Made by a program: the position numbers and the translations under genes. 64,000 nt of DNA from a bacterium (lineage in GTDB: Bacteria; SZUA-79; Acidulodesulfobacterales; Acidulodesulfobacteraceae). The stretch spans positions 3,096 through 67,095 of the forward strand of contig JAJZVN010000010.1 of NCBI GenBank assembly GCA_021845685.1. Reading direction: 5' to 3'. The notes under the pieces were generated by a model. That model had not been told where the DNA came from. It made no database searches and was given only the letters and a program-made list of their open reading frames with translations. Numbering within the stretch: position 1 is the first letter of the stretch; the number at the start of each line of letters is the position of its first letter. Positions 1 through 64,000 of the stretch are shown here, one piece after another.

Positions 1-1
1 T

Positions 2-250
2 GTAGAACCTTTAATTGCAAAAAATACCGTTAATACATTACCGGAACAAACAATTGAAAGTATCGCCGACCACGGAAATATTAAATCAGATACTGCAAGT
101 TATGATTATGAAAATTCCGTTAATATTCTCAATGAACTTAAAAAATTAGGGATAGATACTGAACAGGCAGGAGAAATTTTGCAAAAAGAAGGCGTTAAGT
201 CATTTGAAGAATCATATAATAAACTTTTAGATTCAATCAAAAATGTGTGA
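2..250 (+). CDS. tal: transaldolase, C-terminal fragment (5' end outside window)
   Basis: Frame-2 ORF is open from the window edge to TGA at 248-250. Translation ...NTLPEQTIESIADHGNIK...SFEESYNKLLDSIKNV resembles the conserved transaldolase C-terminus. It lies directly upstream of transketolase. Confidence 0.6.
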   Translation, partial: VEPLIAKNTVNTLPEQTIESIADHGNIKSDTASYDYENSVNILNELKKLGIDTEQAGEILQKEGVKSFEESYNKLLDSIKNV

Positions 251-274
251 TTTTTTATCCGGAGGAAAAATAAA

Positions 275-2209
275 ATGGAACTAAAAAAAGGGTTTGACAG
301 AGATGGATTATCCAATGAAGAAATATCATTCTTAAAAAATTTTACTCAAAAATGCAGGGGCGATATATTAAAAATGACTACGGCAGCATCTTCCGGTCAT
401 CCCGGCGGTTCGATGTCTTCTATTGATATTTATTCTATTCTATACGGTTTCGGTTTTGTCTATAATGATAATCCGTTTAAAGAAGACAGAGATATAATTT
501 TAGTCAGCCACGGGCATACATCCCCCGGAGTTTACTCGGCATTGGGAAATTACGGTTTTTTCAATATAGATGACGCCATTACATGGTTTAGATATGCCGG
601 TTCGCCTTTTGAAGGGCATGTAGAAAAATCTGTTACAGGAGTTGAATGGGATACGGGAAATTTAGGGCAGGGTCTTTCCGCAGCATGCGGATTTGCGCTT
701 GCTTCTAAATTGCATAATTATAACAATCATATTTATTGTATTATGGGAGACGGAGAGCAAACAAAAGGTCAAATATCCGAGGCACGCAGATTTGCCGTTA
801 AATATCAATTAAATAATTTAACCGTAATTGTTGACCATAACGGTTTACAGATTGGCGGGAAAATTTCGGATATCATGCCTGACAACATAAAACAAAATTT
901 TGAGGCTGACGGATTTCATACTTTTGAAATTGACGGACACAATTTTGACGATATATACAAAGCAATTAAAAAAGCGCATTCAATTAATGCTCCGGTTGCA
1001 ATCATTGCAAATACTGTGATGGGAAAAGGCGTGTCTTTTATGGAAAACAAAGCCAAATTTCACGGTTCTGCTTTAAATATAGAAGATTGCAAAAAAGCTT
1101 TAATTGAGCTTGGAGAACCTGATAATTTAGCCGAATATATCGACAGAAGAAAACAGGAATTTTCGATTAGGCCGCTGCCGGCTCACAAAAATAATTATAT
1201 TACAATTAAAAATACAGGAAATGCTATTACATATACAAGAGAAAAAAATATAGATAATCGTTCGGCATTTGGAAATGTATTGGCAGATATTGCAAAAAAC
1301 TATAATATAAAAATAGACGGGGGGAAACTTCCGATGGCTGTTTTTGACTGTGATCTTGAGGGTTCTGTTAAAACAGGAAGTTTTAGAACATTATTTCCCG
1401 ACCGTTTTTTTGAATCAGGTATTGAAGAACATAATACGGCTACCATATCCGGCGCAATATCAACTGCAGGCATTCTTTCATTTTTTGCGGATTTCGGCGT
1501 ATTCGGCATTGACGAAGTTTACAACCAGCAAAGGTTAAATGATATAAATCACACCAATCTTAAAGTAGTATGCACTCATAGCGGGATAGACGTCGGGGAA
1601 GACGGAAAAACACATCAGTGCATTGATTATTTCGGTCTTTTAAATTCCATATTCGGATTTAAAGTAATACTGCCCGCCGATCCTAACCAGACGGATAGAG
1701 CAATACGATATATAGCTTCTCATGAAGGCAATTTTGCCGTTATAATGGGACGCTCAATTATACCTGTTATTTTAAATAATGAGAATACCCCAGCGTTTGG
1801 AAATAATTATGAATTTAAATACGGCAAAATGGATAAAATAATAGACGGCGGCGATGTCTGCATTATATCTGCCGGAAATATGACGGTTCACGCAATTGAA
1901 GGCGCAAAAATGCTTCAAAAAGACGGAATAAAACCAATGCTTCTTAACGTTTCCTGTCCTTCGGACATTGATATTGAAGACTTAAAAATTGCAGCGCAAA
2001 CAGGGTTTATTATTACGATTGAAGACCATAATGTAAAAACAGGACTCGGAACTGTTATCGGGTCATTGCTTGCCGAAAACAATATTCAAACAAAATTTAA
2101 AAAATTAGGAGCAACTTTTTATTCTTCTTCAGGTAAACCGTCAGATCTATATAAATTAGCGGGGCTTTCGCCTGAAGGTTTATATAATACGATTAAAGAA
2201 ACGTTATAA
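275..2209 (+). CDS. tkt: transketolase (N-terminal TPP-binding and C-terminal pyrimidine-binding halves in one polypeptide)
   Basis: 644-aa ORF with GGAGGA RBS. Motifs include SSGHPGGSMS, GDGEQTKGQ...NN (TPP-binding) and EEHN in the pyrimidine-binding half. Confidence 0.85.
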   Translation: MELKKGFDRDGLSNEEISFLKNFTQKCRGDILKMTTAASSGHPGGSMSSIDIYSILYGFGFVYNDNPFKEDRDIILVSHGHTSPGVYSALGNYGFFNIDDAITWFRYAGSPFEGHVEKSVTGVEWDTGNLGQGLSAACGFALASKLHNYNNHIYCIMGDGEQTKGQISEARRFAVKYQLNNLTVIVDHNGLQIGGKISDIMPDNIKQNFEADGFHTFEIDGHNFDDIYKAIKKAHSINAPVAIIANTVMGKGVSFMENKAKFHGSALNIEDCKKALIELGEPDNLAEYIDRRKQEFSIRPLPAHKNNYITIKNTGNAITYTREKNIDNRSAFGNVLADIAKNYNIKIDGGKLPMAVFDCDLEGSVKTGSFRTLFPDRFFESGIEEHNTATISGAISTAGILSFFADFGVFGIDEVYNQQRLNDINHTNLKVVCTHSGIDVGEDGKTHQCIDYFGLLNSIFGFKVILPADPNQTDRAIRYIASHEGNFAVIMGRSIIPVILNNENTPAFGNNYEFKYGKMDKIIDGGDVCIISAGNMTVHAIEGAKMLQKDGIKPMLLNVSCPSDIDIEDLKIAAQTGFIITIEDHNVKTGLGTVIGSLLAENNIQTKFKKLGATFYSSSGKPSDLYKLAGLSPEGLYNTIKETL

Positions 2210-2510
2210 TTTTCTTGATATTTTATTTATTATTATTTATACCAAGATTGTTTTAGGCTCATCTTTATTATTATTGTAAACATTAAATATTATTAAATCA
2301 TCTTCTTGTATAAACGGCGTCATTAAATTTCATACTAATATTGTAAATATTAAATATTAAATATTAAATATTAAATGCAAAATTTTTTTATGATATTATT
2401 TTCAAATAAAACGTATATAATATAAATATAATTAAATATAATGAAAATAAAAAATTTATTTTCATTATTAAACAATATTATAATCAAATATTATTTAGTT
2501 TAAATATATT

Positions 2511-2957
2511 TTGAATATTATGAATATAAAAAGCGGAAATTTATGGGCAGGACTTCTTAGAATTTATATAGGAATTTTTTTTCTATACGCAGTTCATTTT
2601 AAATTAAATCCGTCATTTTTTTCTTCTTTCCATAATAAGATGGCTTTTTTTGCAGGACATGACCCTATTATATGGTATTCTAATTTTTTAAACAATTATG
2701 TTATTCCAAATTCATTTTTATTTGCTTTATTGGTTGTCATAGGAGAACTGACCGTGGGACTTCTTCTTGCCGTCGGATTTTTAACGCCGATAGCCGCAGT
2801 CATAGGAATTTTTTTAAATTTAAATTATTTATTGTCAATGTACTGGATATCTTCAGCAAATCTCGGCATTAATCTTACATTTATAATATGCGAATTAGTT
2901 ATTATATTTTCAGATGCAGGCAAATCATTAGGATTAGACGGTTTCGGTTTTTTTTAA
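2511..2957 (+). CDS. DoxX-family integral membrane protein
   Basis: 148-aa ORF with about four hydrophobic helices. The N-terminal LLRIYIGIFFLYAVHFKL pattern resembles DoxX/DoxD. The true start may be the ATG at 2520. Confidence 0.45.
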   Translation: MNIMNIKSGNLWAGLLRIYIGIFFLYAVHFKLNPSFFSSFHNKMAFFAGHDPIIWYSNFLNNYVIPNSFLFALLVVIGELTVGLLLAVGFLTPIAAVIGIFLNLNYLLSMYWISSANLGINLTFIICELVIIFSDAGKSLGLDGFGFF

Positions 2958-3046
2958 ACTGCTAATTGTATTTTTTTAAAAGATTGACTTATATTTTAAT
3001 AAATATTAAAATTATTTCAATAGGCATTAAATATGAAATATCTTAC

Positions 3047-3123
3047 GGTGGATGTAACTCAGTTGGTAGAGTCCCGGATTGTGACTCCGGTTGTCGCAGG
3101 TTCAAGCCCTGTCATCCACCCCA
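3047..3123 (+). tRNA. tRNA-His (anticodon GTG) with G-1 and encoded CCA
   Basis: Manual cloverleaf: G-1 plus acceptor GTGGATG/CATCCAC, C73 pairing with G-1, D arm ACTC/GAGT, anticodon stem CCGGA/TCCGG with loop TTGTGAC, T arm GCAGG-TTCAAGC-CCTGT, and 3' CCA. Confidence 0.9.
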
Positions 3124-3306
3124 TTAAAAACCGCAGTAAATAAGCGCTTTCAAGCAATACTTTTTGCATTTCATTTCTTAGTTTTGTTCGGTTTAGCCGT
3201 CTGAATACCAACAATTATAAACCGTTTTGTTTACTTTTGCACCTTGTAATGCGATATGATATGATATGATAAGTAAAATTTATAGCTTAAAAGATTAAAG
3301 AAAAAT

Positions 3307-3855
3307 TTGAGAAAAAGTAAAATGCGGCTATATACGAATAAATGGATATTATTTGTACAGGGGTTTATACTTTTTGCGGGGGCAATTTTTTTAATCTGCG
3401 CCGTTATATTTAATTTGCCCGCTAAAAACGATGAAGCCATTGTCGGGCTTAAAGGAATAATGTTTATGATTCTTTTTGTCATCAATACGGCTTCGCATTC
3501 CCTTTATACCAGCGAATTTTATTATATTAACAATAAGTGTTCGAATAAAAGCTGCACAACGGACTTAAAAAAAGATATTAAGAACTTTGACGATGAAATG
3601 AACGGAAATAATAAAAATTCTTCCATAAAAAATATTTTGACGTTTAATCTTTTTATATTAAACAGTTCGTATTTTCTTATTTTTTCAATTTTGATAAATA
3701 TTATTCAGGCGACCAGAATTATGGGAAAAAATAAAGTCTTAGTCATATTGTCTTTTTATTCATTTTTAATTTTTTTAATAATTATATCTATAAATTATAT
3801 CCTTTATAATTATCTCCTTTATAAATCTCTTAAAAAAATCATTGAAAGCGATTAA
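3307..3855 (+). CDS. hypothetical multi-pass membrane protein (sole ORF of the islet between the tRNA-His repeats)
   Basis: 182-aa ORF with hydrophobic segments at both ends and an Asn/Lys-rich middle. No recognisable family. Confidence 0.35.
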   Translation: MRKSKMRLYTNKWILFVQGFILFAGAIFLICAVIFNLPAKNDEAIVGLKGIMFMILFVINTASHSLYTSEFYYINNKCSNKSCTTDLKKDIKNFDDEMNGNNKNSSIKNILTFNLFILNSSYFLIFSILINIIQATRIMGKNKVLVILSFYSFLIFLIIISINYILYNYLLYKSLKKIIESD

Positions 3856-4088
3856 CTTTATTTTTTAATTTTAACCGTTTTTGTTTCTTCCAATATACTA
3901 AAAATAGTTTTAAAATATTAGTATTATAATATATAATTAAAATATTATAATAAAAGTGTGGGTTTTAATGGATGTAAAAAAAGAAACAATGGCGGTAGGC
4001 AGGATGATGTTGGCACAAAATTTACCTCATAGTATTTTCTATAAAGATAAATCATTAGTTAAATTAATAAGTTATATAATGCAATTAT

Positions 4089-4137
4089 CGGATTGTTATT
4101 CCGGTTGCCGCAGGTTCAAGCCCTGCCATCTACCCCA
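4089..4137 (+). pseudogene. tRNA-His-like 3' half (anticodon arm to CCA), no 5' half
   Basis: cggattgttattccggttgccgcaggttcaagccctgccatctacccca aligns with 3075-3123 of tRNA-His. Similarity continues ~30 bp past the CCA (to ~4168 vs ~3156). No matching 5' acceptor or D arm lies upstream. Confidence 0.7.
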
Positions 4138-4174
4138 CATTAAAATCGCTGTAAATAAGCGCTTTGCATAACAT

Positions 4175-5578
4175 ATGTTTAAATTTATAAACGAAAGAAG
4201 TTTAAGGACAAAACTCCTTTTTTCAGCTTTTGTCGTCTTATTTTTTACAATAATTACCGTTAATTCCGTTGCTTTATATACAATTTATGCTACGCTTGTT
4301 TATAGAAATTCTTTAAGAAATAAATTGCATAAAAATATGCTTGTATCGCAATTAAGATTTTCATTATTGCATAAAAATATTGAGTCCGTAAAAAGTATTT
4401 TTTACGAAGCTAACGAAAACAGTTATATTAAATATGTATATTTTCATATATTAAAAAACAATAATATAAATATCAAGCGGCAGCTTAATTTTGGTTTATA
4501 TAATAAAAAATTAATAAAAAATATTAATCCGAGCATAATAAAACTCAATAACAAAATTATAGGAAAAGTTTATATAAATTTTAATTTAAAAAAAGAATTG
4601 CAGCAAATAAAGCTGAGGGTTTTTTGGGTTGCGGCAAGGTTTTATCTTATAAGTCTGATATTTATATGTATAGGTCTTATTATATTTTATTTCATAATAT
4701 CCAAAGTGACAAAACCTCTTTTAGAGCTTGAAAGCAAGATGGTAAAAGTGTCTAATGGAGATTATTCCGTTCATATACAATCAAGTTCTAAAGATGAAAT
4801 TGGAAGTTTAGTTAATATTTTTAATTTTATGATTAAAAATATTAAGGGGTATATTGACAAGATAGATTTAATCAGTAAAGAAAGAGAAGAATTAAATTGT
4901 ATGGCGCAGATGGGAGAAATGTCCGGCATGGTGGCGCATGAAGTTAAAAATGCAGTTTATGTGATTAATTCCAGCAACAAATACATAAAAAACAACCTTC
5001 ATATTAAAGATAAAAATTTACTGGAATTTATTAATATTATTGAAGAAGAATTAAAAAGACTTAATAACATGACAGTCGGTTTTATGCATTTTGCAAAACA
5101 AAGAGAACCAAAATTAACCGATGTCAACCTAAATGATATAATAATTGAATCAATCCGGATATTAAATTATGAAATAAAAAATGTTAACATAAAAATTATT
5201 AAAAAATTAGATAATTCTATCGGTTTAATAAAAGGGGATAAAGAACTATTGAAACAGGTTATAATTAATTTGCTTATTAATGCAATAGATGCCGTAAGCA
5301 ATATGAATAACCCTATAATAAAAATAACAAGCGGACCTGTTATAATTAATGAAAAGGATAAAATTTTAATTAATATATCAGATAACGGAGAAGGCATAAA
5401 AGATTTTAATACCAATAACGTATTTAAACCTTTTTTTACAACCAAGAAAAACGGAACTGGTTTAGGGCTTGCTATATCATCAAGAATAGTGCTTTTACAT
5501 AAAGGATTAATTAACGCTGAAAGAATAAACGGATTTACGGTCTTTTCCGTTGTTCTCCCTAAGCGTAGAATTATTTAA
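4175..5578 (+). CDS. sensor histidine kinase (2 TM, HAMP, HisKA, HATPase_c)
   Basis: 467 aa. H-box MVAHEVKNAV, N-box LLINAIDA, G1 DNGEGI, G2 GTGLGL. Adjacent to an NtrC-type regulator. Confidence 0.8.
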   Translation: MFKFINERSLRTKLLFSAFVVLFFTIITVNSVALYTIYATLVYRNSLRNKLHKNMLVSQLRFSLLHKNIESVKSIFYEANENSYIKYVYFHILKNNNINIKRQLNFGLYNKKLIKNINPSIIKLNNKIIGKVYINFNLKKELQQIKLRVFWVAARFYLISLIFICIGLIIFYFIISKVTKPLLELESKMVKVSNGDYSVHIQSSSKDEIGSLVNIFNFMIKNIKGYIDKIDLISKEREELNCMAQMGEMSGMVAHEVKNAVYVINSSNKYIKNNLHIKDKNLLEFINIIEEELKRLNNMTVGFMHFAKQREPKLTDVNLNDIIIESIRILNYEIKNVNIKIIKKLDNSIGLIKGDKELLKQVIINLLINAIDAVSNMNNPIIKITSGPVIINEKDKILINISDNGEGIKDFNTNNVFKPFFTTKKNGTGLGLAISSRIVLLHKGLINAERINGFTVFSVVLPKRRII

Positions 5579-5628
5579 TTATATAATGTTAATATTAATA
5601 TTAATATTAATTTAAAATTTTTATAATT

Positions 5629-6984
5629 ATGACTAAAATACTTCTTATTGACGATGAAAAAAATATTTTAAAAGCTGTAGGTTCGAATCTTGAACAAAAC
5701 GGTTTTAATGTTGATACGGCTATTAGCGCCGAGATTGCTTTTACTAAGTTAGATAATAAGAAATATGACGTGATTCTTTGCGATTTAATATTGACGGGTA
5801 TGAACGGGTTGGATTTTTTAAGCCGTGTAAGAAAAATTAATAAAGATGTTATATTTATAATGATTACGGCAAACGGTTTTATTGATGACGCTGTTAAAGC
5901 AATGAAAATAGGCGCCGATGATTTTATCAGCAAACCTATAGATATGGACGGTCTAATAAATAATATAAATATTTTGTTAAGCAAGAAGGAAAACTATAAT
6001 AACGAAAACAAACCAAAATTTCAAACTAATTTAATTTATAAATCTAAAATAATAGAAGATTTAATTAAAGAAATAGGAATGATTGCAAAAGCGTCCTCTA
6101 ATATTTTAATAACAGGAGAAACAGGGACAGGCAAAGAATTGATAGCAAGAATTATTCATGAAATATCGGAAAGGAAAGGAGCTTTTATCGGGATTAATAT
6201 TAACGCATACCCCGATAGTTTAATAGAAAATGAACTTTTCGGTCATGAAAAAGGGTCATTCACAAATGCCGTTAGCACGCAAAAAGGAAAATTTGAACTT
6301 GCGTCAAACGGAACGCTTTTTTTAGACGAGGTTGGAGAAATGCCGATAGCTGTTCAGTCTAAATTATTAAGAATACTGCAGGAACGCGAGTTTTCAATGA
6401 TAGGTTCAAATTCTGTTATTAAACTAACCGCAAGAATTGTTAGCGCTACGAATATTGATATAGAAAATGCCGTATTGCAAAATAAATTTAGAGAAGATTT
6501 GTTTTATAGAATAAATGTATTTCATATTAAAGTTCCTCCGCTCAGGGAAAGAAAAGACGACATAATGCCTCTCGTATATTATTTTATAAAAAAATTCAAT
6601 GCGGAAAATAAAAAGAATATAGTTAATATATCAAAAGATGTCGAAGAAATTTTAATAAATTATAATTTTCCCGGTAATGTCAGGGAACTTGAAAATATAA
6701 TTGAAAGATCCGTTATTGTTACTCCTTTTGATTCCATTGAAGTAGATAATTTGCCGAATTATTTAAAAAAAACCGATAAAACTCCATCTATTTCTTCTAT
6801 GCCTCCAAATAATCTTTACGATTTCGATTATGATTTAAATTTGGATTCGGTAGAAAAAGAACTTATAATTAAGGCGCTTGAAAAATATAATTATAATCAG
6901 ACAAAGACAGCTATTTCCCTCGGCATATCCAGAAAACAGCTAAGAACTAAAATGAAAAAATACGGTCTTTTTAGTGAAAAATAA
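5629..6984 (+). CDS. sigma-54-dependent response regulator (REC - AAA+ - Fis-type HTH), NtrC family
   Basis: 451 aa. REC domain (LLIDDE...CDLILTGMNG), Walker A GETGTGKE, GAFTGA-like GSFTNA, ENELFGHEKG, and C-terminal HTH NQTKTAISLGISRKQLRTKMKKYG. Confidence 0.9.
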   Translation: MTKILLIDDEKNILKAVGSNLEQNGFNVDTAISAEIAFTKLDNKKYDVILCDLILTGMNGLDFLSRVRKINKDVIFIMITANGFIDDAVKAMKIGADDFISKPIDMDGLINNINILLSKKENYNNENKPKFQTNLIYKSKIIEDLIKEIGMIAKASSNILITGETGTGKELIARIIHEISERKGAFIGININAYPDSLIENELFGHEKGSFTNAVSTQKGKFELASNGTLFLDEVGEMPIAVQSKLLRILQEREFSMIGSNSVIKLTARIVSATNIDIENAVLQNKFREDLFYRINVFHIKVPPLRERKDDIMPLVYYFIKKFNAENKKNIVNISKDVEEILINYNFPGNVRELENIIERSVIVTPFDSIEVDNLPNYLKKTDKTPSISSMPPNNLYDFDYDLNLDSVEKELIIKALEKYNYNQTKTAISLGISRKQLRTKMKKYGLFSEK

Positions 6985-7015
6985 ATTGGTTTAAATCTTA
7001 TTTAAATCTTAAATA

Positions 7016-7684
7016 ATGAATAAAATAATAAATAATGATGATTTCTTTTTAAAAATAAACGATATTTTTTACAGTATTCAGGGAGAATCCTCATTTGCAG
7101 GTTACCCCTGTTTTTTTGTGAGACTCGCAGGGTGCAATATTAAATGCTCATACTGCGATACAAAAGAAGCTTTAACAGATATAAATGCTAAACTATTTCA
7201 TATCAGTGATATCATAAATGAAATAATAACATATGGCGAAAATATAAAATTAGTAGAAATAACAGGCGGCGAACCGTTAATGCAGAGCGGTGTTTATGAA
7301 TTAATGCATGGACTGTTAAATTTGAAATATATTGTTTTACTTGAAACAAACGGTACATTAAGTCTTAAAAACGTTCCTGATAAAGTTGTAAAAATAATGG
7401 ATATAAAATGTCCGTCAAGCGGATTTGAAGATTATAACAATTACGAAAATCTAAATTTTATAAATAAAAACGACGAATTAAAATTTGTCATCGGAAGCAA
7501 TGAAGATTATGAATTTGCCAAAAATTTTATAAATGCAAACAAAAATGCGATTAATACTGAAAAAATAATATTTAGTCCTTTAGAAAATCATTTCGCACCT
7601 CATATTTTAGCCGATAAAATTTTATTTGATAAGCTGAATGTAAGAATCGGGCTTCAGCTGCATAAAATACTTAATTTAAAATAG
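7016..7684 (+). CDS. queE: 7-carboxy-7-deazaguanine synthase (radical SAM)
   Basis: 222 aa. FYSIQGESSFAGYPCFFVRLAGCNIKCSYCDT matches the QueE N-terminal radical-SAM signature. Confidence 0.8.
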   Translation: MNKIINNDDFFLKINDIFYSIQGESSFAGYPCFFVRLAGCNIKCSYCDTKEALTDINAKLFHISDIINEIITYGENIKLVEITGGEPLMQSGVYELMHGLLNLKYIVLLETNGTLSLKNVPDKVVKIMDIKCPSSGFEDYNNYENLNFINKNDELKFVIGSNEDYEFAKNFINANKNAINTEKIIFSPLENHFAPHILADKILFDKLNVRIGLQLHKILNLK

Positions 7685-8011
7685 ACCTACGGCAAAATAA
7701 ATTTTCTATCGGCAATTTTGGATCGTTTTAATTTCTTGACAACTATAAGATAAATAATATATTATTAAATGCAAATAATATTTATTTTTGTTAAAAAATA
7801 CTTTTCTTATTTAAATTAAAATCAATTAAAATATTAAGAAACATTTCTTTTTTTATAGATTCATTTTTTTATTCTATGTGTTATATATGTCGTATGTCGT
7901 ATGTAGTATATAGTTAATATAAATAAAAATTTCATATAATAATATATATTAACAATATAAGTAATATGTTGATGTAGATTTATTAAATTTAATATTAAAT
8001 TTTAAGAGGGT

Positions 8012-8815
8012 ATGATGATGGAGAAACCATTTAATTTAACTTCTAATTTAAAAAAAAGTTTGTTATCAGGAAGTAAATATTTCAGGATAATTATGTTATT
8101 AATGTTTTTATTAGTCCCTATCTTAGCTTTTTCGGGATGCGCGTCAATGAGCGGTACAACTAATTCAACGACTTCTGCGAGCGGTATGAGCGCCGGTAAT
8201 ATGAATTTGCAGACAAAGATGAGTTCATCTATTTTTCTGCAGCCCGTTTCTCCAAGCGAAAAGGTAGTTTATGTAAGAGCTACAAACACCAGTTCCGCAT
8301 CTGGTCTTAGATTTAAAGCAGTTTTGGAGCAAGCTTTAATAACTCGCGGATACAAAATTACAAATGACCCTAAAGAAGCTTATTTTATACTCATGTCAAA
8401 TGTTTTATATCTCGGCAAAGAGACGCGTGCTTATACTGCTGCAGGTGCATTGGCAGGAGGTTTTGGCGGCGCTCTGATAGGTTCAAGATACGGCGACGTA
8501 GGTTCTACATTGGTAGGCGGAGGAATTGGAGCTTTAGCGGGAGGTCTTATCGGAGCTATGTTTCAGCATAAAAAATATATGATGGTTGTTGATATTCAAT
8601 TAGAACAAAGGCAGAAAGGATCATACACAACTAACGGAACAGCAACATCTGAAGGATTAGGAAATACCACTACTACTTATAACGCAGGCGTGAAAAACTG
8701 GGCAATTTACAGAGACAGGGTCGTTGCAACGGCTAGCGCAATCAATCTTAAATTCAGTTCGGCTGAACCTGCATTAAAAACTGTGGTAGGAAGAGAAATT
8801 TCAAATTTATTATAA
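8012..8815 (+). CDS. traT: TraT-like outer-membrane lipoprotein (complement-resistance / surface-exclusion family)
   Basis: 267 aa. Lipobox LAFSGC. LQTKMSSSIFLQP, YMMVVDIQLEQR and the C-terminal INLKFSSAEPALKTVVGREISNLL parallel F-plasmid TraT as I recall it. Central Gly-rich hydrophobic segment. Confidence 0.6.
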   Translation: MMMEKPFNLTSNLKKSLLSGSKYFRIIMLLMFLLVPILAFSGCASMSGTTNSTTSASGMSAGNMNLQTKMSSSIFLQPVSPSEKVVYVRATNTSSASGLRFKAVLEQALITRGYKITNDPKEAYFILMSNVLYLGKETRAYTAAGALAGGFGGALIGSRYGDVGSTLVGGGIGALAGGLIGAMFQHKKYMMVVDIQLEQRQKGSYTTNGTATSEGLGNTTTTYNAGVKNWAIYRDRVVATASAINLKFSSAEPALKTVVGREISNLL

Positions 8816-8851
8816 TTATAATATTAATATAAAGATTATAGAAATTATTAA

Positions 8852-8901
8852 TGCCGTATAGTTTTATAAAATAAAATATAAAATTATACGGCATTTTTTT
8901 T
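8852..8901 (+). terminator. rho-independent terminator after the traT-like gene
   Basis: Stem tgccgtata (8852-8860) pairs with tatacggca (8885-8893), followed by a T8 run (8894-8901). Confidence 0.7.
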
Positions 8902-8940
8902 AATTTTCAAACTTGACATACTCAACCACATACCTAAAGG

Positions 8941-9022
8941 CGGGGGATTCTAGTATCGACGGCAGTTGCGGACAAAGTCCGTCTAACTAACGCTGCCTAC
9001 TCCAAGAGAAGATGTCCTGATT
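8941..9022 (+). ncRNA. candidate structured RNA in a GC-rich island; 5' end resembles the tmRNA 5' end
   Basis: About 50% GC in an intergenic background far lower. TTGACA lies at 8912-8917 upstream. Nested helices GGCAG/CTGCC and CGGAC/GTCCG, plus a closing helix GGGG.ATTCT/AGAA..TCCT. GGGGGATTCTAGTATCGACGG resembles GGGGCTGATTCTGGATTCGACGG of ssrA, but no T-arm or ACCA follows. Confidence 0.25.
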
Positions 9023-9133
9023 AATACGGAGACAATAACGGTAAATATATTAACAAATAACAAATTTACCTTTATCTTTATATAATATTAATTTATAGTT
9101 TGTTTAATTATATATATTTATTAAAATATTTTT

Positions 9134-9556
9134 TTACATTATTCTGCCGGCTTTTCCTAATAATGTCATTATATTGTTAAATACAAAAATAAAAATTGCG
9201 GCGAATTCAATAAATGCAAAAATAGAAAAGAATAATAGCGTTATTAAGCTATAGCCTGGATTGTCGCTTGATATTATCCAAATTAATGCCATTCCCAATA
9301 ATCCAATATTTGCCAAATAAAATTGTATGATTATTAATCTATTGCTATAAAGTTTAAAACCGCTGAATCTCGGAAGCACATGATAGCCTACCGAATATAT
9401 CATCATAGCTATAAAACCTAATAGAAGAAAGTGTACATGCGTTAAAAGAAGATAATTCACCGAAGGCGGATAAACTGCCATTATAAAACCTAATAACGCT
9501 CCTAAAACAAAATATAACAAAGACGAAATAGTAAAATAACGCATAGCAGGACTCAT
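9134..9556 (-). CDS. hypothetical 4-TM membrane protein
   Basis: 140-aa hydrophobic ORF with a GGGAG RBS. The THVHFLLLGF...YHVLPRF segment is faintly reminiscent of haem-copper oxidase subunit I helices. Function unknown. Confidence 0.5.
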   Translation of the reverse strand: MSPAMRYFTISSLLYFVLGALLGFIMAVYPPSVNYLLLTHVHFLLLGFIAMMIYSVGYHVLPRFSGFKLYSNRLIIIQFYLANIGLLGMALIWIISSDNPGYSLITLLFFSIFAFIEFAAIFIFVFNNIMTLLGKAGRIM

Positions 9557-9632
9557 AAGCTACTCCCGTAAAATTTTATTTATTTATTTATTTATTTATT
9601 AAAAGTAAAGCTTAGCAACAGAATTATATCCT

Positions 9633-9694
9633 TAAATGAATTATATACAAAAAAAGAATCTACTGAGATATTTGACTTTTTTAAAGATATCATC
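9633..9694 (+). repeat. 62-bp copy of an internal nusB fragment (inverted relative to nusB)
   Basis: taaatgaattatatacaaaaaaagaatctactgagatatttgacttttttaaagatatcatc equals the reverse complement of 12139-12200 with one mismatch. Confidence 0.85.
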
Positions 9695-9794
9695 GTAAAA
9701 TTTTAAATTGTTTATGTAATAATATAATTATAAATAATTAAGATTTAATAAAAAATGATAAAAATCACACATTGTATTAGGTATTAGCAACGCA

Positions 9795-10430
9795 TTAATT
9801 TTTATTATTTTTATAATAATTGCAGTATTGAGTTAAAAAACATGAAGAGCATTTAGGATTTCTGGCGATGCAGTAAGTGCGGCCGTGATTTATAAGCCAT
9901 CTGTGCATTTTCATCCACAGTTCAGGTTTAATAAGATTGGTTAAATCAGTTTCTGTATTTTCAACATTAGTAGAATTAGCAAGACCTATACGATTTGATA
10001 CTCTAAAAACATGTGTGTCGACAGGAAATCTGTTTTGTCCGTAATAGGTTCCAAGAATAACATTCGCGGATTTTCTGCCTATGCCGGGCAAATCGACAAG
10101 CGCGTCAAAATCGGTAGGAACATCGTTGTTAAATTTATTTTTTAATATTTTAGAAGTTTCGATTATATTTTTGGCTTTAGTATGATACATACCGCAGGTT
10201 TTAATTTGATTTTCAAATATTTCTAACGGAACTTCGGCAAGTTCAGAAGGTTTTTTGTATAATTGAAATAATTCTTCAGTTATTATATTGACCCTCTTAT
10301 CTGTGCATTGAGCGGATAAAATCACGGCAATAAGAAGCTGAAATGCATTGTTATAATTTAAAAAAGGTTTTAAATCCCCATAATTTTTTTCAAATAAATC
10401 AATAATATTATTTAATTGAATTTTATTCAT
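9795..10430 (-). CDS. nth: endonuclease III (DNA glycosylase/AP lyase)
   Basis: 211 aa. HhH-GPD region LVDLPGIGRKSANVIL and a C-terminal 4Fe-4S cluster motif C-X6-C-X2-C-X5-C (CIARNPKCSSCFLTQYC). Confidence 0.85.
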   Translation of the reverse strand: MNKIQLNNIIDLFEKNYGDLKPFLNYNNAFQLLIAVILSAQCTDKRVNIITEELFQLYKKPSELAEVPLEIFENQIKTCGMYHTKAKNIIETSKILKNKFNNDVPTDFDALVDLPGIGRKSANVILGTYYGQNRFPVDTHVFRVSNRIGLANSTNVENTETDLTNLIKPELWMKMHRWLINHGRTYCIARNPKCSSCFLTQYCNYYKNNKN

Positions 10431-10697
10431 ATATAATTATAAATTTTAAAAATAGGCCTGAATTTTCCTTTATATTATATATATACATAACGATACTTGG
10501 TTTGTTGCGTATTTCATTTTATTTATATGTATAATATGTATAAGTTTAATAAACTGTGTTAATTTTATTTTAAGCTTTTACAATAAATATCTTGCTTGAA
10601 AGAGGGCATTTAATATAATTTATCTAATAAAATATTACCGTCAAGATGATAATATGTTTGCCGCATTTTCTTGAAAAACAGCGTTAATATAATTTGC

Positions 10698-11420
10698 TTA
10701 ATAAGAGTTAATAATATTTTGCTGTATTTCGGTTAATTGTAAAACAGCCTTTTTAGCAATATCGCCAAATTTATTTATAAGTTCAAAATCTATCGGAGTT
10801 TTTTCGGCGCATCCTTGAATTTCAATTAATTTTCCGCTGCCTGTCATTATAAAATTAAAATCAAGTTCGGCGTTAGAATCTTCCGAGTAATCAAGATCAA
10901 GCAAAATTTCATTATTTACAATCCCGATACTGATAGCTGCAACAGAGTCATAAAACGGCATTTTTTCAATTCTGTTTTGTTTCAACAAACTTAGAAAAGC
11001 TAAATGTGCAGCCACATATGCACCGGTGATAGAAGCAGTCCTTGTTCCTCCGTCCGCGCTGATAACATCGCAGTCAATTAACAGGGTGATATCGGGAAAA
11101 TCCGAAAAATTAGCGACAGTTCTTAAAGTTCTTCCAATAAGTCTTTGAATTTCCTGAGCCCTGCCGTTAATCTTTCCTTTTGAAGAATCTCGAGGCATTC
11201 TGGTTTGGGTAGATCGGGGCAGCATAGAATATTCCGCAGTAATCCAGCCCTGCCTTTTATCTTTTAGAAAAGGAGGAACTTTATTTTCAACGCTGGCAGT
11301 GCAGATTACTTTAGTATCGCCGGATTTAATAAGACATGACCCTTCAGCATATTTCATAAAGTCCGGAATTATAGTTACTTCCCTCATTTCATCAAAAGCG
11401 CGATTTTTTTTTCTTAGCAT
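10698..11420 (-). CDS. rph: ribonuclease PH
   Basis: 240 aa with the typical RNase PH N-terminus (R..DEMREV.I...F.K.AEGSCLI..GDTKVICTASVE) and GGTRTASITGA. Confidence 0.9.
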   Translation of the reverse strand: MLRKKNRAFDEMREVTIIPDFMKYAEGSCLIKSGDTKVICTASVENKVPPFLKDKRQGWITAEYSMLPRSTQTRMPRDSSKGKINGRAQEIQRLIGRTLRTVANFSDFPDITLLIDCDVISADGGTRTASITGAYVAAHLAFLSLLKQNRIEKMPFYDSVAAISIGIVNNEILLDLDYSEDSNAELDFNFIMTGSGKLIEIQGCAEKTPIDFELINKFGDIAKKAVLQLTEIQQNIINSY

Positions 11421-11527
11421 AAATTTGATTATTATAATTTATAATATTATTATTTTTAAATATTTATAGTATATATGCTATAAATATTTAATTAACCGTG
11501 TTATAGATATTAAGTTTAAAGAACAGT

Positions 11528-11776
11528 TTAAGCCGATGCCCATTTTTTATTCTGAATCAAAAACATATAAAGATCATTAAGCTTAATTGTATTCAAAAGT
11601 TTAGTGTTGATTAACGAGCATACCGACGGTATATCGTTAAGCATAGATTCTTTATCAGAGACAACCATAAGCATATCTTCAGGTTTTAATGTTTTAAGTT
11701 TTCCGACGACCGCCAGAACAGGAGGACCTCAGCATAAACCTCTGATATCCAAAGTATTAATAGAGTTGTTATCCAT
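11528..11776 (-). CDS. TusA/SirA-family sulfur-carrier-like protein with in-frame UGA (predicted selenocysteine) at codon 16
   Basis: Manual minus-strand translation: MDNNSINTLDIRGLC-U-GPPVLAVVGKLKTLKPEDMLMVVSDKESMLNDIPSVCSLINTKLLNTIKLNDLYMFLIQNKKWASA. The TGA (11729-11731) aligns with the catalytic Cys of TusA (GLRCPEPV). GGAGGG lies upstream of the ATG, and a SECIS-like hairpin follows the UGA. Confidence 0.65.
11701..11718 (-). promoter_or_regulatory. candidate bacterial SECIS upper stem-loop
   Basis: On the mRNA: UUCUGGC-GGUC-GUCGGAA. This is a 7-bp stem including 2 G.U pairs, with apical loop GGUC, beginning 10-11 nt after the UGA. Loop sequence and spacing match E. coli fdhF SECIS to within 1 nt. 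Confidence 0.5.
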
Positions 11777-11880
11777 TTTATTTAATTACCCTCCGCCCTT
11801 ATTTTTAAATATTTATATTTATATTTTGAATTGCCGTAAATTTATGAATACCTTTAATTACATCAGGTTTTATGTTTAAT

Positions 11881-12351
11881 TTATAAGTTTATATTTTGAA
11901 TTGCCGCATCAAGAATACCGTTTATAAAAAATGGAGACTCTTCATTGCCAAATTTTTTTGCTATTTCAATAGCCTCATTAATGGTGACATTTTTGGGAAT
12001 TTCAGAATGAAAAAGCATTTCAAAAATAGATTGTCTTAAAATATTTCTATCAATTCTTGACATTCTGTCAATAGACCAATTTTTAGATACTTTTTGAATT
12101 AAAAAATCAATTTTTTCAATATTATTCAAAGTTCCTATGATGATATCTTTAAAAAAGTCAAATATCTCAGTAGATTCTTTTTTTGTGTATAATTCATTTA
12201 CGGAATTAATAAAACCGTTATACATCAAGCTTTCCGAGGCGAAATCTTTAAAAAAAGTATTAATTCTAAGATCTATAGAATAATTAATGCCCCCGTCTGC
12301 TTCATATAAAAATTGTACCGCAAGTTCCCTTGCCATTCTTCTTTTTGTCAT
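11881..12351 (-). CDS. nusB: transcription antitermination factor NusB
   Basis: 156 aa. RRMARELAVQFLYE start and the conserved position downstream of ribH. Confidence 0.85.
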   Translation of the reverse strand: MTKRRMARELAVQFLYEADGGINYSIDLRINTFFKDFASESLMYNGFINSVNELYTKKESTEIFDFFKDIIIGTLNNIEKIDFLIQKVSKNWSIDRMSRIDRNILRQSIFEMLFHSEIPKNVTINEAIEIAKKFGNEESPFFINGILDAAIQNINL

Positions 12352-12427
12352 TATTTAGATGTCTATTTATAGATATAGATTATAGATATAGAAAAATTTT
12401 ATATTAAACTCATAATATAAAGTAATA

Positions 12428-12898
12428 TTATTTTTTAAGTTTTGAAAATAATGTAACCATTTCAACAATGGACATTGCAGCATCAAAACCTTTATTGCCC
12501 ATTTTAGTGCCTGCCCTTGATATAGCCTGTTCTATTGATTCAGAAGTAATAATGCCGTAACTTATAGGGGTATTAGAGTTAACAGCCAGCTCGGAAATCA
12601 TTTTAGTAACTTGCTGCGATAATAAATCAAAATGATTAGTTTCCCCTCTGATCAAAGTACCCAAGCAGATAATACCGTCATATTTTTTTGTTTCCGTCAT
12701 TATTTTTATAGCCATAGGAAGTTCAAATGCGCCGGGTACCTTAACTACGGTTATATCAGATTCATTAGCTCCGGAACGTCTTAAATAGTCTAATGCGCCG
12801 TCTAAAAGTTTTGAATTGATGAATTCATTAAATCTTGCCATTGCAATGCCGAATTTAAATCCTGCGGCGCTGAGATTTCCTTCAATTAAATTGTACAT
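12428..12898 (-). CDS. ribH: 6,7-dimethyl-8-ribityllumazine synthase
   Basis: 156 aa. FGIAMARFNEFI...VKVPGAFELP...GTLIRGETNHFD. Confidence 0.9.
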   Translation of the reverse strand: MYNLIEGNLSAAGFKFGIAMARFNEFINSKLLDGALDYLRRSGANESDITVVKVPGAFELPMAIKIMTETKKYDGIICLGTLIRGETNHFDLLSQQVTKMISELAVNSNTPISYGIITSESIEQAISRAGTKMGNKGFDAAMSIVEMVTLFSKLKK

Positions 12899-12930
12899 TA
12901 AAACACCCCATTTAACTTAAATTGTTTTAT

Positions 12931-14151
12931 TTATTTTGATTTGATATTTTTTATATTTAATATATGTCCCATTTTTTCTTTTTTAGTTGTTAAATAGTGC
13001 AAATTTTTATGTGTAGGGCAAATTTCAATCGGCACTCTCTCAACTATGCTAAGACCGTAGCCTTCAAGTCCTATAATTTTTTTTGGATTATTTGTCATTA
13101 ATTTCATTTTTCCTACCCCTAAATCAACTAAAATTTGAGCTCCGACGCCGTATTCTCTCAAATCTGCTTTAAAACCTAATTTTTCATTGGCTTCAACAGT
13201 GTCGTAACCTTTGTCCTGCAGGTTGTAAGCCTTAAGTTTATTTACAAGCCCTATACCTCTGCCTTCCTGACTTAAATAAAGTATAACGCCTTTGCCCGCT
13301 CTATTTATCATTTCCATAGCATTTTTCAGCTGATCTCCGCAGTCGCATTTTTCAGAACCGAAAACATCGCCTGTCAGGCATTGGGAATGAACTCTCACAA
13401 GAATAGGGTCGTCTTTTTTTATTTCTCCCTTAACCAAGGCGACATGTTCTTTAAAATCAATATCATTTGAATAAACGATAATCTTGAATTCACCGCCGTA
13501 TTTTGTGGGAATTTTAGATTCGACCATTCTTTTTACATGTTTTTCATGTTTTACTCTATAATTTATAATATCCTGTATTGTCAATATTTTTAAATCATGC
13601 TGTTTGGCAAATTCAATTAAATCAGGCATTCTTGCCATAGTCCCATCATCTTTCATAATTTCGCATATTACACCCGCAGGTTTAAGTCCCGCAATACTTG
13701 CAATATCGGTAGAACCTTCTGTTTGCCCCGTCCTGACAAGAACACCGCCGTTTTTAGCGGTAATTGGAAAAATGTGTCCGGGTCTTACAATGTCTGTAGG
13801 TTTTGCATTATCTTTAACAGCCGTAAGTATAGTATGAGATCTGTCATAAGCGGAAATGCCGGTAGTAACCCCTTCCGCCGCTTCTATCGAAACAGTAAAG
13901 GCAGTCGAAAATTTAGACTGATTGTTTGCAGCCTGGGGATGCAGATTTAACGAATCGGCTTTTTCCTGTGTTAATGTAAGACATATTAATCCCCTTGCAT
14001 ATTTTGTCATAAAATTAATTGCTTCAGGGGTTACCATTTCAGCTGCCATCGTAAGATCGCCCTCATTTTCTCTATCTTCATCGTCGACTAATATAATCAT
14101 TTTACCTTTTCTTATTTCTTCTGCCGCTTCTTCAACTGTTGTCATTGGCAT
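12931..14151 (-). CDS. ribBA: bifunctional 3,4-dihydroxy-2-butanone-4-phosphate synthase / GTP cyclohydrolase II
   Basis: 406 aa. [11 protein letters not shown] (DHBP synthase) and [18 protein letters not shown] (GCH II zinc site). Confidence 0.9.
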
Positions 14152-14318
14152 AATAAAACCTCATTAAATTAATTTATTAAATTATTTAATAATAATATTG
14201 TTTTTATAATATTTATAGTTTAAATTATCCTCTATCTTGCAATAGAACTTTTAAATATGCTTAAAATGCTTATAATCTTTAATATTATATAATTATAGCA
14301 TTATATATATGCAAATAT

Positions 14319-15080
14319 TTATTTGATAAAACCGTTTTCATAAAGAAATTCATAAGTGATATTGGATTTTTTTATATTTTTAAAGTTATTATGATACTGA
14401 GCATTAAAATTATTATTTGATATATGTTCATTTTCATTATAGTTTTTTTTATCAATGAAATAGTTATCCTTACGGTTTGCATTTTCCGTTAGTCTCGCGG
14501 AACTATTGACGGCGGCTTTTTCTATTATATCAAATTCAATATTAACATACCCGCCTATTTTTTTATTTTCTAAATTTGTAAATTTATAAGTTAAAGGTAT
14601 AATGCTTACGTAAAAATCATTATTTTTAATTTCATTAATTGTAAGACTGATGCCGTCAATGGCAATAGAACCTTTATTAATTAAATATTTAGACGATTCT
14701 ATATCATTATTTGCTATGCCGATAATATAGGCATTATTATACTGTTGTTTGCTTATAATTTTTCCTACCCCGTCTATATGACCTAATACAAAATGCCCCG
14801 ATATGTCGCTATTTACGGACAAAGCAGGTTCAATGTTAACTTTAGTCCCTATTTTCATATATTTTAATGTTGATTTTTTAAATGTTTCCGGTGAAAAATC
14901 AAAATTAACTGTTTTCCCGTTTATGCTTTTTACGGTAAGACATATACCGTTAACGGATATACTTTGTCCTATATAAGCTTTCTTAGAGCATTCTAAAATA
15001 TAAACGCCTAAAATTCCGCTGTTTGAGTGCAATAATATAGATTTTATTTCACCTTTTTCTTTAATTATTCCTGTGAACAT
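14319..15080 (-). CDS. ribE: riboflavin synthase alpha chain, with an Asn-rich C-terminal extension
   Basis: 253 aa. MFTGIIKEKGEI start and two lumazine-binding repeats. About 50 extra low-complexity residues at the C-terminus. Confidence 0.8.
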   Translation of the reverse strand: MFTGIIKEKGEIKSILLHSNSGILGVYILECSKKAYIGQSISVNGICLTVKSINGKTVNFDFSPETFKKSTLKYMKIGTKVNIEPALSVNSDISGHFVLGHIDGVGKIISKQQYNNAYIIGIANNDIESSKYLINKGSIAIDGISLTINEIKNNDFYVSIIPLTYKFTNLENKKIGGYVNIEFDIIEKAAVNSSARLTENANRKDNYFIDKKNYNENEHISNNNFNAQYHNNFKNIKKSNITYEFLYENGFIK

Positions 15081-15129
15081 AATTTATTCTGATTATTTAT
15101 TTACAATTTATTTATATCAGATTATCAGA

Positions 15130-16443
15130 TTATTCAGTATAATAAATTAAAAAAACATCATCGCCTGTTTTTTTAATATCCAAATTTTTAAACTTAATTA
15201 ATTGCTTATCTGCATATAAATCGTCCAAACTTTTTTTGACGGTATTTGTAAACGGGAAATTATTATTTAATTTATTCAGCTTATTTAAATTAGCAAAATT
15301 TATCAAATCAAATGCGTCAATAGTGCCGGCATTTCCGATTATATAAGGAGTTATATTTAATACTAATTTATCATAAAGATTATTTAATATAATATATGCA
15401 AATAAATGCTGTCCAGACTCAATTAATATGCTTGTTATGCCGTATTCGGCACATATTCTGAAAATTTCGGCAATATCAAGGTATTTGTATTGTTTTTTTT
15501 TAATAAAATTATTGCCGGCAATTAAATAATTTTCTAAATAATCTCCATAGTTATTATTATAATATACTTCTTTTATAATTGCACCTTTTTGTTCAAGCAT
15601 TTTTTTTCTTTTCAGTTTTTCTCCGCTATATTCAAAAGAAGTAAAAATAATAACTTTATCATTCGGATCCTTAAATAAAAATAAGTTAGAATTAAGCGGA
15701 GTTATAAGATTTGAGTCAAGAATGATTCTTGTAAATTTTTTTTTTGCACCGTTCCTATGATTTTTAACATACCGTATATTTAATTTAGGATTATCTATCG
15801 CAATAGTATTTGCGGATACCATAATAGCGTCATGTAAAAGCCGCAAATTGTGAGTGTATTTTAAAGATTTTTCTGATGACATATAAAGCGGAGTGTTTTT
15901 CGAGGCATTGCCGTTGCTTGCCGTATTTTTATTTAAAAATCCTATCTTTCCGTCTAAACTGATTGCAATTTTAATTGTGATAAAAGGGAGATTGGAAGTA
16001 ATATTTTTTAAAAATATTTCATTTAATTTTTTTGCTTTGTCTTCTAAAATGCCGTATTTAATTTCAATTCCGTTGCTTTCAAGATATTGAAAACCGCTGC
16101 CGGAAACCGATGGGTTCGGATCCTTAATAGCAGCGACCACACGTTTAATTCCGTATTGTTTAATTGATTCAACGCACGGAGGAGTTTTTCCGAAATGGCT
16201 GCATGGTTCTAAACTTACGTATAAAGTTGCCCCTTTAGCATTATTGCCTGCCATTTTAAGAGCGTTAATTTCAGCATGCGGTTCCCCTGCTTTTTTATGA
16301 TACCCGAATCCTATAATTTCCTTGTTTTTAACAATTACGGAGCCGACCATAGGATTGGGAGAGGTAAAACCGGCAGCCTTTTTTGCAAGATTTAATGTTT
16401 TAGCTATGTAATATTCATCGCTGTATTTAGCATATTTAACCAT
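15130..16443 (-). CDS. ribD: bifunctional riboflavin biosynthesis deaminase/reductase RibD
   Basis: 437 aa. Deaminase zinc motif HAEINAL...PCSHFGKTPPC. The reductase half carries low-complexity insertions. Confidence 0.85.
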   Translation of the reverse strand: MVKYAKYSDEYYIAKTLNLAKKAAGFTSPNPMVGSVIVKNKEIIGFGYHKKAGEPHAEINALKMAGNNAKGATLYVSLEPCSHFGKTPPCVESIKQYGIKRVVAAIKDPNPSVSGSGFQYLESNGIEIKYGILEDKAKKLNEIFLKNITSNLPFITIKIAISLDGKIGFLNKNTASNGNASKNTPLYMSSEKSLKYTHNLRLLHDAIMVSANTIAIDNPKLNIRYVKNHRNGAKKKFTRIILDSNLITPLNSNLFLFKDPNDKVIIFTSFEYSGEKLKRKKMLEQKGAIIKEVYYNNNYGDYLENYLIAGNNFIKKKQYKYLDIAEIFRICAEYGITSILIESGQHLFAYIILNNLYDKLVLNITPYIIGNAGTIDAFDLINFANLNKLNKLNNNFPFTNTVKKSLDDLYADKQLIKFKNLDIKKTGDDVFLIYYTE

Positions 16444-16444
16444 T

Positions 16445-16900
16445 TTATTTTTTTTCTATAAAATCGGATACTGTTTCATATAATTCGTTTATATCTTTAA
16501 ATGATAGATAAACAGAAGCAAATCTCACATAGCTTATAGCGTCGATATTTTTTAGTTTATTGAGAGCAAATTTTCCTATCTCCGTGCTTTGTATTTCGCT
16601 TAAGCTGCTTTCCTCAATCCATTTTTCTACAGATCGGGTTATATTTTCGATATTTTCTATAGAAACAGGTCTTTTTTCACAAGCTTTAATCAAACCGTTT
16701 AATATTTTTTGCCTGTCAAAAACTTCACGTCTGCCATCTTTTTTTATAATCAAGGGTAATGATACGACAATAGTTTCTAATGTGAAAAATTTTCTTCCGC
16801 AAAAATTACACTGTCTTTTTCTGCGGACAGTCGCAGCATCCTTAGACAATCTTGAATCTATAACTTTATCGTCTTCGCTTGAACAAAAAGGACATTTCAT
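16445..16900 (-). CDS. nrdR: transcriptional repressor NrdR
   Basis: 151 aa. MKCPFCSSEDDKVIDSR zinc ribbon plus ATP-cone. Stop is adjacent to the ribD start. Confidence 0.9.
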   Translation of the reverse strand: MKCPFCSSEDDKVIDSRLSKDAATVRRKRQCNFCGRKFFTLETIVVSLPLIIKKDGRREVFDRQKILNGLIKACEKRPVSIENIENITRSVEKWIEESSLSEIQSTEIGKFALNKLKNIDAISYVRFASVYLSFKDINELYETVSDFIEKK

Positions 16901-16951
16901 ATATATATATTTATATATTGTTTATTATTATATAGTTACTTATTTAGTTAC

Positions 16952-17108
16952 TTAACTCAACTTCACCGTTTTTATTATTATAAAATTATAACTTATTGAT
17001 ATTGTTGCATTTTATTTTTTATTTTATAATCCCCATAGACATTTTTATTGCCCCCATAAATATAGTAATATCAATATGCTGCTGTTAATTATGGTGAAGT
17101 AGGGTTAA
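16952..17108. mobile_element. MITE family 2, copy a (~157 bp)
   Basis: Terminal inverted repeats ttaactcaacttcacc / ggtgaagtagggttaa. The internal duplicated ccccata motif is shared with the copies at 23354 and 40254. Confidence 0.7.
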
Positions 17109-17560
17109 TTAGTTACTTAGTTAGTTACTTGTTTTAGTTATTCGCATAAATAAATTTAATTCATAAAATAAAAAATAATTAATTATTTTTAAGCGATCAA
17201 TAATGTATAATAAATATAGATACTTAAAATAAATTATCTGCTATATCCGTTTTTATTATATTTTATTATAAATATAACTTAAGTATAATAATTTAATTAT
17301 AAATAAATAATATAAATAAAAATACAATAATATAAATAAAAATACTATGAAATAGAATTAAAATATACTGCACCTATTGTCAAGACGTTTTTTTAGTTTT
17401 CTTACTCTAAATTTTAACAGATTTTCGGGTTCATTATAAATTTTTTAACCATGCGGTTTATTATCTTATAATTTTTATTTATAAAAATATTATTATTATA
17501 ATATGAATTTATAAAAATAAAAAACTAAAAATTTAAAATTTAAGAATAAAAAATAAAAAT

Positions 17561-18274
17561 ATGGCTTTCAAAATTTTTACTAGAAATAAAAGTGCTTTTA
17601 CATTAATTGAAATCGTGATGGTTTTAATTTTAATCGGAATATTAGGAATAATAGGAATTGCAGGACTGAATTCCGCAGTTTCAAGCGATAGGGCAATTTA
17701 TGAAAGACAACTTGAATCATCTATAAGATATGCACAGCAGTATTCAATGTCTCATTATTGCTTTACATTTGTAGTTTTTACAAACCCTCCTGCAAATTCT
17801 ACGTCAAATGCGTCAAATGCCTGTTCTATATCTTCATCCGGCGGAAACTCAGCTATAGAATATGGCGGATATCAAATATGCGCATGTCCTTCGTCAAATA
17901 CTTCAACAAATAACGGCAATTCATATGCCCCTGTTTTAATAAATAATCCGTTATCGCAAGTTACAAGTTACTTTCAAGTAGCATTTAACTATGGAATAAA
18001 ATATTCGGTTCAGAACAGTACCAATGTTACGCCGACAAGTATTAGCGGAAATTATTTTGCATTCAATTCTGAAGGTCAACCCGGAACTTTTGGCACAATT
18101 AGTAGTCCAAGCGATATGTGTGTATCCGGCAATGCTGCACCATTTACGCTGTTTAATATTTCCAATAATACAAACCCGATTTATTTTCTTCAAATTTCTT
18201 TCGGCAATATCCCCTCTGATTCTTTTTATATTTATCCGAACACAGGTCTTGTAAGCAGCAACGGTTCCCTGTAA
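17561..18274 (+). CDS. prepilin-type N-terminal cleavage/methylation domain protein (pilin/pseudopilin-like)
   Basis: 237 aa. NKSAFTLIEIVMVLILIGILG class-III signal, with a Ser/Asn/Cys-rich remainder. No other pilus or T2SS genes nearby. Confidence 0.6.
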   Translation: MAFKIFTRNKSAFTLIEIVMVLILIGILGIIGIAGLNSAVSSDRAIYERQLESSIRYAQQYSMSHYCFTFVVFTNPPANSTSNASNACSISSSGGNSAIEYGGYQICACPSSNTSTNNGNSYAPVLINNPLSQVTSYFQVAFNYGIKYSVQNSTNVTPTSISGNYFAFNSEGQPGTFGTISSPSDMCVSGNAAPFTLFNISNNTNPIYFLQISFGNIPSDSFYIYPNTGLVSSNGSL

Positions 18275-18557
18275 TGATAATATTAAATTTGCAGGCAAAA
18301 CTAACCATAATCTATAATTTCTAATGGAAATTTTTATTCTATAATGATATAATATTGTAATTTTAAAATATATAAATTAAATATCAACACGGCAAAAAAT
18401 TTATTTTATTATTTTATTTATTTATAAGTTATTTATAAAATTTATTTATAAAATAATTTGCAGGCTTATAATACGGCTATTAATATGATGATATAGTATT
18501 GCTATTAATTTATTTTTCAATATAATTATAATTCAACATTAATAATTATATTATATT

Positions 18558-18719
18558 TAAATCACCGTTAGAAATTATTAAAACTGATTCAGCATATGAT
18601 AAATACTGGATTCCCGCTTTCGCTGGAATGACACCAAACAGGTTAAAATTTAAACCTTCTCAAAGTCATTCCTGCGTTGGCAGAAATCAAGAAAAAGAAA
18701 TTTCTAACGGTGATTTAAG
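18558..18719. mobile_element. MITE family 1, copy a (~162 bp)
   Basis: TIRs ttaaatcaccgttagaaat / atttctaacggtgatttaa. The core holds two ATTCC-N-GGAAT dyads (tggattcccgctttcgctggaatgaca ... gtcattcctgcgttggcag). Confidence 0.75.
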
Positions 18720-18790
18720 GTATTATATATATAAACTAAATAAATAAATTAAATTATCCAAAGATTATCAAACAAAAGGGGGAATTATTT

Positions 18791-19237
18791 ATGCTTATGT
18801 TAAAAATTAAAAATCTGTTATCTGTGCCTAAGGTATCTTTAATGATTTCTTTATTCATCGGTTTATTTATTTTTGGTTTAGCGGTATTTGCTATGCCAAA
18901 GTTTGCCAGCGCTAAAACAAAAACTTTTTATTGTCCGTCAGGCTATTCTTTTAATTCAAAATTAGAACTGTGCGAAGGTGATGGAAGTTTAAAAGGCTAT
19001 AACACAACACCTAATACAAAAATAAATGTTTTTAAATCAAAACATCATATTTATATTTGTCCTAACAAATATGTCTATTCTAAAAAGATTCAGCTGTGCA
19101 GAGGCGAAGGCTCTTTGAAAGGCAGCAATATTCAGCCTACCGTTGAGACCAGAAAAACAAAACCTGCTTCAAAAATTTCCAAAGCTTCTATGAAAAATAT
19201 TAAAAAGACTGCTTTTGAAAAGAAAAAAATAGGCTAA
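18791..19237 (+). CDS. hypothetical secreted protein with an internal Cys-containing duplication
   Basis: 148 aa with a signal-like N-terminus. Two repeats of C-P-x-x-Y-x(4-5)-K-x-x-L-C-x-G-x-G-S-L-K-G-x-N. Confidence 0.45.
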   Translation: MLMLKIKNLLSVPKVSLMISLFIGLFIFGLAVFAMPKFASAKTKTFYCPSGYSFNSKLELCEGDGSLKGYNTTPNTKINVFKSKHHIYICPNKYVYSKKIQLCRGEGSLKGSNIQPTVETRKTKPASKISKASMKNIKKTAFEKKKIG

Positions 19238-19327
19238 TAAAATTCATCCAAATAATAAATCAAATTAAGTAAAATAATAAAATATTAAGTAAAATAGTAC
19301 AATATAAAGTGAAATAGAAAATATAAA

Positions 19328-20311
19328 GTGAAAATAATAGCAATATTAAGAAATCAGAGAATGTTTAATATCTTAAAAGAGTATGCCGATTTAAATAATT
19401 TTGACATTGTTCATTATATAAATGTTGAAGATTTTTTAAATAATTACTCTTTATACATAAATGACGATATTTATATGGTTGTAAATGCAGGGATAGAAAT
19501 TGGACATAATGTATTATCTTTGAAAAATATTAAAGCTATTCAGCAATTTGGCATCGGCGTTGAAAACGTTGACTTAGAAGAAGCTGCAAACAATAAAATA
19601 CCTGTTTTTAATGTTCCGACAAAAGGAACCGCTAATGCAACGTCTGTAGCTGAACTGTCAATGTTTTATGCATTGGCTCTTGCAAGAGATTATAACGGAT
19701 GCATAAATTCTATTAATCACGGCATAGCTAATGAGCCTATGGGTATCAGCCTGGCAGGCAAAAAATTCGGCATTATCGGCATGGGAGGAATAGGTCTTGA
19801 GCTGATAAGACTGCTAAAGCCTTTTAATACAGTTATTTACGGCATTAAACACACAAAAGCTGAAAAAGATTACGCAAAAAAATTAGGTATAGAGTTTACA
19901 GGGACTTTTGCTGATGATTTTAAAATTATATTGCCGAAATTAGATTTTATTGTTTTGGCATTGCCTTTAAATGAAACTACACAAAATATTTTAAACGGCG
20001 AAACAATAAACTTGTTGAAAAACGGAAGTTATGTTATAAATGTCGGAAGGGCGGGACTTATTGAAAAATACGCTCTTATACAGGCATTAAAAAGCGGAAA
20101 AATTAAAGGTGCCGGACTTGATGTTTTATGGGAAGAGCCCGCCCACATAAGAGATGAAATATTTCATTTTAATGTCATAGCAACTCCTCATATCGGCGGA
20201 GCTACCGAATCGTCAATTAACGACATAGCCGGAATCGGCATGGAAAATATTAAAAACTATATTGATAATAAAAATTTAAAAAACTGCGTTAACGCAGAAG
20301 CGATAAGTTAG
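19328..20311 (+). CDS. D-isomer-specific 2-hydroxyacid dehydrogenase family protein (phosphoglycerate dehydrogenase-like)
   Basis: 327 aa, GTG start. NAD-binding GIIGMGGIGLE, and catalytic-region RAGLI...LDV...EP...TPHIGG. Confidence 0.75.
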   Translation: MKIIAILRNQRMFNILKEYADLNNFDIVHYINVEDFLNNYSLYINDDIYMVVNAGIEIGHNVLSLKNIKAIQQFGIGVENVDLEEAANNKIPVFNVPTKGTANATSVAELSMFYALALARDYNGCINSINHGIANEPMGISLAGKKFGIIGMGGIGLELIRLLKPFNTVIYGIKHTKAEKDYAKKLGIEFTGTFADDFKIILPKLDFIVLALPLNETTQNILNGETINLLKNGSYVINVGRAGLIEKYALIQALKSGKIKGAGLDVLWEEPAHIRDEIFHFNVIATPHIGGATESSINDIAGIGMENIKNYIDNKNLKNCVNAEAIS

Positions 20312-20473
20312 ATAAATATGCCGGTAAGCTGGCATATAATATGTAATATATAGTATAGATAGACAGATAAGCATTAAGAAAAGCTTATGGATAGACGTTA
20401 AGTTAGTTCGTTCGATGTAACTATCCAATATAAATATAATAAAAATAGAAAAATAAAAAGGAAATATACCTTT

Positions 20474-23305
20474 ATGGATTATAAAAATACGCTTAATTTG
20501 CCGTCAACCGATTTTCCGATGAAGGCTAATCTAAAATCCACCGAAGAAAAATTTTTGAAAGAGTGGGATGAAATATCTTTATATGAAAAAATGACGGCAA
20601 AAGCAAAGGAAAAAAATTTTAAAACTTTTATTCTTCATGATGGTCCTCCTTATGCTAATGGACACATTCATCTCGGCACCGCTCTTAATAAAATTTTAAA
20701 AGATATTATAATAAGATTTAAATTTATGCAGGGTTATTATGCTCCTTATATACCCGGCTGGGATTGTCATGGTCTTCCTATAGAGCATAATGTTGATAAA
20801 AGTTTGAAAAATAAAGATTCTATATCTCAGGTTGAGAAGAGAAAGCTTTGCAGAAAATATGCGGCTGAATTTGTCGAAATTCAGAAAGCTGAATTTAAAA
20901 GATTAGGCAGTATCGGTAGATATGATAACCCTTATTTAACGATGAATTATTCTTATGAAGCCGACACGGTTAGGAAAATGGCTGACTTTATTAAAAATGG
21001 CGGACTTTACAGAGCAAATAAACCTATATACTGGTGCAGCTCTTGCAAAACTGCTCTTGCAGAAGCAGAAGTTGAATATGCGGAAAAAACATCGCCTTCA
21101 ATTTACGTAAAATTTAAAATAAAATCTGATTTGTCCGATGTCGTGAAATTGCCTGAAGGCAAAAATGTTTTCGCCGTCATCTGGACAACTACTCCATGGA
21201 CATTGCCCGCTAATCTCGCAATATCTTTGAATCCTGATTTTAATTATGTTTTTGCTGAAGTAAATAAAAATAAAGAAAAAGAAATATACATATTAGAAGA
21301 AAGCCTTGCCGAAGAAACGTTAAAAAAATTTGGGTTTAAAGACAATGAATTTAAAATATTAGCCGAGGTTAACGGAAAAAAATTAGAAAGCAAATTTGCG
21401 ATGCACCCTTTTATTAATAGAGATTCAATACTAATTTTAGGACAGCATGTAAAAAAAGATACGGGAACAGGTTTGGTTCATACGGCTCCAGGACATGGCG
21501 ATGAAGATTATGCCGTTGGATTAAAATATAATTTGCCTGCTTATGCGCCTGTCAACAATGAAGGTATATTTTTAAACGATGTAGATTTTTTTGCAGGGAT
21601 GCGCGTGTTTGATTCTAATATTCATGTTATAGAAAAATTAAAAGAAATAGGCGCATTGGTTCTTGAAGAAAAAATTGAACATTCTTACCCGCATTGCTGG
21701 AGATGCAAAAAGCCTCTTATTTTGCGTTCTACAAAACAATGGTTTATTTCTATGTCAATAAATAACCTGCGGGAAAATGCATTAAAGACAGTTAAAGAAA
21801 ACGTCAAATGGATACCGAAATGGGGATTAGATAGAATATCCGGAATGCTTGAAGTCAGACCTGACTGGTGTGTTTCAAGACAAAGGTCGTGGGGCGTTCC
21901 GATAACGGCTTTTTATTGCAAATCCTGCGGCGAGCCGCTAATTGATTACGATATTACTATGAAAATAGCCGATGAGTTTGAAAAATACGGCGCCGATATC
22001 TGGTTTGAAAAAGATGCTGATTATTTTTTAAACGAAACAAAAATAAAAAAGCATATAAAATGCAGCAAATGCGGCAGTGAAGAATTTGAAAAAGAAAGCG
22101 ATATTTTAGATGTTTGGTTTGACAGCGGAGTAAGTTATTTTTGTGTTTTAAAAAATGATGAAGATATGAAAGCAATAGGCTTTCCCGCCGATTTATATCT
22201 TGAGGGCTCAGACCAGCACAGAGGCTGGTTTCATTCAAGCCTCTTAATTGCAATAGGCTCGCAGGACGGAACTCCTTACAAGTCTGTTTTAACTCATGGA
22301 TTTGTTGTGGACAGCTCAGGAAGAAAAATGTCCAAATCTCTCGGCAATGTTATCGCTCCCGATGAAATTATAAATAAATACGGAGCGGATATTTTAAGAC
22401 TTTGGGCTGCTTCCGAAGATTATAAAAATGATATGAGAATTTCTAATGAAATTTTATCCCGCCTTTCCGAAGGCTATAGAAAAATTAGAAATACAATAAG
22501 ATTTATGCTCGGTAATCTGTTTGATTTTGATGATACTGCCGATGCCGTTAAATTTGAAGATTTAAATGATGTAGACAAATATGAAATCCATAATATATCT
22601 TTACTTGCTCAAAACTTATCGAGACATTATTCAAGTTATGATTTTCACCTTGTATATCAAAATATATATAAATTTGTCACGAGTTTTTCATCTTTTTATT
22701 TGGATGTATCCAAAGATTCTTTATATGTTGAAGCAAAAAATTCATTTAAGAGAAGGTCTATTCAAACAGTGCTGCATTACGGCTTAAATATTTTAATTAA
22801 ATATTCAGGTCCGATTTTACCCTTCACTTCTAAAGAAGCATGGAGTTATTTTAATAAAAAAAATAAAGAAAAAGAACTTGCATTTGAATATTTTGACGAA
22901 ATAGACGAAAATTTTATTGATTTTGAACTTGCCGAGAGATTTGAAAAATTAACGGAAATAAGAAATATTGTTTTATCTTCTTTAGAAAAAGCAAGAACCG
23001 AAAAGGTAATAGGCAGTTCGCTTGAAGCTTTAGTTATAATAAGAGCCGCCGAAGAAGATTACAAGCTATTGTCTGAATTTAAAATAAGCGAATTAAAAGA
23101 AATATTTATTGTATCGGCTTTGCAGATTGAAAAATTAGGCACTACTAATGAAGAAAACGGTGAGTTTATTTCGGAAGCTATCGTGGAGCTTGCTCCCGGG
23201 CAAAAATGCGCAAGATGCTGGACGTTTAGCGAAAGTGTCGGAACGCATAACGATTATAATGATATTTGCGGCAGATGCCGCGATGTATTAATAGATTTAA
23301 AATAA
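20474..23305 (+). CDS. ileS: isoleucine--tRNA ligase
   Basis: 943 aa. HIGH motif PYANGHIHLG, KMSKS, and a C-terminal zinc-finger CARC...CGRC. Confidence 0.95.
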   Translation: MDYKNTLNLPSTDFPMKANLKSTEEKFLKEWDEISLYEKMTAKAKEKNFKTFILHDGPPYANGHIHLGTALNKILKDIIIRFKFMQGYYAPYIPGWDCHGLPIEHNVDKSLKNKDSISQVEKRKLCRKYAAEFVEIQKAEFKRLGSIGRYDNPYLTMNYSYEADTVRKMADFIKNGGLYRANKPIYWCSSCKTALAEAEVEYAEKTSPSIYVKFKIKSDLSDVVKLPEGKNVFAVIWTTTPWTLPANLAISLNPDFNYVFAEVNKNKEKEIYILEESLAEETLKKFGFKDNEFKILAEVNGKKLESKFAMHPFINRDSILILGQHVKKDTGTGLVHTAPGHGDEDYAVGLKYNLPAYAPVNNEGIFLNDVDFFAGMRVFDSNIHVIEKLKEIGALVLEEKIEHSYPHCWRCKKPLILRSTKQWFISMSINNLRENALKTVKENVKWIPKWGLDRISGMLEVRPDWCVSRQRSWGVPITAFYCKSCGEPLIDYDITMKIADEFEKYGADIWFEKDADYFLNETKIKKHIKCSKCGSEEFEKESDILDVWFDSGVSYFCVLKNDEDMKAIGFPADLYLEGSDQHRGWFHSSLLIAIGSQDGTPYKSVLTHGFVVDSSGRKMSKSLGNVIAPDEIINKYGADILRLWAASEDYKNDMRISNEILSRLSEGYRKIRNTIRFMLGNLFDFDDTADAVKFEDLNDVDKYEIHNISLLAQNLSRHYSSYDFHLVYQNIYKFVTSFSSFYLDVSKDSLYVEAKNSFKRRSIQTVLHYGLNILIKYSGPILPFTSKEAWSYFNKKNKEKELAFEYFDEIDENFIDFELAERFEKLTEIRNIVLSSLEKARTEKVIGSSLEALVIIRAAEEDYKLLSEFKISELKEIFIVSALQIEKLGTTNEENGEFISEAIVELAPGQKCARCWTFSESVGTHNDYNDICGRCRDVLIDLK

Positions 23306-23353
23306 AAGAAACAATCTAATAATTTTATGCATTAAATAAATCAGATATAATAA

Positions 23354-23507
23354 TTAACCCTACTTTGCCATAATTACCGGCAGCCTGTTGATATTTGTAT
23401 ATTTATGGGGGCGACAAAAATGTCTATGGGGGCAAAATAAAAAATAAAATGTAATAAAATTAATGGGTTATAATTTTAGAATAATAAAAGCGGTGAAGCT
23501 GGGTTAA
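23354..23507. mobile_element. MITE family 2, copy b (inverted relative to copy a)
   Basis: ttaaccctactttgcc ... cggtgaagctgggttaa, with an internal tatggggg motif pair. It ends 4 nt before the tpiA ATG. Confidence 0.7.
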
Positions 23508-23511
23508 GAAT

Positions 23512-24429
23512 ATGACTGATAAGAAAATAATAATAGCTGCTAATTTTAAAATGAATAAAACGCACATTGAAGTGCGCGCATATTTAAATTCATTTTTTAA
23601 AAAATTGAAAGAACTTAATATAAATATAAACGATAAAACCGATGAAAAATGCATTGAAACTGATGCAGAAATTATATTTGCGCCTCCTTTTACTGCGCTT
23701 AACGAAGCATACAATATAATTGAAGAAAATATTGAATTTGGACATCTTGTCAAACTTGCTTCGCAAAATATATATTTTGAATCAGCGGGAGCCTATACAG
23801 GAGAAATATCAATAGAAATGATTAAGGCGTTTGACTGTTCATATGCTATAATAGGTCATTCTGAAAGAAGATGTATATTAAACGAATCCGACGATTTGAT
23901 AGCTAAAAAAATTTTTGCTGTTTTTAATTATAATAGTAAAAAAATAGATTTAAATTTTTGCGAAAAACATAACGGCAAATTGATACCTATATTATGCGTC
24001 GGCGAAAACTTAGATATCAGAAAAAGCGGAAAAGCTTTTGATTTTGTTGCGGGACAGTTAGATAAAGCTTTAAATTATTCTAAAAATAATTTAAACTCTA
24101 ATATGCAAAACATAAATGATAAATTAAAAGATAAAAGTATAATTGAAATTGATGAACTAATAGTTGCTTATGAGCCTGTATGGGCAATAGGAGCAGGATC
24201 GTCCATAGAACCTGAAGACGGAGAAAAAATGCATAAATTTATATATAAACATTTGAATAACAACTATTCTTCTATTAAAAATTTTTCCGTAATTTACGGC
24301 GGAAGCGTTACCGAAAAAAATATTAATATTTTAATGGAAAAAGAGCATATTGACGGCGTATTAGTCGGCGGAGCAAGTCTGGATCCGCAGTCTTTTTTTA
24401 ACATTTATAAATTTGCTGTTTCAAAATAA
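23512..24429 (+). CDS. tpiA: triosephosphate isomerase (with low-complexity insertions)
   Basis: 305 aa. AANFKMN, IGHSERR, AYEPVWAIGAG, YGGSV. About 50 aa longer than typical TpiA. Confidence 0.85.
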   Translation: MTDKKIIIAANFKMNKTHIEVRAYLNSFFKKLKELNININDKTDEKCIETDAEIIFAPPFTALNEAYNIIEENIEFGHLVKLASQNIYFESAGAYTGEISIEMIKAFDCSYAIIGHSERRCILNESDDLIAKKIFAVFNYNSKKIDLNFCEKHNGKLIPILCVGENLDIRKSGKAFDFVAGQLDKALNYSKNNLNSNMQNINDKLKDKSIIEIDELIVAYEPVWAIGAGSSIEPEDGEKMHKFIYKHLNNNYSSIKNFSVIYGGSVTEKNINILMEKEHIDGVLVGGASLDPQSFFNIYKFAVSK

Positions 24430-24575
24430 AATATTGCCCAAAATTTCAGTTAAATATTTTCTAATTTTCTAATTTTATAATTTATTTTATAATTTATATT
24501 AATATTTTAATCATTTCCAATAATTAATAATTATAATTATTAATTATATTGTAAATAAACAGGTAAATTAATAAA

Positions 24576-25979
24576 ATGACCGATAAGTTGAAAAATATTC
24601 AGCAAATACAGCCTCCCAAAGGAACCCGTGATTTTCTTCCCGACGCAATGATTTTAAGAAGAAATGTTATGGAGACAATCAGGCAATGTTTTGCTTTATA
24701 CGGATTTAGCGAAATTGATTCGCCTGTTTTTGAGTATTTTGAGCTTCTTTCAAGAAAATGCGGCGAAGAAATTGAAAAAGAAATTTATACTTTTCATGAT
24801 AAAGCAGATAGAAAATTAGGTCTAAGATTTGAGTTTACTTCTCCTCTCGGCAGATATTACGCTTCAAATAATGCAAAACTTACAAAACCTTTCAAAAGAT
24901 ATGTCATAGGAAAAGTATACAGGTATGAAAATACCCAAAACGGCAGATACAGGGAGTTTTATCAGGCTGATGTTGATATTATAGGCGTTTATTCTATGCT
25001 TGCAGAGCTTGAATTAATTGATTTAGCTGTTTTTACGCTTGAAAAATTAGGACTTAACAATTATGAAATACATTTAAATAATAGAAAAATATTAGACGGG
25101 ATTATAGAAGCTTCAGGAATACCCGTTAATAAAAAAGAAGCGGCATTGAGAATTTTAGATAAATTGTCTAAAATAGGAGAAGATAAAGTAATAAAAGAAT
25201 TTATAGACAATGATTTAACCGAAGAAAACTATAAATCTTTTATTGATTTAGTAAATTATAATAATATAAATAACAACAATAACAAAAATAATAATGTAAA
25301 TAATGCAAACAATAATATAAACGCTGACTTTGAAAGTTCAAATATATTATTTTTGGAATATCTTAAAGAAAAACTAAAAAATAGCGGTAAAGCTTTAGAA
25401 GGAATAAATGAACTTGTTTTTATTTTTGAAAATTCAAGCAAATTTAATTTAGATAAATATTTGCGGTTTGACCCGCTGCTTGTAAGAGGGCTTGGCTATT
25501 ATACCGGACCGATATTTGAAATAAAATCTTTAGATGTGAATATAGGCAGTTTTGCTGCGGGGGGAAGATACGATAATTTAATAGAATTGTACGGAGCGCG
25601 TCCGGAGGGAGCCTGCGGATTGTCTTTCGGCGTTGACAGAATTATAGATATAATTCAAGAAAAAAATCCTGATTATATTAATAATTTACCTTCCCCTATA
25701 AAGGTATTTATCGCGTATCTTGATTCAAATGAAAAATTGATAGATTATTCTTTTAATATTGCCAAATTATTAAGGATAAATAATATAACATGTGAAATAA
25801 ATCTAAATGAAAAATTAAATATATCTAAACAGTTAAAATATGCCAACAGTAAAAAGATTCCTTATACAATTGTAATAGGCGCAGATGAGCTGAAAGAAAA
25901 TAAAATAAAACTGAAAGATATGAAAAAAGCAGAAGAATATTTTATTTCATTAAAAGATGCCATAAAAATATTAAAGTAA
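24576..25979 (+). CDS. hisS: histidine--tRNA ligase (with poly-Asn insertion)
   Basis: 467 aa. Class II motifs (PKGTRDFLP, RYREFYQADVD, GGGRYDNL). Insertion NYNNINNNNNKNNNVNNANNNIN. Confidence 0.9.
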   Translation: MTDKLKNIQQIQPPKGTRDFLPDAMILRRNVMETIRQCFALYGFSEIDSPVFEYFELLSRKCGEEIEKEIYTFHDKADRKLGLRFEFTSPLGRYYASNNAKLTKPFKRYVIGKVYRYENTQNGRYREFYQADVDIIGVYSMLAELELIDLAVFTLEKLGLNNYEIHLNNRKILDGIIEASGIPVNKKEAALRILDKLSKIGEDKVIKEFIDNDLTEENYKSFIDLVNYNNINNNNNKNNNVNNANNNINADFESSNILFLEYLKEKLKNSGKALEGINELVFIFENSSKFNLDKYLRFDPLLVRGLGYYTGPIFEIKSLDVNIGSFAAGGRYDNLIELYGARPEGACGLSFGVDRIIDIIQEKNPDYINNLPSPIKVFIAYLDSNEKLIDYSFNIAKLLRINNITCEINLNEKLNISKQLKYANSKKIPYTIVIGADELKENKIKLKDMKKAEEYFISLKDAIKILK

Positions 25980-26107
25980 AAAAATACAAAAATAAAGTTA
26001 AATTTAACTCTTGCATTTTAAATCTTCTTAAGGGATGTAAAAATAAAATGAAAAATACAAAAAAAAGAAAAAGAACATGAATATTTATTTAATAAAATTT
26101 ATTATTT

Positions 26108-29023
26108 ATGAATAAAGTTTTAAAATCAAAAGTATTCATTACAGGTTTTATGGTTATTTTATTATATATAACCTGTTCTTTTGCAATTTATTCTTTTATT
26201 AATCATATAAACAGTAAAGCTAATGCTGATAATAAATTTTACAAAAAAACATTAAATCTTGCCGAAGATTTTTATTCTTTAAATTTCTATTTAAAAAAAT
26301 ATAATACTAATTCCCGCAAAAAATTAAATCCGCATCAGATTGGAAAAATTACATATAAAGTAGGCGACATCAATCAAGATTTTAAATATTTATTTAAAAA
26401 TTTACGGAGACAAGATAAATATTTGCAGGACAAAATACGTCCGATTTTAAATAAAGCATTTGTTGACTGGAAGAAAAAATCACTGCCTGAATTAAATTTA
26501 TTAATTAAACAAAAAAATATTCAAAACAAGTTTACCCCGCGGTTATCATTCATATTTTACAATAATTCAATACTGCTAAGAAAAGCATCGGATATATCAA
26601 TGAAAATAAATATGAATTATGCAAACGATTCTATGCGATTATTAAATTTGCTGCTATTAGTAAATTTTTTAATGGTAATAATTATAAGCCCTTTATTTTT
26701 ATATTATATTATAAAAGTTAAAATTCAAGCCGAAGATAATGAAAAATCAATTAAATCGATATTTGACCAGATGCTTAGCGGTCTTATTTTATTTAGAGAT
26801 AAATTTATATACATAAATCCGGAAGGCGAAAAAATATTAGGGTATTCTTTGTCAGAATTAAAAACAATGAATAATTGGGATATTATGTCTTACGAATATA
26901 AAGAAAGCGCAAAATCAAGATATAGCAAAGCTATAAAAAACGAAGGCGCAAGAGGAGAATTTTTATATAAAATTATTACTAAAAACAATGAAATAAAATG
27001 GGTGATATTTCATACATTGACGATTAATTACAAAGGTCAGCTTACTCGGCTCGGTAATTTTGTAGATTTAACAGAAATGAAAAATGCGGAAGACAAAATA
27101 AAAAATATTACAAGAATGTATTCTACTTTAAGCGATATAAACCAGCTGCTTTTAAGAGTGGAAAATATAGACGACGTGTATGAAAATATCTGTATAATCG
27201 CAGTTGAAAAAGGTCAGTTTAAAATGGCATTTTGCGGTTTTCCAGATGATTATAATAATAAAATGGATATTAAATTTTCGTATGGTTTTGTCGGAGACTA
27301 TTTAGATGACTTTACTATTTCTATTGACGATTCTATACCCGAAGGGCAAGGTCCGGGCGCAATCGCTTTTAGAGAAGACAGAATTGTAATTAACAATGAT
27401 ACCGAAACGAATCCGCTTATGAAACCTTATAGAGATAAAGCTCTTAAAATGGGGTTTTTATCTACGGCGAGTATGCCGATAAAACAGCATAATAAAATAA
27501 TCGGAATATTTAACATATATGCCGGTGAAAAAGATTTTTTCGATAATAAAGAAATTACCCTTTTAGAAGAATTAATGAAAGATATTTCTTTTATGATAAA
27601 TAAAATTGATTTAGAAAAAGAAATTAATTTTATGTCTTTTTATGATCCTTTGACGAAACTGCCTAACAGAAATTTTTTTATAGAAAGCGTGAATAATTAT
27701 TTAGAAAGAGCTAAAGGTCCTGCAGCTATAATTCTTCTGGATTTTTATAAGTTATCTTATATTAACAATACGTTCGGATATGGAACAGGCGACAGTCTGC
27801 TTAATAAGACGGCAGATAACCTTAAAGATTCTTTTACCGTTCAGGATATTATTTCAAGAATCGGCGGCGATGAGTTTGCGGTATTTATTACGGATTTAAA
27901 AGATAAAGATTCGGTAGTCCAGATTATTGATAAAATAAAACATTATTTTAAAAATTCCGTGCATATTGACGGACAAACATTTAATATTTCTTATAATATG
28001 GGAATATCAATTTATCCCGATGACGGAACAACGGCAGATAATCTTTTAAAATCAGCCGATATTGCTCTTTCAAATGCTAAAACTCAGGGCGAAAATGATT
28101 ATGAATTTTTTACTTCGTCAATGAATATAAAAGCCGCTGAATTTTTAATGATGAAAAAACGTCTTGTAGATGCATTTAAAAATAAAGAATTTGTTGTTTA
28201 TTATCAACCTTATTTTAATATAAAAAAATATGATGATTTTAATTTGAAATACCAAAACAATCAAAACGGTAAAAAAGATTCATTGAAATATGAAATAAGA
28301 GGAATGGAAGCTCTTATGAGATGGAACAGTCCTGATCTTGGTTTTGTTCAGCCTGCGAAGTTCATTCCGCTATTGGAAGAAATGGGCTTAATAAGACAGC
28401 TTGAAGAATTTTTAATAGATGCCGTATGTTTTAATTTAAAAGATTGGAAAAATAATAATTTAAAATTAGTTCCAGTTTCTATAAACATTTCTCCCGTGAG
28501 TTTTGATTATGAAGTCAAATGGTATTGCAATCCAGAGTTAGTTACTTCCCCTGCATATGTTTACGAAAATAAAAGTTTAAGTTTGGTTGATATGATTTTT
28601 CAGACTATTGATAGATACAGCCTTGATTATTCTTTGATAAATATTGAAGTAACGGAAGGCTTATTTATTCATCATTTTGATTGCGCTTTAAAAATATTAA
28701 ACAGATTTAAAGAAAAAGGTATGAAAATTGCTATTGACGATTTTGGAACGGGGTATTCATCGCTGTCGTATATAAAAAATATTCCTGCAGATATTATTAA
28801 GATAGATATTTCATTTATAAAAAATATGATGGAAAACCCAAAAGTTTTTGCAATCATCAATACTATTGTGGAGCTTTCCGCAAGATTAGGAATAGAGACT
28901 ATAAGCGAAGGCGTAGAGACCGTAGAACAACTAGAAAAATTAGAATCTTTAGGAGCGGACATGGTGCAAGGATATCTTTTCTCTAAGCCTATCCATGAAA
29001 CAGAAATACGAAAAATGCTTTAA
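26108..29023 (+). CDS. membrane-anchored PAS-GAF-GGDEF-EAL signalling protein (c-di-GMP turnover)
   Basis: 971 aa with two TM segments around a ~150-aa N-terminal domain. RIGGDEF and EALMRW motifs are intact. DDFGTGYSS and QGYLFSKP are present. Confidence 0.85.
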   Translation: MNKVLKSKVFITGFMVILLYITCSFAIYSFINHINSKANADNKFYKKTLNLAEDFYSLNFYLKKYNTNSRKKLNPHQIGKITYKVGDINQDFKYLFKNLRRQDKYLQDKIRPILNKAFVDWKKKSLPELNLLIKQKNIQNKFTPRLSFIFYNNSILLRKASDISMKINMNYANDSMRLLNLLLLVNFLMVIIISPLFLYYIIKVKIQAEDNEKSIKSIFDQMLSGLILFRDKFIYINPEGEKILGYSLSELKTMNNWDIMSYEYKESAKSRYSKAIKNEGARGEFLYKIITKNNEIKWVIFHTLTINYKGQLTRLGNFVDLTEMKNAEDKIKNITRMYSTLSDINQLLLRVENIDDVYENICIIAVEKGQFKMAFCGFPDDYNNKMDIKFSYGFVGDYLDDFTISIDDSIPEGQGPGAIAFREDRIVINNDTETNPLMKPYRDKALKMGFLSTASMPIKQHNKIIGIFNIYAGEKDFFDNKEITLLEELMKDISFMINKIDLEKEINFMSFYDPLTKLPNRNFFIESVNNYLERAKGPAAIILLDFYKLSYINNTFGYGTGDSLLNKTADNLKDSFTVQDIISRIGGDEFAVFITDLKDKDSVVQIIDKIKHYFKNSVHIDGQTFNISYNMGISIYPDDGTTADNLLKSADIALSNAKTQGENDYEFFTSSMNIKAAEFLMMKKRLVDAFKNKEFVVYYQPYFNIKKYDDFNLKYQNNQNGKKDSLKYEIRGMEALMRWNSPDLGFVQPAKFIPLLEEMGLIRQLEEFLIDAVCFNLKDWKNNNLKLVPVSINISPVSFDYEVKWYCNPELVTSPAYVYENKSLSLVDMIFQTIDRYSLDYSLINIEVTEGLFIHHFDCALKILNRFKEKGMKIAIDDFGTGYSSLSYIKNIPADIIKIDISFIKNMMENPKVFAIINTIVELSARLGIETISEGVETVEQLEKLESLGADMVQGYLFSKPIHETEIRKML

Positions 29024-29168
29024 ACATAACTATATAAAATTCCCCAGATGGATGGGGAAAATTAAATTGCAAAAAACAATGCTTATATTCCCCGCAGATT
29101 CAAGCGACAGTATGGGAATAAATAAATCGGATATTATAAACTTAATGAATCTATTGACTTTAATCCTG

Positions 29169-29329
29169 CGATAGAAAATGTTTTAGATAGTTTAATACTA
29201 AGCAATACTGGATTCCCGCTTGCGCGGGAATGACACCCAAAGGGTGAATGTTTAAATCCTCGCTAAGTCATTCCTGCGTAAGCAGGAATCCAGAAAATAA
29301 ATTTCTATCGCAGGATTAGGGATTGACAT
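29169..29329. mobile_element. MITE family 1, copy b (variant TIRs)
   Basis: TIRs tttaatcctgcgatagaaa / tttctatcgcaggattagg. The core ctggattcccgcttgcgcgggaatgacacc...gtcattcctgcgtaagcaggaatccag is the same as in copies a and c. Confidence 0.7.
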
Positions 29330-29692
29330 CATTCTTGACATTTTTAAAATAATGGTTTAAAATTAAATATAATTTATTTTATATCTTATTTATATCTATA
29401 TAAATAATATCTCAATATCTCAATTTTATATCTCGTTAATTATTAATTATATTATTATTGCCGGAAATTTCTTATATATAAGATAAGTAATAAAAGGCGA
29501 TGGTTTATAGCAGGAGTATAGCAGGCATTTTTATCCTGCTCATCCTTATTCAATTCACCTTTTTTATTTTCATTAGCAATATTTAGCAATATGAAATGAA
29601 TTAAATTTTTCTATTTTTCAACTTATCTAAACTATTTAATTAACTTAATTAACATTAATTTATTTTGAATTTATTTTGATGGAATATTATAT

Positions 29693-31117
29693 ATGAAAAA
29701 ATTTAATAAAGTATTAATAGCTAACAGGGGAGAAATAGCTTCCCGCATTATAAGAGCATGTAAAGAATTAGGTATTAAGACAGTCGCTATTTATTCCGAA
29801 GCAGATTCCCAGGCTTTGCATGTTAAAAAAGCGGATGAAGCGTATCTTGTCGGACCAGGCCCTATTTCAGGATATTTAAATGTTAATAGAATAGTAGATC
29901 TTGCTGTTAATATAGGAGTTGACGCTATACATCCCGGATACGGTTTTTTATCGGAAAATGCTAAATTTCCCGCATATTGCGAAAAAAGAGGTATTGTTTT
30001 TATAGGTCCATCAGCCAAATCTATTTCAATGATGGGCGATAAGATAGAATCAAAAAAACTTATGCGTAAAGCAGGTGTTCCCGTTGTAGAAGGTTCGGAA
30101 GGCGGAGTTATATCTGAAGAAGACGCATTGAGCATTGCACGATTCATAGGTTATCCTGTAATGATAAAAGCTTCTGCAGGCGGCGGCGGCAAAGGGATAA
30201 GGATTTGTTTTAACGACGAGGACATTAAAAAAAATTTTTCGCTGTCTAGATCCGAAGCAGAAAAATCTTTCGGAAATCCTGAAGTTTTTATTGAAAAATA
30301 TATAGACAAGCCTCATCATATAGAATTTCAAATTCTTGCAGATAATTACGGCAATATAATACATCTTGGCGAAAGAGATTGTTCTATTCAAAGAAAACAT
30401 CAAAAATTAATCGAGATTGCTCCGTCTCTTATATTAACCGAAGAATTAAGAAAAAGAATGGGCGAATCCGCTATTGCCGCAGCTAAAGCCTGTGATTATA
30501 GAAATGCAGGAACAATAGAATATATTATGGATAAAAACGGCAACTATTATTTTATGGAAATGAACACGAGAATTCAAGTTGAACATCCTGTTACCGAAAT
30601 GGTTACGGGAGTAGATATAGTCGGCGAACAAATTCAAATTGCAATGGGTAAAGAATTAGATATTAAACAGGAAGATGTAGTGTTAAGAGGCTATGCTATA
30701 GAATGCAGGATTAATGCCGAAAATCCAAGAAAAGATTTTGCTCCCAGTACGGGAAAAATCACTGCGTATTATTCTCCCGGAGGTATCGGCGTAAGGATAG
30801 ACGGGTCGGTATATAAAGACTATGTATTACCGCCTTTTTACGATTCAATGATTGCTAAAATGACTGTATATGGAAGAACATGGGATGAAACGGTAAGAAG
30901 AGCTTCAAGGGCATTGCAGGAATTTGTAATAAAAGGCATACGAACTACTATACCGTTTCAATTAAAAATAATAGAAGACGAAGATTTTATAAAAGGAAAC
31001 TTTGACACTCATTTTATTGAAGAAAGGCAGTACCTGAGAGATTATAAAATACAGAGAGATCCCTCTGACAGAATTATTGCTATCTCAGCCGCTATTGCGG
31101 CATATTATGGAATATAA
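29693..31117 (+). CDS. pycA: biotin carboxylase subunit (pyruvate carboxylase subunit A type)
   Basis: 474 aa. ATP-grasp biotin carboxylase motifs (IANRGEIA, GGGGKGIR, EMNTRIQVEHPVTE). Followed by the carboxyltransferase/BCCP subunit. Confidence 0.85.
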   Translation: MKKFNKVLIANRGEIASRIIRACKELGIKTVAIYSEADSQALHVKKADEAYLVGPGPISGYLNVNRIVDLAVNIGVDAIHPGYGFLSENAKFPAYCEKRGIVFIGPSAKSISMMGDKIESKKLMRKAGVPVVEGSEGGVISEEDALSIARFIGYPVMIKASAGGGGKGIRICFNDEDIKKNFSLSRSEAEKSFGNPEVFIEKYIDKPHHIEFQILADNYGNIIHLGERDCSIQRKHQKLIEIAPSLILTEELRKRMGESAIAAAKACDYRNAGTIEYIMDKNGNYYFMEMNTRIQVEHPVTEMVTGVDIVGEQIQIAMGKELDIKQEDVVLRGYAIECRINAENPRKDFAPSTGKITAYYSPGGIGVRIDGSVYKDYVLPPFYDSMIAKMTVYGRTWDETVRRASRALQEFVIKGIRTTIPFQLKIIEDEDFIKGNFDTHFIEERQYLRDYKIQRDPSDRIIAISAAIAAYYGI

Positions 31118-31201
31118 TATAATATATATATCATTAATAATAAATAATATAAAATTATAAATAAATGTGATCAATAATTTAATAAAAATAGCAGGCATAA
31201 T

Positions 31202-33106
31202 ATGAGCGAAACAAAAGAAAATTACATCAGAAAAGTTGATTTTATGGAGGTTGCCTTAAGAGATGCGCATCAGTCATTGTTAGCTACAAGAATGACTACT
31301 CCTGATATTCTGGGAATAGCCCATGTTCTTGATACTATAGGTTTCTGGTCGTTAGAAGTTTGGGGAGGAGCAACTTTTGATTCATGTTTGAGATTTTTAA
31401 AAGAAGACCCATGGGAAAGACTTAAAAAATTACGCAAATCCTACAAACACTCCCGTCTTCAAATGCTTTTAAGAGGGCAGAATTTAGTGGGATACCGTCA
31501 TTACGCCGACGATGTCGTAGAAAAATTTATTGATTTAAGCGTTAACAACGGGATAGATGTATTTAGGATATTTGATTCGCTGAATGATTTTAGAAACATC
31601 AGAAAATCGGTAGAAGCCGTAAAAAAAAGAAAAAAAATAGCGGAAGCAACTATATGCTATACGACAAGCCCTGTCCATACAAATGAATTATTTACTAAAA
31701 TGGCATTAGAACTTGCAGAAATGGGAGCCGATACAATAGCTATTAAAGATATGGCGGGTCTGCTTTCACCAATAAAGGCGTATGAGCTTGTGTCTATGAT
31801 TAAAAAAGTCGTAAATTTGCCTATCCATGTTCATTCGCATTCAACAAGCGGTTTTGCTCCTATGTCATTGTTAAAAGCCGTTGAAGGCGGAGCAGATATT
31901 ATAGATACCGCAATATCGTCAATGTGCTGCGGAACATCGCATCCGCCCACGGAATCTATGGTATTTACTCTCTCAGAAATGGGTTATGATGTGGACCTTG
32001 ATCTTGAAAAACTCAAAGAAGTTGCGGATTATTTTAAAATAGTAAGAAAAAAATATAAAGCTTTTGAGAGCGAATATACAAATATTAACACTGATGTGCT
32101 TGTGACGCAAGTGCCTGGCGGAATGATGTCAAACCTTGCAAACCAGCTCAAAGAACAAAATGCGCTTGATAAAATGGATGAAGTTTTATACGAAGTTCCT
32201 CAGGTTCGTGAAGATTTAGGGTTTCCCCCGTTAGTAACTCCTACTTCGCAGATTATTGGAACTCAGGCGGCTCTTAATGTAATAACGGGAGAAAAATATA
32301 AAGTCATAACCAGCGAGACAAAAAATTACCTCAAGGGTTATTACGGCAAAGCGCCTGCCGCAATAAACGAAGATGTTAGAAAAAGGGCTCTCGGCGATGA
32401 AGAATTTATAACGGTAAGACCTGCCGATCTTCTTGCGCCTGAATTAAGTCAGAATATAGATAAAATTAAAGAATTTATAACCGGCGATGAAGATATTATG
32501 AGCTATATATTATTTCCCCAGATTTCTATTGAATTTTTTAAAGACAGAAAAGACGGAAAATTGCCGGATTATACCGCTAAAAGCGGTGAAGGAGAATATT
32601 CGTCTGATATGTCAAACGGATTAGTTCTGTCCAATGAATTTGCGGAAGCCGAAGAATTTAGAGAAGGTGATCTTGTGCCTAGTGAATTTATCGTTACGGT
32701 TCACGGTGAAAACTATAAAATAAAAATAGCAGGGGTAGGACATAAAGCAGATCAGAAAAGACCATTCTTTTTAAATGTAGACGGTACAATGGAAGAAGTA
32801 ACTATTGAATCGCTTACGGAAGTAGTTCCAAGTTACGGAGGCGAAATAGTGGGCGAAAATATTGCAAGATCTAAACGTCCTTCGCCAAAAAGAGAAGGGG
32901 ACGTATATGCGCCGATGCCGGGAAGAATTACTAAATTATTGGTAAAAAAAGGAGATTTAGTAAATGCAGGCGATACTGTTTTAATAGTAGAAGCTATGAA
33001 AATGGAAAATGAAATTCACACGCCTATTGACGGTATCATAAAAGAAATATATGTTAAAGAAGGCGATATGGCAAATCCTGACGAAACGCTTGTGTATGTC
33101 GAATAA
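31202..33106 (+). CDS. pycB: pyruvate carboxylase subunit B / oxaloacetate decarboxylase alpha-like (carboxyltransferase + biotinyl domain)
   Basis: 634 aa. ALRDAHQSL, HxHxH-type HVHSHSTSG, and a C-terminal EAMKMENEI biotinylation motif. Confidence 0.85.
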   Translation: MSETKENYIRKVDFMEVALRDAHQSLLATRMTTPDILGIAHVLDTIGFWSLEVWGGATFDSCLRFLKEDPWERLKKLRKSYKHSRLQMLLRGQNLVGYRHYADDVVEKFIDLSVNNGIDVFRIFDSLNDFRNIRKSVEAVKKRKKIAEATICYTTSPVHTNELFTKMALELAEMGADTIAIKDMAGLLSPIKAYELVSMIKKVVNLPIHVHSHSTSGFAPMSLLKAVEGGADIIDTAISSMCCGTSHPPTESMVFTLSEMGYDVDLDLEKLKEVADYFKIVRKKYKAFESEYTNINTDVLVTQVPGGMMSNLANQLKEQNALDKMDEVLYEVPQVREDLGFPPLVTPTSQIIGTQAALNVITGEKYKVITSETKNYLKGYYGKAPAAINEDVRKRALGDEEFITVRPADLLAPELSQNIDKIKEFITGDEDIMSYILFPQISIEFFKDRKDGKLPDYTAKSGEGEYSSDMSNGLVLSNEFAEAEEFREGDLVPSEFIVTVHGENYKIKIAGVGHKADQKRPFFLNVDGTMEEVTIESLTEVVPSYGGEIVGENIARSKRPSPKREGDVYAPMPGRITKLLVKKGDLVNAGDTVLIVEAMKMENEIHTPIDGIIKEIYVKEGDMANPDETLVYVE

Positions 33107-33251
33107 TTAATTATTTATTATTTTATTGTATTGTTTTTTATTTGATTAAAAAAGGTAATTATAAAAATAAAAGAAATAAAATTATAATTATATTTTAATA
33201 ATATTGTATATTTATATAATCAATCATTTTAAAATTATGAAGGTGATTTAA

Positions 33252-34067
33252 TTGACACGTAATCCTGCAGTTGCAGGTTCTTTTTATCCTGCGGATATAA
33301 ATCAGATAAATGCGCTTATAAAATCATTTAATGTGACCCCCTCTGATGATAAAATTAATGCTTTTGGAATAATTTCTCCGCATGCAGGATATGTTTATTC
33401 AGGGAAAACTGCTTTAATGGGGTATTCATCTATTGACGTAAAAAAGAATATAATAATTATGGGTCCTAACCATACAGGGTTAGGTTTAGATTTTTCTGTT
33501 ATGAACAAAGGAAGCTATAATTTTGGCGCATTTAATGTACCCGTTAATTCTATTCTTGCAGATGAAATCATTAATCAAAAAGACAGCCCGTTCCAATCTG
33601 ACTATAAGGCTCAGTTAAAAGAGCATTCAATCGAAGTTCAAATACCATTGCTGCATTATTTTAGATCTGATTTTTCAATAGTTCCTATAGTTATTTCATA
33701 TATAAGATATGACGATGTAATAAAGTCCGCCAGAGCTATTTTTAACGCTCTTATAAAATTAGACTTGATAGATGATGTTTTAATTGTCGCAAGTTCCGAT
33801 ATGACACATTATGAAAGCGCCGAAGAGGCAAAGATAAAAGACTTGATAGCTATAAACGAAATTTTTAGGTTTGACCCAGAAGGGCTTTACAATAAAGTTA
33901 TTAGCAATAAAATTTCTATGTGCGGATTTATTCCTGCCTCAATTATGCTGTTAGTCGCAAAAATGGCGGGGAAAACCAATGTGAAATTAATTAATTACAC
34001 AAATTCTGGAGAGGCTTCAGGAGATTATTCAAGCGTTGTAGGGTATTCCTCAATTGTTGTATATTAG
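33252..34067 (+). CDS. MEMO1-family protein (AmmeMemoRadiSam system protein B)
   Basis: 271 aa, TTG start. NPAVAGSFYP, SPHAGYVYSG, and SSDMTHY motifs. Confidence 0.75.
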   Translation: MTRNPAVAGSFYPADINQINALIKSFNVTPSDDKINAFGIISPHAGYVYSGKTALMGYSSIDVKKNIIIMGPNHTGLGLDFSVMNKGSYNFGAFNVPVNSILADEIINQKDSPFQSDYKAQLKEHSIEVQIPLLHYFRSDFSIVPIVISYIRYDDVIKSARAIFNALIKLDLIDDVLIVASSDMTHYESAEEAKIKDLIAINEIFRFDPEGLYNKVISNKISMCGFIPASIMLLVAKMAGKTNVKLINYTNSGEASGDYSSVVGYSSIVVY

Positions 34068-34112
34068 TATAGTATAACATCATAGTATATAAATTTATAT
34101 AGCTTAAATAAT

Positions 34113-35708
34113 ATGGTAAAAACAAGATTTGCACCGAGTCCCACAGGATATCTTCATATCGGAGGAGCTAGAACGGCGCTATTTAATTATATTTATGCCA
34201 AACATTACGCTGGAAAATTTATTTTAAGAATTGAAGATACCGATTATGAAAGATCTTTAAAAAAATATGAAGAAGACATAATTAAAAGCTTAGAATGGCT
34301 TGGATTAGTTTCTGATGAACCTGCCTCATATCAATCCTCTAGATTAGACATATATAAAGAATATTGCCAAAAACTTTTAGACGAAGGCAAAGCTTATAAT
34401 TGTTATTGCAGCGTTGAATTGTTGGAAGAAGATAAAAATAAGCTTGTAGCCGAAAGTAAAAAACCGATGTACTCAGGAAGATGCCGCAATTTGCCGCCTG
34501 ATAAACAAAATAACGCTTTACCGCATGTAGTCAGATTTAAAACACATAGAGAAGACGGTCATTTAACAAAATTTAAAGATTTGACGAGAGATCAATTTGT
34601 TTCCGTAAACAATAACGAGATTGACGATTTTGTAATTATGCGGACAGACGGAATCCCTACTTATAACTTTGCCGTCGTTATAGATGACGCTCTTATGGGT
34701 ATCACTCATATTATAAGAGGAGACGACCATTTGAGCAATACGCCTAAGCAGGTGCTTCTCTATGAAGCTCTTGGTTTTAAACCGCCTGAATTTGCTCATG
34801 TTTCAATGATTCTAGGAAATGACGGAAAGAGATTATCTAAAAGACACGGCGCAACGGCGGTTATGCAATATAAAAACGACGGTTTTTTACCTGAAGCTCT
34901 GATAAATTATCTTGTAAGACTCGGCTGGTCTCACGGAAATGATGAGATTTTATCTATTGCAGATATGATTAAGTATTTTGATTTAAAACATATAAGCAAA
35001 TCGGCCGCCGTGTTTAATAAAGAAAAATTATTATGGCTTAATGCTCATTATATAAAACAGAAAACTGCAAAAGAATTAGTAGATATGATTAATGATATAG
35101 ATATAGATAATAAAAAAGATAAAAAAATAGCTTATAGTGAAAATACTTCAATTTTAATAGACGCTTTAAAACCGAGAGTAAAAACCTTAATTGAAATAAA
35201 AGAAAAAATGGGATTTTATTTAAATGACGGCAATATTATTTATGATAAGAACCTGCTTAGCGAAATAGATAAATTTAAATTAAATGAGTTTGATAATTCT
35301 GAGCACGGAGAAAAATTAAGTAAATTTAAATTAAACGAACACGATAATTCTGATAATAATAGCGGCTATGCCGTTAAGCATAACGATATTCAAGATAATA
35401 GCTTTAATTCTTTAAACAATGCTATATTTTTTTTAAATACATTAATAAATTTTATTGAAAATTTAAACTTGGACAGCCAGAGCTTCAATGGAGCAGGATA
35501 TATAAATTACATAAAAGAATCTTTCAATGAATTTTTTTTAAAAAATAAATGGTCGCTCAAAGAAAAGGCTATGATTATTAGAATAGCACTGACGGGAGAA
35601 AAAATAAGCCCTGGTATTTACGAAGTTATTTTTGCGTTGGGCAAGAAAAGAACATTGCAAAGAATATATAATTTTATTGAATTTTTAAAGACTAATTATA
35701 ATCAATAG
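34113..35708 (+). CDS. gltX: glutamate--tRNA ligase (with low-complexity insertion)
   Basis: 531 aa. RFAPSPTGYLHIGGART (HIGH) and RLSKRHG (KMSKS-like). An Asn/Asp-rich repeat insertion (KFKLNEFDNSEHGEKLSKFKLNEHDNSDNN) lies in the C-terminal half. Confidence 0.9.
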   Translation: MVKTRFAPSPTGYLHIGGARTALFNYIYAKHYAGKFILRIEDTDYERSLKKYEEDIIKSLEWLGLVSDEPASYQSSRLDIYKEYCQKLLDEGKAYNCYCSVELLEEDKNKLVAESKKPMYSGRCRNLPPDKQNNALPHVVRFKTHREDGHLTKFKDLTRDQFVSVNNNEIDDFVIMRTDGIPTYNFAVVIDDALMGITHIIRGDDHLSNTPKQVLLYEALGFKPPEFAHVSMILGNDGKRLSKRHGATAVMQYKNDGFLPEALINYLVRLGWSHGNDEILSIADMIKYFDLKHISKSAAVFNKEKLLWLNAHYIKQKTAKELVDMINDIDIDNKKDKKIAYSENTSILIDALKPRVKTLIEIKEKMGFYLNDGNIIYDKNLLSEIDKFKLNEFDNSEHGEKLSKFKLNEHDNSDNNSGYAVKHNDIQDNSFNSLNNAIFFLNTLINFIENLNLDSQSFNGAGYINYIKESFNEFFLKNKWSLKEKAMIIRIALTGEKISPGIYEVIFALGKKRTLQRIYNFIEFLKTNYNQ

Positions 35709-35729
35709 CGGCTCTGTTTTCTTTATGGT

Positions 35730-36299
35730 ATGAAAATTATTTGCGGAATTGATGAGGTCGGCAGAGGCTGTTTGGCAGGTCCGGTAATATCGGCTGCAAT
35801 AATTATTGATAAAAATTTAATTCCCTACGGTATTAAAGATTCTAAGTTATTAACTCCTGAAAAAAGAGAATATTTTTTTGATTATTTAATAGAAAACGCA
35901 ATTTCTATTTCAATCGGGGCTGCGTCTAATGTTGAAATTGACGAGATTAATATATTAAATGCCACTATGCTTTCTATGGAAAGAGCATTTAATAATCTAA
36001 CCGTTAAACCAGATATAGTTATTATAGACGGTCAATATATTCCTAGGCAGATGAAAAATTTAGATAAGATTAAAGTATTGCCTGTTATAAAAGCAGATAT
36101 AAAAGTAAAATCAGTATCTTGCGCTTCTATAATAGCAAAGGTTACTAGAGATAAAATTATGAGAGAATATTACGATAAAAAATATTATGGATACGGATTT
36201 AAAAATCATAAAGGATATGCAACAAAAGAACATATAGACAATATTTTAAAATTAGGATTAACGGATATACATAGAAAAACTTTTAAATTTTCCTGTTAA
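35730..36299 (+). CDS. rnhB: ribonuclease HII
   Basis: 189 aa. GIDEVGRGCLAGPV and DSKLLTPEKRE motifs. Confidence 0.85.
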   Translation: MKIICGIDEVGRGCLAGPVISAAIIIDKNLIPYGIKDSKLLTPEKREYFFDYLIENAISISIGAASNVEIDEINILNATMLSMERAFNNLTVKPDIVIIDGQYIPRQMKNLDKIKVLPVIKADIKVKSVSCASIIAKVTRDKIMREYYDKKYYGYGFKNHKGYATKEHIDNILKLGLTDIHRKTFKFSC

Positions 36300-36331
36300 A
36301 TAAATAAACTTTTAAAATTATCTATTTATAC

Positions 36332-36495
36332 CTTAAATCACCGTTAGAAATTTCTTTTTCTGGATTCCTGCTTACGCAGGAATGACTTTAAGAGAATTTA
36401 AATTTTAACCCAACGGGTGTCATTCCCGCGAAAGCGGGAATCCAGTATTTATTATATGTTGAAATAATTTTCATAGTTTCTAACGGTGATTTAAG
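36332..36495. mobile_element. MITE family 1, copy c (inverted relative to copy a)
   Basis: cttaaatcaccgttagaaat ... gtttctaacggtgatttaag. Core ctggattcctgcttacgcaggaatgac ... gtcattcccgcgaaagcgggaatccag. Confidence 0.75.
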
Positions 36496-36654
36496 ATTAT
36501 ATTGTAATAATATTATAATACAAATAGATTCTTGTCAAAGCGTGTTGAAACACACAAAGTTTATAATTTAAAAATAAATATATTTGCATTATAATATTAA
36601 TATATATAAAATACATAAAAGAAATAAAAATAATAAAGAAATAAAATAAAAAAT

Positions 36655-37026
36655 ATGAAGTCGACATCTTTAAACAGAAAAAAAGGAGAAGCAGGAGAAA
36701 AAATAGCCAAAGAATTTTTAGAAAAATTAGGCTATAAAATTATAGCGGCTAATTTTAGAAAAAAATGCGGAGAAATTGATATTATAGCAGATAAAGACAA
36801 AAATAATATATATTTTATAGAAGTAAAATCAAGATTCCAAGATAATTTTGGGACGCCGTTAGAAGCTGTTGGCAGAAAAAAGATAGATAAAATTGCAAAA
36901 GTATCGGAATTATTTTTGCTTGAATATGCAAAAAAACCAAAATCAATAAACTATGGAATAATATCAATAGAATTTCTATCTAACAGTTCAATCAAACTTA
37001 TATTCTTTGAAAATGGATTTGATTAA
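36655..37026 (+). CDS. YraN-family (UPF0102) endonuclease-like protein
   Basis: 123 aa. GE..A..FL...GY.I...NFR...GEIDIIA......FIEVK pattern. Confidence 0.7.
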   Translation: MKSTSLNRKKGEAGEKIAKEFLEKLGYKIIAANFRKKCGEIDIIADKDKNNIYFIEVKSRFQDNFGTPLEAVGRKKIDKIAKVSELFLLEYAKKPKSINYGIISIEFLSNSSIKLIFFENGFD

Positions 37027-37939
37027 ATTATCTTTAGCGCAAATCGCTCCAGAACCAGGATTATTAGATTATAATCTTGAGAAACATCTAAAATATATAG
37101 ATGAGGCAAAGCAGGCGGGAAGTAAACTTATAATATTTCCGGAATTGTCTTTAACCGGATATTTTTTAAAAGATGCCGTTTATGATGTGGCCATTAATAT
37201 AAAAAATAGTTGTAAAAATAAAGAAAACAGCAAAAATATCGAAAATACCGGATTAAATTTTAAAACATTCAATAATTATAATTATATAATAGACAGTCTT
37301 TTAGATAAAAGTGAAGAAATTGTAATTATTGCAGGATTTGTTGAATCGGATGAAGATTATAATTTTTACAATAGCACTTTTTGTTTATCGGGAGGCAATA
37401 TTTTACATGTTCATAGAAAAGTTTATCTTCCGACATACGGAATGTTTGAAGAGATGCGGTATTTCAAACAAGGTAAAGAATTTGGAGTGTTTAATATTCT
37501 GGGAGTTAACTCCACAATATTAACATGCGAAGATGCCTGGCATTTGTCTTCTTCATATATTGCAGTTAACAAGGGAGCTAAACTGATTATAATCAATTCT
37601 GCCTCTCCTGCCAGAGGAATTGAAGAAGGAAATGATAAATTCAGCTCGGTTAAGATGTGGGAAGAGCTTCTTTCCGTTATAGCTTTTTATTATAAAAGCT
37701 ATGTCATATATGTAAATAGAGTAGGTTTTGAAGACGGCATAGGTTTTTCCGGAGGCTCATGCGTATTTTCTCCGGACGGGAAAAAAGACTATTCTCTTGA
37801 GTATCTTGACGAAGGATTGCTGAATATTGAAATAAATCTTGATTTCTTAAAAAATGAAAGATTTAAAACTCCTATACTGAGAGACGAAAATTTAGATATA
37901 ACATTAAAAGAAATTAAAAGTATAATAGATTATCGGTAA
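37007..37939 (+). CDS. carbon-nitrogen hydrolase (nitrilase superfamily), likely glutaminase partner of NadE
   Basis: 310 aa. FPELSLTGY (catalytic Glu), HRKVYLP (Lys), and CEDAWH (Cys). Sits immediately upstream of a stand-alone NAD synthetase. Confidence 0.7.
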   Translation: MKMDLIKLSLAQIAPEPGLLDYNLEKHLKYIDEAKQAGSKLIIFPELSLTGYFLKDAVYDVAINIKNSCKNKENSKNIENTGLNFKTFNNYNYIIDSLLDKSEEIVIIAGFVESDEDYNFYNSTFCLSGGNILHVHRKVYLPTYGMFEEMRYFKQGKEFGVFNILGVNSTILTCEDAWHLSSSYIAVNKGAKLIIINSASPARGIEEGNDKFSSVKMWEELLSVIAFYYKSYVIYVNRVGFEDGIGFSGGSCVFSPDGKKDYSLEYLDEGLLNIEINLDFLKNERFKTPILRDENLDITLKEIKSIIDYR

Positions 37940-38199
37940 ATTAAATACAGATAAATTAATTAAGTAATAAATAATTTATAAATAATAATTTATAAATATT
38001 TTTTTTGCTAAAATTGATTCACTTTTTTAATAAAAATTAATAATAAACATAAGCAGACAATATAATAAAAAGCTGAACAGTAAAATCAATATATATGTTA
38101 TCATCGCGGTGATGAGAATTCATATAAAATTTCCATCGGCAATTTTTAGATATAAATATAAAATATATATAATAAATATATTATAAAAAATAAATATCA

Positions 38200-39117
38200 A
38201 TGATTAGTCAGCATTTACCTGTGATAGATTCAATTAATTTTAAAAATATTCACAAACTTCTTATAAATTTTATTAAAGAAGAAGTTAAAAGAACAGGAGT
38301 AAATAAAATTGTATTAGGATTATCAGGAGGAATAGATTCCGCAGTTTCATGCTATCTTGCGGTTTCGGCGTTAGGCAGTGATAATGTTGCCGCTATTTTA
38401 ATGCCTTACAAAGCAAGTTCTTCAAAAAGTCTTGAAGACGCAATGCTTGTCGTAAAAAATTTAAATATAAATCATTATATCATTGATATTACCGCCCAGA
38501 TTGATGTTTATTTTGATAAGATAGGCAGCAATAAGTCATATTATAATAATAATTCTGAATACAATAAGTCTAACTTTAATTTTGAAGATAAATCTAAAGA
38601 AAGTAATTATGAATTAAAACTGAGAATGGGAAATAAAATGGCAAGAGAAAGAATGTCTATTTTATATGACCGTTCCCATATTTTAAATTCTTTGGTTTTA
38701 GGCACAAGCAATAAATCCGAACTTTTATTAGGCTATGGAACAATATACGGCGATATGGCCTCAGCTTTAAATCCTATAGGAGATATTTATAAAACGCAAA
38801 TATATCAGCTTGCAAAACATCTCGGTGTCCCCGAAAGCTTAATAAATAAAGCCCCGTCTGCAGACTTATGGCAAGATCAGTCTGACGAGAAAGAACTTGG
38901 ATTTACTTATAAATTAGCCGATGAAATTATGTTTCTTTTAGTAGATAAAATGTATAAACCTGAAGTTGTTATATCTATGGGTTATGATGAAGATATTGTT
39001 CATAAAGTTTATAATAAAATAAAAAAGTCTCAGTTTAAAAGAAGGCAGCCTTTAATTGCAAAAGTTTCTCAAAGGACGATAAACATAGATTTCAGATATT
39101 TAAGAGACTGGATTTAA
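38200..39117 (+). CDS. nadE: NAD+ synthetase (synthetase domain only)
   Basis: 305 aa with the LGLSGGIDSAV PP-loop. An Asn-rich insertion lies at about residues 110-135. Confidence 0.85.
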   Translation: MISQHLPVIDSINFKNIHKLLINFIKEEVKRTGVNKIVLGLSGGIDSAVSCYLAVSALGSDNVAAILMPYKASSSKSLEDAMLVVKNLNINHYIIDITAQIDVYFDKIGSNKSYYNNNSEYNKSNFNFEDKSKESNYELKLRMGNKMARERMSILYDRSHILNSLVLGTSNKSELLLGYGTIYGDMASALNPIGDIYKTQIYQLAKHLGVPESLINKAPSADLWQDQSDEKELGFTYKLADEIMFLLVDKMYKPEVVISMGYDEDIVHKVYNKIKKSQFKRRQPLIAKVSQRTINIDFRYLRDWI

Positions 39118-39156
39118 TCATTTAAACTTTTACTATATTAATATTAATATTAATGA

Positions 39157-39330
39157 CTGTATAGTACGCTCCTACGGATGGGCGAGCAAATACGACTATC
39201 CTGAAAAGTAGTCAACTCTTCCTTCATTGTTAATGAGGAGGCGGTCGAAGAAAGCTGACAGAGTAGCAGGAGAGAGGAAGCGCAGGCAAGGTCTTGAGAT
39301 GTATTTAGACATTCCGCGGCCGTTTAGCTA
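39157..39330. other. GC-rich intergenic island B (unassigned; possible structured RNA or repeat relic)
   Basis: About 175 bp at roughly 50% GC between nadE and rsmI, with stops in all frames. Local hairpins include gacta/tagtc (39194-39213) and ccttcat/atgagg (39221-39238). It shares agcaggag(ag)aggaagcgc and cttgagat with island C. Confidence 0.2.
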
Positions 39331-39373
39331 TATTATTAAGTAATCATTCACTATTATATCATCATAATGCATA

Positions 39374-40051
39374 ATGTATAATTTATATATTGTTGCAACT
39401 CCTATCGGCAATCTTGAAGATATCACAATCAGAGCTTTGAAAACTTTGCGTTCCGTCAGTTTAATTGCGTGCGAAGATACCAGAAAAACAAGGATTCTTA
39501 CTTCAAGATATCATATAAAATCTCGTTTGATTTCATATCATGAATATAATAAAAAAGGAGCGACGGAAAATATAGTTTCGCATATTACTAAAGCAGGCGA
39601 TGCCGCATTAGTAACAGAAGCAGGTACTCCGCTTATTTCCGACCCCGGTTCATATCTTGTAAGAATGTGTATTGAAAGAGATATAAGAGTTATACCTATT
39701 CCTGGACCTTCCAGCGTTATAGCTGCATTATCGGCATCAGGGGCGGATGTGTCGGAATTTACTTTTATAGGTTTTTTGCCTAAAAAACCAGGGAAAAGGA
39801 AAAATATGCTCCTTAAATTAAAAGAGGAAGGAAGAACTTTCGTCGTGTTTGAAGCGGCAAGAGACATTGAAAAATTATTTGATGTCATAGAAAATATTTT
39901 TGGAAATGTAAAGATATGCTATGCAAAAGAGATTACAAAGTTTTTTGAAAATATTAGAACTAAAGATATAAGCTCTTTGCGCATTGATTTTAATAATAGC
40001 CCTGAACTTTTAAAAGGCGAAATCACATTAATAATATCTCCGAAATTATAA
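39374..40051 (+). CDS. rsmI: 16S rRNA (cytidine1402-2'-O)-methyltransferase
   Basis: 225 aa. LYIVATPIGNLEDITIRAL...IACEDTR...SDPG tetrapyrrole-methylase-fold motifs. Confidence 0.85.
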   Translation: MYNLYIVATPIGNLEDITIRALKTLRSVSLIACEDTRKTRILTSRYHIKSRLISYHEYNKKGATENIVSHITKAGDAALVTEAGTPLISDPGSYLVRMCIERDIRVIPIPGPSSVIAALSASGADVSEFTFIGFLPKKPGKRKNMLLKLKEEGRTFVVFEAARDIEKLFDVIENIFGNVKICYAKEITKFFENIRTKDISSLRIDFNNSPELLKGEITLIISPKL

Positions 40052-40096
40052 TTATAACAAAAGTTTAACGCCGTCTAATCCCATCTCATCCTAAAA

Positions 40097-40178
40097 GAAA
40101 GCACAATAACATATTAGTTAAATTAATAATATTTATAGAAAGCACAATAACATATTAGTTAAATTAATAATATTTCTA
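40097..40178 (+). repeat. 41-bp tandem direct repeat x2
   Basis: gaaagcacaataacatattagttaaattaataatattt occurs at 40097 and 40138, immediately upstream of the Pho-box-like array. Confidence 0.8.
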
Positions 40179-40181
40179 AAT

Positions 40182-40237
40182 TGTAACAAAAATTTAACAT
40201 AATCTTCATCAAATTGTAACATTTCTTTTAGTATAAT
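40182..40237 (+). promoter_or_regulatory. Pho-box-like array plus -10 (upstream of the Pi transporter)
   Basis: TGTAACA (40182), TTTAACA (40193), CTTCATC (40204) and TGTAACA (40215) sit at exact 11-bp phasing. TATAAT at 40232-40237 lies 10 nt after the last box. No -35 element. Confidence 0.55.
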
Positions 40238-40253
40238 ATCCTCATATTAAATA

Positions 40254-40420
40254 TTAACCCAACTCAACTCAACTTCATCGTTTTTATTATTATAAAATTA
40301 TAACCCATTGATATTATTACATTTTATTTTTTATTTTGTAATCCCCATAAACATTTTTGTTGCCCTCATAAATATAGCAATATAAACATGTTGCTGGTAA
40401 TTATGGTGAAGTTGGGTTAA
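40254..40420. mobile_element. MITE family 2, copy c
   Basis: ttaacccaactcaactcaacttcatcg ... ggtgaagttgggttaa. Inserted between the Pho-box promoter and the transporter start codon. Confidence 0.7.
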
Positions 40421-40449
40421 AAATAACAGTTAAAATAAAATAAATTAAG

Positions 40450-41937
40450 ATGGGAGGATTTATGAATGCAAGTGAAGATTTAAGGAGTGAGTTGCTTCAT
40501 AAGGTAGACGAAGTAGGTCTTGCAAAGCATCATTTTAGAACTATGTTTACGGCAGGCATGGGTTTTTTTACTGATGCGTACGATTTATTTATTATAGGGG
40601 TTACTATAGCTCTGCTGACTCCTATATGGCATCTGACATCTATTGACATTGCATGGCTCGGCTCCACATCGTTAATAGGTGCTGCTATGGGTGCTTTTGT
40701 ATTCGGGCGGATTTCAGATATTTTTGGAAGAAAAGCTATCTACGGACTTGAAGTAATAATATTAACGATAGCGGCGATAGGTTCAGCTTTCTCTCAGGAT
40801 ATTTTGCAGCTTATAATATGGAGATTTATATTGGGCTTAGGCATAGGCGGCGATTATCCTATAAGCGCTATTATTATGAGCGAGTATTCAAATAGAAAAG
40901 ACAGAGGTAAATTAATAGGTATGGTGTTTTCTCTGCAGGGAATAGGGTTAATAGCAGGTCCTATGGTTGCAATCTTAATATTAATGCTCGGCGTTCCGCA
41001 TGATATTGCATGGAGAATTTTATTAGGGTTAGGTGCAATACCGGCAGCCAGCGTCATTTATCTTAGAAGAAAAATTAAAGAAACGCCGCATTTTTCTCTG
41101 TCTGTTCAAGGAAACGTAGATAATACGGTCGGAGCGATAAATGATATAACCGGGTCAAACATTAAAGTCAATCATGAAAATAGGCAGCAGCAAACAAGGG
41201 TGAAAGCAAAAGCAAAATGGACGGATATTTTAAAATATCCATACAATCTGAGACTTTTAGGAACCATGGGGAGCTGGTTTTTAGTTGACTGGGCATTTTA
41301 CGGAAATTCAATTTCATGGCCACTCGTCATGAAATCGTTTCTTCCGCACGCAACATTTATACAGGGTTTAGCTTTAGCAACCATTGTTTTTATAGTTTTT
41401 GCCGCCCCGTTTTATTGGATAGCATCCTTTAATTTAGATACTCTTGGAAGAAAATTTATACAGACATTCGGGTTTATCGGCATGGCGTTAGCTTATCTTA
41501 TAATCTCGTTAGTAAGCTTTTCCGGATATACTTTATTACCTGTTGCTTTTATGCTGATATTCGGATTAAGCTATATATTCGTGGAGTTTGGACCGAACAT
41601 GACAACATTTATTTATCCTGCGGAGGTATTTCCGACTTCCATAAGAGGTCTTGGGGACGGTTTGTCAGCTGGAGCGGGTAAAACAGGGGCATTTATCGGA
41701 ACATTTCTTTTTCCTTTGCTTTTAATGACAATAAAGATTCAGGGCACTTTTTTAGTTCTTGCCGTAATTTCGGTAATGGGAGCTATTTTAACGATTGCCA
41801 CCCTGCCTGAAACAAAAAATGTTTCACTGGCAACAGTAAGCGAAGAAAATCAATTTGTAGATGAAGATTCCGAATCTTTAAATATGAAAGGACATTCTGC
41901 AATAAAAGTAAGTACGGTAAAATCAAATAATTTATAA
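40450..41937 (+). CDS. MFS inorganic phosphate:H+ symporter (PHS/Pho84-like family)
   Basis: 495 aa, 12 TM. AGMGFFTDAYDLFIIG and GRISDIFGRK signatures are typical of PHS transporters. An alternative start exists at 40462. Confidence 0.8.
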   Translation: MGGFMNASEDLRSELLHKVDEVGLAKHHFRTMFTAGMGFFTDAYDLFIIGVTIALLTPIWHLTSIDIAWLGSTSLIGAAMGAFVFGRISDIFGRKAIYGLEVIILTIAAIGSAFSQDILQLIIWRFILGLGIGGDYPISAIIMSEYSNRKDRGKLIGMVFSLQGIGLIAGPMVAILILMLGVPHDIAWRILLGLGAIPAASVIYLRRKIKETPHFSLSVQGNVDNTVGAINDITGSNIKVNHENRQQQTRVKAKAKWTDILKYPYNLRLLGTMGSWFLVDWAFYGNSISWPLVMKSFLPHATFIQGLALATIVFIVFAAPFYWIASFNLDTLGRKFIQTFGFIGMALAYLIISLVSFSGYTLLPVAFMLIFGLSYIFVEFGPNMTTFIYPAEVFPTSIRGLGDGLSAGAGKTGAFIGTFLFPLLLMTIKIQGTFLVLAVISVMGAILTIATLPETKNVSLATVSEENQFVDEDSESLNMKGHSAIKVSTVKSNNL

Positions 41938-42117
41938 GTTATGTTTGTTATATTATAAGAATATATTTAAAAGTTCAAAAATTAAATTTGATAAAGAAGA
42001 TTATTAATTTATTAAATTTTGAAAGTGAGAAAATAAAGAACGTGAAAATTATCAAATTTAATTTATAAGTCGTATAAATATTTTTATAAGCTATTATAAC
42101 TATAAGATATTTTTTAA

Positions 42118-42164
42118 CAGCGGTTAAATAAATAATTAAAATTTATTTAACCGCTGTTTTTTTA
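42118..42164 (+). terminator. rho-independent terminator after the Pi transporter
   Basis: cagcggttaaataaat ... atttatttaaccgctg, followed by T7. Confidence 0.75.
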
Positions 42165-42313
42165 ATTTTTTTTGTCTCCAAGTAAATAATAAAAAAATAC
42201 GGAACATATCTGATAAGCCGCTTATGACAACAAGCTTGTCTTTAGCTTCATATAATTAATAAAACAATCCAAAACATACCTGATATTATATTTTGATATG
42301 ATTATAATAATAT

Positions 42314-42368
42314 TGTAACAAAAATTTAATCTAATCGTCATTATAATGAAATATTAATTATATATAAT
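42314..42368 (+). promoter_or_regulatory. Pho-box-like array plus -10 (upstream of 42586-43670 operon)
   Basis: TGTAACA (42314), TTTAATC (42325), CGTCATT (42336) and TGAAATA (42347) at 11-bp phasing. TATAAT at 42363. Confidence 0.5.
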
Positions 42369-42585
42369 ATAGATATTATTATAAAAGAAAAAAAGGTATA
42401 GCTAAGAATTTTATAAATTTTTTATAGAACGGCAAATTAGTTAATGCATTAGCAATTAAAAATTAAAGATTACGCCTTTAGGATTTATTATTATAAGTTT
42501 CCAATAAATTTGAACTTATTTTAAATTAAGTTAAATAGATTGTTATTAAATTTAAAATAATTAAATTTATGTAAGGAGGTTAAAA

Positions 42586-42924
42586 ATGGATAGCGAAGAA
42601 TTGAAGAATTTAAATAATGATTTGAATTTTAATAAGTTAGACGATAATTTTAATAATGCAAATTCACAAATTGAAAGAATAATGAAAAAAATTTCTAATA
42701 ATGCAATTTTAATAAAAAATAAATATTTAGGTATGATTAAAAATAAAATAAATAAATCTCCAAAAGGAGAAGCGGTAATGGATATGTCATGCGGATGCGG
42801 AGATTCATCTTTTTCTGTTATAGTTACGGAAAAAGACATTGAAAAGATTTATGCTAAATTTGATAAAAAATGTTCTTTTTGCAATGATTTTATAAAAATA
42901 AAATTTATTGTGAAAGAAAATTAA
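42586..42924 (+). CDS. hypothetical small protein with CGCG and CxxC-like cysteines
   Basis: 112 aa. A strong AAGGAGG RBS lies 7 nt upstream. Probably co-transcribed with the PHP gene 23 nt downstream. Confidence 0.5.
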   Translation: MDSEELKNLNNDLNFNKLDDNFNNANSQIERIMKKISNNAILIKNKYLGMIKNKINKSPKGEAVMDMSCGCGDSSFSVIVTEKDIEKIYAKFDKKCSFCNDFIKIKFIVKEN

Positions 42925-42947
42925 ATTTACGTATCGTCATAAAAGTT

Positions 42948-43670
42948 ATGCTAAAAAAAAATTACGCCAAATCCGATACTCATATTCATACAAGTTATAG
43001 CGACGGTTTAAATTCCCCAGAAGAAATTGTAAATGCTGCAAGCGGAAATTTAAATGTTATTGCGATAACAGATCATAACAGAATTAAAGGGGCATACAAA
43101 GCGAAAGAATATGCGGGGAAAAACCGTCATTTAGGGGTGGATGTTATAATAGGCGAAGAAATATCAACAAAAAACGGACATGTAATAGGACTTTTTATAA
43201 AAGATAAAATTATTCCGGGCAAAACCGCTCAAGAAACTATTGACGAAATACATAAACAAGGCGGACTTGCTATATGTCCTCATCCGTATTATCTTATTTC
43301 GTATAAAGAAAAGGGTAATAAACCATTGCGAAAATTATTAGGTTTGCTTAATTTTGATGCCATTGAAGTTATAAATAATTCAAGCATATGTGCCTTTTTC
43401 TATAATGCTTTATCTTCTCTTGCGAATGCTTCGGTCGGTCTTCCCGCATTAGGGGTATCCGATGCCCATTCTAAAGAATTTATAGGAAAAGGTTTTACAA
43501 AATTTGAAGGAAAAAACGCCGAAGATTTTAAAAATATGATAATTAAAAATAAAGTAACCGCACATTTTAAAAATTATTCTTTTAAGGATATCAATAAACA
43601 ATTATTACATTCTTTTAAATCTTTTTATTATTATTATATGAACGATATTAATGATATTAATGACAAATAG
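42948..43670 (+). CDS. PHP-domain metal-dependent phosphoesterase
   Basis: 240 aa. DTHIHTSYSDG, AITDHN, CPHP, and SDAHS motifs. Confidence 0.75.
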   Translation: MLKKNYAKSDTHIHTSYSDGLNSPEEIVNAASGNLNVIAITDHNRIKGAYKAKEYAGKNRHLGVDVIIGEEISTKNGHVIGLFIKDKIIPGKTAQETIDEIHKQGGLAICPHPYYLISYKEKGNKPLRKLLGLLNFDAIEVINNSSICAFFYNALSSLANASVGLPALGVSDAHSKEFIGKGFTKFEGKNAEDFKNMIIKNKVTAHFKNYSFKDINKQLLHSFKSFYYYYMNDINDINDK

Positions 43671-43820
43671 ATAATATAGGTGTTTTCCCGCCTGACTTGG
43701 TCCAAGAATTGCGATTATTTGCCAGAACTTTAAGCTTTTTGGAGCAGTCTGTTTCGTGGTCAGCATCGCCTTGACAAAATCATCTTGACAAATATGTACG
43801 GTATATTTTATATTACATAG

Positions 43821-44243
43821 ATGATAAAGTATTTTTTGAATAAAAAATATAAGGTTTTTCTATTTTTTCCTCTTGCCGCTATTGCGATTTTTTATCTAAT
43901 CGGGGCTACCGAAATAAGCTATATGTTTAATGCTCCAATGATAATGACCCCAATGCAAGTCGGAATGCCTATGCAGATGGGTCAGACAATAGGAAAGTCG
44001 GTAAAAGGGATGGAAAAAACAGCTTTGCTATTTCCATCAAAAATCAATCCACGTCATTTCAATAAGTTAAATTTACAATCTTACGTAACTTGCGTAGAAT
44101 GTCAGAATTTACCTACCGCTTATTATTACCCCGTAATATTTTATTACGGTAGTTTTATTAGAACAATCTTGTTTACAGGAAAGATATATAGGAAACATTT
44201 TTCTTCCGATATACCCCATCCCCCTCAAAACCCTCTTATTTAA
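43821..44243 (+). CDS. hypothetical membrane-anchored Met-rich protein (uncertain)
   Basis: 140-aa ORF with an N-terminal TM, then MFNAPMIMTPMQVGMPMQMGQ (8 Met in 21 aa). The 3' half runs through a hairpin (ccgtaat/attacgg, ~44141-44159), so the real product may be shorter or absent. Confidence 0.3.
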   Translation: MIKYFLNKKYKVFLFFPLAAIAIFYLIGATEISYMFNAPMIMTPMQVGMPMQMGQTIGKSVKGMEKTALLFPSKINPRHFNKLNLQSYVTCVECQNLPTAYYYPVIFYYGSFIRTILFTGKIYRKHFSSDIPHPPQNPLI

Positions 44244-44279
44244 TCGAACATCAATCTTTTGCTTTGTTTTGTTATTACT

Positions 44280-44420
44280 CATTGCTAGCGTAGCGGACAG
44301 ACGGAATCCAGCAGGAGGAAGCGCGTCTTTCGCACTAACTCCGGCGAAGCTCACCAACGTTTTATCGCGCAGCAAAGCGAGCAATCTACCTTGAGATTGT
44401 TTATGTTTTACCATATATGT
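44280..44420. other. GC-rich island C upstream of cusC (possible leader RNA or MITE-related relic)
   Basis: About 50% GC. 5' attgctagcg can pair with either of two tandem 3' segments (gcgcagcaa / agcgagcaat). Internal agacg/cgtct helix. A 3' hairpin caatct/agattg is followed by a T-rich tract. Shares motifs with 39264-39300 and 60790-60905. Confidence 0.25.
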
Positions 44421-44556
44421 TTGTTTTTATATCTGTATCTAAAGCATAGGCATATAGTTATTGTTCGGCGTGCAGATTAAAAATTAATTAACATAATTAA
44501 ATTAAAATAAGAAAAAATTACTCCAAATTTAAAAATTTAAAGGAGATTTATTTGTA

Positions 44557-45876
44557 ATGGAAAAAGTAAAGATAAAAATATTGCGTATAGCATTTTTTTT
44601 GATGATTCTGATATCAGTATCTATGATATCTATGATTTTTTCAATGCCAAAAGGTTTTTCAGCCGAGCTAATTAAGAAAAAACCTCATTTTGATGCGGTC
44701 GTATTGCCGTTAAAATTTCTTATTAAAAAAGCTTTAAAAAATCCGGAAATAAAATCAAGCATATATCAATACTTGGGATATAAAGAAAATATAACAATAG
44801 TAAAGAGCCTTCCCGAGCCTGCGGTAGGATTCGGAATGACTGATGCTAACGGGTTTAATAATCCGCAGATAGGCATTAATTCAATGAGCTACTGGAAATT
44901 TAGCGCATCGCAGGCAATACCGTTTCCCACTAAATTATTTATAAATAGCAAAATCAAGAAATCCATATATAAATCATTGAAAGATAAAACTATTTCTTTA
45001 AAACTTTTTACTATTTTAAATATCAAAGATGTTTATTACAATCTTGCTTTATTAGAAAAAGATATAAAAACTTTTAAAGAAAACCTTACGCTTATTAATC
45101 TGCTGTTAAAATATGCCGACAGAAATTATGCAAGCGGCAGATCAAACGCAAGAGGTCCTATGAGAATCATTTTAGAGATTGATCAAATAAAAACTAAGTT
45201 AATCTTATTTAAAAAACAAAAAAATAAATTTGTATATATATTGTCAAAATTTACGGAGCTTCCGATAAAATATTTTAAAAATAAAAAAGCTGAATTTATG
45301 GGAAAAGTTATGCCTTTAAAATATCAATTTAATAATCTTATGAAAACAGCGGATAAATTAAATCCTGATTTAAAAGAAGGAAAAGAAAATATTAAAACTT
45401 CCCTGCTCGGCATAGACCTGGCAAATCAAGGATATTATCCAAATTTTTCTGTATTTTTAGGCTATGGAGACAGATATTCGCTTCAACCTGTTATATCAGG
45501 CGGCGTATCAATTACTTTGCCTTTATATTTTAATGAAAGTCAGATTCCAAAAATAAACAAGGCAAAAAAATATAATATTAATACTATTTATAAATATGCA
45601 TGGATACGATTAAAAACCGTTCAAGATTTAAAGACTGCCGTAAGCAATATAAAAAATGATTATAAAGTTTACGTCATCAATAAAAATATAACCGAACCCG
45701 AAGCAAAACTCTTATTCAATTCGTATACCAAAAGTCTTATGTCGGGCAAGGCACAGACATTTCCTTTGTTGAACAGTTTTGTCCAATTGCTTTTGATAAG
45801 ACTTAAAACTTATGCATACAAAGCCGAATATTTTAAGGATGATGCTTTTTTAGAGGCGGTTATAGGAAAAAATTAA
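44557..45876 (+). CDS. cusC: outer-membrane efflux protein (TolC/CusC family)
   Basis: 439 aa with a signal peptide. First gene of a three-gene RND heavy-metal efflux cluster. Confidence 0.7.
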   Translation: MEKVKIKILRIAFFLMILISVSMISMIFSMPKGFSAELIKKKPHFDAVVLPLKFLIKKALKNPEIKSSIYQYLGYKENITIVKSLPEPAVGFGMTDANGFNNPQIGINSMSYWKFSASQAIPFPTKLFINSKIKKSIYKSLKDKTISLKLFTILNIKDVYYNLALLEKDIKTFKENLTLINLLLKYADRNYASGRSNARGPMRIILEIDQIKTKLILFKKQKNKFVYILSKFTELPIKYFKNKKAEFMGKVMPLKYQFNNLMKTADKLNPDLKEGKENIKTSLLGIDLANQGYYPNFSVFLGYGDRYSLQPVISGGVSITLPLYFNESQIPKINKAKKYNINTIYKYAWIRLKTVQDLKTAVSNIKNDYKVYVINKNITEPEAKLLFNSYTKSLMSGKAQTFPLLNSFVQLLLIRLKTYAYKAEYFKDDAFLEAVIGKN

Positions 45877-46047
45877 CGGTTTAATTTTTTATTAATATTT
45901 AATTAATTTGAATTTAATCGTTTTGTATATAATTGCATATAAAAAAATTATTAATTTATATAAATTAATAATTATAGTTAAACAATTAAACAATTAAACA
46001 GTAGATATAAATTTTATAAAAATAATAATAAAGACAGAGGATATATT

Positions 46048-47223
46048 ATGAAAAAAATGATTTATATAGCAGGTCTGATTATAACTCTTATAATAGGTAT
46101 TGCGGCATCGGCAGTTTATTTTCAATTTTTTAATTATAAATATAAAAGCAATAATAATAAGCCGCCTAAAAAAATGCCGAAAAAAATGGTAATGCCTTTA
46201 AAAAAAGGAATTTTTGTAAGTTCAAGACAAAGGCAGCTTTACGGGATAACCGTAGGCACGGTTAAATACATAAAAATAAGCCCTGTCATAAGATCAATCG
46301 GCGAATTGAAGATAGCAGAACCGCTTATTAAAAAAATATCATTAAGATATAGCGGATATATAACAAAGCTGTATGCAAACAAAACCGGAATGAAAATATA
46401 TGTCGGCGATAAATTGTTTAGGATTTACAGCCCGTCTATTTTTAACGCAGAAAAAAATCTTTTTTTAGCTTATAAAAATTATAAAAATGCTAAGAAATCA
46501 AATTATAAATTTAGTATTGCGGAAAGCAAAAGTTATTACAGAGCTGCCGAAAAAAGGCTTAAGCTATACGGAGGTATATCAAAAAAGCAGATAAAAGAAA
46601 TAAAAGACGGTATTTATACAAAATCCGATATTGTTATTTATTCAAATTTGTCAGGCATTTTATTAAAAAAATATGTATATTCCGGGCAGCATTTTACTAA
46701 AGGGCAGACATTATTTAAATTAGCGGGGTTAAATACATTATGGATGAATATATCTATTTATGGAAGCGATTTAAAATTTGTCAATAAAGACAGCAATGTA
46801 TCAGTTGAATTTTCAGCTTACCCCGGAAAAATTTTTAACGGAAAAGTATCATTTATATATCCGTATTTAAAATCTCACGCAAGGGTTACGGAAGCAAGAA
46901 TTGTTTTTAATAATAGACAAGGACTATTGCATCCTGGTATGTTTGGAAACGCTGAATTAATAATGAAACCGATGCATAAATTGTCGATAAAATCATCTTC
47001 GGTTTTATGGACAGGGACTGAGCCGGTTGTTTTTATATATAACGGCAAAGGTTATTTTGCGTCGAAAAAAGTTGTTCTGGGCAAAAGATGGGGCAATTAT
47101 TATCCTGTAATAAGCGGTTTAAAAGCAGGAGAAAGAATTGTAACCTCCGGTACTTTTTTGATTTCATCCGATGCAAACTTGAAACAGTCGGTTAATTCAA
47201 TGGCAGGTATGCCTGGTATGTAA
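46048..47223 (+). CDS. cusB: RND efflux periplasmic adaptor (CusB-like)
   Basis: 391 aa. N-terminal Met cluster KKMPKKMVMP, with membrane-fusion beta-barrel and lipoyl-like regions. Confidence 0.8.
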   Translation: MKKMIYIAGLIITLIIGIAASAVYFQFFNYKYKSNNNKPPKKMPKKMVMPLKKGIFVSSRQRQLYGITVGTVKYIKISPVIRSIGELKIAEPLIKKISLRYSGYITKLYANKTGMKIYVGDKLFRIYSPSIFNAEKNLFLAYKNYKNAKKSNYKFSIAESKSYYRAAEKRLKLYGGISKKQIKEIKDGIYTKSDIVIYSNLSGILLKKYVYSGQHFTKGQTLFKLAGLNTLWMNISIYGSDLKFVNKDSNVSVEFSAYPGKIFNGKVSFIYPYLKSHARVTEARIVFNNRQGLLHPGMFGNAELIMKPMHKLSIKSSSVLWTGTEPVVFIYNGKGYFASKKVVLGKRWGNYYPVISGLKAGERIVTSGTFLISSDANLKQSVNSMAGMPGM

Positions 47224-47258
47224 TATAAATAAATATTAAATTTTGAGGTTTATATATA

Positions 47259-50200
47259 ATGATTAAAAAATTAATAGATTATTGCATAGAAAATCAATTT
47301 ATAGTACTTATTTTTATGCTATTTTTAGGATTTTTCGGTACGATTGCCGTTAAAAATATAAGATTAAATGCCCTTCCTGATATTGCGCCTACGGAAGTTA
47401 TTATAAAAACAGATTGGTCAGGCGAACCGCCGAATCTTATAAATTTAAGAGTAACCTATCCTATAGAATCTTATCTTCTGTCTGCTCCTAAAGTTAAAGA
47501 GGTCAGAGGAACTTCTATGTACGGTTCATCGTTTGTGACTGTAGTGTTTAACAGAGGAACAAGCATTTCATGGGCAAGAGCCCAGATTTTAGCTTATATG
47601 AATCAGATTAAAACATTACTACCCCCGGGAGTAATCCCTGTATTAGGTCCTTATGCCAATGCTATGGGTTGGGTTTATATGTACGGGATAATTGACAAAG
47701 ATCATAACGAAAATTTAGAACAGCTAAGAACTATCCAACAGTATTATTTAAGGTATGCTTTAGAATCTGTTCCCGGTGTTGCTCAGGTTGCGACTTACGG
47801 CGGTTTTCAAAAAGAATATCAGGTTACGTTAAATCCGAGGGCGATTCAATATTATAATATGTCAATCGGTCAGATTAACAACTCTTTAAAATCATCGAAT
47901 AACGATATAGGAGCAAGAGTTATAGATTCTTCTTCGGGCGCTGAACATCTTGTGTTTGTAAAAGGCTATCTGCATACATTAAAAGAAATAAGAAATATAG
48001 TAGTCGGACAGACCGCAAATCATGTACCTATTCTTGTAAAAAATATAGGCTCTGTAGAAAAAGTACCCGCCTCTCAGAGGTCTTATTCCGATTTGAACGG
48101 CAACGGACAGATAGTAGGCGGCGTTGTTATTATGCAGCAGGGAGCCAATACTTTAAATGTAATTAATGCCGTTAAAAAGAAAATTAAATCTTTAGAGACT
48201 TCTCTTCCTAAAGGAGTTAAAATTATCACGACTTACGATGAATCTTCTTTAATCCACAGGTCTATAAATACACTTAAAACCACGCTTTTAGAGATAATAA
48301 TTATAGTTATGCTTGTCTGTATTATTTTCCTGTTTCATTTCAGGTCTGCATTAGTAGTGATAATCATGATGCCGTTTGCAATATTGGGAGCCTTTTTGGC
48401 AATGTACTTATTACATATAAGCGCAAATATCATGTCTTTATCAGGTATTGCTCTTGCTGTCGGCGCAATGGTTGATTCCAGTATAGTTATGATTGAAAAT
48501 GCCCATTCTTATATAGAAAGACTTGAGCATAGTCCCGATTCTGTTCCTGAACATATAAAAGCAATTAAAGACAAAAAGAAAGCAAAAAAAGTTTATATTG
48601 CAGAATCGGCAAAAGAAATGGGCAAACCATTGTTTTTTTCTTTAATAATTATAGCCGCAGGATTTTTGCCTATTTTTTATTTATCCGGGGAAGTCGGGGC
48701 TTTATTTAAGCCTTTAGCTTACACAAAAACCTTCTCGATGCTTTTTGCCGCTTTAATATCCGTTACTTTAGTGCCGATACTTATGGTTCATTTAATAAAA
48801 GGTAAAATAAAACCGATAGACGAAAATCCTGTTAATAGATTTTTGGCTTATATTTACAAGCCCGTTTTAAAATTTGTTATGCTTTATAAATATATATTTA
48901 TAGGTTTAATTTTAATTTTAATGGTTGCAACTTATTTTGTTTATACAAGAATAGGTTCGCAATTTATGCCGCCGTTAAATGAAGGGACTTTACTGTATAT
49001 GCCTTCCGCATTACCCGGTTATTCGGGAACAGACGCTCTAAAATTAATACAAATTGAAGACAGGATAATCAAAAGTTTTTCGGAAGTCAAAATGGTTACG
49101 GCAAAAGCAGGCAGAGCCGATACGGCTTTAGATCCTGCAGGACTTTCGATGACGGAGACCGTTATTAATTTGACAAGACGCTCAACCTGGCCGGAAGGAA
49201 TGACTGTAACAAAATTAATAAGTAAATTAAACAAAGCGTTAAATATCCCGGGACTTGTCAATGTATGGACAATGCCGATCAAAAACAGAATAGAAATGAC
49301 GTCTGCCGGGCTGCGCACTCCCATAGGCATAAAAGTTTACGGTTCAAATGTAAATATATTGCAGAATATTTCGGCAAAAATAGCTTCCGCTCTTTATATG
49401 GTAAAAGGAACGCAGAGCGCCTTTGCAAATAGGATTAACGACAGACCTTACATTGAAATAAGTCCTGATTATATTAAAATGGGGTTTTACGGCATAACGC
49501 TAAAAGAAATTGACGATGCGGTGGATGCGTCGATTGGAGGAAAAACTATTACTACTTTATATAACGGATTGGCTCGATATCCTTTGTCTGTAAGATATCC
49601 TTATACATACAGAAATTCATTATCGGCAATTCGAAATATTTTAGTTAAAACTAAAAACGGTCCGTATGTGCCTTTAAAAGAAACGGCCCACGTAAAATAT
49701 ATTATCGGACCGGATTATGTTTCTTCGCAGGGCGGTATCCCCGATGATATTATAGATATAACATTAAAGACTAAAAATATGGTAGGGTGGGTCAAAACCG
49801 CAAAAAAAATGATATCAAAAATGGTGCCTCTGCCTGTGGGCTACCATATTGTTTTCTCAGGAGAATACAAATCGCTTCAGAGTGCAAATAAAAAATTATT
49901 GTTAATCATTCCTCTTACTATACTGATTATATTTTTGCTTATATATTTAAACTTTAAATCAATCCCGTTGTCGCTGATAGTTATGCTGTCCGTGCCTTTT
50001 GCGCTGATAGGAGGATTTTTTTATATTTATCTGCTACATATAACTTTAAGCATTGCGGTATGGGTGGGTTTTATTGCGCTTATCGGCGTTTCAACTGAGA
50101 TAGGAATGGTCATGATTACCGTTTTGGACAGTCTGTTTAAAGAAAGAGAAATAGCGGCGGTAACGGTATTAGAAGATTTAGAAAGTTCCGGAATTTCAGA

Positions 50201-50603
50201 TGTAAGCATGGTGCATAAAAAAATAAATGACGCTTTTCCTCCGGACGATAAAATACAGAACACACAGAACATAGAGGTCATGCGAGATACGCAAAACACG
50301 CAGGATACGCAGAAAAAACATGAGGGAAATTATAAAAAATTAAGTAAACAAGATATAGAAGATATTAGCGCTACCGGAGCTACAAAAAGGCTAAGACCTG
50401 TTGTCATGACATCATTTGCGATAATTTTCGGTCTTTTACCCGCAATGTTTGCTTACGGAGCAGGCGCAAGAACTACAAAATTTATAGCTGCTCCGATGAT
50501 AGGAGGAATGATTACCGCAACTATACTAAATTTATTGATGCTGCCTGCTATTTATTCTATGTGGAAACAATATGAAATTAAGAAAAAAGAAAAAAACAAA
50601 TAA
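47259..50603 (+). CDS. cusA: heavy-metal efflux RND pump, CusA type
   Basis: 1114 aa. The three Met residues of the E. coli CusA Cu(I) site appear conserved (LLYMPSALPG, LSMTETVINL, RIEMTSAGLRTPIGIKV). About 70 aa of low-complexity insertion lies near residue 960. Confidence 0.9.
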   Translation: MIKKLIDYCIENQFIVLIFMLFLGFFGTIAVKNIRLNALPDIAPTEVIIKTDWSGEPPNLINLRVTYPIESYLLSAPKVKEVRGTSMYGSSFVTVVFNRGTSISWARAQILAYMNQIKTLLPPGVIPVLGPYANAMGWVYMYGIIDKDHNENLEQLRTIQQYYLRYALESVPGVAQVATYGGFQKEYQVTLNPRAIQYYNMSIGQINNSLKSSNNDIGARVIDSSSGAEHLVFVKGYLHTLKEIRNIVVGQTANHVPILVKNIGSVEKVPASQRSYSDLNGNGQIVGGVVIMQQGANTLNVINAVKKKIKSLETSLPKGVKIITTYDESSLIHRSINTLKTTLLEIIIIVMLVCIIFLFHFRSALVVIIMMPFAILGAFLAMYLLHISANIMSLSGIALAVGAMVDSSIVMIENAHSYIERLEHSPDSVPEHIKAIKDKKKAKKVYIAESAKEMGKPLFFSLIIIAAGFLPIFYLSGEVGALFKPLAYTKTFSMLFAALISVTLVPILMVHLIKGKIKPIDENPVNRFLAYIYKPVLKFVMLYKYIFIGLILILMVATYFVYTRIGSQFMPPLNEGTLLYMPSALPGYSGTDALKLIQIEDRIIKSFSEVKMVTAKAGRADTALDPAGLSMTETVINLTRRSTWPEGMTVTKLISKLNKALNIPGLVNVWTMPIKNRIEMTSAGLRTPIGIKVYGSNVNILQNISAKIASALYMVKGTQSAFANRINDRPYIEISPDYIKMGFYGITLKEIDDAVDASIGGKTITTLYNGLARYPLSVRYPYTYRNSLSAIRNILVKTKNGPYVPLKETAHVKYIIGPDYVSSQGGIPDDIIDITLKTKNMVGWVKTAKKMISKMVPLPVGYHIVFSGEYKSLQSANKKLLLIIPLTILIIFLLIYLNFKSIPLSLIVMLSVPFALIGGFFYIYLLHITLSIAVWVGFIALIGVSTEIGMVMITVLDSLFKEREIAAVTVLEDLESSGISDVSMVHKKINDAFPPDDKIQNTQNIEVMRDTQNTQDTQKKHEGNYKKLSKQDIEDISATGATKRLRPVVMTSFAIIFGLLPAMFAYGAGARTTKFIAAPMIGGMITATILNLLMLPAIYSMWKQYEIKKKEKNK

Positions 50604-50692
50604 ATATTAAATAATTAATTGGTTTAAAAATATTCATCAAAATTTAAATATAAAAAAGCTCTTTCTTTCATGCTATAGGCTATAATAGTATA

Positions 50693-50732
50693 ATATCCCC
50701 GCGATTATAATCGTGGGGATATTAATTTTTTT
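50693..50732 (+). terminator. rho-independent terminator after cusA
   Basis: atatccccgcgatt / aatcgtggggatat stem, followed by taattttttt. Confidence 0.7.
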
Positions 50733-50780
50733 GATTGATTTGTTTTTTATAATTAAAGCAATCGCATATATGTGGGTTTA

Positions 50781-51287
50781 CTAACGTATGAAATGAAGCG
50801 CAATTATAATAGTTAACATAATGCTTAAAAAGCCTAATGTCAACTTGGTGTTGAAATTAATTTTATCATTTAAAGCGTCAATCTTTTTATCTAACATTTC
50901 AAACTTTGTTTCAAATTTATTATCTAAAGCATCAATCTTTTTATCTAACATTTCAAACTTTGTTTCAAATTTATTATCTAAAGCATCAATTCTAACATTA
51001 AGTTCTGCTCTAACCGAATCAATTTTTTTATCTAATATTTCAAACTTTGTTTCAATTTTCTCATTCAAAGCATCAATCCTAACATTAAGTTCTGCTCTAA
51101 CCGAATCAATCTTTTTATCTAATATTTCAAACTTAAAGTTAATTGTAGTATCTAAGCCGGCTAATTTAGTATCAACTTTTTCAAATCTTGCGACAATGTA
51201 TTTTTCTTGATTGTCAAATCTTGAATCAAAATATTTTTCGGCAGATACGGAAAATTCCATAATTTCTTCCTTTGCTTGATTTTGCAT
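50781..51287 (-). CDS. tail-anchored coiled-coil protein built from tandem repeats
   Basis: 168 aa. The motif F-E-(I/M)-L-D-K-K-I-D recurs four times. Underlying DNA is two 54-bp units (50878-50985) and an 87-bp unit repeated about 1.7 times (50986-~51135). Single C-terminal TM. Confidence 0.55.
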   Translation of the reverse strand: MQNQAKEEIMEFSVSAEKYFDSRFDNQEKYIVARFEKVDTKLAGLDTTINFKFEILDKKIDSVRAELNVRIDALNEKIETKFEILDKKIDSVRAELNVRIDALDNKFETKFEMLDKKIDALDNKFETKFEMLDKKIDALNDKINFNTKLTLGFLSIMLTIIIALHFIR

Positions 51288-51505
51288 TCTTAATTATCTC
51301 CTTATAATTATATCATTAATTTTTTAAAGCAATTAAAAAAAAATTATATAATATAATTATTAAAGAATTATGAAGGAAATATTAAAAATTGATTAAATTT
51401 TTATCAAAGTATGTATTATGTTCTAACTGAACACCCATTACGGAAATTACTGGACGCCCTCTTCCGTCCCGGTTTTTTTAGTTTTTAGACGGAGTTATAA
51501 AATAC

Positions 51506-51534
51506 TTGACATTTTTTAATATTTTTAGTATTCT
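51506..51534 (+). promoter_or_regulatory. sigma-70-type promoter of arsR (possibly leaderless mRNA)
   Basis: TTGACA (51506-51511), a 17-nt spacer, then TATTCT (51529-51534). The arsR ATG at 51541 lies 7 nt downstream with no SD. Confidence 0.4.
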
Positions 51535-51540
51535 GGAAAT

Positions 51541-51948
51541 ATGGAAATAATAAATAATAAAAAAATTAGAAATTCAAACCTGAATGTGAATAATAAATAT
51601 AACAAAAATGGAAATGAAAATTATAATGCGGCAGAAGTAAAATTTATAATTGAAGCCCTAGAAGCTCTTTCTAATGAAAGCAGGCTTAAAATATTTCGTA
51701 TGCTTGTTAAAGCCGGACACTCAGGTTTAACTGTTACCGAAATGTCCAAGAGTTTAAATATGCCTATGAGCACATTATCATTTCATCTGGCAAAATTAAG
51801 TCAGGCAAATATTGTTTTATTTGTGAAGCAATCAAGGTTTATAATTTATTCTGCTAATTTTGAATCTGTCAATAAGCTTATAAGCTATTTAACCGAAAGC
51901 TGCTGCAACGGAAATCCTGAAGAATGTTTTAATGATATTTGCAAATAA
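51541..51948 (+). CDS. arsR: ArsR/SmtB-family repressor with a C-terminal Cys cluster
   Basis: 135 aa. wHTH LSNESRLKIFRML...LTVTEMSKSLNMPMSTLSFHLAKL. No CVC in helix 3. C-terminal CCNGNPEEC...C. Confidence 0.8.
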   Translation: MEIINNKKIRNSNLNVNNKYNKNGNENYNAAEVKFIIEALEALSNESRLKIFRMLVKAGHSGLTVTEMSKSLNMPMSTLSFHLAKLSQANIVLFVKQSRFIIYSANFESVNKLISYLTESCCNGNPEECFNDICK

Positions 51949-52018
51949 AATATGCCGTTTGCTTTTATTTTTTAATTATTTAAAGTCTATTTAATTATTA
52001 TAATTGGAGGTATGAATT

Positions 52019-52357
52019 GTGGAAAATTCAATAGTTTTAGAGATTTACGACCCCGCTTTATGCTGTTCAACCGGAGTTTGCGGTCCAAGACCTGATATAA
52101 AATTGATAAAAATTAATGATATTTTAAATAAATTAAAAAATGATTTCGGCGATAAAATTGAAATAAAAAGGCATAGCATATCTAATGAACCAAAAGAATT
52201 TTTATCCAATAACGCAGTTAGATCTATAATCCAAAAAGAAGGAAAAGCAAGCTTGCCTGTTTGCATATTAAACGGAGAACTTTTAACCCAAGGAAGATAT
52301 CCCGAAGAAGGGGAACTGTATGCAGAAATATTAAAATCTTCACTAATCTCAAAATAG
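52019..52357 (+). CDS. arsD: arsenical resistance metallochaperone ArsD
   Basis: 112 aa, GTG start 8 nt after GGAGG. IYDPALCCSTGVCGP supplies the Cys12/13/18 motif. Confidence 0.85.
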   Translation: MENSIVLEIYDPALCCSTGVCGPRPDIKLIKINDILNKLKNDFGDKIEIKRHSISNEPKEFLSNNAVRSIIQKEGKASLPVCILNGELLTQGRYPEEGELYAEILKSSLISK

Positions 52358-52620
52358 CGGATATAAAATATAGGTATTGTTTTTTGCATGATTTTTAATA
52401 AATAAATATTTAGAGTCAATGCAGGATTTATATTGATTTTAAAATTAATTTATTAATTAAACAAAAGACCATGATAGAAATTTATTTTATTTTAAAATTT
52501 CCGAATTTAAAAATAAACTTATTAATTAAAAAGTAGTTATCAAAGGAGGCGTTTAAGTTTAGATTTATAGATTTTTATATATTTAATTTTTATAGATTTA
52601 AACTGACGGCATCAACTATT

Positions 52621-54615
52621 ATGAAATATATGTTTTTTTCAGGAAAAGGCGGAGTAGGCAAAACGACTATTTCATCTGCGACGGCTTTAAATCTTGCATT
52701 GAACGGCAAAAAAACTTTGATAGTGTCTACAGACCCTGCTTCAAATCTTTCCGATATATTTGAACAAAATCTTAAAGAAGAAGAAACAAAAATAAAAGGG
52801 GTAGACAATTTATATGCTTCAGAGATAAATGCGGCAGATTCGTTAGAGAAATATAGGGCTAAAGTGTTAGGTGATTCGATTAAAGGCTTAGATAACGATG
52901 TTATCTCTATGATTGAGGAAGAGTTTAAATCTCCATGCACTGAAGAAATTGCAAGTTTTGATTCTTTTACTGGTTTTATTGCGAGAAAAGATTTTGACGT
53001 AATAATATTTGATACGGCTCCTACCGGTCATACGCTTAGATTGATGAGCCTTCCGCTAAAATGGACTACTTACATTGAAGAGGTTAAAAAAGGCGAAGGA
53101 AGAACTTGCATGGGACCTGTTACAAACATTGAAGGTTCTATAGAGATATATAATGAAGCATTAAAGATATTAACAGATAAAACCGCGACTAATTTTTTAT
53201 TCGTTATGCGTCCTCAAGATCTGTCGTTTTATGAAACCTTACGTTCTATTGAAGAAATTAAAAGTATCGGTATTACAAATATTGAAATATTAATTAATCA
53301 TGTTCTGCCAGATAAGCTTGCTAAATTTAATATATTTGAAGAACAATATAAACTTAATGAAAAAATAATTGAGCAGGCGAAGAAAACCGGTTATAAAATA
53401 AAGAAATATTATTTAATGCCTGAAGAAATAAAAGGCTTAGATTCTTTAAAAAAATTTATACTAATGGAAGATAAAAATTTTGCCGTAAAATATTTTGATA
53501 AATTTTTTAATAGCGACGACAATAATAATGCCGGCGGCGATCACAATATAATTAACAATAATAATAGCGCCATTAGTGATTTATATAGCCTTAATAAAAA
53601 CAACTCTGATTTAATTAATAGAATAAATAGCGACGCAATAAATTCAACAAAATTTATTTTTTTTATAGGAAAAGGCGGAACAGGAAAATCTACCGTTTCT
53701 CTTTTAACGGGTTTATATTTATCCAAATATAAAAATAAAAAAACATTAGTTGTATCGGTTGACCCTGCCAGTCATATAGGTAAAATTATGGGCGTTGAAT
53801 CAGTCAGTGAAGAACCTGTTCAGGTTGAAAACAAAAATTTATTTCTTTCGGTAATATCGCCGGAATCGGCTTTGAGTGATTATAAGGCAGATACATTGCA
53901 ATTTTTTCAAAAAGTCTCAAACAATGCAGATTCTCTTAAGGTTTTAGAAGAAGAGCTTAATTCTCCATGCACCCTTGAAATAGCCTATTTTAAAAAGTTT
54001 TATAATTATTTTAAACTAGGGGACGGAAAAAACAATATAAAAGAAAATACTGATGCCGATATAAACATCAATGCAGAAGGCAATTTAAATCTAAATATAA
54101 AAATAAATAATGATATTCAAAATAATGCATATGCATATGCTGGATTAAAAGATGAATTTGATTATATTATTTTTGACACTGCTCCAACGGGACATGCCTT
54201 AAGACTGTTGTTTTTAGCCTTTGAATATCAGAAAGAAAATAAGAATAATAGCAGCGCCGACGACGACAAAAAAGATGAAGAACTTGAATTTTTGATTAAT
54301 ACTATAAAAGATAAAGAAAAAACATATTTTTCTTTAGTGCTGTATCCTGAATTTACTCCTATTGAAGAAGCATACAGAGCATATAATGATTTGAAAGAAG
54401 CAGGCATAGATGTATCATTTTTAAGTATTAATTATCTTTTAAATGAAGAACTTAAATCAATAAAGTTTTTTAAAGATAAAATTGAACAGGAATCAAAATA
54501 TTTAAATGTGATTAAAGAAAAGTTTAATCTGCCTTCTTTATATTTTGAGCAATATCCTTTTGAGATAAATTATAGAAATATAGAAAAATTTTTAAAAAAT
54601 TCATTTAAATTATAA
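52621..54615 (+). CDS. arsA: arsenite-stimulated ATPase ArsA (two homologous halves, Asn-rich linkers)
   Basis: 664 aa. GKGGVGKT and GKGGTGKS P-loops, with DTAPTGHT and DTAPTGHA in both halves. Confidence 0.9.
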   Translation: MKYMFFSGKGGVGKTTISSATALNLALNGKKTLIVSTDPASNLSDIFEQNLKEEETKIKGVDNLYASEINAADSLEKYRAKVLGDSIKGLDNDVISMIEEEFKSPCTEEIASFDSFTGFIARKDFDVIIFDTAPTGHTLRLMSLPLKWTTYIEEVKKGEGRTCMGPVTNIEGSIEIYNEALKILTDKTATNFLFVMRPQDLSFYETLRSIEEIKSIGITNIEILINHVLPDKLAKFNIFEEQYKLNEKIIEQAKKTGYKIKKYYLMPEEIKGLDSLKKFILMEDKNFAVKYFDKFFNSDDNNNAGGDHNIINNNNSAISDLYSLNKNNSDLINRINSDAINSTKFIFFIGKGGTGKSTVSLLTGLYLSKYKNKKTLVVSVDPASHIGKIMGVESVSEEPVQVENKNLFLSVISPESALSDYKADTLQFFQKVSNNADSLKVLEEELNSPCTLEIAYFKKFYNYFKLGDGKNNIKENTDADININAEGNLNLNIKINNDIQNNAYAYAGLKDEFDYIIFDTAPTGHALRLLFLAFEYQKENKNNSSADDDKKDEELEFLINTIKDKEKTYFSLVLYPEFTPIEEAYRAYNDLKEAGIDVSFLSINYLLNEELKSIKFFKDKIEQESKYLNVIKEKFNLPSLYFEQYPFEINYRNIEKFLKNSFKL

Positions 54616-54753
54616 ATGTTTATTTAAATGATAAAGAACATTTAATTAATAATTAAAACAATTAAAAAAAATTTTTAAAATAAATGAAATTAGTGAATGT
54701 TACACAGATTACTAAATCATCATACAACGAACTAAGGAGTGTTAATTTATAAT

Positions 54754-54873
54754 ATTAAGAAATCAATTTCTAATTTTTAATTGTTAATTTTTAAACTGTG
54801 CCTTCAAATTGTGTTAATTTATATTATTAAGTTATTAAGAAATCAATTTCTAAATTAAGAAATCAATTTCTAA
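54754..54873 (+). repeat. three copies of a 20-bp palindrome-containing motif upstream of arsC
   Basis: attaagaaatcaatttctaa occurs at 54754, 54834 and 54854, with core dyad AGAAAT-CA-ATTTCT. Flanking gtgttaatttat is also duplicated (54739, 54811). Confidence 0.75.
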
Positions 54874-54956
54874 GATATAGAATATAAATAATTTAAAAAT
54901 CAATAAAATAACTAAGAATTTTAAATAAAATTTTAAATTAAAAATTGAGGTAAATT

Positions 54957-55391
54957 ATGAATATTATTTTTATATGTACGGGAAATTCTGCAAGATCACA
55001 AATGGCAGAAGGATTTGCTAAATTTTACGGTGAAAAATACAAAATAGCTGATTTAAATATATCCAGCGCAGGCGTTAATCCAAAGCCGGTTAATCCTTTC
55101 GCTATAGGTGTTATGTTTGAGAAAAATATAGACATAAGCAAGCAAAAATCAAAATCTGTGGATGTTTTTGATTTAAATACTTTTGATTATGTAATAACTC
55201 TTTGCGGCGATGCAAGAGATAATTGTCCGTTAATTACTTCAAACAATATAAAGCTGCACTGGGATTTAATTGACCCTGCAGGCGTTATCGGAGATAATGA
55301 TGATAAATTAAAAGCTTTCAGGGCGGTAAGAGACGAAATTGAAGAAAGAATTGCAGCATTATTGAAAGAAAAATATAAAATAATCAAATAA
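54957..55391 (+). CDS. arsC: arsenate reductase, LMW-PTPase/thioredoxin-coupled type
   Basis: 144 aa. CTGNSARSQMAEG P-loop and the C-X6-C pair (LCGDARDNCP). Confidence 0.85.
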   Translation: MNIIFICTGNSARSQMAEGFAKFYGEKYKIADLNISSAGVNPKPVNPFAIGVMFEKNIDISKQKSKSVDVFDLNTFDYVITLCGDARDNCPLITSNNIKLHWDLIDPAGVIGDNDDKLKAFRAVRDEIEERIAALLKEKYKIIK

Positions 55392-55539
55392 GTTCAAACA
55401 ATATTTGCCCTCCGTAATATCTTGAATATCCTGAATATTCCAACCGTCCTGTAATATTTTAAGCATATAAGCTGTAATTTATTTAAAATTATCGTTCAAT
55501 AACTTAATCCGATACAATTATTTACAATTATTACAAAAC

Positions 55540-55608
55540 CGTAACAAAACCTTAATAAATATTTAACAATTCTGTAATAAAACCTTAACATCAATGTGCT
55601 AATATAAT
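55540..55608 (+). promoter_or_regulatory. Pho-box-like array plus -10 (upstream of the phosphoesterase gene)
   Basis: CGTAACA (55540), CTTAATA (55551), TTTAACA (55562), TGTAATA (55573), CTTAACA (55584) and TGTGCTA (55595), all at 11-bp phasing. TATAAT at 55603. Confidence 0.5.
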
Positions 55609-55654
55609 AAGAAAAATATATATAAAATATATAAAGGAAGAGGTCTATTTATAA

Positions 55655-55772
55655 ATTGCAGTAATAGTAACTTAAAAAACCGTTTATTTATTTATTTATT
55701 AATTGATTTGTTAATTAGCAGCAATAGTAGCTTAAAAACCATTTATTTATATTTATTAATTAATTAATTTAG
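55655..55772 (+). repeat. ~60-bp tandem direct repeat x2 in the phosphoesterase leader
   Basis: attgcagtaatagtaacttaaaaaaccgtttattta... is repeated as attagcagcaatagtagcttaaaaaccatttattta... Confidence 0.7.
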
Positions 55773-55878
55773 TTATTAAATTTAAATAATTTACTAATTA
55801 AATAAATTAACGCAATGCAATATTAGATATATACTGGCTATAGTCTATATTATTGGTTTAATTAAAATTAATTTTAAT

Positions 55879-57072
55879 ATGGAGTTTATCATGAATAGAA
55901 GAGATTTTATAAAAATTGGAGCCGCTGGTTTATTAGGCAGTGTTGTAGCCGATAATTTAATTACAAAAAATGCGAATGCCAAAATGAATGACGCTGAAAC
56001 CGATACGGCTAAATCAAAATTTAAAAAACCGGAGCATGTAGTTTTAATAATGCAGGAAAACAGAAGTTTTGACCATTATTTCGGTATGATGGACGCTACT
56101 ATAAACGGTCAGCCGAAAAGGGTATTAGAACTCGGTATAACGGATGGCATGGGCGGAAGCATTAAACCGTATAATCTCGGATTTCAGTATGTAACCCCGA
56201 ATCATGTTGACCCCAATCACTCATGGAAAGCATTGCACACCATTTATAATAAAGGGAAAATGGACGGTTATTTTTTAAACGGGATCAATCAGCCTACAGA
56301 CGATTATAAAGTAATAATGGGTTATTACGACACAAAAAAAGCGCTTACTCCTTATTATTATTACGCAAAAAATTATACGCTATGCCAGAATTATTTTCAT
56401 TCTATAATGGCTCCTACCCAGCCCAACAGGCTTTACCAGATTGCAGCGCAATCCAACGGACATATAACGGATATGAAACCAAAAAAGCCGTATGAATTTC
56501 CTACTATTTTTAACAAGCTTGAAGAGGCTAAAATTTCATGGAAGATATATGTTGAAGGCTGGCCTCATCCTGAAAAGTATATTCACCATTGGGTTCCAGT
56601 TATATGGTTTAAAAGCTTTCTGAAAGATAAAAACTTATGGAATAAAATAAGACCTGCGGCAGAATATTTTGAGGATATTAAAAAAGGAACTCTGCCAAAG
56701 TTTAGCTGGCTTGTGCCTGACTTTAAACATTCGGAACACCCGCCCGCAGACGTAAAGACAGGAATGATTTATACTGTAAGGAGAATTGAGGCGTTAAGGA
56801 AAAGTCCGCTGTTTTCAAAATCGGTAATATTTTTAAACTGGGATGAATGCGGAGGATTTTATGACCATGTTGTACCGCCGATTGTTGATTATTATGGTCT
56901 TGGATTAAGAGTAGGATGTATTATAATTTCTCCTTTTGCGAAAAAAGGCTATATTTCTAATGTAAGACATGAGCATACATCCATACTTAAATATGTTGAA
57001 AACTTATGGGGAATAGACCCTTTGACCGACAGGGATAAATACGCAAACGGTTTTGAAGATGTTTTTATTTAA
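55879..57072 (+). CDS. Tat-exported phosphoesterase (phospholipase C / acid phosphatase AcpA family)
   Basis: 397 aa. Twin-arginine signal [24 protein letters not shown] is the phosphoesterase family signature. Confidence 0.8.
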
Positions 57073-57108
57073 CTTCTTATCGGCAATTTAATTTATAGTT
57101 ATAAGTTG

Positions 57109-57163
57109 TGTTACAAAAATTTAACTTAATCGTCATAATAATGCAACAATAAATAAGTATAAT
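57109..57163 (+). promoter_or_regulatory. Pho-box-like array plus -10 (upstream of exbB-exbD-tonB)
   Basis: TGTTACA (57109), TTTAACT (57120), CGTCATA (57131) and TGCAACA (57142) at 11-bp phasing. TATAAT at 57158. Confidence 0.5.
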
Positions 57164-57267
57164 AAATAAATAAATAAATTATTAAATTTTTAGTTTATAA
57201 CTTATAACAAAGTGTAAGTTTAAAAATAAAGCAATAATATAACGATAATTATTAATAAGGAGGAAAA

Positions 57268-58017
57268 ATGAATTTAAATTATATAGTTCACATTGCTTCA
57301 GTTTCAGGAGGCGTACTATATCTTATTATGATAGTGCTTCTTGTTGCTTTAGCCGTAATCATTGAGCGCACCTGGTATTTAAACAAAATAATTAACAAAG
57401 GGTATGAAATAACCTCAAAAGTGTCCGAGCTTAAGACAATAGACAATAAAATCCTAACGGAGCTTGTATCTTCATCCGACAATATACCGCAGTCTAAAGT
57501 TTTAAATATTGCTCTAAAATTTCCCGAAGTAAGAAGTCATGACCATTTAGACAGACTGATTGAAGAGGAAATATTATGGCAATCTCCGTCAATTGACAAA
57601 AGACTCTGGATTTTAGATTCAATTGTAACTTTAGCTCCGCTTTTAGGTCTTTTAGGCACAATTATAGGCATGTTTACAGCATTTTCTGTCTTAGGGGCGC
57701 CGGGCAGCGCTCCGCTTAAAGTTACAGGCGGTGTTGCCGAGGCGTTAGTCACAACAGGAGCAGGTTTATTCGTTGCCATTATCGGTCTCGTATTCTATAA
57801 CGGTTTGAATAACTGGGCGCGTCTAATTATTCACCAAATGGAAACAATTAAAATAATGTTAGTTAATCGTTTAGAAAGACCATGCACAAAAGGCGACAAA
57901 GAATTAACTGATATTGGGTTAAGTCACAGTAAGGCAGCTGAAAAAGGACGCAACGGAAATTCATTAATTAAAAATCCGTTTCCCGTTAAAGGGGAAGGGG
58001 AGGTTGTAAATGGGTAG
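57268..58017 (+). CDS. exbB: MotA/TolQ/ExbB proton-channel protein
   Basis: 249 aa, 3 TM. APLLGLLGTIIGM and GGVAEAL motifs, with a C-terminal extension. Confidence 0.85.
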   Translation: MNLNYIVHIASVSGGVLYLIMIVLLVALAVIIERTWYLNKIINKGYEITSKVSELKTIDNKILTELVSSSDNIPQSKVLNIALKFPEVRSHDHLDRLIEEEILWQSPSIDKRLWILDSIVTLAPLLGLLGTIIGMFTAFSVLGAPGSAPLKVTGGVAEALVTTGAGLFVAIIGLVFYNGLNNWARLIIHQMETIKIMLVNRLERPCTKGDKELTDIGLSHSKAAEKGRNGNSLIKNPFPVKGEGEVVNG

Positions 58018-58414
58018 TTACAGTTATATGAATGGGGGAAGCAAAAAAGCAAAGATAGTTATTATTCCTATGATTGACATAATGCTGTTTTTAGTGGTTT
58101 TTTTTGCACTAATAATGTTAAGAATGATACCATCTTCAGGAATAGCTTCGCAAATTCCTCATGCAAGCGCCGTGCAAGAAATGCCGCACCCTAAAGTGCT
58201 CATATCTCTTTTTAAAAACGGCACTATAAAGGTGAAAGGAAAGGTTTTAACGTTAAACGAACTTGTATCTTTGCTTAGAAGTCAAAATCCGAAAAAAACA
58301 GTAGTGACTATAGCAGGTTCAAAAAAAGTGTCGCTTCAGCATCTTGTTTCGGTAATGAGCGCTTGTAAAAAAGCGGGCGTAAGTAAAATAGGCATTGCTG
58401 CTTCGAGGTCTTAA
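58010..58414 (+). CDS. exbD: biopolymer transport protein ExbD/TolR
   Basis: 134 aa. IIPMIDIMLFLVVFF is the TM with the conserved Asp. Overlaps the exbB stop. Confidence 0.8.
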   Translation: MGSYSYMNGGSKKAKIVIIPMIDIMLFLVVFFALIMLRMIPSSGIASQIPHASAVQEMPHPKVLISLFKNGTIKVKGKVLTLNELVSLLRSQNPKKTVVTIAGSKKVSLQHLVSVMSACKKAGVSKIGIAASRS

Positions 58415-59149
58415 ATGGAAGATTATATTAATAATTCATCTTTTAATAATAACAGTCATAATGACGGCTACAATAAGATTCCCTTCGGTTATGCAATACT
58501 TTTAGGCGCTGTTTTAGAGCTTGTGCTGGTTGCAGCTGCGATATTAATATTGTCTCATATGCCTAAATATGTGCCGATACCTCAACAAAAGCCTATAATG
58601 ATATCGCTTGCAGCTATCCCTACGCCTCCAAAGCCTATAGTTAAGCCTAAACCAAAGCCTACGCCTCCGAAGCCGAGACCTGTCGTTAAACCTAAGCCTA
58701 CGCCAATACCGCACCCTAAGCCTCATGTCGTAAAGCATGTCGCTCAAAAAGTTTTTAAAGCAGTACATGTAAAAAACGTTCCGCCGTCGCCGGCAGTTCA
58801 TGAAATAGTACCGCCGTCACCAAGACCGGTGCCAGTCGTCGAACACGGTCCTATTAATCCGTCTCTTATAGCAATGCTTACTGGAGAGATAAGACAAAAA
58901 ATTAAGTCATCCCTTGTGTATCCTTCTGCGGCTAAAGCTATGCGTATGCAGGGTAAAGTCAAGGTTCTCTTCACATACTATAACGGTGTAATCAGTAAGA
59001 TAAAAATAATTCGCGCCTCCCAATTTTCTTTATTAAACAGCGGTGCAATTAAAACACTTGAATTGGCTAATTATCCATTGCCGCCTAAAAAACTCAGAAA
59101 TAGAATATTACAGTTCAGCATATGGATAAGATTTAAGTTGCATAGATAA
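58415..59149 (+). CDS. tonB: energy transducer TonB
   Basis: 244 aa. N-terminal TM, a Pro/Lys-rich spacer (KPKPKPTPPKPRPVVKPKPTP), and a C-terminal TonB domain (YPSAAKAMRMQGKVKV). Confidence 0.8.
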   Translation: MEDYINNSSFNNNSHNDGYNKIPFGYAILLGAVLELVLVAAAILILSHMPKYVPIPQQKPIMISLAAIPTPPKPIVKPKPKPTPPKPRPVVKPKPTPIPHPKPHVVKHVAQKVFKAVHVKNVPPSPAVHEIVPPSPRPVPVVEHGPINPSLIAMLTGEIRQKIKSSLVYPSAAKAMRMQGKVKVLFTYYNGVISKIKIIRASQFSLLNSGAIKTLELANYPLPPKKLRNRILQFSIWIRFKLHR

Positions 59150-59371
59150 GTTGCATAGATAAATAAATAAATAGATAAAATAAATAGATAAATAGATAAC
59201 AGGTAAAATAAACAAAATAAAAACAAAATAAATTTAATTGATAATAAATGAAATGGGAAGAAAGATAGAAAGATAGATATAGATATAGATGATATAGATA
59301 TATAAAATATTATATAAAATATTTAAAATTTAATATTATATTAATATTAATTAAATTATTTAAATCTTTAG

Positions 59372-59812
59372 TTGAAAGTAAAAACTGGAAGTGATTTATT
59401 TATGAAATTTATGAAATTTAAAAAAACTAATATGAAAATAATTATTGTATTTTCAGCAATATTATTTGTTAGTTCTATTTTTAGCGGCTGTGCATATTAT
59501 GTTAAACCTACACCGCCGCCTTTAGCTTTATCTGAAATAATTAAGCTATGCAAAGAACGCGTACCGAATGAAACGATAATAAAAAAAATTAGAGCCTCTC
59601 ATGAAGTGTTTTATTTAACTGCAAGGGAAATAATTAAGCTTCATAGAGACGGGATAACAGCAATAGTCCTTGACTATATGCTAAAAACAGGCATAAGAAA
59701 AAAACAGCATCGTGCATTACAAAGAGGCTATCAGTTAAGACCGCATTATTGGATGTGGTATAACTGGCAATGGGCGCCTTATGCCCCTTACCCTTATTTT
59801 TATCCATATTAA
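59372..59812 (+). CDS. hypothetical lipoprotein with aromatic-rich C-terminus
   Basis: Lipobox FSGC. The likely start is the ATG at 59402. C-terminal HYWMWYNWQWAPYAPYPYFYPY. Confidence 0.45.
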   Translation: MKVKTGSDLFMKFMKFKKTNMKIIIVFSAILFVSSIFSGCAYYVKPTPPPLALSEIIKLCKERVPNETIIKKIRASHEVFYLTAREIIKLHRDGITAIVLDYMLKTGIRKKQHRALQRGYQLRPHYWMWYNWQWAPYAPYPYFYPY

Positions 59813-59905
59813 AATAAAAATATTAAAGAATTACAACAATTATTAAATTAAATTAAAACATTAAAGAATTACAACAATTATAAAATATAAAATATAAAAT
59901 TAAAA

Positions 59906-59965
59906 TAAATTAAATTAAATTAAATTAAATTAAATTAAAATAAAATAAAATAAAATAAAATAAAA
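59906..59965 (+). repeat. pentanucleotide microsatellites (TAAAT)6 and (TAAAA)6
   Basis: Two perfect adjacent tracts end 5 nt before the AGGAGGG RBS of the TPR gene. Confidence 0.85.
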
Positions 59966-59980
59966 AAACAGGAGGGCAAT

Positions 59981-60736
59981 GTGCAAAAATCGTATTTAAA
60001 TTTGGTTTCGTTATGTTATGCCGTATTTTCTTTGGCAGCGGTTTTAGGGCTTTCAATAATTTTATTTCAAACGCCGGCTTATGCAGTTTCAAAATGGCAG
60101 CTAAATTATAACAAAGCAGTGGGATTTTTAAAAATAAAAAAATATAATTCGGCTCTAAAATTCGCAAAAATATCTCTTAAAGAAAATAAAAATCCTTACA
60201 CGCTTCAGTTGAACGGCAATATCCTTCAATTTTTAAAAAAATATAAAAAAAGCAATTATTATTTTAAAAAATCCCTTGCTTTAATTATAACCAGAGTAAA
60301 TAAAAAAGGCAGTACTAGTAAAAAAACAGACAATTTTATAAAAATTATAAAGAATAATATTGGAGTAAATTATCTTTTAGCAGGAAACAGGCAATTAAAA
60401 AAGAAAAATATTAAAGATGCGATTAATAATTATAAAAAAGGTTTAGCATTTGCCAATAAGAAACATTTAACAGATGATTTAATGATTAACGCCGCTATCA
60501 GCTATGAGAATATTAATAAATTCAAACCTGCAATTTATTATTCAAAAAAAGTTGTCGCAAATAGTCCAAAAAATGCATTCGGCTATTTTGTTAAAGGCAG
60601 AGCAGAGTATGGACTAAATGAACTTAATCTGTCTATTGCAGACCTTAAAACAGCCGTTAAACTCTCGCCTTCCGATAAATTGTTTAAAAGTGCGCTTAAA
60701 TTAGTTGAAAAAAAGAAAAATGCAAAGAAATATTAA
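59981..60736 (+). CDS. TPR-repeat protein with signal peptide
   Basis: 251 aa, GTG start after AGGAGGG. Several 34-aa TPR-like repeats. Last gene of the exbB-tonB cluster. Confidence 0.6.
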   Translation: MQKSYLNLVSLCYAVFSLAAVLGLSIILFQTPAYAVSKWQLNYNKAVGFLKIKKYNSALKFAKISLKENKNPYTLQLNGNILQFLKKYKKSNYYFKKSLALIITRVNKKGSTSKKTDNFIKIIKNNIGVNYLLAGNRQLKKKNIKDAINNYKKGLAFANKKHLTDDLMINAAISYENINKFKPAIYYSKKVVANSPKNAFGYFVKGRAEYGLNELNLSIADLKTAVKLSPSDKLFKSALKLVEKKKNAKKY

Positions 60737-60870
60737 GATGAAATAAATAAGAAATTTTCTATCTTTACCTAAAATTGCCGAACTTTTTAATAACTTTTTT
60801 AATAACTATAGATGATCGCTTCGCTCCCGGCTTATAGCCTCATGAACAGAAACGGCGTGCGTTTCTGCAT

Positions 60871-60905
60871 CGTAACCTTCCTGCTTTCGCTGGAATGACA
60901 CCCCA
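60871..60905. mobile_element. partial MITE family 1 core
   Basis: ccttcctgctttcgctggaatgacacc matches the family-1 core. It is preceded by about 80 bp of GC-rich sequence that includes the hairpin cagaaacg/cgtttctg. Confidence 0.5.
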
Positions 60906-60930
60906 GCAATAATTTATTTTATTACAAAAA

Positions 60931-60995
60931 TGTAACATTATTGTAATAATATTTAACAATTCTGTAATAAATATGTAACATTAAATTGATATAAT
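60931..60995 (+). promoter_or_regulatory. Pho-box-like array plus -10 (upstream of the TonB-dependent receptor)
   Basis: TGTAACA (60931), TGTAATA (60942), TTTAACA (60952), TGTAATA (60963) and TGTAACA (60974). TATAAT at 60990. The tataatatcctca stretch is shared with the 40232 promoter. Confidence 0.55.
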
Positions 60996-61037
60996 ATCCT
61001 CAAAATATAATTATAAGTAAAAAATGGAGGAAAAAAA

Positions 61038-63470
61038 ATGGAGAAATTAAAACATGCATCATATCAAAGGAGGACTAAACTGCCGGACATTAGAATAATT
61101 ATCGGCATATTTATTCTAACTATGATATTTGCAGTTTATGGGCTTACCCCAAATGCTGAAGCTGGGGTAATTTCAATTAAAGCAATCACAAAAAAAGTAA
61201 AGGTTAAAAGAACGCCGTTTACGGTTTCAAAGATTAAAAAGAAAACTATTAAAAGAATGACAAATCCCATGACCAGCTTTGAAACTCTTTTAAATGTAGC
61301 TCCGTCAATCCACGCCAGCACGGGCGGACCTAATAATGCCAGGGCAAGAGTTGAGTTAAGAGGGTTTGGTACTGGAGAAGTATCTCAAACTTTTGACGGG
61401 ATACCCATTAACAACATGTTTGACGGCGATTCATCCAATTATATGGACGTCAGAAATAATATTCCTTTTACGCTGGGAGATGTTTCCGGCGTTAATATCA
61501 GCTACGGCGTCAATAACCCGAGCGTGGATACTTTTGATTCCTTAGGCGGTCAAATAGGTTATGAGCCTGTTATGCCCTCAAGTAAATTTAGCGCCTCAAT
61601 ATTTGGCGGATACGGTTCTTTTGCCACTAGGACTTACGGTTTTTCTTTAAATACCGGCAAGCTCTGGGAAGGCATAAGAATGTATTTAAGGGTTGAACAC
61701 AACGACGCAAACAACTGGTATGACGGTTCAAGCTATCCCAACAGAGACCATTCATACTATATGTCTTTAATAAAACCTTATAACAGGGGCAGGTCGCATA
61801 TTAGTTTAATTTATATGAGAAACGACGATTACGCAAATAACCCGCATCTCGTCCCGGTTGCACTTCTTAATCAGTTCGGATACAACTGGGGATGGCCGGC
61901 TTCAGTTGAAAATACACAGGCTTATAATCAGGAGTATTATGTAATATTGGGATGGAAAGATTACATGAACAGGCATTTTACATTCGACAATAAAACTTTC
62001 TACTCCCAAGACGATGAGTATAAAAATCTTTATATTAATCCTGCATGCGAAAAAATTGCCGGAACATATAATATTGATACTTCGCAATGCTCAATTCCTT
62101 CGAGCATATTTGTTAATGGGGTGCAGCCGTATAATCTGGGGTTTAACAGTTTTCCCAATAAAGCCACTCCATCGACCCCTCAAGGCAAAACAGATACTTA
62201 TTTAACCCAATTTGCCAATGCAGGGTTAGCTTATGCAACCGATAATCACATTAAAGCGGTTTCTCTTACGCAGTATGGTGATTACCCAACGTTTATAATC
62301 AAACTACCAAGAAATATAGTTACTTTAGGCGCGCAGTTAAATTTTGGAAATTTTCATAAAACGGAAGGGGTTGGCAGTACTGCGTTTGCACCCATTATTC
62401 TTTCGTATAATGCTATCAATGATTTGAGGGGCAGTGAATCTATGGATGCTTTATACGCTCAGGATAGGTTCAGCATTATACCTCATAAATTATTTCTTGA
62501 GCCGGGCGTTAAATATCAATATGTAAATGAAAGTATTTCTTCAAATGCTGTTTATAACGATCCATATGGCGGACAGGTTTCAGATAATTTTACCGAAATA
62601 GAGCCGACTGTCGGATTGAGCTATAATTTATTGCCAAACTGGAACTTTTATGCAACTTACGGAAGAACTATGAAAGCTCCAAACTATACCGATTATCTAA
62701 CAACTATTAATAGCTTTGGACTAAATTCAGGAGTTTTTACGTATGCAACGCCGATAAGTACATTAAAACCGGAAATAGTTACGGATTATGAATTAGGAAC
62801 AAGATACAGACTTCAAAATCTCGAACTCTCAGCCAATATTTACAAAGAAGATTTTACTCATACGTTTGGCACATATTCAAGCGATGTAGGTGGCATCCGC
62901 ACATCATATGAGTATAATGGCGGCGCCTCTACGTATACGGGATTTCAGATAGAAGCTCAGTATAATATCAATAAGAATTTAAATATTTATGGCAATTATT
63001 CTCTAAATACAGGAAAATATGACAGCACTTTCATAAGTAAGGCATCTGGACTTGGCGGCGCAAGTATGATATCAGGAGAAAATGTTCCATTTATTCCAAG
63101 GCACTTGGCGAACATAGGCATTGACGAAAATTATTTAAACATTAACGGAAATTTATCAGGAACTTATACAGGTGAGCAGTTTGTTACAGATTTAAACGGA
63201 AACCCGACAAGTTCTTATCATCTCGGCGGATACTGGCTGTTTAATTTAAATTTAAGCCATAAGTTTAATTTTAGAAACATACCGTTTTTTAAAGAAGCTG
63301 ACTTAAAAAGCATGAAACTCAGTTTTACGGTAGACAATATATTCAATAGAAATTATCTTGAAGGGGCAATACCGGGGTTTGTAAACACGACAAATTCAGG
63401 TACATTTTATGCGGAATATATGCCCGGTATGCCAAGGTTTTACTACGTGTCAACTTCATTTAAATTCTAA
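61038..63470 (+). CDS. TonB-dependent outer-membrane receptor
   Basis: 810 aa. Signal peptide, a plug domain (ELRGFGTGEVSQTFDGIPIN), a beta-barrel, and a terminal aromatic residue (...STSFKF). Confidence 0.85.
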   Translation: MEKLKHASYQRRTKLPDIRIIIGIFILTMIFAVYGLTPNAEAGVISIKAITKKVKVKRTPFTVSKIKKKTIKRMTNPMTSFETLLNVAPSIHASTGGPNNARARVELRGFGTGEVSQTFDGIPINNMFDGDSSNYMDVRNNIPFTLGDVSGVNISYGVNNPSVDTFDSLGGQIGYEPVMPSSKFSASIFGGYGSFATRTYGFSLNTGKLWEGIRMYLRVEHNDANNWYDGSSYPNRDHSYYMSLIKPYNRGRSHISLIYMRNDDYANNPHLVPVALLNQFGYNWGWPASVENTQAYNQEYYVILGWKDYMNRHFTFDNKTFYSQDDEYKNLYINPACEKIAGTYNIDTSQCSIPSSIFVNGVQPYNLGFNSFPNKATPSTPQGKTDTYLTQFANAGLAYATDNHIKAVSLTQYGDYPTFIIKLPRNIVTLGAQLNFGNFHKTEGVGSTAFAPIILSYNAINDLRGSESMDALYAQDRFSIIPHKLFLEPGVKYQYVNESISSNAVYNDPYGGQVSDNFTEIEPTVGLSYNLLPNWNFYATYGRTMKAPNYTDYLTTINSFGLNSGVFTYATPISTLKPEIVTDYELGTRYRLQNLELSANIYKEDFTHTFGTYSSDVGGIRTSYEYNGGASTYTGFQIEAQYNINKNLNIYGNYSLNTGKYDSTFISKASGLGGASMISGENVPFIPRHLANIGIDENYLNINGNLSGTYTGEQFVTDLNGNPTSSYHLGGYWLFNLNLSHKFNFRNIPFFKEADLKSMKLSFTVDNIFNRNYLEGAIPGFVNTTNSGTFYAEYMPGMPRFYYVSTSFKF

Positions 63471-63644
63471 AAAATATAAATATAATTAAATTTTAATGAT
63501 ATAAAATATAATTAAATTTAAATGATAATAGATTAATCTAATTAATTTTTAAAATATCAAAAAAGAGCTCGGCAGATAATGTTTTATTATTTGTTGAGCC
63601 CTTTTTAATTTTTTTATATCTCACCTTTTGGACATATTTTCGAT

Positions 63645-63684
63645 TATTACAAAATTTTAACAGAAGTTTAACCCTGTTGTAATA
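63645..63684 (+). promoter_or_regulatory. Pho-box-like array (upstream of the gene starting at 63982)
   Basis: TATTACA (63645), TTTAACA (63656), TTTAACC (63667) and TGTAATA (63678) at 11-bp phasing. The -10 is less clear. Confidence 0.4.
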
Positions 63685-63738
63685 ATAATTATGTTTTAAT
63701 AAAAAAAGTAAAGCTTTTCGTACTGCCCTCTCTCTCAC

Positions 63739-63776
63739 CTGTATATTGTGATTAGTGAAGTAATCACAATATACAG
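63739..63776. repeat. perfect 15-bp inverted repeat (hairpin, operator or attenuator)
   Basis: ctgtatattgtgatt-agtgaagt-aatcacaatatacag, followed by atgttttt on the + strand. Confidence 0.8.
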
Positions 63777-63981
63777 ATGTTTTTAATTTAATGTTCATAA
63801 TTTAAATCTATTAAATAAATATAATTTTACATTATTATTATAATTATAATAATAACAAAAATAACAAACTATGCTAAAATAAATAATAAAACTATTAAAT
63901 ATAGCGGAGTTTAAATTAATTTTAAATTATTTCAATGTTTAACGAATGTTTAACTAAATGCTTAACGAAAGAGGTTTTGTT

Positions 63982-64000
63982 ATGAAAGAATTAAGCGGTA
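63982..64000 (+). CDS. 5' end of an unidentified gene (runs off the window)
   Basis: ATG preceded by GAAAGAGG 7 nt upstream. Only 6 codons are visible (MKELSG). Confidence 0.3.

Follow-up and report, generated by a model that had tools for sequence, protein, structure and literature searches.

Between nusB and rph, on the minus strand of the 64-kb stretch of bacterial DNA analysed here (the window), a short reading frame resembling a sulfur-carrier gene is interrupted by an in-frame TGA at the position of the catalytic cysteine. The locus raises the question of whether this codon ends a broken or mis-assembled gene, or whether it is decoded, and if so as which amino acid. The window proteins cluster at 90% identity or above with those of the species represented by the published MAGs of the order, and the lineage is Ca. 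Acididesulfobacter (Acidulodesulfobacterales). The comparisons described below lead us to consider it probable (about 0.88) that the locus is a real, expressed selenoprotein gene, in which UGA 11731-11729 is read as selenocysteine (Sec) by means of SelB and a hairpin in the message, giving an 82-residue protein with the TusA fold. The features on which the argument draws are collected in the Table.

Table. Features of the nusB-rph region of the window
Feature	Position	Strand	Basis or remark
nusB, conserved upstream neighbour	11881..12351	-	ORF list; PF01029 NusB at the same position in L001-L004 and L134-L138
Direct-repeat copy of the nusB 3' end (11875-11906), 84% identical	11805..11836	.	In the spacer between nusB and the gene
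GGAGGG, putative Shine-Dalgarno-like motif	11789..11794	-	12 nt 5' of the ATG
CDS of the putative Sec-containing TusA-family protein	11528..11776	-	82 codons plus TAA stop; ATG 11776-11774
TGC codon, Cys15, predicted to form a Cys-Sec dyad with codon 16	11732..11734	-	Aligned to Arg18 of E. coli TusA
In-frame TGA, predicted selenocysteine codon (codon 16)	11729..11731	-	Position of E. coli TusA Cys19
bSECIS-like hairpin UUCUGGC-GGUC-GUCGGAA	11701..11718	-	Geometry and covariation
Hairpin 5' arm (UUCUGGC)	11718-11712	-	
Hairpin loop (GGUC)	11711-11708	-	
Hairpin 3' arm (GUCGGAA)	11707-11701	-	
TGC codon, Cys53, second conserved cysteine	11618..11620	-	Aligned to E. coli TusA Cys56
rph (RNase PH), conserved downstream neighbour	10698..11420	-	ORF list; RNase_PH Pfam domains in syntenic loci

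Read on the minus strand, positions 11528-11776 translate as MDNNSINTLDIRGLC, the TGA, GPPVLAVVGKLKTLKPEDMLMVVSDKESMLNDIPSVCSLINTKLLNTIKLNDLYMFLIQNKKWASA and a terminal TAA (11530-11528). This is identical to the 82-codon translation given in the original prediction, which had likewise started the gene at ATG 11776 and noted the GGAGGG upstream of it; in the homologues, a purine-rich AGG(A/T)G lies at a comparable distance 5' of the start. Translation of the window gene would begin at ATG 11776. The prediction had also held that the ORF list contains nothing at the locus except a 91-aa antisense shadow ORF. That ORF is indeed listed (11604..11879, +), but it is accompanied by a 48-aa C-terminal fragment of the gene itself (11528..11674, -), and these two are the only entries at the locus. 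Public annotations either shorten the gene to fragments of 46-51 aa or read the TGA as Trp.

With Sec entered as Cys, the full-length product scores 37.9 bits with PF01206, for which the cutoff is 28.6; the match places residues 8-75 on profile positions 2-69/70 and spans the TGA. A profile of the family matches 1DCJ (E. coli TusA) over its entire domain (E = 3.6e-13), and the alignment to 1DCJ/3LVJ runs without gaps and sets the TGA opposite catalytic Cys19. The AF2 model (pLDDT 87.2) has the beta-alpha-beta-alpha-beta-beta topology of the TusA/SirA two-layer alpha/beta sandwich, with secondary structure elements E7-10, H18-28, E35-40, H45-55, E59-66 and E69-75, and its best Foldseek match in the PDB is E. 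coli TusA (3LVJ_C, E = 5.9e-6, TM 0.80/0.85), followed by YeeD and the SirA-like 3HZ7. Judged by profile match and modelled fold, the predicted protein is a member of the TusA family (PF01206), and both the TusA/SirA assignment and the Cys-Sec dyad with its second residue on Cys19, as originally proposed, hold up in these alignments. Where the family has its nucleophile, at the N-terminal end of helix alpha-1, this gene has the UGA codon and ~118 relatives have Cys; in the product, Sec16 would be the nucleophile in the place of E. coli Cys19, with Cys15 directly before it.

Membership of the family does not extend to its characterized branches. The score against the TusA equivalog NF001423 (tRNA 2-thiouridine pathway) is 45.3 bits, under the cutoff of 78, and the protein is therefore not a TusA orthologue. 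The scores against the YedF equivalogs also lie far below their cutoffs (NF008242, 25.9 bits against 79; TIGR03527, 14.3 against 110), and TIGR03527 describes a two-domain SirA-like plus DsrE-like architecture, whereas the protein here is a single domain of 82 residues. The link to YedF that had been drawn for this gene is correspondingly weak. The Cys-Pro-X-Pro motif, a feature of SirA-like domains (PMC5322559), is absent, being replaced by U-G-P-P here and by CC[SA]xP in the Cys homologues, with only the Pro at +3 retained.

The TGA is invariant in all 14 distinct homologues, each time within LDIRGLC-TGA-GPP, on contigs that range from 29 to 57% GC and lie in at least three gene neighbourhoods. 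Among ~120 full-length relatives, ~118 have Cys-Cys at the dyad site, and the sole exceptions, two 'CW' entries, are table-4 translations of TGA genes. Cys15 is invariant in all members, whether of the TGA type or the Cys type, and Cys53 is almost invariant across the family; a Cys codon at the UGA position is found in no member of the clade marked by GPP and NKKW. According to these alignments, the gene is part of an apparently Sec-only subclade (C-U-G-P-P, NKKW). The TusA subfamily to which this subclade belongs is widespread, and its other members invariably have a Cys-Cys dyad. The original prediction had named the orthologues as a check, and the 14 distinct sequences keep the TGA without decay, with Cys-containing homologues at the same position. 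No frameshift or additional stop occurs in any of the 14 copies. Over the eight codons 5' of the UGA, pN/pS is 0.15-0.30, and downstream, in the same frame, it is 0.2-0.5 (0.3-0.5 for codons +1 to +20), at a silent divergence that has reached saturation (pS 0.5-1.2). By this measure, the codons before and after the UGA are both under purifying selection, in a single frame.

Two database entries were set aside. P0014/L142 had the appearance of a further TGA member but is of the Cys type, its start having been called wrongly ('CCAMPV'), and P0001 (82 aa, Trp at position 16), which might be taken as evidence of Trp decoding, is a table-4 translation from a 615-bp contig. A metagenome scan with the degenerate DNA pattern GGNYTNTGYTGAGGNCCNCC gave chance matches, with no new family member among the matches listed. 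The exhaustive protein search used a profile built from the database fragments, which covers 53 C-terminal positions.

The position of the gene between nusB and rph, pointed out in the original prediction, is conserved: the order is kept in both genera of Acidulodesulfobacterales (locus L134 clusters with Ca. Acidulodesulfobacterium), and the protein-cluster members of the neighbours are named NusB and ribonuclease PH. With regard to the presumed co-transcription with nusB and rph, a scan found no terminator, and promoter-like sites at chance level only. Nothing in the neighbourhood (riboflavin genes, nusB, rph) hints at sulfur or selenium, and tus and dsr genes are absent from it.

Elsewhere in the window, TGA behaves as an ordinary stop. 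As had been claimed, TGA 248-250 ends a gene with a transaldolase-like C-terminus, after which a transketolase starts at ATG 275; none of the 42 long ORFs of the window ends in TGA, and no internal TGA is present in the other ~55 window genes. With a TGA that stops the transaldolase-like gene and none that breaks another gene of the window, a general reassignment of UGA, already considered unlikely in the original prediction, is rejected for these 64 kb. No selA, selB, selD or tRNA-Sec gene was found in the window or the family loci, and no second selenoprotein gene, which would give independent proof of Sec decoding, was found in the window and 11 related loci. K01008 (selD), K01042 (selA), K03833 (selB) and K00123 are listed as present in all four MAGs AP1-AP4 in a KO table that describes related MAGs of the order and not the genome of the window (PMC6776010 Table S3).

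The message can form a hairpin directly after the UGA, with a stem that begins 10 nt and a loop that lies 17 nt past it. Both its sequence and its spacing agree with the original prediction (10-11 nt after the UGA), as does the claim that its GGUC loop sits within 1 nt of the fdhF position, which is +18. The loop is at +17 in all 14 members and the stem comprises 7 bp in the window and 4-7 bp across members; L010 has only four clean base pairs, and in L143 the loop is GAUC. Bacterial SECIS (bSECIS) elements are described as having an apical loop of 3-9 nt with G within its first two positions, an upper stem of 4-16 bp, a UGA-to-loop distance of 16-37 nt, and a minimum free energy no higher than -7.5 kcal/mol (PMC13188914, Fig. 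2 legend). The window hairpin has this geometry (4-nt GGUC loop, 7-bp stem, 17-nt spacing) and agrees with three of the four published criteria, its energy being -7.0 kcal/mol with flanking bases and -6.2 kcal/mol bare. The 48-nt context has a minimum of -9.4 kcal/mol, but in a different fold, and in contexts of 42-52 nt the fold z-score is about -0.6, with a minimum-energy structure that differs from the hairpin; the caution that the stem is weak was thus well placed. In the wider family, the hairpins of L137 (-11.9), L140 (-10.1), L143 (-9.4) and L139 (-8.1) lie beyond the energy threshold and those of L010 (-4.7) and L134 (-5.6) fall short of it. As a measure of chance, bSECIS geometry with a stem of 7 bp or more is found after 0.8-1.2% of the 1,948 TGA trinucleotides in the window, and at 3 of the 1,948 (0.15%), the present site among them, the loop of such a hairpin is a 4-nt G[G/U] loop. 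The Infernal-type check suggested for the hairpin returned no SECIS model: a permissive Rfam scan gave no SECIS family at E <= 10 and only chance snoRNA matches. bSECIS elements are considered too diverse for a single model (PMC13188914).

In the alignment, 94.9% of cells are paired, and in three pairs both partners have changed. The hairpin has a covariation score of 0.396, compared with 0.160 +/- 0.032 for shuffles (none of 500 reaches it) and no more than 0.166 in slid controls. Pair 36-51 is U-A in the window and C-G in L143 (GTT...GGA to GTC...GGG), a change by two synonymous substitutions, and since no amino acid is altered this is not protein coevolution. Across the loop and the top of the stem, codons +5 to +8 (CTG-GCG-GTC-GTC) have a third-position entropy of 0, compared with 0.8-1.8 bits in the flanking codons, and the four-fold sites of GCG, GTC and GTC are invariant over 29-57% GC, while adjacent four-fold sites use all four bases. 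The Cys-type genes have no such hairpin 3' of the dyad. From the aligned members, RNA-level selection can be shown to act on the hairpin that was originally proposed, and covariation resides there and not in the minimum-energy alternative. SelB with Sec-tRNA(Sec) would be drawn to the hairpin and insert selenocysteine at the UGA.

A real selenoprotein could nevertheless have its signal elsewhere, the hairpin reflecting constraint on the protein (the Ala-Val-Val codons and i/i+4 contacts). One such signal might be fold B, which pairs the UGA region with GGCGGUC and is the minimum-energy structure of several members; moreover, two of the covarying pairs, 37-50 and 38-49, involve codons 21 and 25, whose residues (i and i+4) share a face of helix alpha-1, so protein-level coupling could contribute to them. 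Fold B, however, shows no covariation (0.008), its outer pair is broken in 7 of the 14 members, and its pairs consist of first and second positions of the invariant Gly-Pro-Pro codons; for these reasons it was rejected. Protein constraint also leaves unexplained both the frozen four-fold sites beside freely varying neighbours and the doubly synonymous change in pair 36-51, and we consider this reading very improbable. Decoding of the UGA as something other than Sec, whether a suppressor or near-cognate tRNA puts in Trp, Cys, Gly or Arg during hairpin-stimulated read-through or the lineage partly reassigns UGA, would fit the lack of Sec machinery in the window, the rarity of TGA as a stop and the Trp that two public pipelines assigned (P0001, P0022). 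These Trp residues are table-4 calls on contigs of ~1 kb or less, however, and TGA does stop the transaldolase-like gene without interrupting any other. The Cys aligned with the UGA in the relatives is a signature of Sec, the hairpin has SelB-type geometry with the GGUC loop of fdhF, and selA, selB and selD are reported in the lineage (PMC6776010). Taken together, these observations make non-Sec decoding unlikely.

Were the locus instead a pseudogene or a split gene, translation would end at the TGA with residue 15, and the most that could be made of the remainder is a 48-aa C-terminal fragment starting at Met37. Every database copy is called as a 46-51-aa fragment, and the hairpin is thermodynamically marginal, both of which are compatible with such decay. 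On the other hand, the TGA and the frame have been kept in 14 distinct sequences at saturating silent divergence, with selection evident upstream. Codons +1 to +20, which a pseudogene would leave untranslated because they precede Met37, are constrained as well and encode helix alpha-1 of the TusA fold; no copy has acquired a frameshift or further stop, and the 48-aa fragment would be devoid of strand beta-1, helix alpha-1 and the active site. A pseudogene is accordingly very hard to reconcile with the data. Harder still to sustain is a sequencing or assembly error in a TGC or TGT codon of an ordinary Cys-Cys TusA gene. Metagenome assemblies are the source of all the sequences, and Cys is indeed the residue at this site in the wider subfamily, but the same TGA is present in independent ENA, JGI, NCBI and Logan assemblies from lineages of very different GC content, the GPP/NKKW clade contains no Cys codon there, and an error would leave the co-occurring conserved hairpin unexplained; we regard it as scarcely credible. 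Selenocysteine insertion is the reading that we retain.

The function proposed for this selenoprotein is drawn entirely from family membership. E. coli TusA is a sulfur carrier that takes a persulfide from IscS on Cys19, and TusA is a central hub from which sulfur passes to the thiolation of tRNA, to molybdenum cofactor synthesis and to dissimilatory sulfur oxidation. By analogy, the protein may carry sulfane sulfur or act as a redox relay, with a Cys15-Sec16 selenenylsulfide as its resting state and an Se-S(H) adduct as its sulfur-loaded form, and serve Dsr-type metabolism, a proposal to which we give roughly even odds. It would then take part in the Dsr-type sulfur metabolism of these acid-mine-drainage bacteria, in which Sec would be both a better nucleophile and a better leaving group than Cys. 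A dedicated chalcogen relay is doubtful, although it would be of interest as the first Sec-dependent step in the TusA-centred trafficking network. Such a relay might deliver selenium to SelD or to tRNA 2-selenouridine synthesis, which would fit the role of TusA as sulfur donor for the 2-thiouridine precursor and the fixed place of the gene among RNA-processing genes, or might use a selenenylsulfide to pass sulfane sulfur to DsrEFH/DsrC, the lineage carrying both reductive and oxidative dsr genes.

The gene appears to represent a genuine and apparently undescribed selenoprotein family. No TusA/PF01206 entry appears among the 119 prokaryotic selenoprotein families catalogued in May 2026 (PMC13188914), and we found no earlier description of a Sec-containing TusA in the literature. 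If confirmed, it would add a selenoprotein family together with a natural Sec/Cys pair for probing the importance of the nucleophile in sulfur trafficking, and every public copy of the gene would be mis-annotated, being either cut to 46-51 aa or given a Trp in place of the UGA-encoded residue. It also draws attention to the wider, unstudied Cys-Cys-dyad TusA subfamily. The understanding of Sec decoding itself is unchanged, as the gene follows the classical Sec/Cys-plus-SECIS pattern and such families are regularly reported.

Among known recoding elements, the hairpin compares most directly with the E. coli fdhF SECIS. Both have a GGUC apical loop, 18 nt from the UGA in fdhF and 17 nt here, on an element directly downstream of the UGA and inside the CDS; the fdhF sequence with GGTC at +18 has perfect (100% identity) matches within the fdhF genes of over 5,400 E. 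coli genomes. The hairpin here is shorter and less stable, with an uninterrupted 7-bp stem and no conserved lower stem, whereas the fdhF SECIS contains a bulged U.

As a selenoprotein, the gene has parallels of two kinds. Sec-containing proteins of sulfur trafficking are already known in rhodanese-like forms 1-5, a DsrE-like protein and the YeeE/YedE family (PMC13188914, Table 1). In these small proteins of sulfur relay or transport, Sec similarly takes the place of a Cys that carries sulfur or has a redox role, and they were similarly predicted from a Sec/Cys pair and a bSECIS, but they have other folds and belong to other Pfam families (PF00581, PF02635 and PF04143). An adjacent Cys-Sec pair is typical of the 'CU' selenoproteins, namely SaoL (MerB-like), HgcA, SaoC, MbdU, KCU-star and the Csac_0668 family (PMC13188914; bioRxiv 10.1101/2022.07.06.499078), whose database genes are also typically truncated at the CU site. 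Their folds are unrelated, and they are linked to metal or organometal chemistry, to which nothing in the present data directly ties the TusA-CU protein.

The closest relatives are the members of the Cys-Cys-dyad TusA subfamily (DI[KR]G[LM]CC[SA]xP ... FWI[RK]K), which are 33-45% identical and have the dyad at the identical position. Its 726 database matches are annotated only as 'sulfurtransferase TusA family protein', and we found no functional study of the subfamily in the literature. They differ in having Cys instead of Sec, no hairpin after the dyad, and other gene contexts. On gammaproteobacterial contigs, a small soluble protein is followed by the Cys-Cys TusA and then MerR; on a Nitrospirota contig, the order is thioredoxin, a YgaP-like/DUF2892 membrane protein, the Cys-Cys TusA and FmdE. 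The idea that Cys-type genes are always paired with a DUF2892/YgaP-like protein was rejected, as a Pfam scan found it in the Nitrospirota example only and the gammaproteobacterial partner differs, and the TGA-type loci contain none of these partner genes.

E. coli TusA (YhhP; 1DCJ, 3LVJ) is a further point of reference. The two proteins are only ~27% identical, with predicted Sec here for Cys19, Cys for Arg18 and U-G-P-P for C-P-E-P, and the context here is nusB-rph, away from tus or dsr genes. They nevertheless share fold and length, align without gaps, keep Cys56 (here Cys53) and the D-I-P motif, and place the nucleophile at the same position before helix alpha-1.

Translation of the minus strand from the proposed ATG of the predicted Sec-TusA gene gives MDNNSINTLDIRGLC, an internal stop, GPPVLAVVGKLKTLKPEDMLMVVSDKESMLNDIPSVCSLINTKLLNTIKLNDLYMFLIQNKKWASA and a terminal stop, the internal stop being the TGA at codon 16; the frame of the original prediction is thus reproduced, as is the GGAGGG motif that it placed upstream of the start. 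That prediction had the locus represented by a 91-aa antisense shadow ORF only, and the shadow ORF is indeed listed, but so is a 48-aa C-terminal piece of the gene, these two being the sole entries. Written with Cys in place of Sec, the protein scores 37.9 bits on the Pfam TusA family (PF01206; gathering score 28.6) over residues 8 to 75 and so across the TGA, confirming the TusA/SirA membership claimed for it. Its scores of 45 against the NCBIfam TusA equivalog (cutoff 78) and 26 against the YedF equivalog (cutoff 79) are far under both cutoffs, and it is therefore a member of the family but an orthologue of neither. Alignment with E. coli TusA (1DCJ, 3LVJ; phmmer, PDB sequences) is gapless, matching codon 16 to Cys19, Cys15 to Arg18 and Cys53 to Cys56, and a family profile spanning the whole domain (E = 3.6e-13) returns the identical register, so that the predicted position of the TGA on the catalytic Cys19 stands. 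The AlphaFold2 model (57 family sequences, Trp in place of Sec, mean pLDDT 87.2) has beta-alpha-beta-alpha-beta-beta topology with residues 15-16 directly preceding helix alpha-1, and its top Foldseek hit is E. coli TusA (TM 0.80/0.85, rmsd 2.1 Å), followed by YeeD/TsuB and a SirA-like protein.

Coordinates of the predicted Sec-TusA gene and of other features (window positions, except where a homologous locus or contig, L, is named)
Feature	Position	Strand	Remarks
Transaldolase-like gene, TGA stop	248-250		gene runs off left window edge
Transketolase, start	275		
TraT-like lipoprotein gene	8012-8815		PF05818, 175 bits
140-aa membrane ORF	9134-9556	minus	PF00115, 40.8 bits, profile positions 309-400 only
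113-nt inverted repeat	9623-9735; 12098-12210		80% complementary; first arm between COX1-like ORF and nth, second inside nusB
Sec-TusA gene	11776-11528	minus	82 codons
In-frame TGA	11731-11729	minus	codon 16
Hairpin UUCUGGC-GGUC-GUCGGAA	11718-11701	minus	loop starts 17 nt past UGA
GGAGGG motif		minus	12 nt 5' of Sec-TusA ATG
32-nt direct repeat	11805-11836; 11875-11906		84% identical
Hairpin AUUCCUGC-GUAA-GCAGGAAU	29245 onward	plus	8 bp, -11.5 kcal/mol; intergenic 29023-29693
Metal/metalloid resistance cluster	44557-50603; 51541-55391		
CC-TusA modules	L144 5759-6701; L152 3157-4127; L148 5417-6929		
Entry P0022 (JGI)	L143 465-713		TGA-type, mis-annotated
Entry P0014	L142 2495-2686		Cys-type

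The hits of an initial database search were a single full-length entry (P0001, with Trp at position 16, from a 615-bp contig translated with table 4) and six fragments of 46-51 aa, all of which begin past the TGA position. Homologue DNA was taken from behind the fragments, from five species-representative genomes and from further fragments of an exhaustive profile search, yielding 14 distinct genes with an in-frame TGA (TGA-type) on contigs of 29-57% GC. All public copies of this family (P0001 in ENA, P0022, and P0002-P0012) are mis-annotated, either as C-terminal fragments of 46-71 aa or with Trp at the UGA, the Trp apparently stemming from the use of table 4 on short contigs. Entry P0014 was rejected as a truncated TGA-type member, as its upstream frame reads CCAMPV..., identifying a Cys-type gene with a start that is mis-called or an N-terminus that is disrupted.

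Decay at the TGA, whether through a pseudogene, a split gene or a sequencing error, is ruled out by these genes: LDIRGLC-TGA-GPP is in frame in 14/14, with no frameshifts or other stops, at silent divergences near saturation (pS 0.5-1.2 between TGA-type groups). The pN/pS ratio is 0.15-0.30 over the eight codons 5' of the TGA and ~0.3-0.5 over the twenty codons from the TGA to the first internal Met, which would be untranslated if the TGA were a stop, yet are under constraint. A general reassignment of TGA was also considered. In the window (30% GC), the 42 ORFs of at least 150 aa end in TAA (35) or TAG (7) and none in TGA; the transaldolase-like gene does stop at TGA, as originally noted, and an internal TGA with coding sequence on both sides occurs in no further gene of the window or of 11 related loci. 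UGA thus serves as an ordinary, if rare, stop, recoded only in Sec-TusA. A Pfam survey of ~55 window genes contained no selA, selB or selD, and the only tRNA in the window is tRNA-His. On sequence identity, the window is assigned to Ca. Acididesulfobacter: proteins of Ca. A. diazotrophicus and Ca. A. guangdongensis fall in the same 90%-identity clusters as RNase PH, NusB and RNase HII of the window. The L134 group of homologous contigs clusters with Ca. Acidulodesulfobacterium ferriphilum. In KEGG, K01008, K01042 and K03833 stand for selD, selA and selB, respectively. All three, together with K00123 (formate dehydrogenase major subunit), are listed for each of the four MAGs AP1-AP4 in the paper describing the order (Tan et al. 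2019, PMC6776010, Table S3), and this KO listing from related MAGs gives good, if indirect, support to Sec decoding in the lineage.

The hairpin predicted to follow the UGA was located, and the description of its stem as weak is borne out by an energy of -6.2 to -7.0 kcal/mol and by the surrounding 42-52 nt, which prefer other structure (fold z-score ~-0.6). The window has 1,948 TGA trinucleotides, of which 0.8-1.2% precede a hairpin of 7 bp or more in the position of a bacterial Sec insertion element (bSECIS), and in three cases (0.15%), that of Sec-TusA included, the loop is a 4-nt G[G/U] one. Judged on this one sequence, the hairpin is thermodynamically unremarkable and geometrically uncommon. 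All 14 TGA-type genes carry a hairpin whose 4-nt loop begins exactly 17 nt after the UGA (loop GGUC in 13, GAUC in one), with stems of 4-7 bp and energies of -4.7 to -11.9 kcal/mol for the hairpin alone. The stem arms, UUCUGGC/GUCGGAA in the window, are UUUGGGC/GUCCAAA, UUCGGGC/GCCCGAA, UCCUGGC/GUCAGGA, UCCUGGC/GUCGGGA and AGGGC/GCCCU in other lineages; 94.9% of alignment cells are paired, with both sides changed in 3 of 7 pairs (14 cells). Covariation is 0.396; column shuffles give 0.160 ± 0.032 (0/500 reach 0.396), and structures displaced by 1-3 columns do not exceed 0.166. The alternative minimum-energy fold, in which GGCGGUC pairs with the UGA and the Gly-Pro-Pro codons, was rejected, having zero covariation and an outer pair that is broken in 7/14 sequences. 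Across TGA-type genes, codons +5 to +8 (CTG GCG GTC GTC) are invariant at their silent positions, while four-fold sites of the adjoining Gly and Pro codons take all four bases and later codons have 0.8-1.8 bits of entropy; furthermore, pair 36-51 changes from U-A in the window to C-G in L143 by two synonymous substitutions (GTT to GTC and GGA to GGG). The invariant silent sites and this synonymous swap argue that the hairpin is constrained as RNA, not through the protein. No comparable hairpin was found in the Cys-type genes examined. In loop, stem, loop G and spacing the hairpin agrees with the bSECIS model of PMC13188914; in energy, the hairpin of the window falls just short of the -7.5 kcal/mol that the model asks for as a maximum, and several relatives reach this value. 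The SECIS-model search suggested with the original prediction gave no match, an Rfam scan of the hairpin region returning chance snoRNA matches only.

The standard signature of a selenoprotein is a UGA at the place where relatives have a conserved Cys in catalytic position. A profile search of 5.8 billion proteins returned 726 relatives, and the best 120 of these comprise ~118 full-length proteins with an invariant Cys-Cys dyad, DI[KR]G[LM]CC[SA]xP, at the same position, plus two 'CW' entries that are TGA genes under table 4; both the TGA-type and the Cys-type homologues that had been sought exist. The TGA-type genes form a separate clade (motifs C-U-G-P-P and NKKW) without a Cys-containing member, at 33-45% identity to the Cys-Cys proteins. 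Conserved TGA, Sec/Cys pair and covarying hairpin together support the candidate selenoprotein, and we put the probability of a genuine gene for a TusA-family protein with predicted Sec at about 0.88.

In the window, Pfam places nusB, Sec-TusA, rph and nth after ribD, ribE, ribBA and ribH; other genes include transketolase, a DoxD-like protein, a two-component system, tRNA synthetases, pyruvate carboxylase, an RND efflux system, arsR-arsD-arsA and ExbBD-TonB. The predicted placement of the gene between nusB and rph is conserved in both genera of Acidulodesulfobacterales, and higher-GC TGA-type members lie elsewhere, after pgk (L006) or near PilZ and cytochrome c genes (L140). A scan of the nusB/Sec-TusA/rph spacers detected no terminator, and promoter-like sites at chance level only. 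Two nusB-derived repeats flank the nth-rph-Sec-TusA-nusB block, the direct one being a copy of the 3' end of nusB, with its stop codon, in the spacer 5' of Sec-TusA; they may be scars of past rearrangement or insertion. The 140-aa ORF matching heme-copper oxidase subunit I (PF00115) is kept downstream of nth in L001-L004, and this syntenic conservation makes it look like a stand-alone COX1-fragment-like protein. The TraT-like lipoprotein gene, of a type usually plasmid-borne and acting in complement resistance or surface exclusion, also keeps its chromosomal position in L001-L004. The resistance cluster (outer-membrane factor, HlyD/CusB-like adaptor and 1,114-aa AcrB-family pump, then arsR-like, arsD, duplicated-domain arsA and low-molecular-weight phosphatase/ArsC-like genes) fits an acid-mine-drainage organism. 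The strong hairpin between the GGDEF/EAL and biotin carboxylase genes has a TGA trinucleotide 30 nt upstream and is probably transcription-related, not a SECIS.

The nusB-rph neighbourhood offers no clue to Sec-TusA function. Modules around the Cys-Cys proteins (CC-TusA) suggest thiol or metal stress responses and vary among themselves: gammaproteobacterial contigs have abutting or overlapping genes for a small soluble 75-89-aa protein, CC-TusA and MerR, and a Nitrospirota contig has thioredoxin, a YgaP-like/DUF2892 membrane protein, CC-TusA and FmdE. Our literature search found nothing on these modules and no paper joining DUF2892 with TusA; the widespread Cys-Cys subfamily appears uncharacterised. 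Function is consequently drawn from family and chemistry, which give about even odds to Sec-TusA being a sulfane-sulfur carrier in which the Cys15-Sec16 pair would cycle between a selenenylsulfide and an Se-S(H) adduct. It may serve the Dsr-type sulfur metabolism of these organisms, for which dsrAB, dsrEFH and dsrL are described (PMC6776010); a selenium-carrier or metal-binding role is possible.

The papers found on selenoproteins and TusA/SirA-like proteins (COG0425) mention SirA-like/YedF only as Cys proteins tied to selenium metabolism. The YedF link drawn originally is weak for Sec-TusA, given its YedF score. The review published by Zhang et al. in May 2026 (PMC13188914) catalogues 119 prokaryotic selenoprotein families or subfamilies with domain identifiers, including rhodanese-like forms 1-5, DsrE-like protein, YeeE/YedE and the 'CU' families SaoL, HgcA, SaoC, MbdU and KCU-star, and has no TusA/PF01206 entry; NCBIfam has no dedicated model. 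The family is therefore probably undescribed, subscription-only literature and database-only annotations being outside the search. It is of note to specialists in selenoproteomes and sulfur trafficking, is directly testable and leaves current understanding unchallenged. As in known selenoproteins, Sec would replace a catalytic Cys and be decoded through a downstream bSECIS, a familiar kind of arrangement. E. coli TusA has Arg18 and Cys19 where Sec-TusA has Cys15 and the TGA codon. The E. coli fdhF SECIS resembles the hairpin in its GGUC loop and the distance of that loop: in the fdhF sequence, confirmed at 100% identity in >5,400 genomes, GGTC starts 18 nt after the TGA, within the predicted 1 nt of the 17 nt in Sec-TusA.

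Follow-up and report, generated by a model that had tools for sequence, protein, structure and literature searches.

Candidate Pho boxes at phosphate-uptake, phosphoesterase and TonB-system promoters of Candidatus Acididesulfobacter

Repeat arrays and promoters of the window

The DNA analysed here (the window, 64 kb) is from an acid-mine-drainage bacterium, Candidatus Acididesulfobacter. Six intergenic arrays of direct repeats lie on its + strand, each of 4 to 7 units with the consensus TGTAACAAAAN, in an 11-bp phase broken by a single 10-bp step. Each unit has seven conserved bases (TGTAACA, TTTAACA or CGTCATA) and four variable ones, mostly A/T. All six arrays point toward the downstream gene and lie outside open reading frames of at least 100 aa. 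The features are, in order:

40182-40221, +, array 1: four units, TGTAACA-TTTAACA-CTTCATC-TGTAACA, starting at 40182, 40193, 40204 and 40215
40232-40237, +, TATAAT of array 1, 10-nt gap from the last heptamer
40450-41937, +, MFS transporter, PHS-type phosphate:H+ symporter-like, target of array 1
42314-42353, +, array 2: four units, starting at 42314, 42325, 42336 and 42347, the fourth weak
42363-42368, +, TATAAT of array 2, 9-nt gap
42586-44243, +, likely operon of array 2, three genes
42586-42924, +, first gene after array 2, 112-aa Cys-rich protein
42948-43670, +, second gene, PHP/CehA-McbA-type metallo-phosphoesterase
43821-44243, +, third gene, 140-aa unknown protein
51354-51397, -, weak, borderline seventh candidate array, upstream of a 168-aa ORF at 50781-51287 (-)
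55529-55601, +, array 3: six to seven units, starting at (55529), 55540, 55551, 55562, 55573, 55584 and (55595)
55603-55608, +, TATAAT of array 3, 12 nt past the penultimate heptamer
55879-57072, +, AcpA/PLC-family phosphoesterase (PF04185) with Tat signal MNRRDFIK, target of array 3
57109-57148, +, array 4: four units, starting at 57109, 57120, 57131 and 57142
57158-57163, +, TATAAT of array 4, 9-nt gap
57268-59149, +, exbB-exbD-tonB operon, target of array 4
60920-60980, +, array 5: six units, starting at (60920), 60931, 60942, 60952, 60963 and 60974
60990-60995, +, hexamer of the extended -10 of array 5, TGATATAAT, with TGn, 9-nt gap
61038-63470, +, TonB-dependent outer-membrane receptor (Plug and barrel), target of array 5
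63645-63684, +, array 6, weak: four units, starting at 63645, 63656, 63667 and 63678
63692-63700, +, extended -10 of array 6, TGTTTTAAT, hexamer TTTAAT at 63695, 10-nt gap
63705-63786, +, short terminator-ended unit: CU-rich stretch, 16-bp hairpin at 63739-63776, U-tract

An earlier note had placed six arrays at these positions, on the + strand and in an 11-bp register, and reading of the sequence bears this out. Arrays 3 and 5 each have one more unit upstream than it listed; its array coordinates are otherwise right. The lone 10-bp step runs from 60942 to 60952 in array 5. Two longer strings, each said to be common to two promoters, were both verified, at 55558/60948 and at 40232/60990, the first pair having been given one base off. 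The promoters likewise read as claimed: in five of the six, TATAAT follows the last or penultimate heptamer by 9-12 nt, with no -35. Indeed, no -35 at a spacer of 17±1 was found in the array promoters of the window or in the pstS promoters described below, and array 6 has no properly spaced one because TTAACA in its penultimate heptamer would give a spacer of about 20 nt. From the last heptamer to the -10 there are 9-10 nt, both in the window (12 nt for array 3) and in the pstS promoters of relatives, so that the array stands in place of the -35 with its proximal unit about 10 bp before the -10. The repeats themselves have the make-up of a Pho box, with at least two units of 6-7 conserved and 4-5 variable nt at an 11-bp period.

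Scored with a 4-unit matrix over the 64 kb, the six arrays reach 26.6-37.9 (array 1, 35.8), while the runner-up on the + strand scores 11.9 and that on the - strand 21.6; matrices that leave out one array at a time still give 19.5-33.8. The earlier note held that its reading would fall if such motifs were equally frequent in random AT-rich intergenic DNA. This is not so. An order-3 Markov model was used to simulate the intergenic DNA of the window (11.7 kb, 21% GC, both strands) 200 times; the highest score of a run was about 11 on average and at most 21.6, and the score of an array was reached in none of the 200 for arrays 1 to 5 and in two for array 6. The seventh candidate scores 21.6 against a simulated maximum of 20.4 and is conserved in two related loci (L007 and L011); a matrix built from pstS promoters only does not recover it.

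Array-bearing genes in related genomes

Orthologous genes are accompanied by arrays in about 20 related metagenome genomes (Ca. Acidulodesulfobacterales) with differing gene orders. The families concerned are AcpA, ExbB, TonB, the receptor, the PHS transporter, the 112-aa family and a CHAD (polyphosphate-binding domain) protein, and only the heptamers and their phase are conserved between arrays, the spacers and flanks diverging. The closest copy of the locus, L007 of Ca. Acididesulfobacter diazotrophicus AP1 (GCA_004195025.1), holds the AcpA, ExbB, receptor and array-6 copies, its AcpA being 97% identical to that of the window.

The target of array 1 matches TIGR00887 best, at 313 bits and thus under the 610 cut-off of that model, and its orthologues in L012, L013 and L016 likewise have arrays. 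In L013 and L019, arrays have a homologue of the 112-aa protein as their first downstream gene. Upstream arrays are also found at AcpA orthologues (L007-L011, L014, L017, L019, L021), at ExbB (L007, L011, L019), at TonB-like genes (L020, L023, L024, L092, L110, L119) and at receptors (L007, L008, L010, L011, L015, L019, L020, L023, L024). L019 is a phosphate island, with a response regulator/histidine kinase (RR/HK) pair, the best array, a 114-aa homologue of the 112-aa protein, CHAD, two Ppx and Ppk1; further on, arrays precede its AcpA, a TPR gene, a receptor and ExbB. The statement that downstream genes are phosphate-related wherever identifiable was confirmed for the PHS-like Pi:H+ symporter, the PHP protein and the Tat-signal-bearing PF04185 phosphoesterase, and CHAD and the Ppx/Ppk neighbourhood place the relatives' targets in phosphorus acquisition as well. 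Fur-regulated promoters were considered for the TonB and receptor genes and rejected: near exbB and the receptor gene, no match to the 19-bp palindromic Fur box has fewer than five mismatches, and matches with 5-6 mismatches are background in AT-rich DNA.

Absence of the motif upstream of pst/pho genes had been named as a second ground for refutation. Same-lineage pstS genes were therefore gathered by protein homology and not by motif, and every one of them (L132-L149 and L164) has a top-scoring array (33-47), which precedes the ATG assigned to pstS at that locus by 76-266 bp. They include distinct promoter versions (L132, L134, L137, L139, L141, L144); L164 is the pstSCAB-phoU locus of AP1, in the same assembly as L007, and L134 shares an assembly with L010. 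Proteins named PstS in A. diazotrophicus and A. guangdongensis fall in the protein cluster (P0018). For the window, the pstS link comes from the relative with 97% identity and from the order at large. A matrix made from the pstS promoters only, applied to both strands at a threshold of 10, returns exactly the six arrays and nothing else in the 64 kb, with array 1 at 32.2. Independently, a metagenome pattern scan that left the fourth unit unspecified found complete arrays before pstSCAB-phoU (L090, L094, L095), PstS-like PBP_like_2 genes (L062, L091, L096, L114, L122) and a Na/Pi-cotransporter-PhoU gene (L068). Metatranscriptome runs hold almost nothing of this organism or locus.

A putative Pho regulon and its alternatives

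Taken from the sequence, the arrays are very probably Pho boxes, that is, tandem sites for a phosphorylated winged-helix response regulator of the OmpR/PhoB family. We read them as ordinary Pho boxes because close relatives have the same rows before pstSCAB-phoU; the arrays at same-lineage pstS and the recovery of all six by the pstS-only matrix support the Pho-box reading of the earlier note. On the 11-bp units, one regulator monomer after another would sit head-to-tail along the same face of the helix. Since the promoter-proximal unit, ending 9-10 nt before the -10 hexamer, takes the place of the missing -35, the bound regulator would act as a class II activator, bringing in RNA polymerase under phosphate scarcity. 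In the window, the regulon would comprise the PHS-type Pi:H+ symporter, the Cys-rich protein with the PHP phosphoesterase, the Tat-exported AcpA/PLC phosphoesterase, a dedicated ExbB-ExbD-TonB energiser, the TonB-dependent receptor and the short terminator-ended transcript. We infer which regulator binds, that it activates and does not repress, and that the signal is Pi limitation.

As a candidate regulator, these genomes offer one OmpR-family RR/HK pair (L019 and L160 in relatives; P0150 in A. diazotrophicus, where no array adjoins it). The regulator is no clear PhoB equivalog: it scores 141 bits on TIGR02154 (NCBIfam PhoB) against a cut-off of 296, and its best matches are MtrA in NCBIfam and RegX3 in the PDB. 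In Tan et al. 2019, the KO table has a single PhoR (K07636) and a single PhoB (K07657) for each of AP1-AP4, and the available part of it has no KO number between K07657 and K07696. The regulator may be a divergent OmpR-family protein and not an orthologous PhoB.

It is unlikely that this regulator and architecture answer to another signal (acid, iron or arsenate stress), with the phosphate genes as part of a broader envelope and uptake regulon. Although TonB, ExbBD and receptor genes, annotated by Tan et al. as siderophore uptake, account for three of the six targets, other targets are a Pi symporter, phosphoesterases and a CHAD protein, and no Fur-box-like site above background precedes the receptor gene or exbB. 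Arrays flank the ars operon, but neither it nor the RND operon has one, even in 2- and 3-unit scans. The L019 kinase beside the candidate regulator resembles the ArsS (acid-sensing) family at 76 bits; against this, the strongest arrays of the lineage stand before pstSCAB-phoU. Less probable still are repressor operators, from which a bound regulator would block the promoters until derepressed. The overlap of the arrays with the -35 region, their approach to the -10, which a weak unit overlaps in arrays 2 and 3, and the negative action possible for PHO boxes over a -10 (PMC2275107) would suit repression; however, promoters with no usable -35 should have little activity unless an activator is bound, activated Pho promoters have this same 9-10-nt distance to the -10, and PhoB/PhoP targets are mostly activated (PMC2275107). 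Non-regulatory repeats with no specific binding protein, either mobile-element remnants or phased A-tracts (curved or UP-element-like DNA), are very improbable: the genome is rich in MITE-like repeats, some adjoining these promoters, and the spacers are A-rich and in helical phase, but heptamers and phase are conserved while spacers and flanks diverge, functionally related genes carry arrays in different syntenies and across genera, complete arrays precede phosphate-uptake genes on metagenome contigs too, and the Markov simulations of AT-rich intergenic DNA fail to yield them.

Known Pho systems and a possible wider regulon

The E. coli Pho box, bound by PhoB, is CTGTCATA(A/T)A(T/A)CTGTCA(C/T), 10 bp upstream of the -10. 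PMC2275107 and PMC11208175 describe general features of such boxes. The candidate Pho boxes share with it 7-bp direct repeats, a 4-bp A/T spacer and the 11-bp period, replacement of the -35 about 10 bp from the -10, and a place at pstS and phosphatase genes. TGTAACA agrees with TGTCATA in 5 of 7 positions, and the resemblance is greater still in the third units (CGTCATA, CTTCATC). Unlike in E. coli, the core here is TGTAACA/TTTAACA, the arrays have 4-7 units against the usual 2-4, the host is of an uncultured acidophilic phylum, and the candidate regulator falls under the PhoB equivalog cut-off. The core site of B. subtilis PhoP is TT(A/T/C)ACA repeats, and TTTAACA contains the PhoP hexamer TTAACA. 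Both systems have at least four phased direct repeats, as needed for two dimers, upstream of -10-only promoters; here the host is Gram-negative, TonB, ExbBD and a TonB-dependent receptor are among the targets, and no secondary binding sites within coding regions were seen. As Liu and Hulett 1998 is cited in PMC2275107, PhoP repeats have about 11-bp periodicity and number four or more. More generally, PHO boxes are 11-nt direct repeat units of 6 conserved and 5 variable nt in 2-8 copies (PMC2275107), and TonB-dependent receptors and phosphatases are among the members of other PhoB regulons (PMC11208175). Streptomyces PhoP operators are similarly modular, with 2-8 11-nt units and a core plus weaker extension units (PMC2275107), although their core is GC-rich (GTTCACC) and the one here AT-rich. 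The PhoB regulon of Caulobacter crescentus likewise holds pstSCAB, phosphatases/phosphodiesterases and several TonB-dependent receptors, which are thought to import alternative phosphorus sources (PMC11208175), and by this analogy the TonB system and receptor here would serve phosphorus acquisition. Unlike in Caulobacter, exbB-exbD-tonB as an entire operon is preceded by a candidate Pho box of its own, and the set takes in a possible small RNA.

Ca. Acidulodesulfobacterales / SZUA-79 is an uncultured phylum abundant in acid mine drainage. The TGTAACA array is a sequence-level regulatory signature from which the putative phosphate-starvation regulon of this phylum can be read from genomes alone; the mechanism itself being textbook knowledge, what the finding offers is of use for annotation and ecology. 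Tentatively, the regulon may reach beyond the classical set, to Pho-box-controlled ExbB-ExbD-TonB and receptors and an array-6 small RNA, under a divergent OmpR-family regulator. A dedicated ExbB-ExbD-TonB motor and TonB-dependent receptors may be under direct Pho-box control. If so, energised import of a phosphorus compound through the outer membrane would be a core response in acid mine drainage rich in iron, receptors that the literature has as siderophore importers would import phosphorus, and the TonB system would be reassigned to phosphorus scavenging. Such a reassignment fits the habitat, where ferric precipitates strip phosphate from solution.

The short unit after array 6 (z = -4.6) is 93-99% conserved with one compensatory pair, and array 6 is conserved in L007 and L008, the sequence past the unit being unrelated in L008. 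The array may drive a self-contained, terminator-ended transcript of ~75-80 nt with an exposed CCCUCUCUCUC stretch, which may be a small RNA or an attenuated leader; if the former, it would be a Pho-controlled small RNA able to pair with Shine-Dalgarno regions. This possible small RNA, the 112-aa Cys-rich protein and a 556-aa protein in AP1 are conserved regulon members worth study.

Anatomy of the six arrays

Aligned in an 11-base register, all six stretches resolve into head-to-tail rows of 4-7 units, each pairing a conserved heptamer (TGTAACA, TTTAACA, TGTAATA, CGTCATA) with a four-base, mostly A/T spacer. Unit starts are 11 bp apart, the sole 10-bp step being 60942 to 60952 in array 5. This reading confirms the phased heptamer arrays described in the earlier note, with one extra upstream unit in each of arrays 3 and 5 (55529 and 60920). 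The longer strings said to be common to two promoters are likewise real, at 55558/60948 and 40232/60990. A position matrix built from 29 units gives the consensus T-G/T-T-A-A-C/T-A-A-A/T-A-N. Every array (6/6) is intergenic and oriented to the next + strand gene. At 40100-40181, directly 5' of array 1, about 45 bp (agcacaataacatattagttaaattaataatattt...) are duplicated in tandem.

Arrays in the window and what follows each of them
Array 1, 40182-40221, + strand: MFS transporter; best family the phosphate:H+ symporter TIGR00887 (313 bits, below cut-off)
Array 2, 42314-42353, + strand: 112-aa Cys-rich protein, PHP/CehA-McbA-type phosphoesterase and 140-aa unknown protein
Array 3, 55529-55601, + strand: PF04185 AcpA/PLC phosphoesterase with a twin-arginine signal (MNRRDFIK)
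Array 4, 57109-57148, + strand: exbB-exbD-tonB
Array 5, 60920-60980, + strand: TonB-dependent receptor
Array 6, 63645-63684, + strand: short unit closed by a terminator-like hairpin; in locus L001 the gene after it is of the isochorismatase family

The earlier note had placed a -10 box just 3' of five of the arrays with no -35 hexamer, and this holds. A TATAAT box lies 10 nt past the last heptamer in array 1 and 9 nt past it in arrays 2, 4 and 5, where the array 5 box is extended (TGn); in array 3 it lies 12 nt past the penultimate heptamer, and in array 6 TGTTTTAAT follows a 10-nt gap. The TTAACA within the penultimate unit is separated from the -10 by about 20 nt, more than a -35 allows, so these are -10-only promoters with the array over the -35 region. 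Among sequencing runs, one was DNA-like and three metatranscriptomes had almost no coverage of the organism.

We scored four consecutive units at 11-bp phase on both strands of the whole 64 kb. The six arrays score 26.6-37.9, against runner-up scores of 11.9 (+ strand) and 21.6 (- strand). When matrices were rebuilt leaving out one array at a time, to avoid circularity, the left-out array still scored 19.5-33.8. As the null we used 200 order-3 Markov simulations of intergenic DNA from the window itself (11.7 kb, 21% GC), in which the best score averaged about 11 and was never above 21.6; the score of the array was reached in 0/200 simulations for arrays 1-5 and in 2/200 for array 6. The arrays are not equally frequent in simulated AT-rich intergenic DNA of the window, the outcome that would have told against the earlier reading.

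An RND efflux operon and arsR-arsA-arsC sit between the arrays and carry none, even in 2- and 3-unit scans, which found no further site before the ars, RND or TPR genes of the window. No pst or pho regulatory genes lie within the window. The - strand runner-up is a weak four-unit array at 51354-51397, divergent from arsR and 5' of a 168-aa coiled-coil-like ORF (50781-51287, - strand); it is kept in the related loci L007 and L011.

Arrays in relatives and upstream of pstS

A protein scan of species-representative genomes with AcpA yielded 21 loci (L007-L027). They come from metagenome-assembled genomes of Ca. Acididesulfobacter, Ca. Acidulodesulfobacterium and SZUA-79, and the closest AcpA is that of Ca. 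A. diazotrophicus AP1 (97% identity). Scanned with the window matrix, these loci carry arrays scoring 22-41 before orthologues of AcpA, ExbB, TonB-like genes, receptors, the PHS transporter, the 112-aa family and a CHAD-domain protein. Gene orders differ among the relatives, which argues that the arrays go with individual genes rather than with the locus. In locus L019, a phosphate island, the best array occurs together with an OmpR-family regulator, its kinase, a 114-aa homologue of the 112-aa protein, CHAD, two Ppx and Ppk1, and further arrays precede AcpA, a TPR gene, a receptor and ExbB. Within L019:1-9600 the regulator/kinase pair is divergent from the best array, and CHAD, two Ppx/GppA and Ppk1 lie directly 5' of AcpA-TPR-receptor-ExbB. 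The 112-aa family (window 42586-42924, L019:1512-1856, L013:1376-1642) is Cys-rich, with motifs CGC...C..C and without a family match; its gene is the first after strong Pho boxes in several genera, and it is a conserved regulon member.

Arrays before pst genes were sought by two routes. An exact-pattern scan of metagenome contigs, with a pattern specifying only about 2.3 units, returned 72 loci, and 37/72 have a four-unit array scoring at least 24, the fourth unit being absent from the pattern. Such arrays precede pstSCAB-phoU (L090, L094, L095), PstS-like PBP_like_2 genes (L062, L091, L096, L114, L122) and a Na/Pi-cotransporter-PhoU gene (L068). The four-unit TGTAACA-N4 arrays that precede PstS-like and Na/Pi-PhoU genes on the contigs L062, L068, L091, L096, L114 and L122 are nearly those of the window, and this Pho-box flavour may be widespread beyond the phylum.

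The second route was independent of the motif: a protein search with the PstS of L090, followed by scanning of the homologues' contigs. The homologues form a tight clade (73-91% identity). Named PstS proteins are found in the P0018 cluster, for A. diazotrophicus and A. guangdongensis, and in the P0004 cluster, for Acidulodesulfobacterium acidiphilum; L134 belongs to the same assembly as L010 (JAKBNN01). In L132-L149 each pstS is preceded by an array scoring 33-47, 76-266 bp upstream of its ATG, and the AP1 pst locus (L164, contig SGBB01000006) has a six-unit array scoring 46.6 before pstSCAB-phoU. It is in these relatives of the window that the motif stands before pstS. Since L164 and L007 lie in one assembly, the same motif precedes pstS, AcpA, exbB, a receptor and the array-6 unit within the AP1 genome. 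Another AP1 array (L164:2273-2316, score 29.3) precedes a 556-aa ORF that lacks a recorded Pfam hit and is another regulon member.

These pstS promoters likewise leave 9-10 nt between the last heptamer and the -10, which usually carries TGn. A matrix trained on six pstS promoters alone (24 units), free of any sequence from the window, recovered exactly the six arrays (21.3-32.2) and nothing else at a threshold of 10 on both strands of the 64 kb; the weak array at 51354-51397 was missed. The pstS promoters and this recovery support the Pho-box reading of the earlier note.

Proposed activation and candidate regulator

The E. coli consensus TGTCATA is like the core here at 5/7 positions, and the B. 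subtilis PhoP hexamer TTAACA is contained in that core. Pho boxes are made up of 2-8 direct repeat units of 11 nt, each with 6-7 conserved and 4-5 variable bases, to which dimers of an OmpR/PhoB-family regulator bind cooperatively (PMC2275107). Such a box replaces the -35. The arrays are supported as ordinary Pho boxes, in a phylum from which none were known to have been described. From these defining features we infer that a phosphorylated regulator would bind head-to-tail along one helix face and, under Pi limitation, recruit RNA polymerase, the array standing in for the -35.

Next to the best array in L019 lies an OmpR-family response regulator. A. diazotrophicus has a 70%-identical orthologue (P0150, L160), also with an adjacent kinase, and neither an array nor phosphate genes lie alongside it. 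This candidate scores below the PhoB equivalog cut-off of NCBIfam, its best solved relative is RegX3, and by NCBIfam and PDB comparisons it is not distinguishable from MtrA, RegX3 or OmpR. In the excerpted KO table of Tan et al. 2019, K07657 (PhoB) and K07636 (PhoR) occur once in each of AP1-AP4 and no KO number stands between K07657 and K07696, so that, as far as that excerpt goes, the pair would be the only visible candidate for the regulator of the arrays.

In Tan et al. 2019 this group's receptors are annotated as importers of siderophores. Fur boxes would be the rival for the TonB and receptor promoters; this was rejected, as no Fur-box-like site rises above background before exbB or the receptor gene of the window. 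For Pho control there is a precedent in Caulobacter, whose PhoB regulon also includes TonB-dependent receptors and phosphatases (PMC11208175). In water that is acidic and rich in iron, ferric precipitates strip phosphate, and there it is plausible that an entire exbBD-tonB operon is under direct Pho control. The arrays would annotate the phosphorus regulon of an uncultured acidophile, reassign its TonB system and receptors, and add a candidate small RNA.

The array-6 unit and repeated elements

A terminator-like hairpin at 63567-63599 belongs to the receptor gene itself. After array 6 and its extended -10 come about 35 nt (CU-rich) and then a 16-bp hairpin with a U-tract at 63739-63786 (z = -4.6), the short unit spanning 63705-63786. 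From array through U-tract the module is 93-99% conserved in L007 and L008, with one compensatory pair (T63742C with A63773G), and unrelated sequence follows it directly in L008. This suggests a self-contained, Pho-controlled transcript of about 75-80 nt in which the CU-rich stretch would be exposed. The transcript could be a small RNA; an attenuated leader is less likely. Among the loci compared the unit was not found beyond the genus, and Rfam gave no match in the leaders or the unit, its only hit in the window being a tRNA elsewhere. An 86-aa - strand ORF over array 6 (63538-63798) looks like a K/N/Y-rich translation of AT-rich DNA and was taken as spurious.

Short repeated elements at 60800-60903, 18541-18753, 29203-29310 and 36323-36494 are about 75-86% alike and are common to the pstS flanks (5' and 3') of L144/L145 and to L134; they form a MITE-like family across the order, often adjoining Pho promoters. 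In a metagenome run, summed contig depth reached about 4900 at 59862-60055 and 3500 at 60832-61025, against about 200-400 in most bins, and many short contigs pile up at short tandem repeats around 59925-59970. These high-depth stretches are repeat or low-complexity elements common to many contigs.
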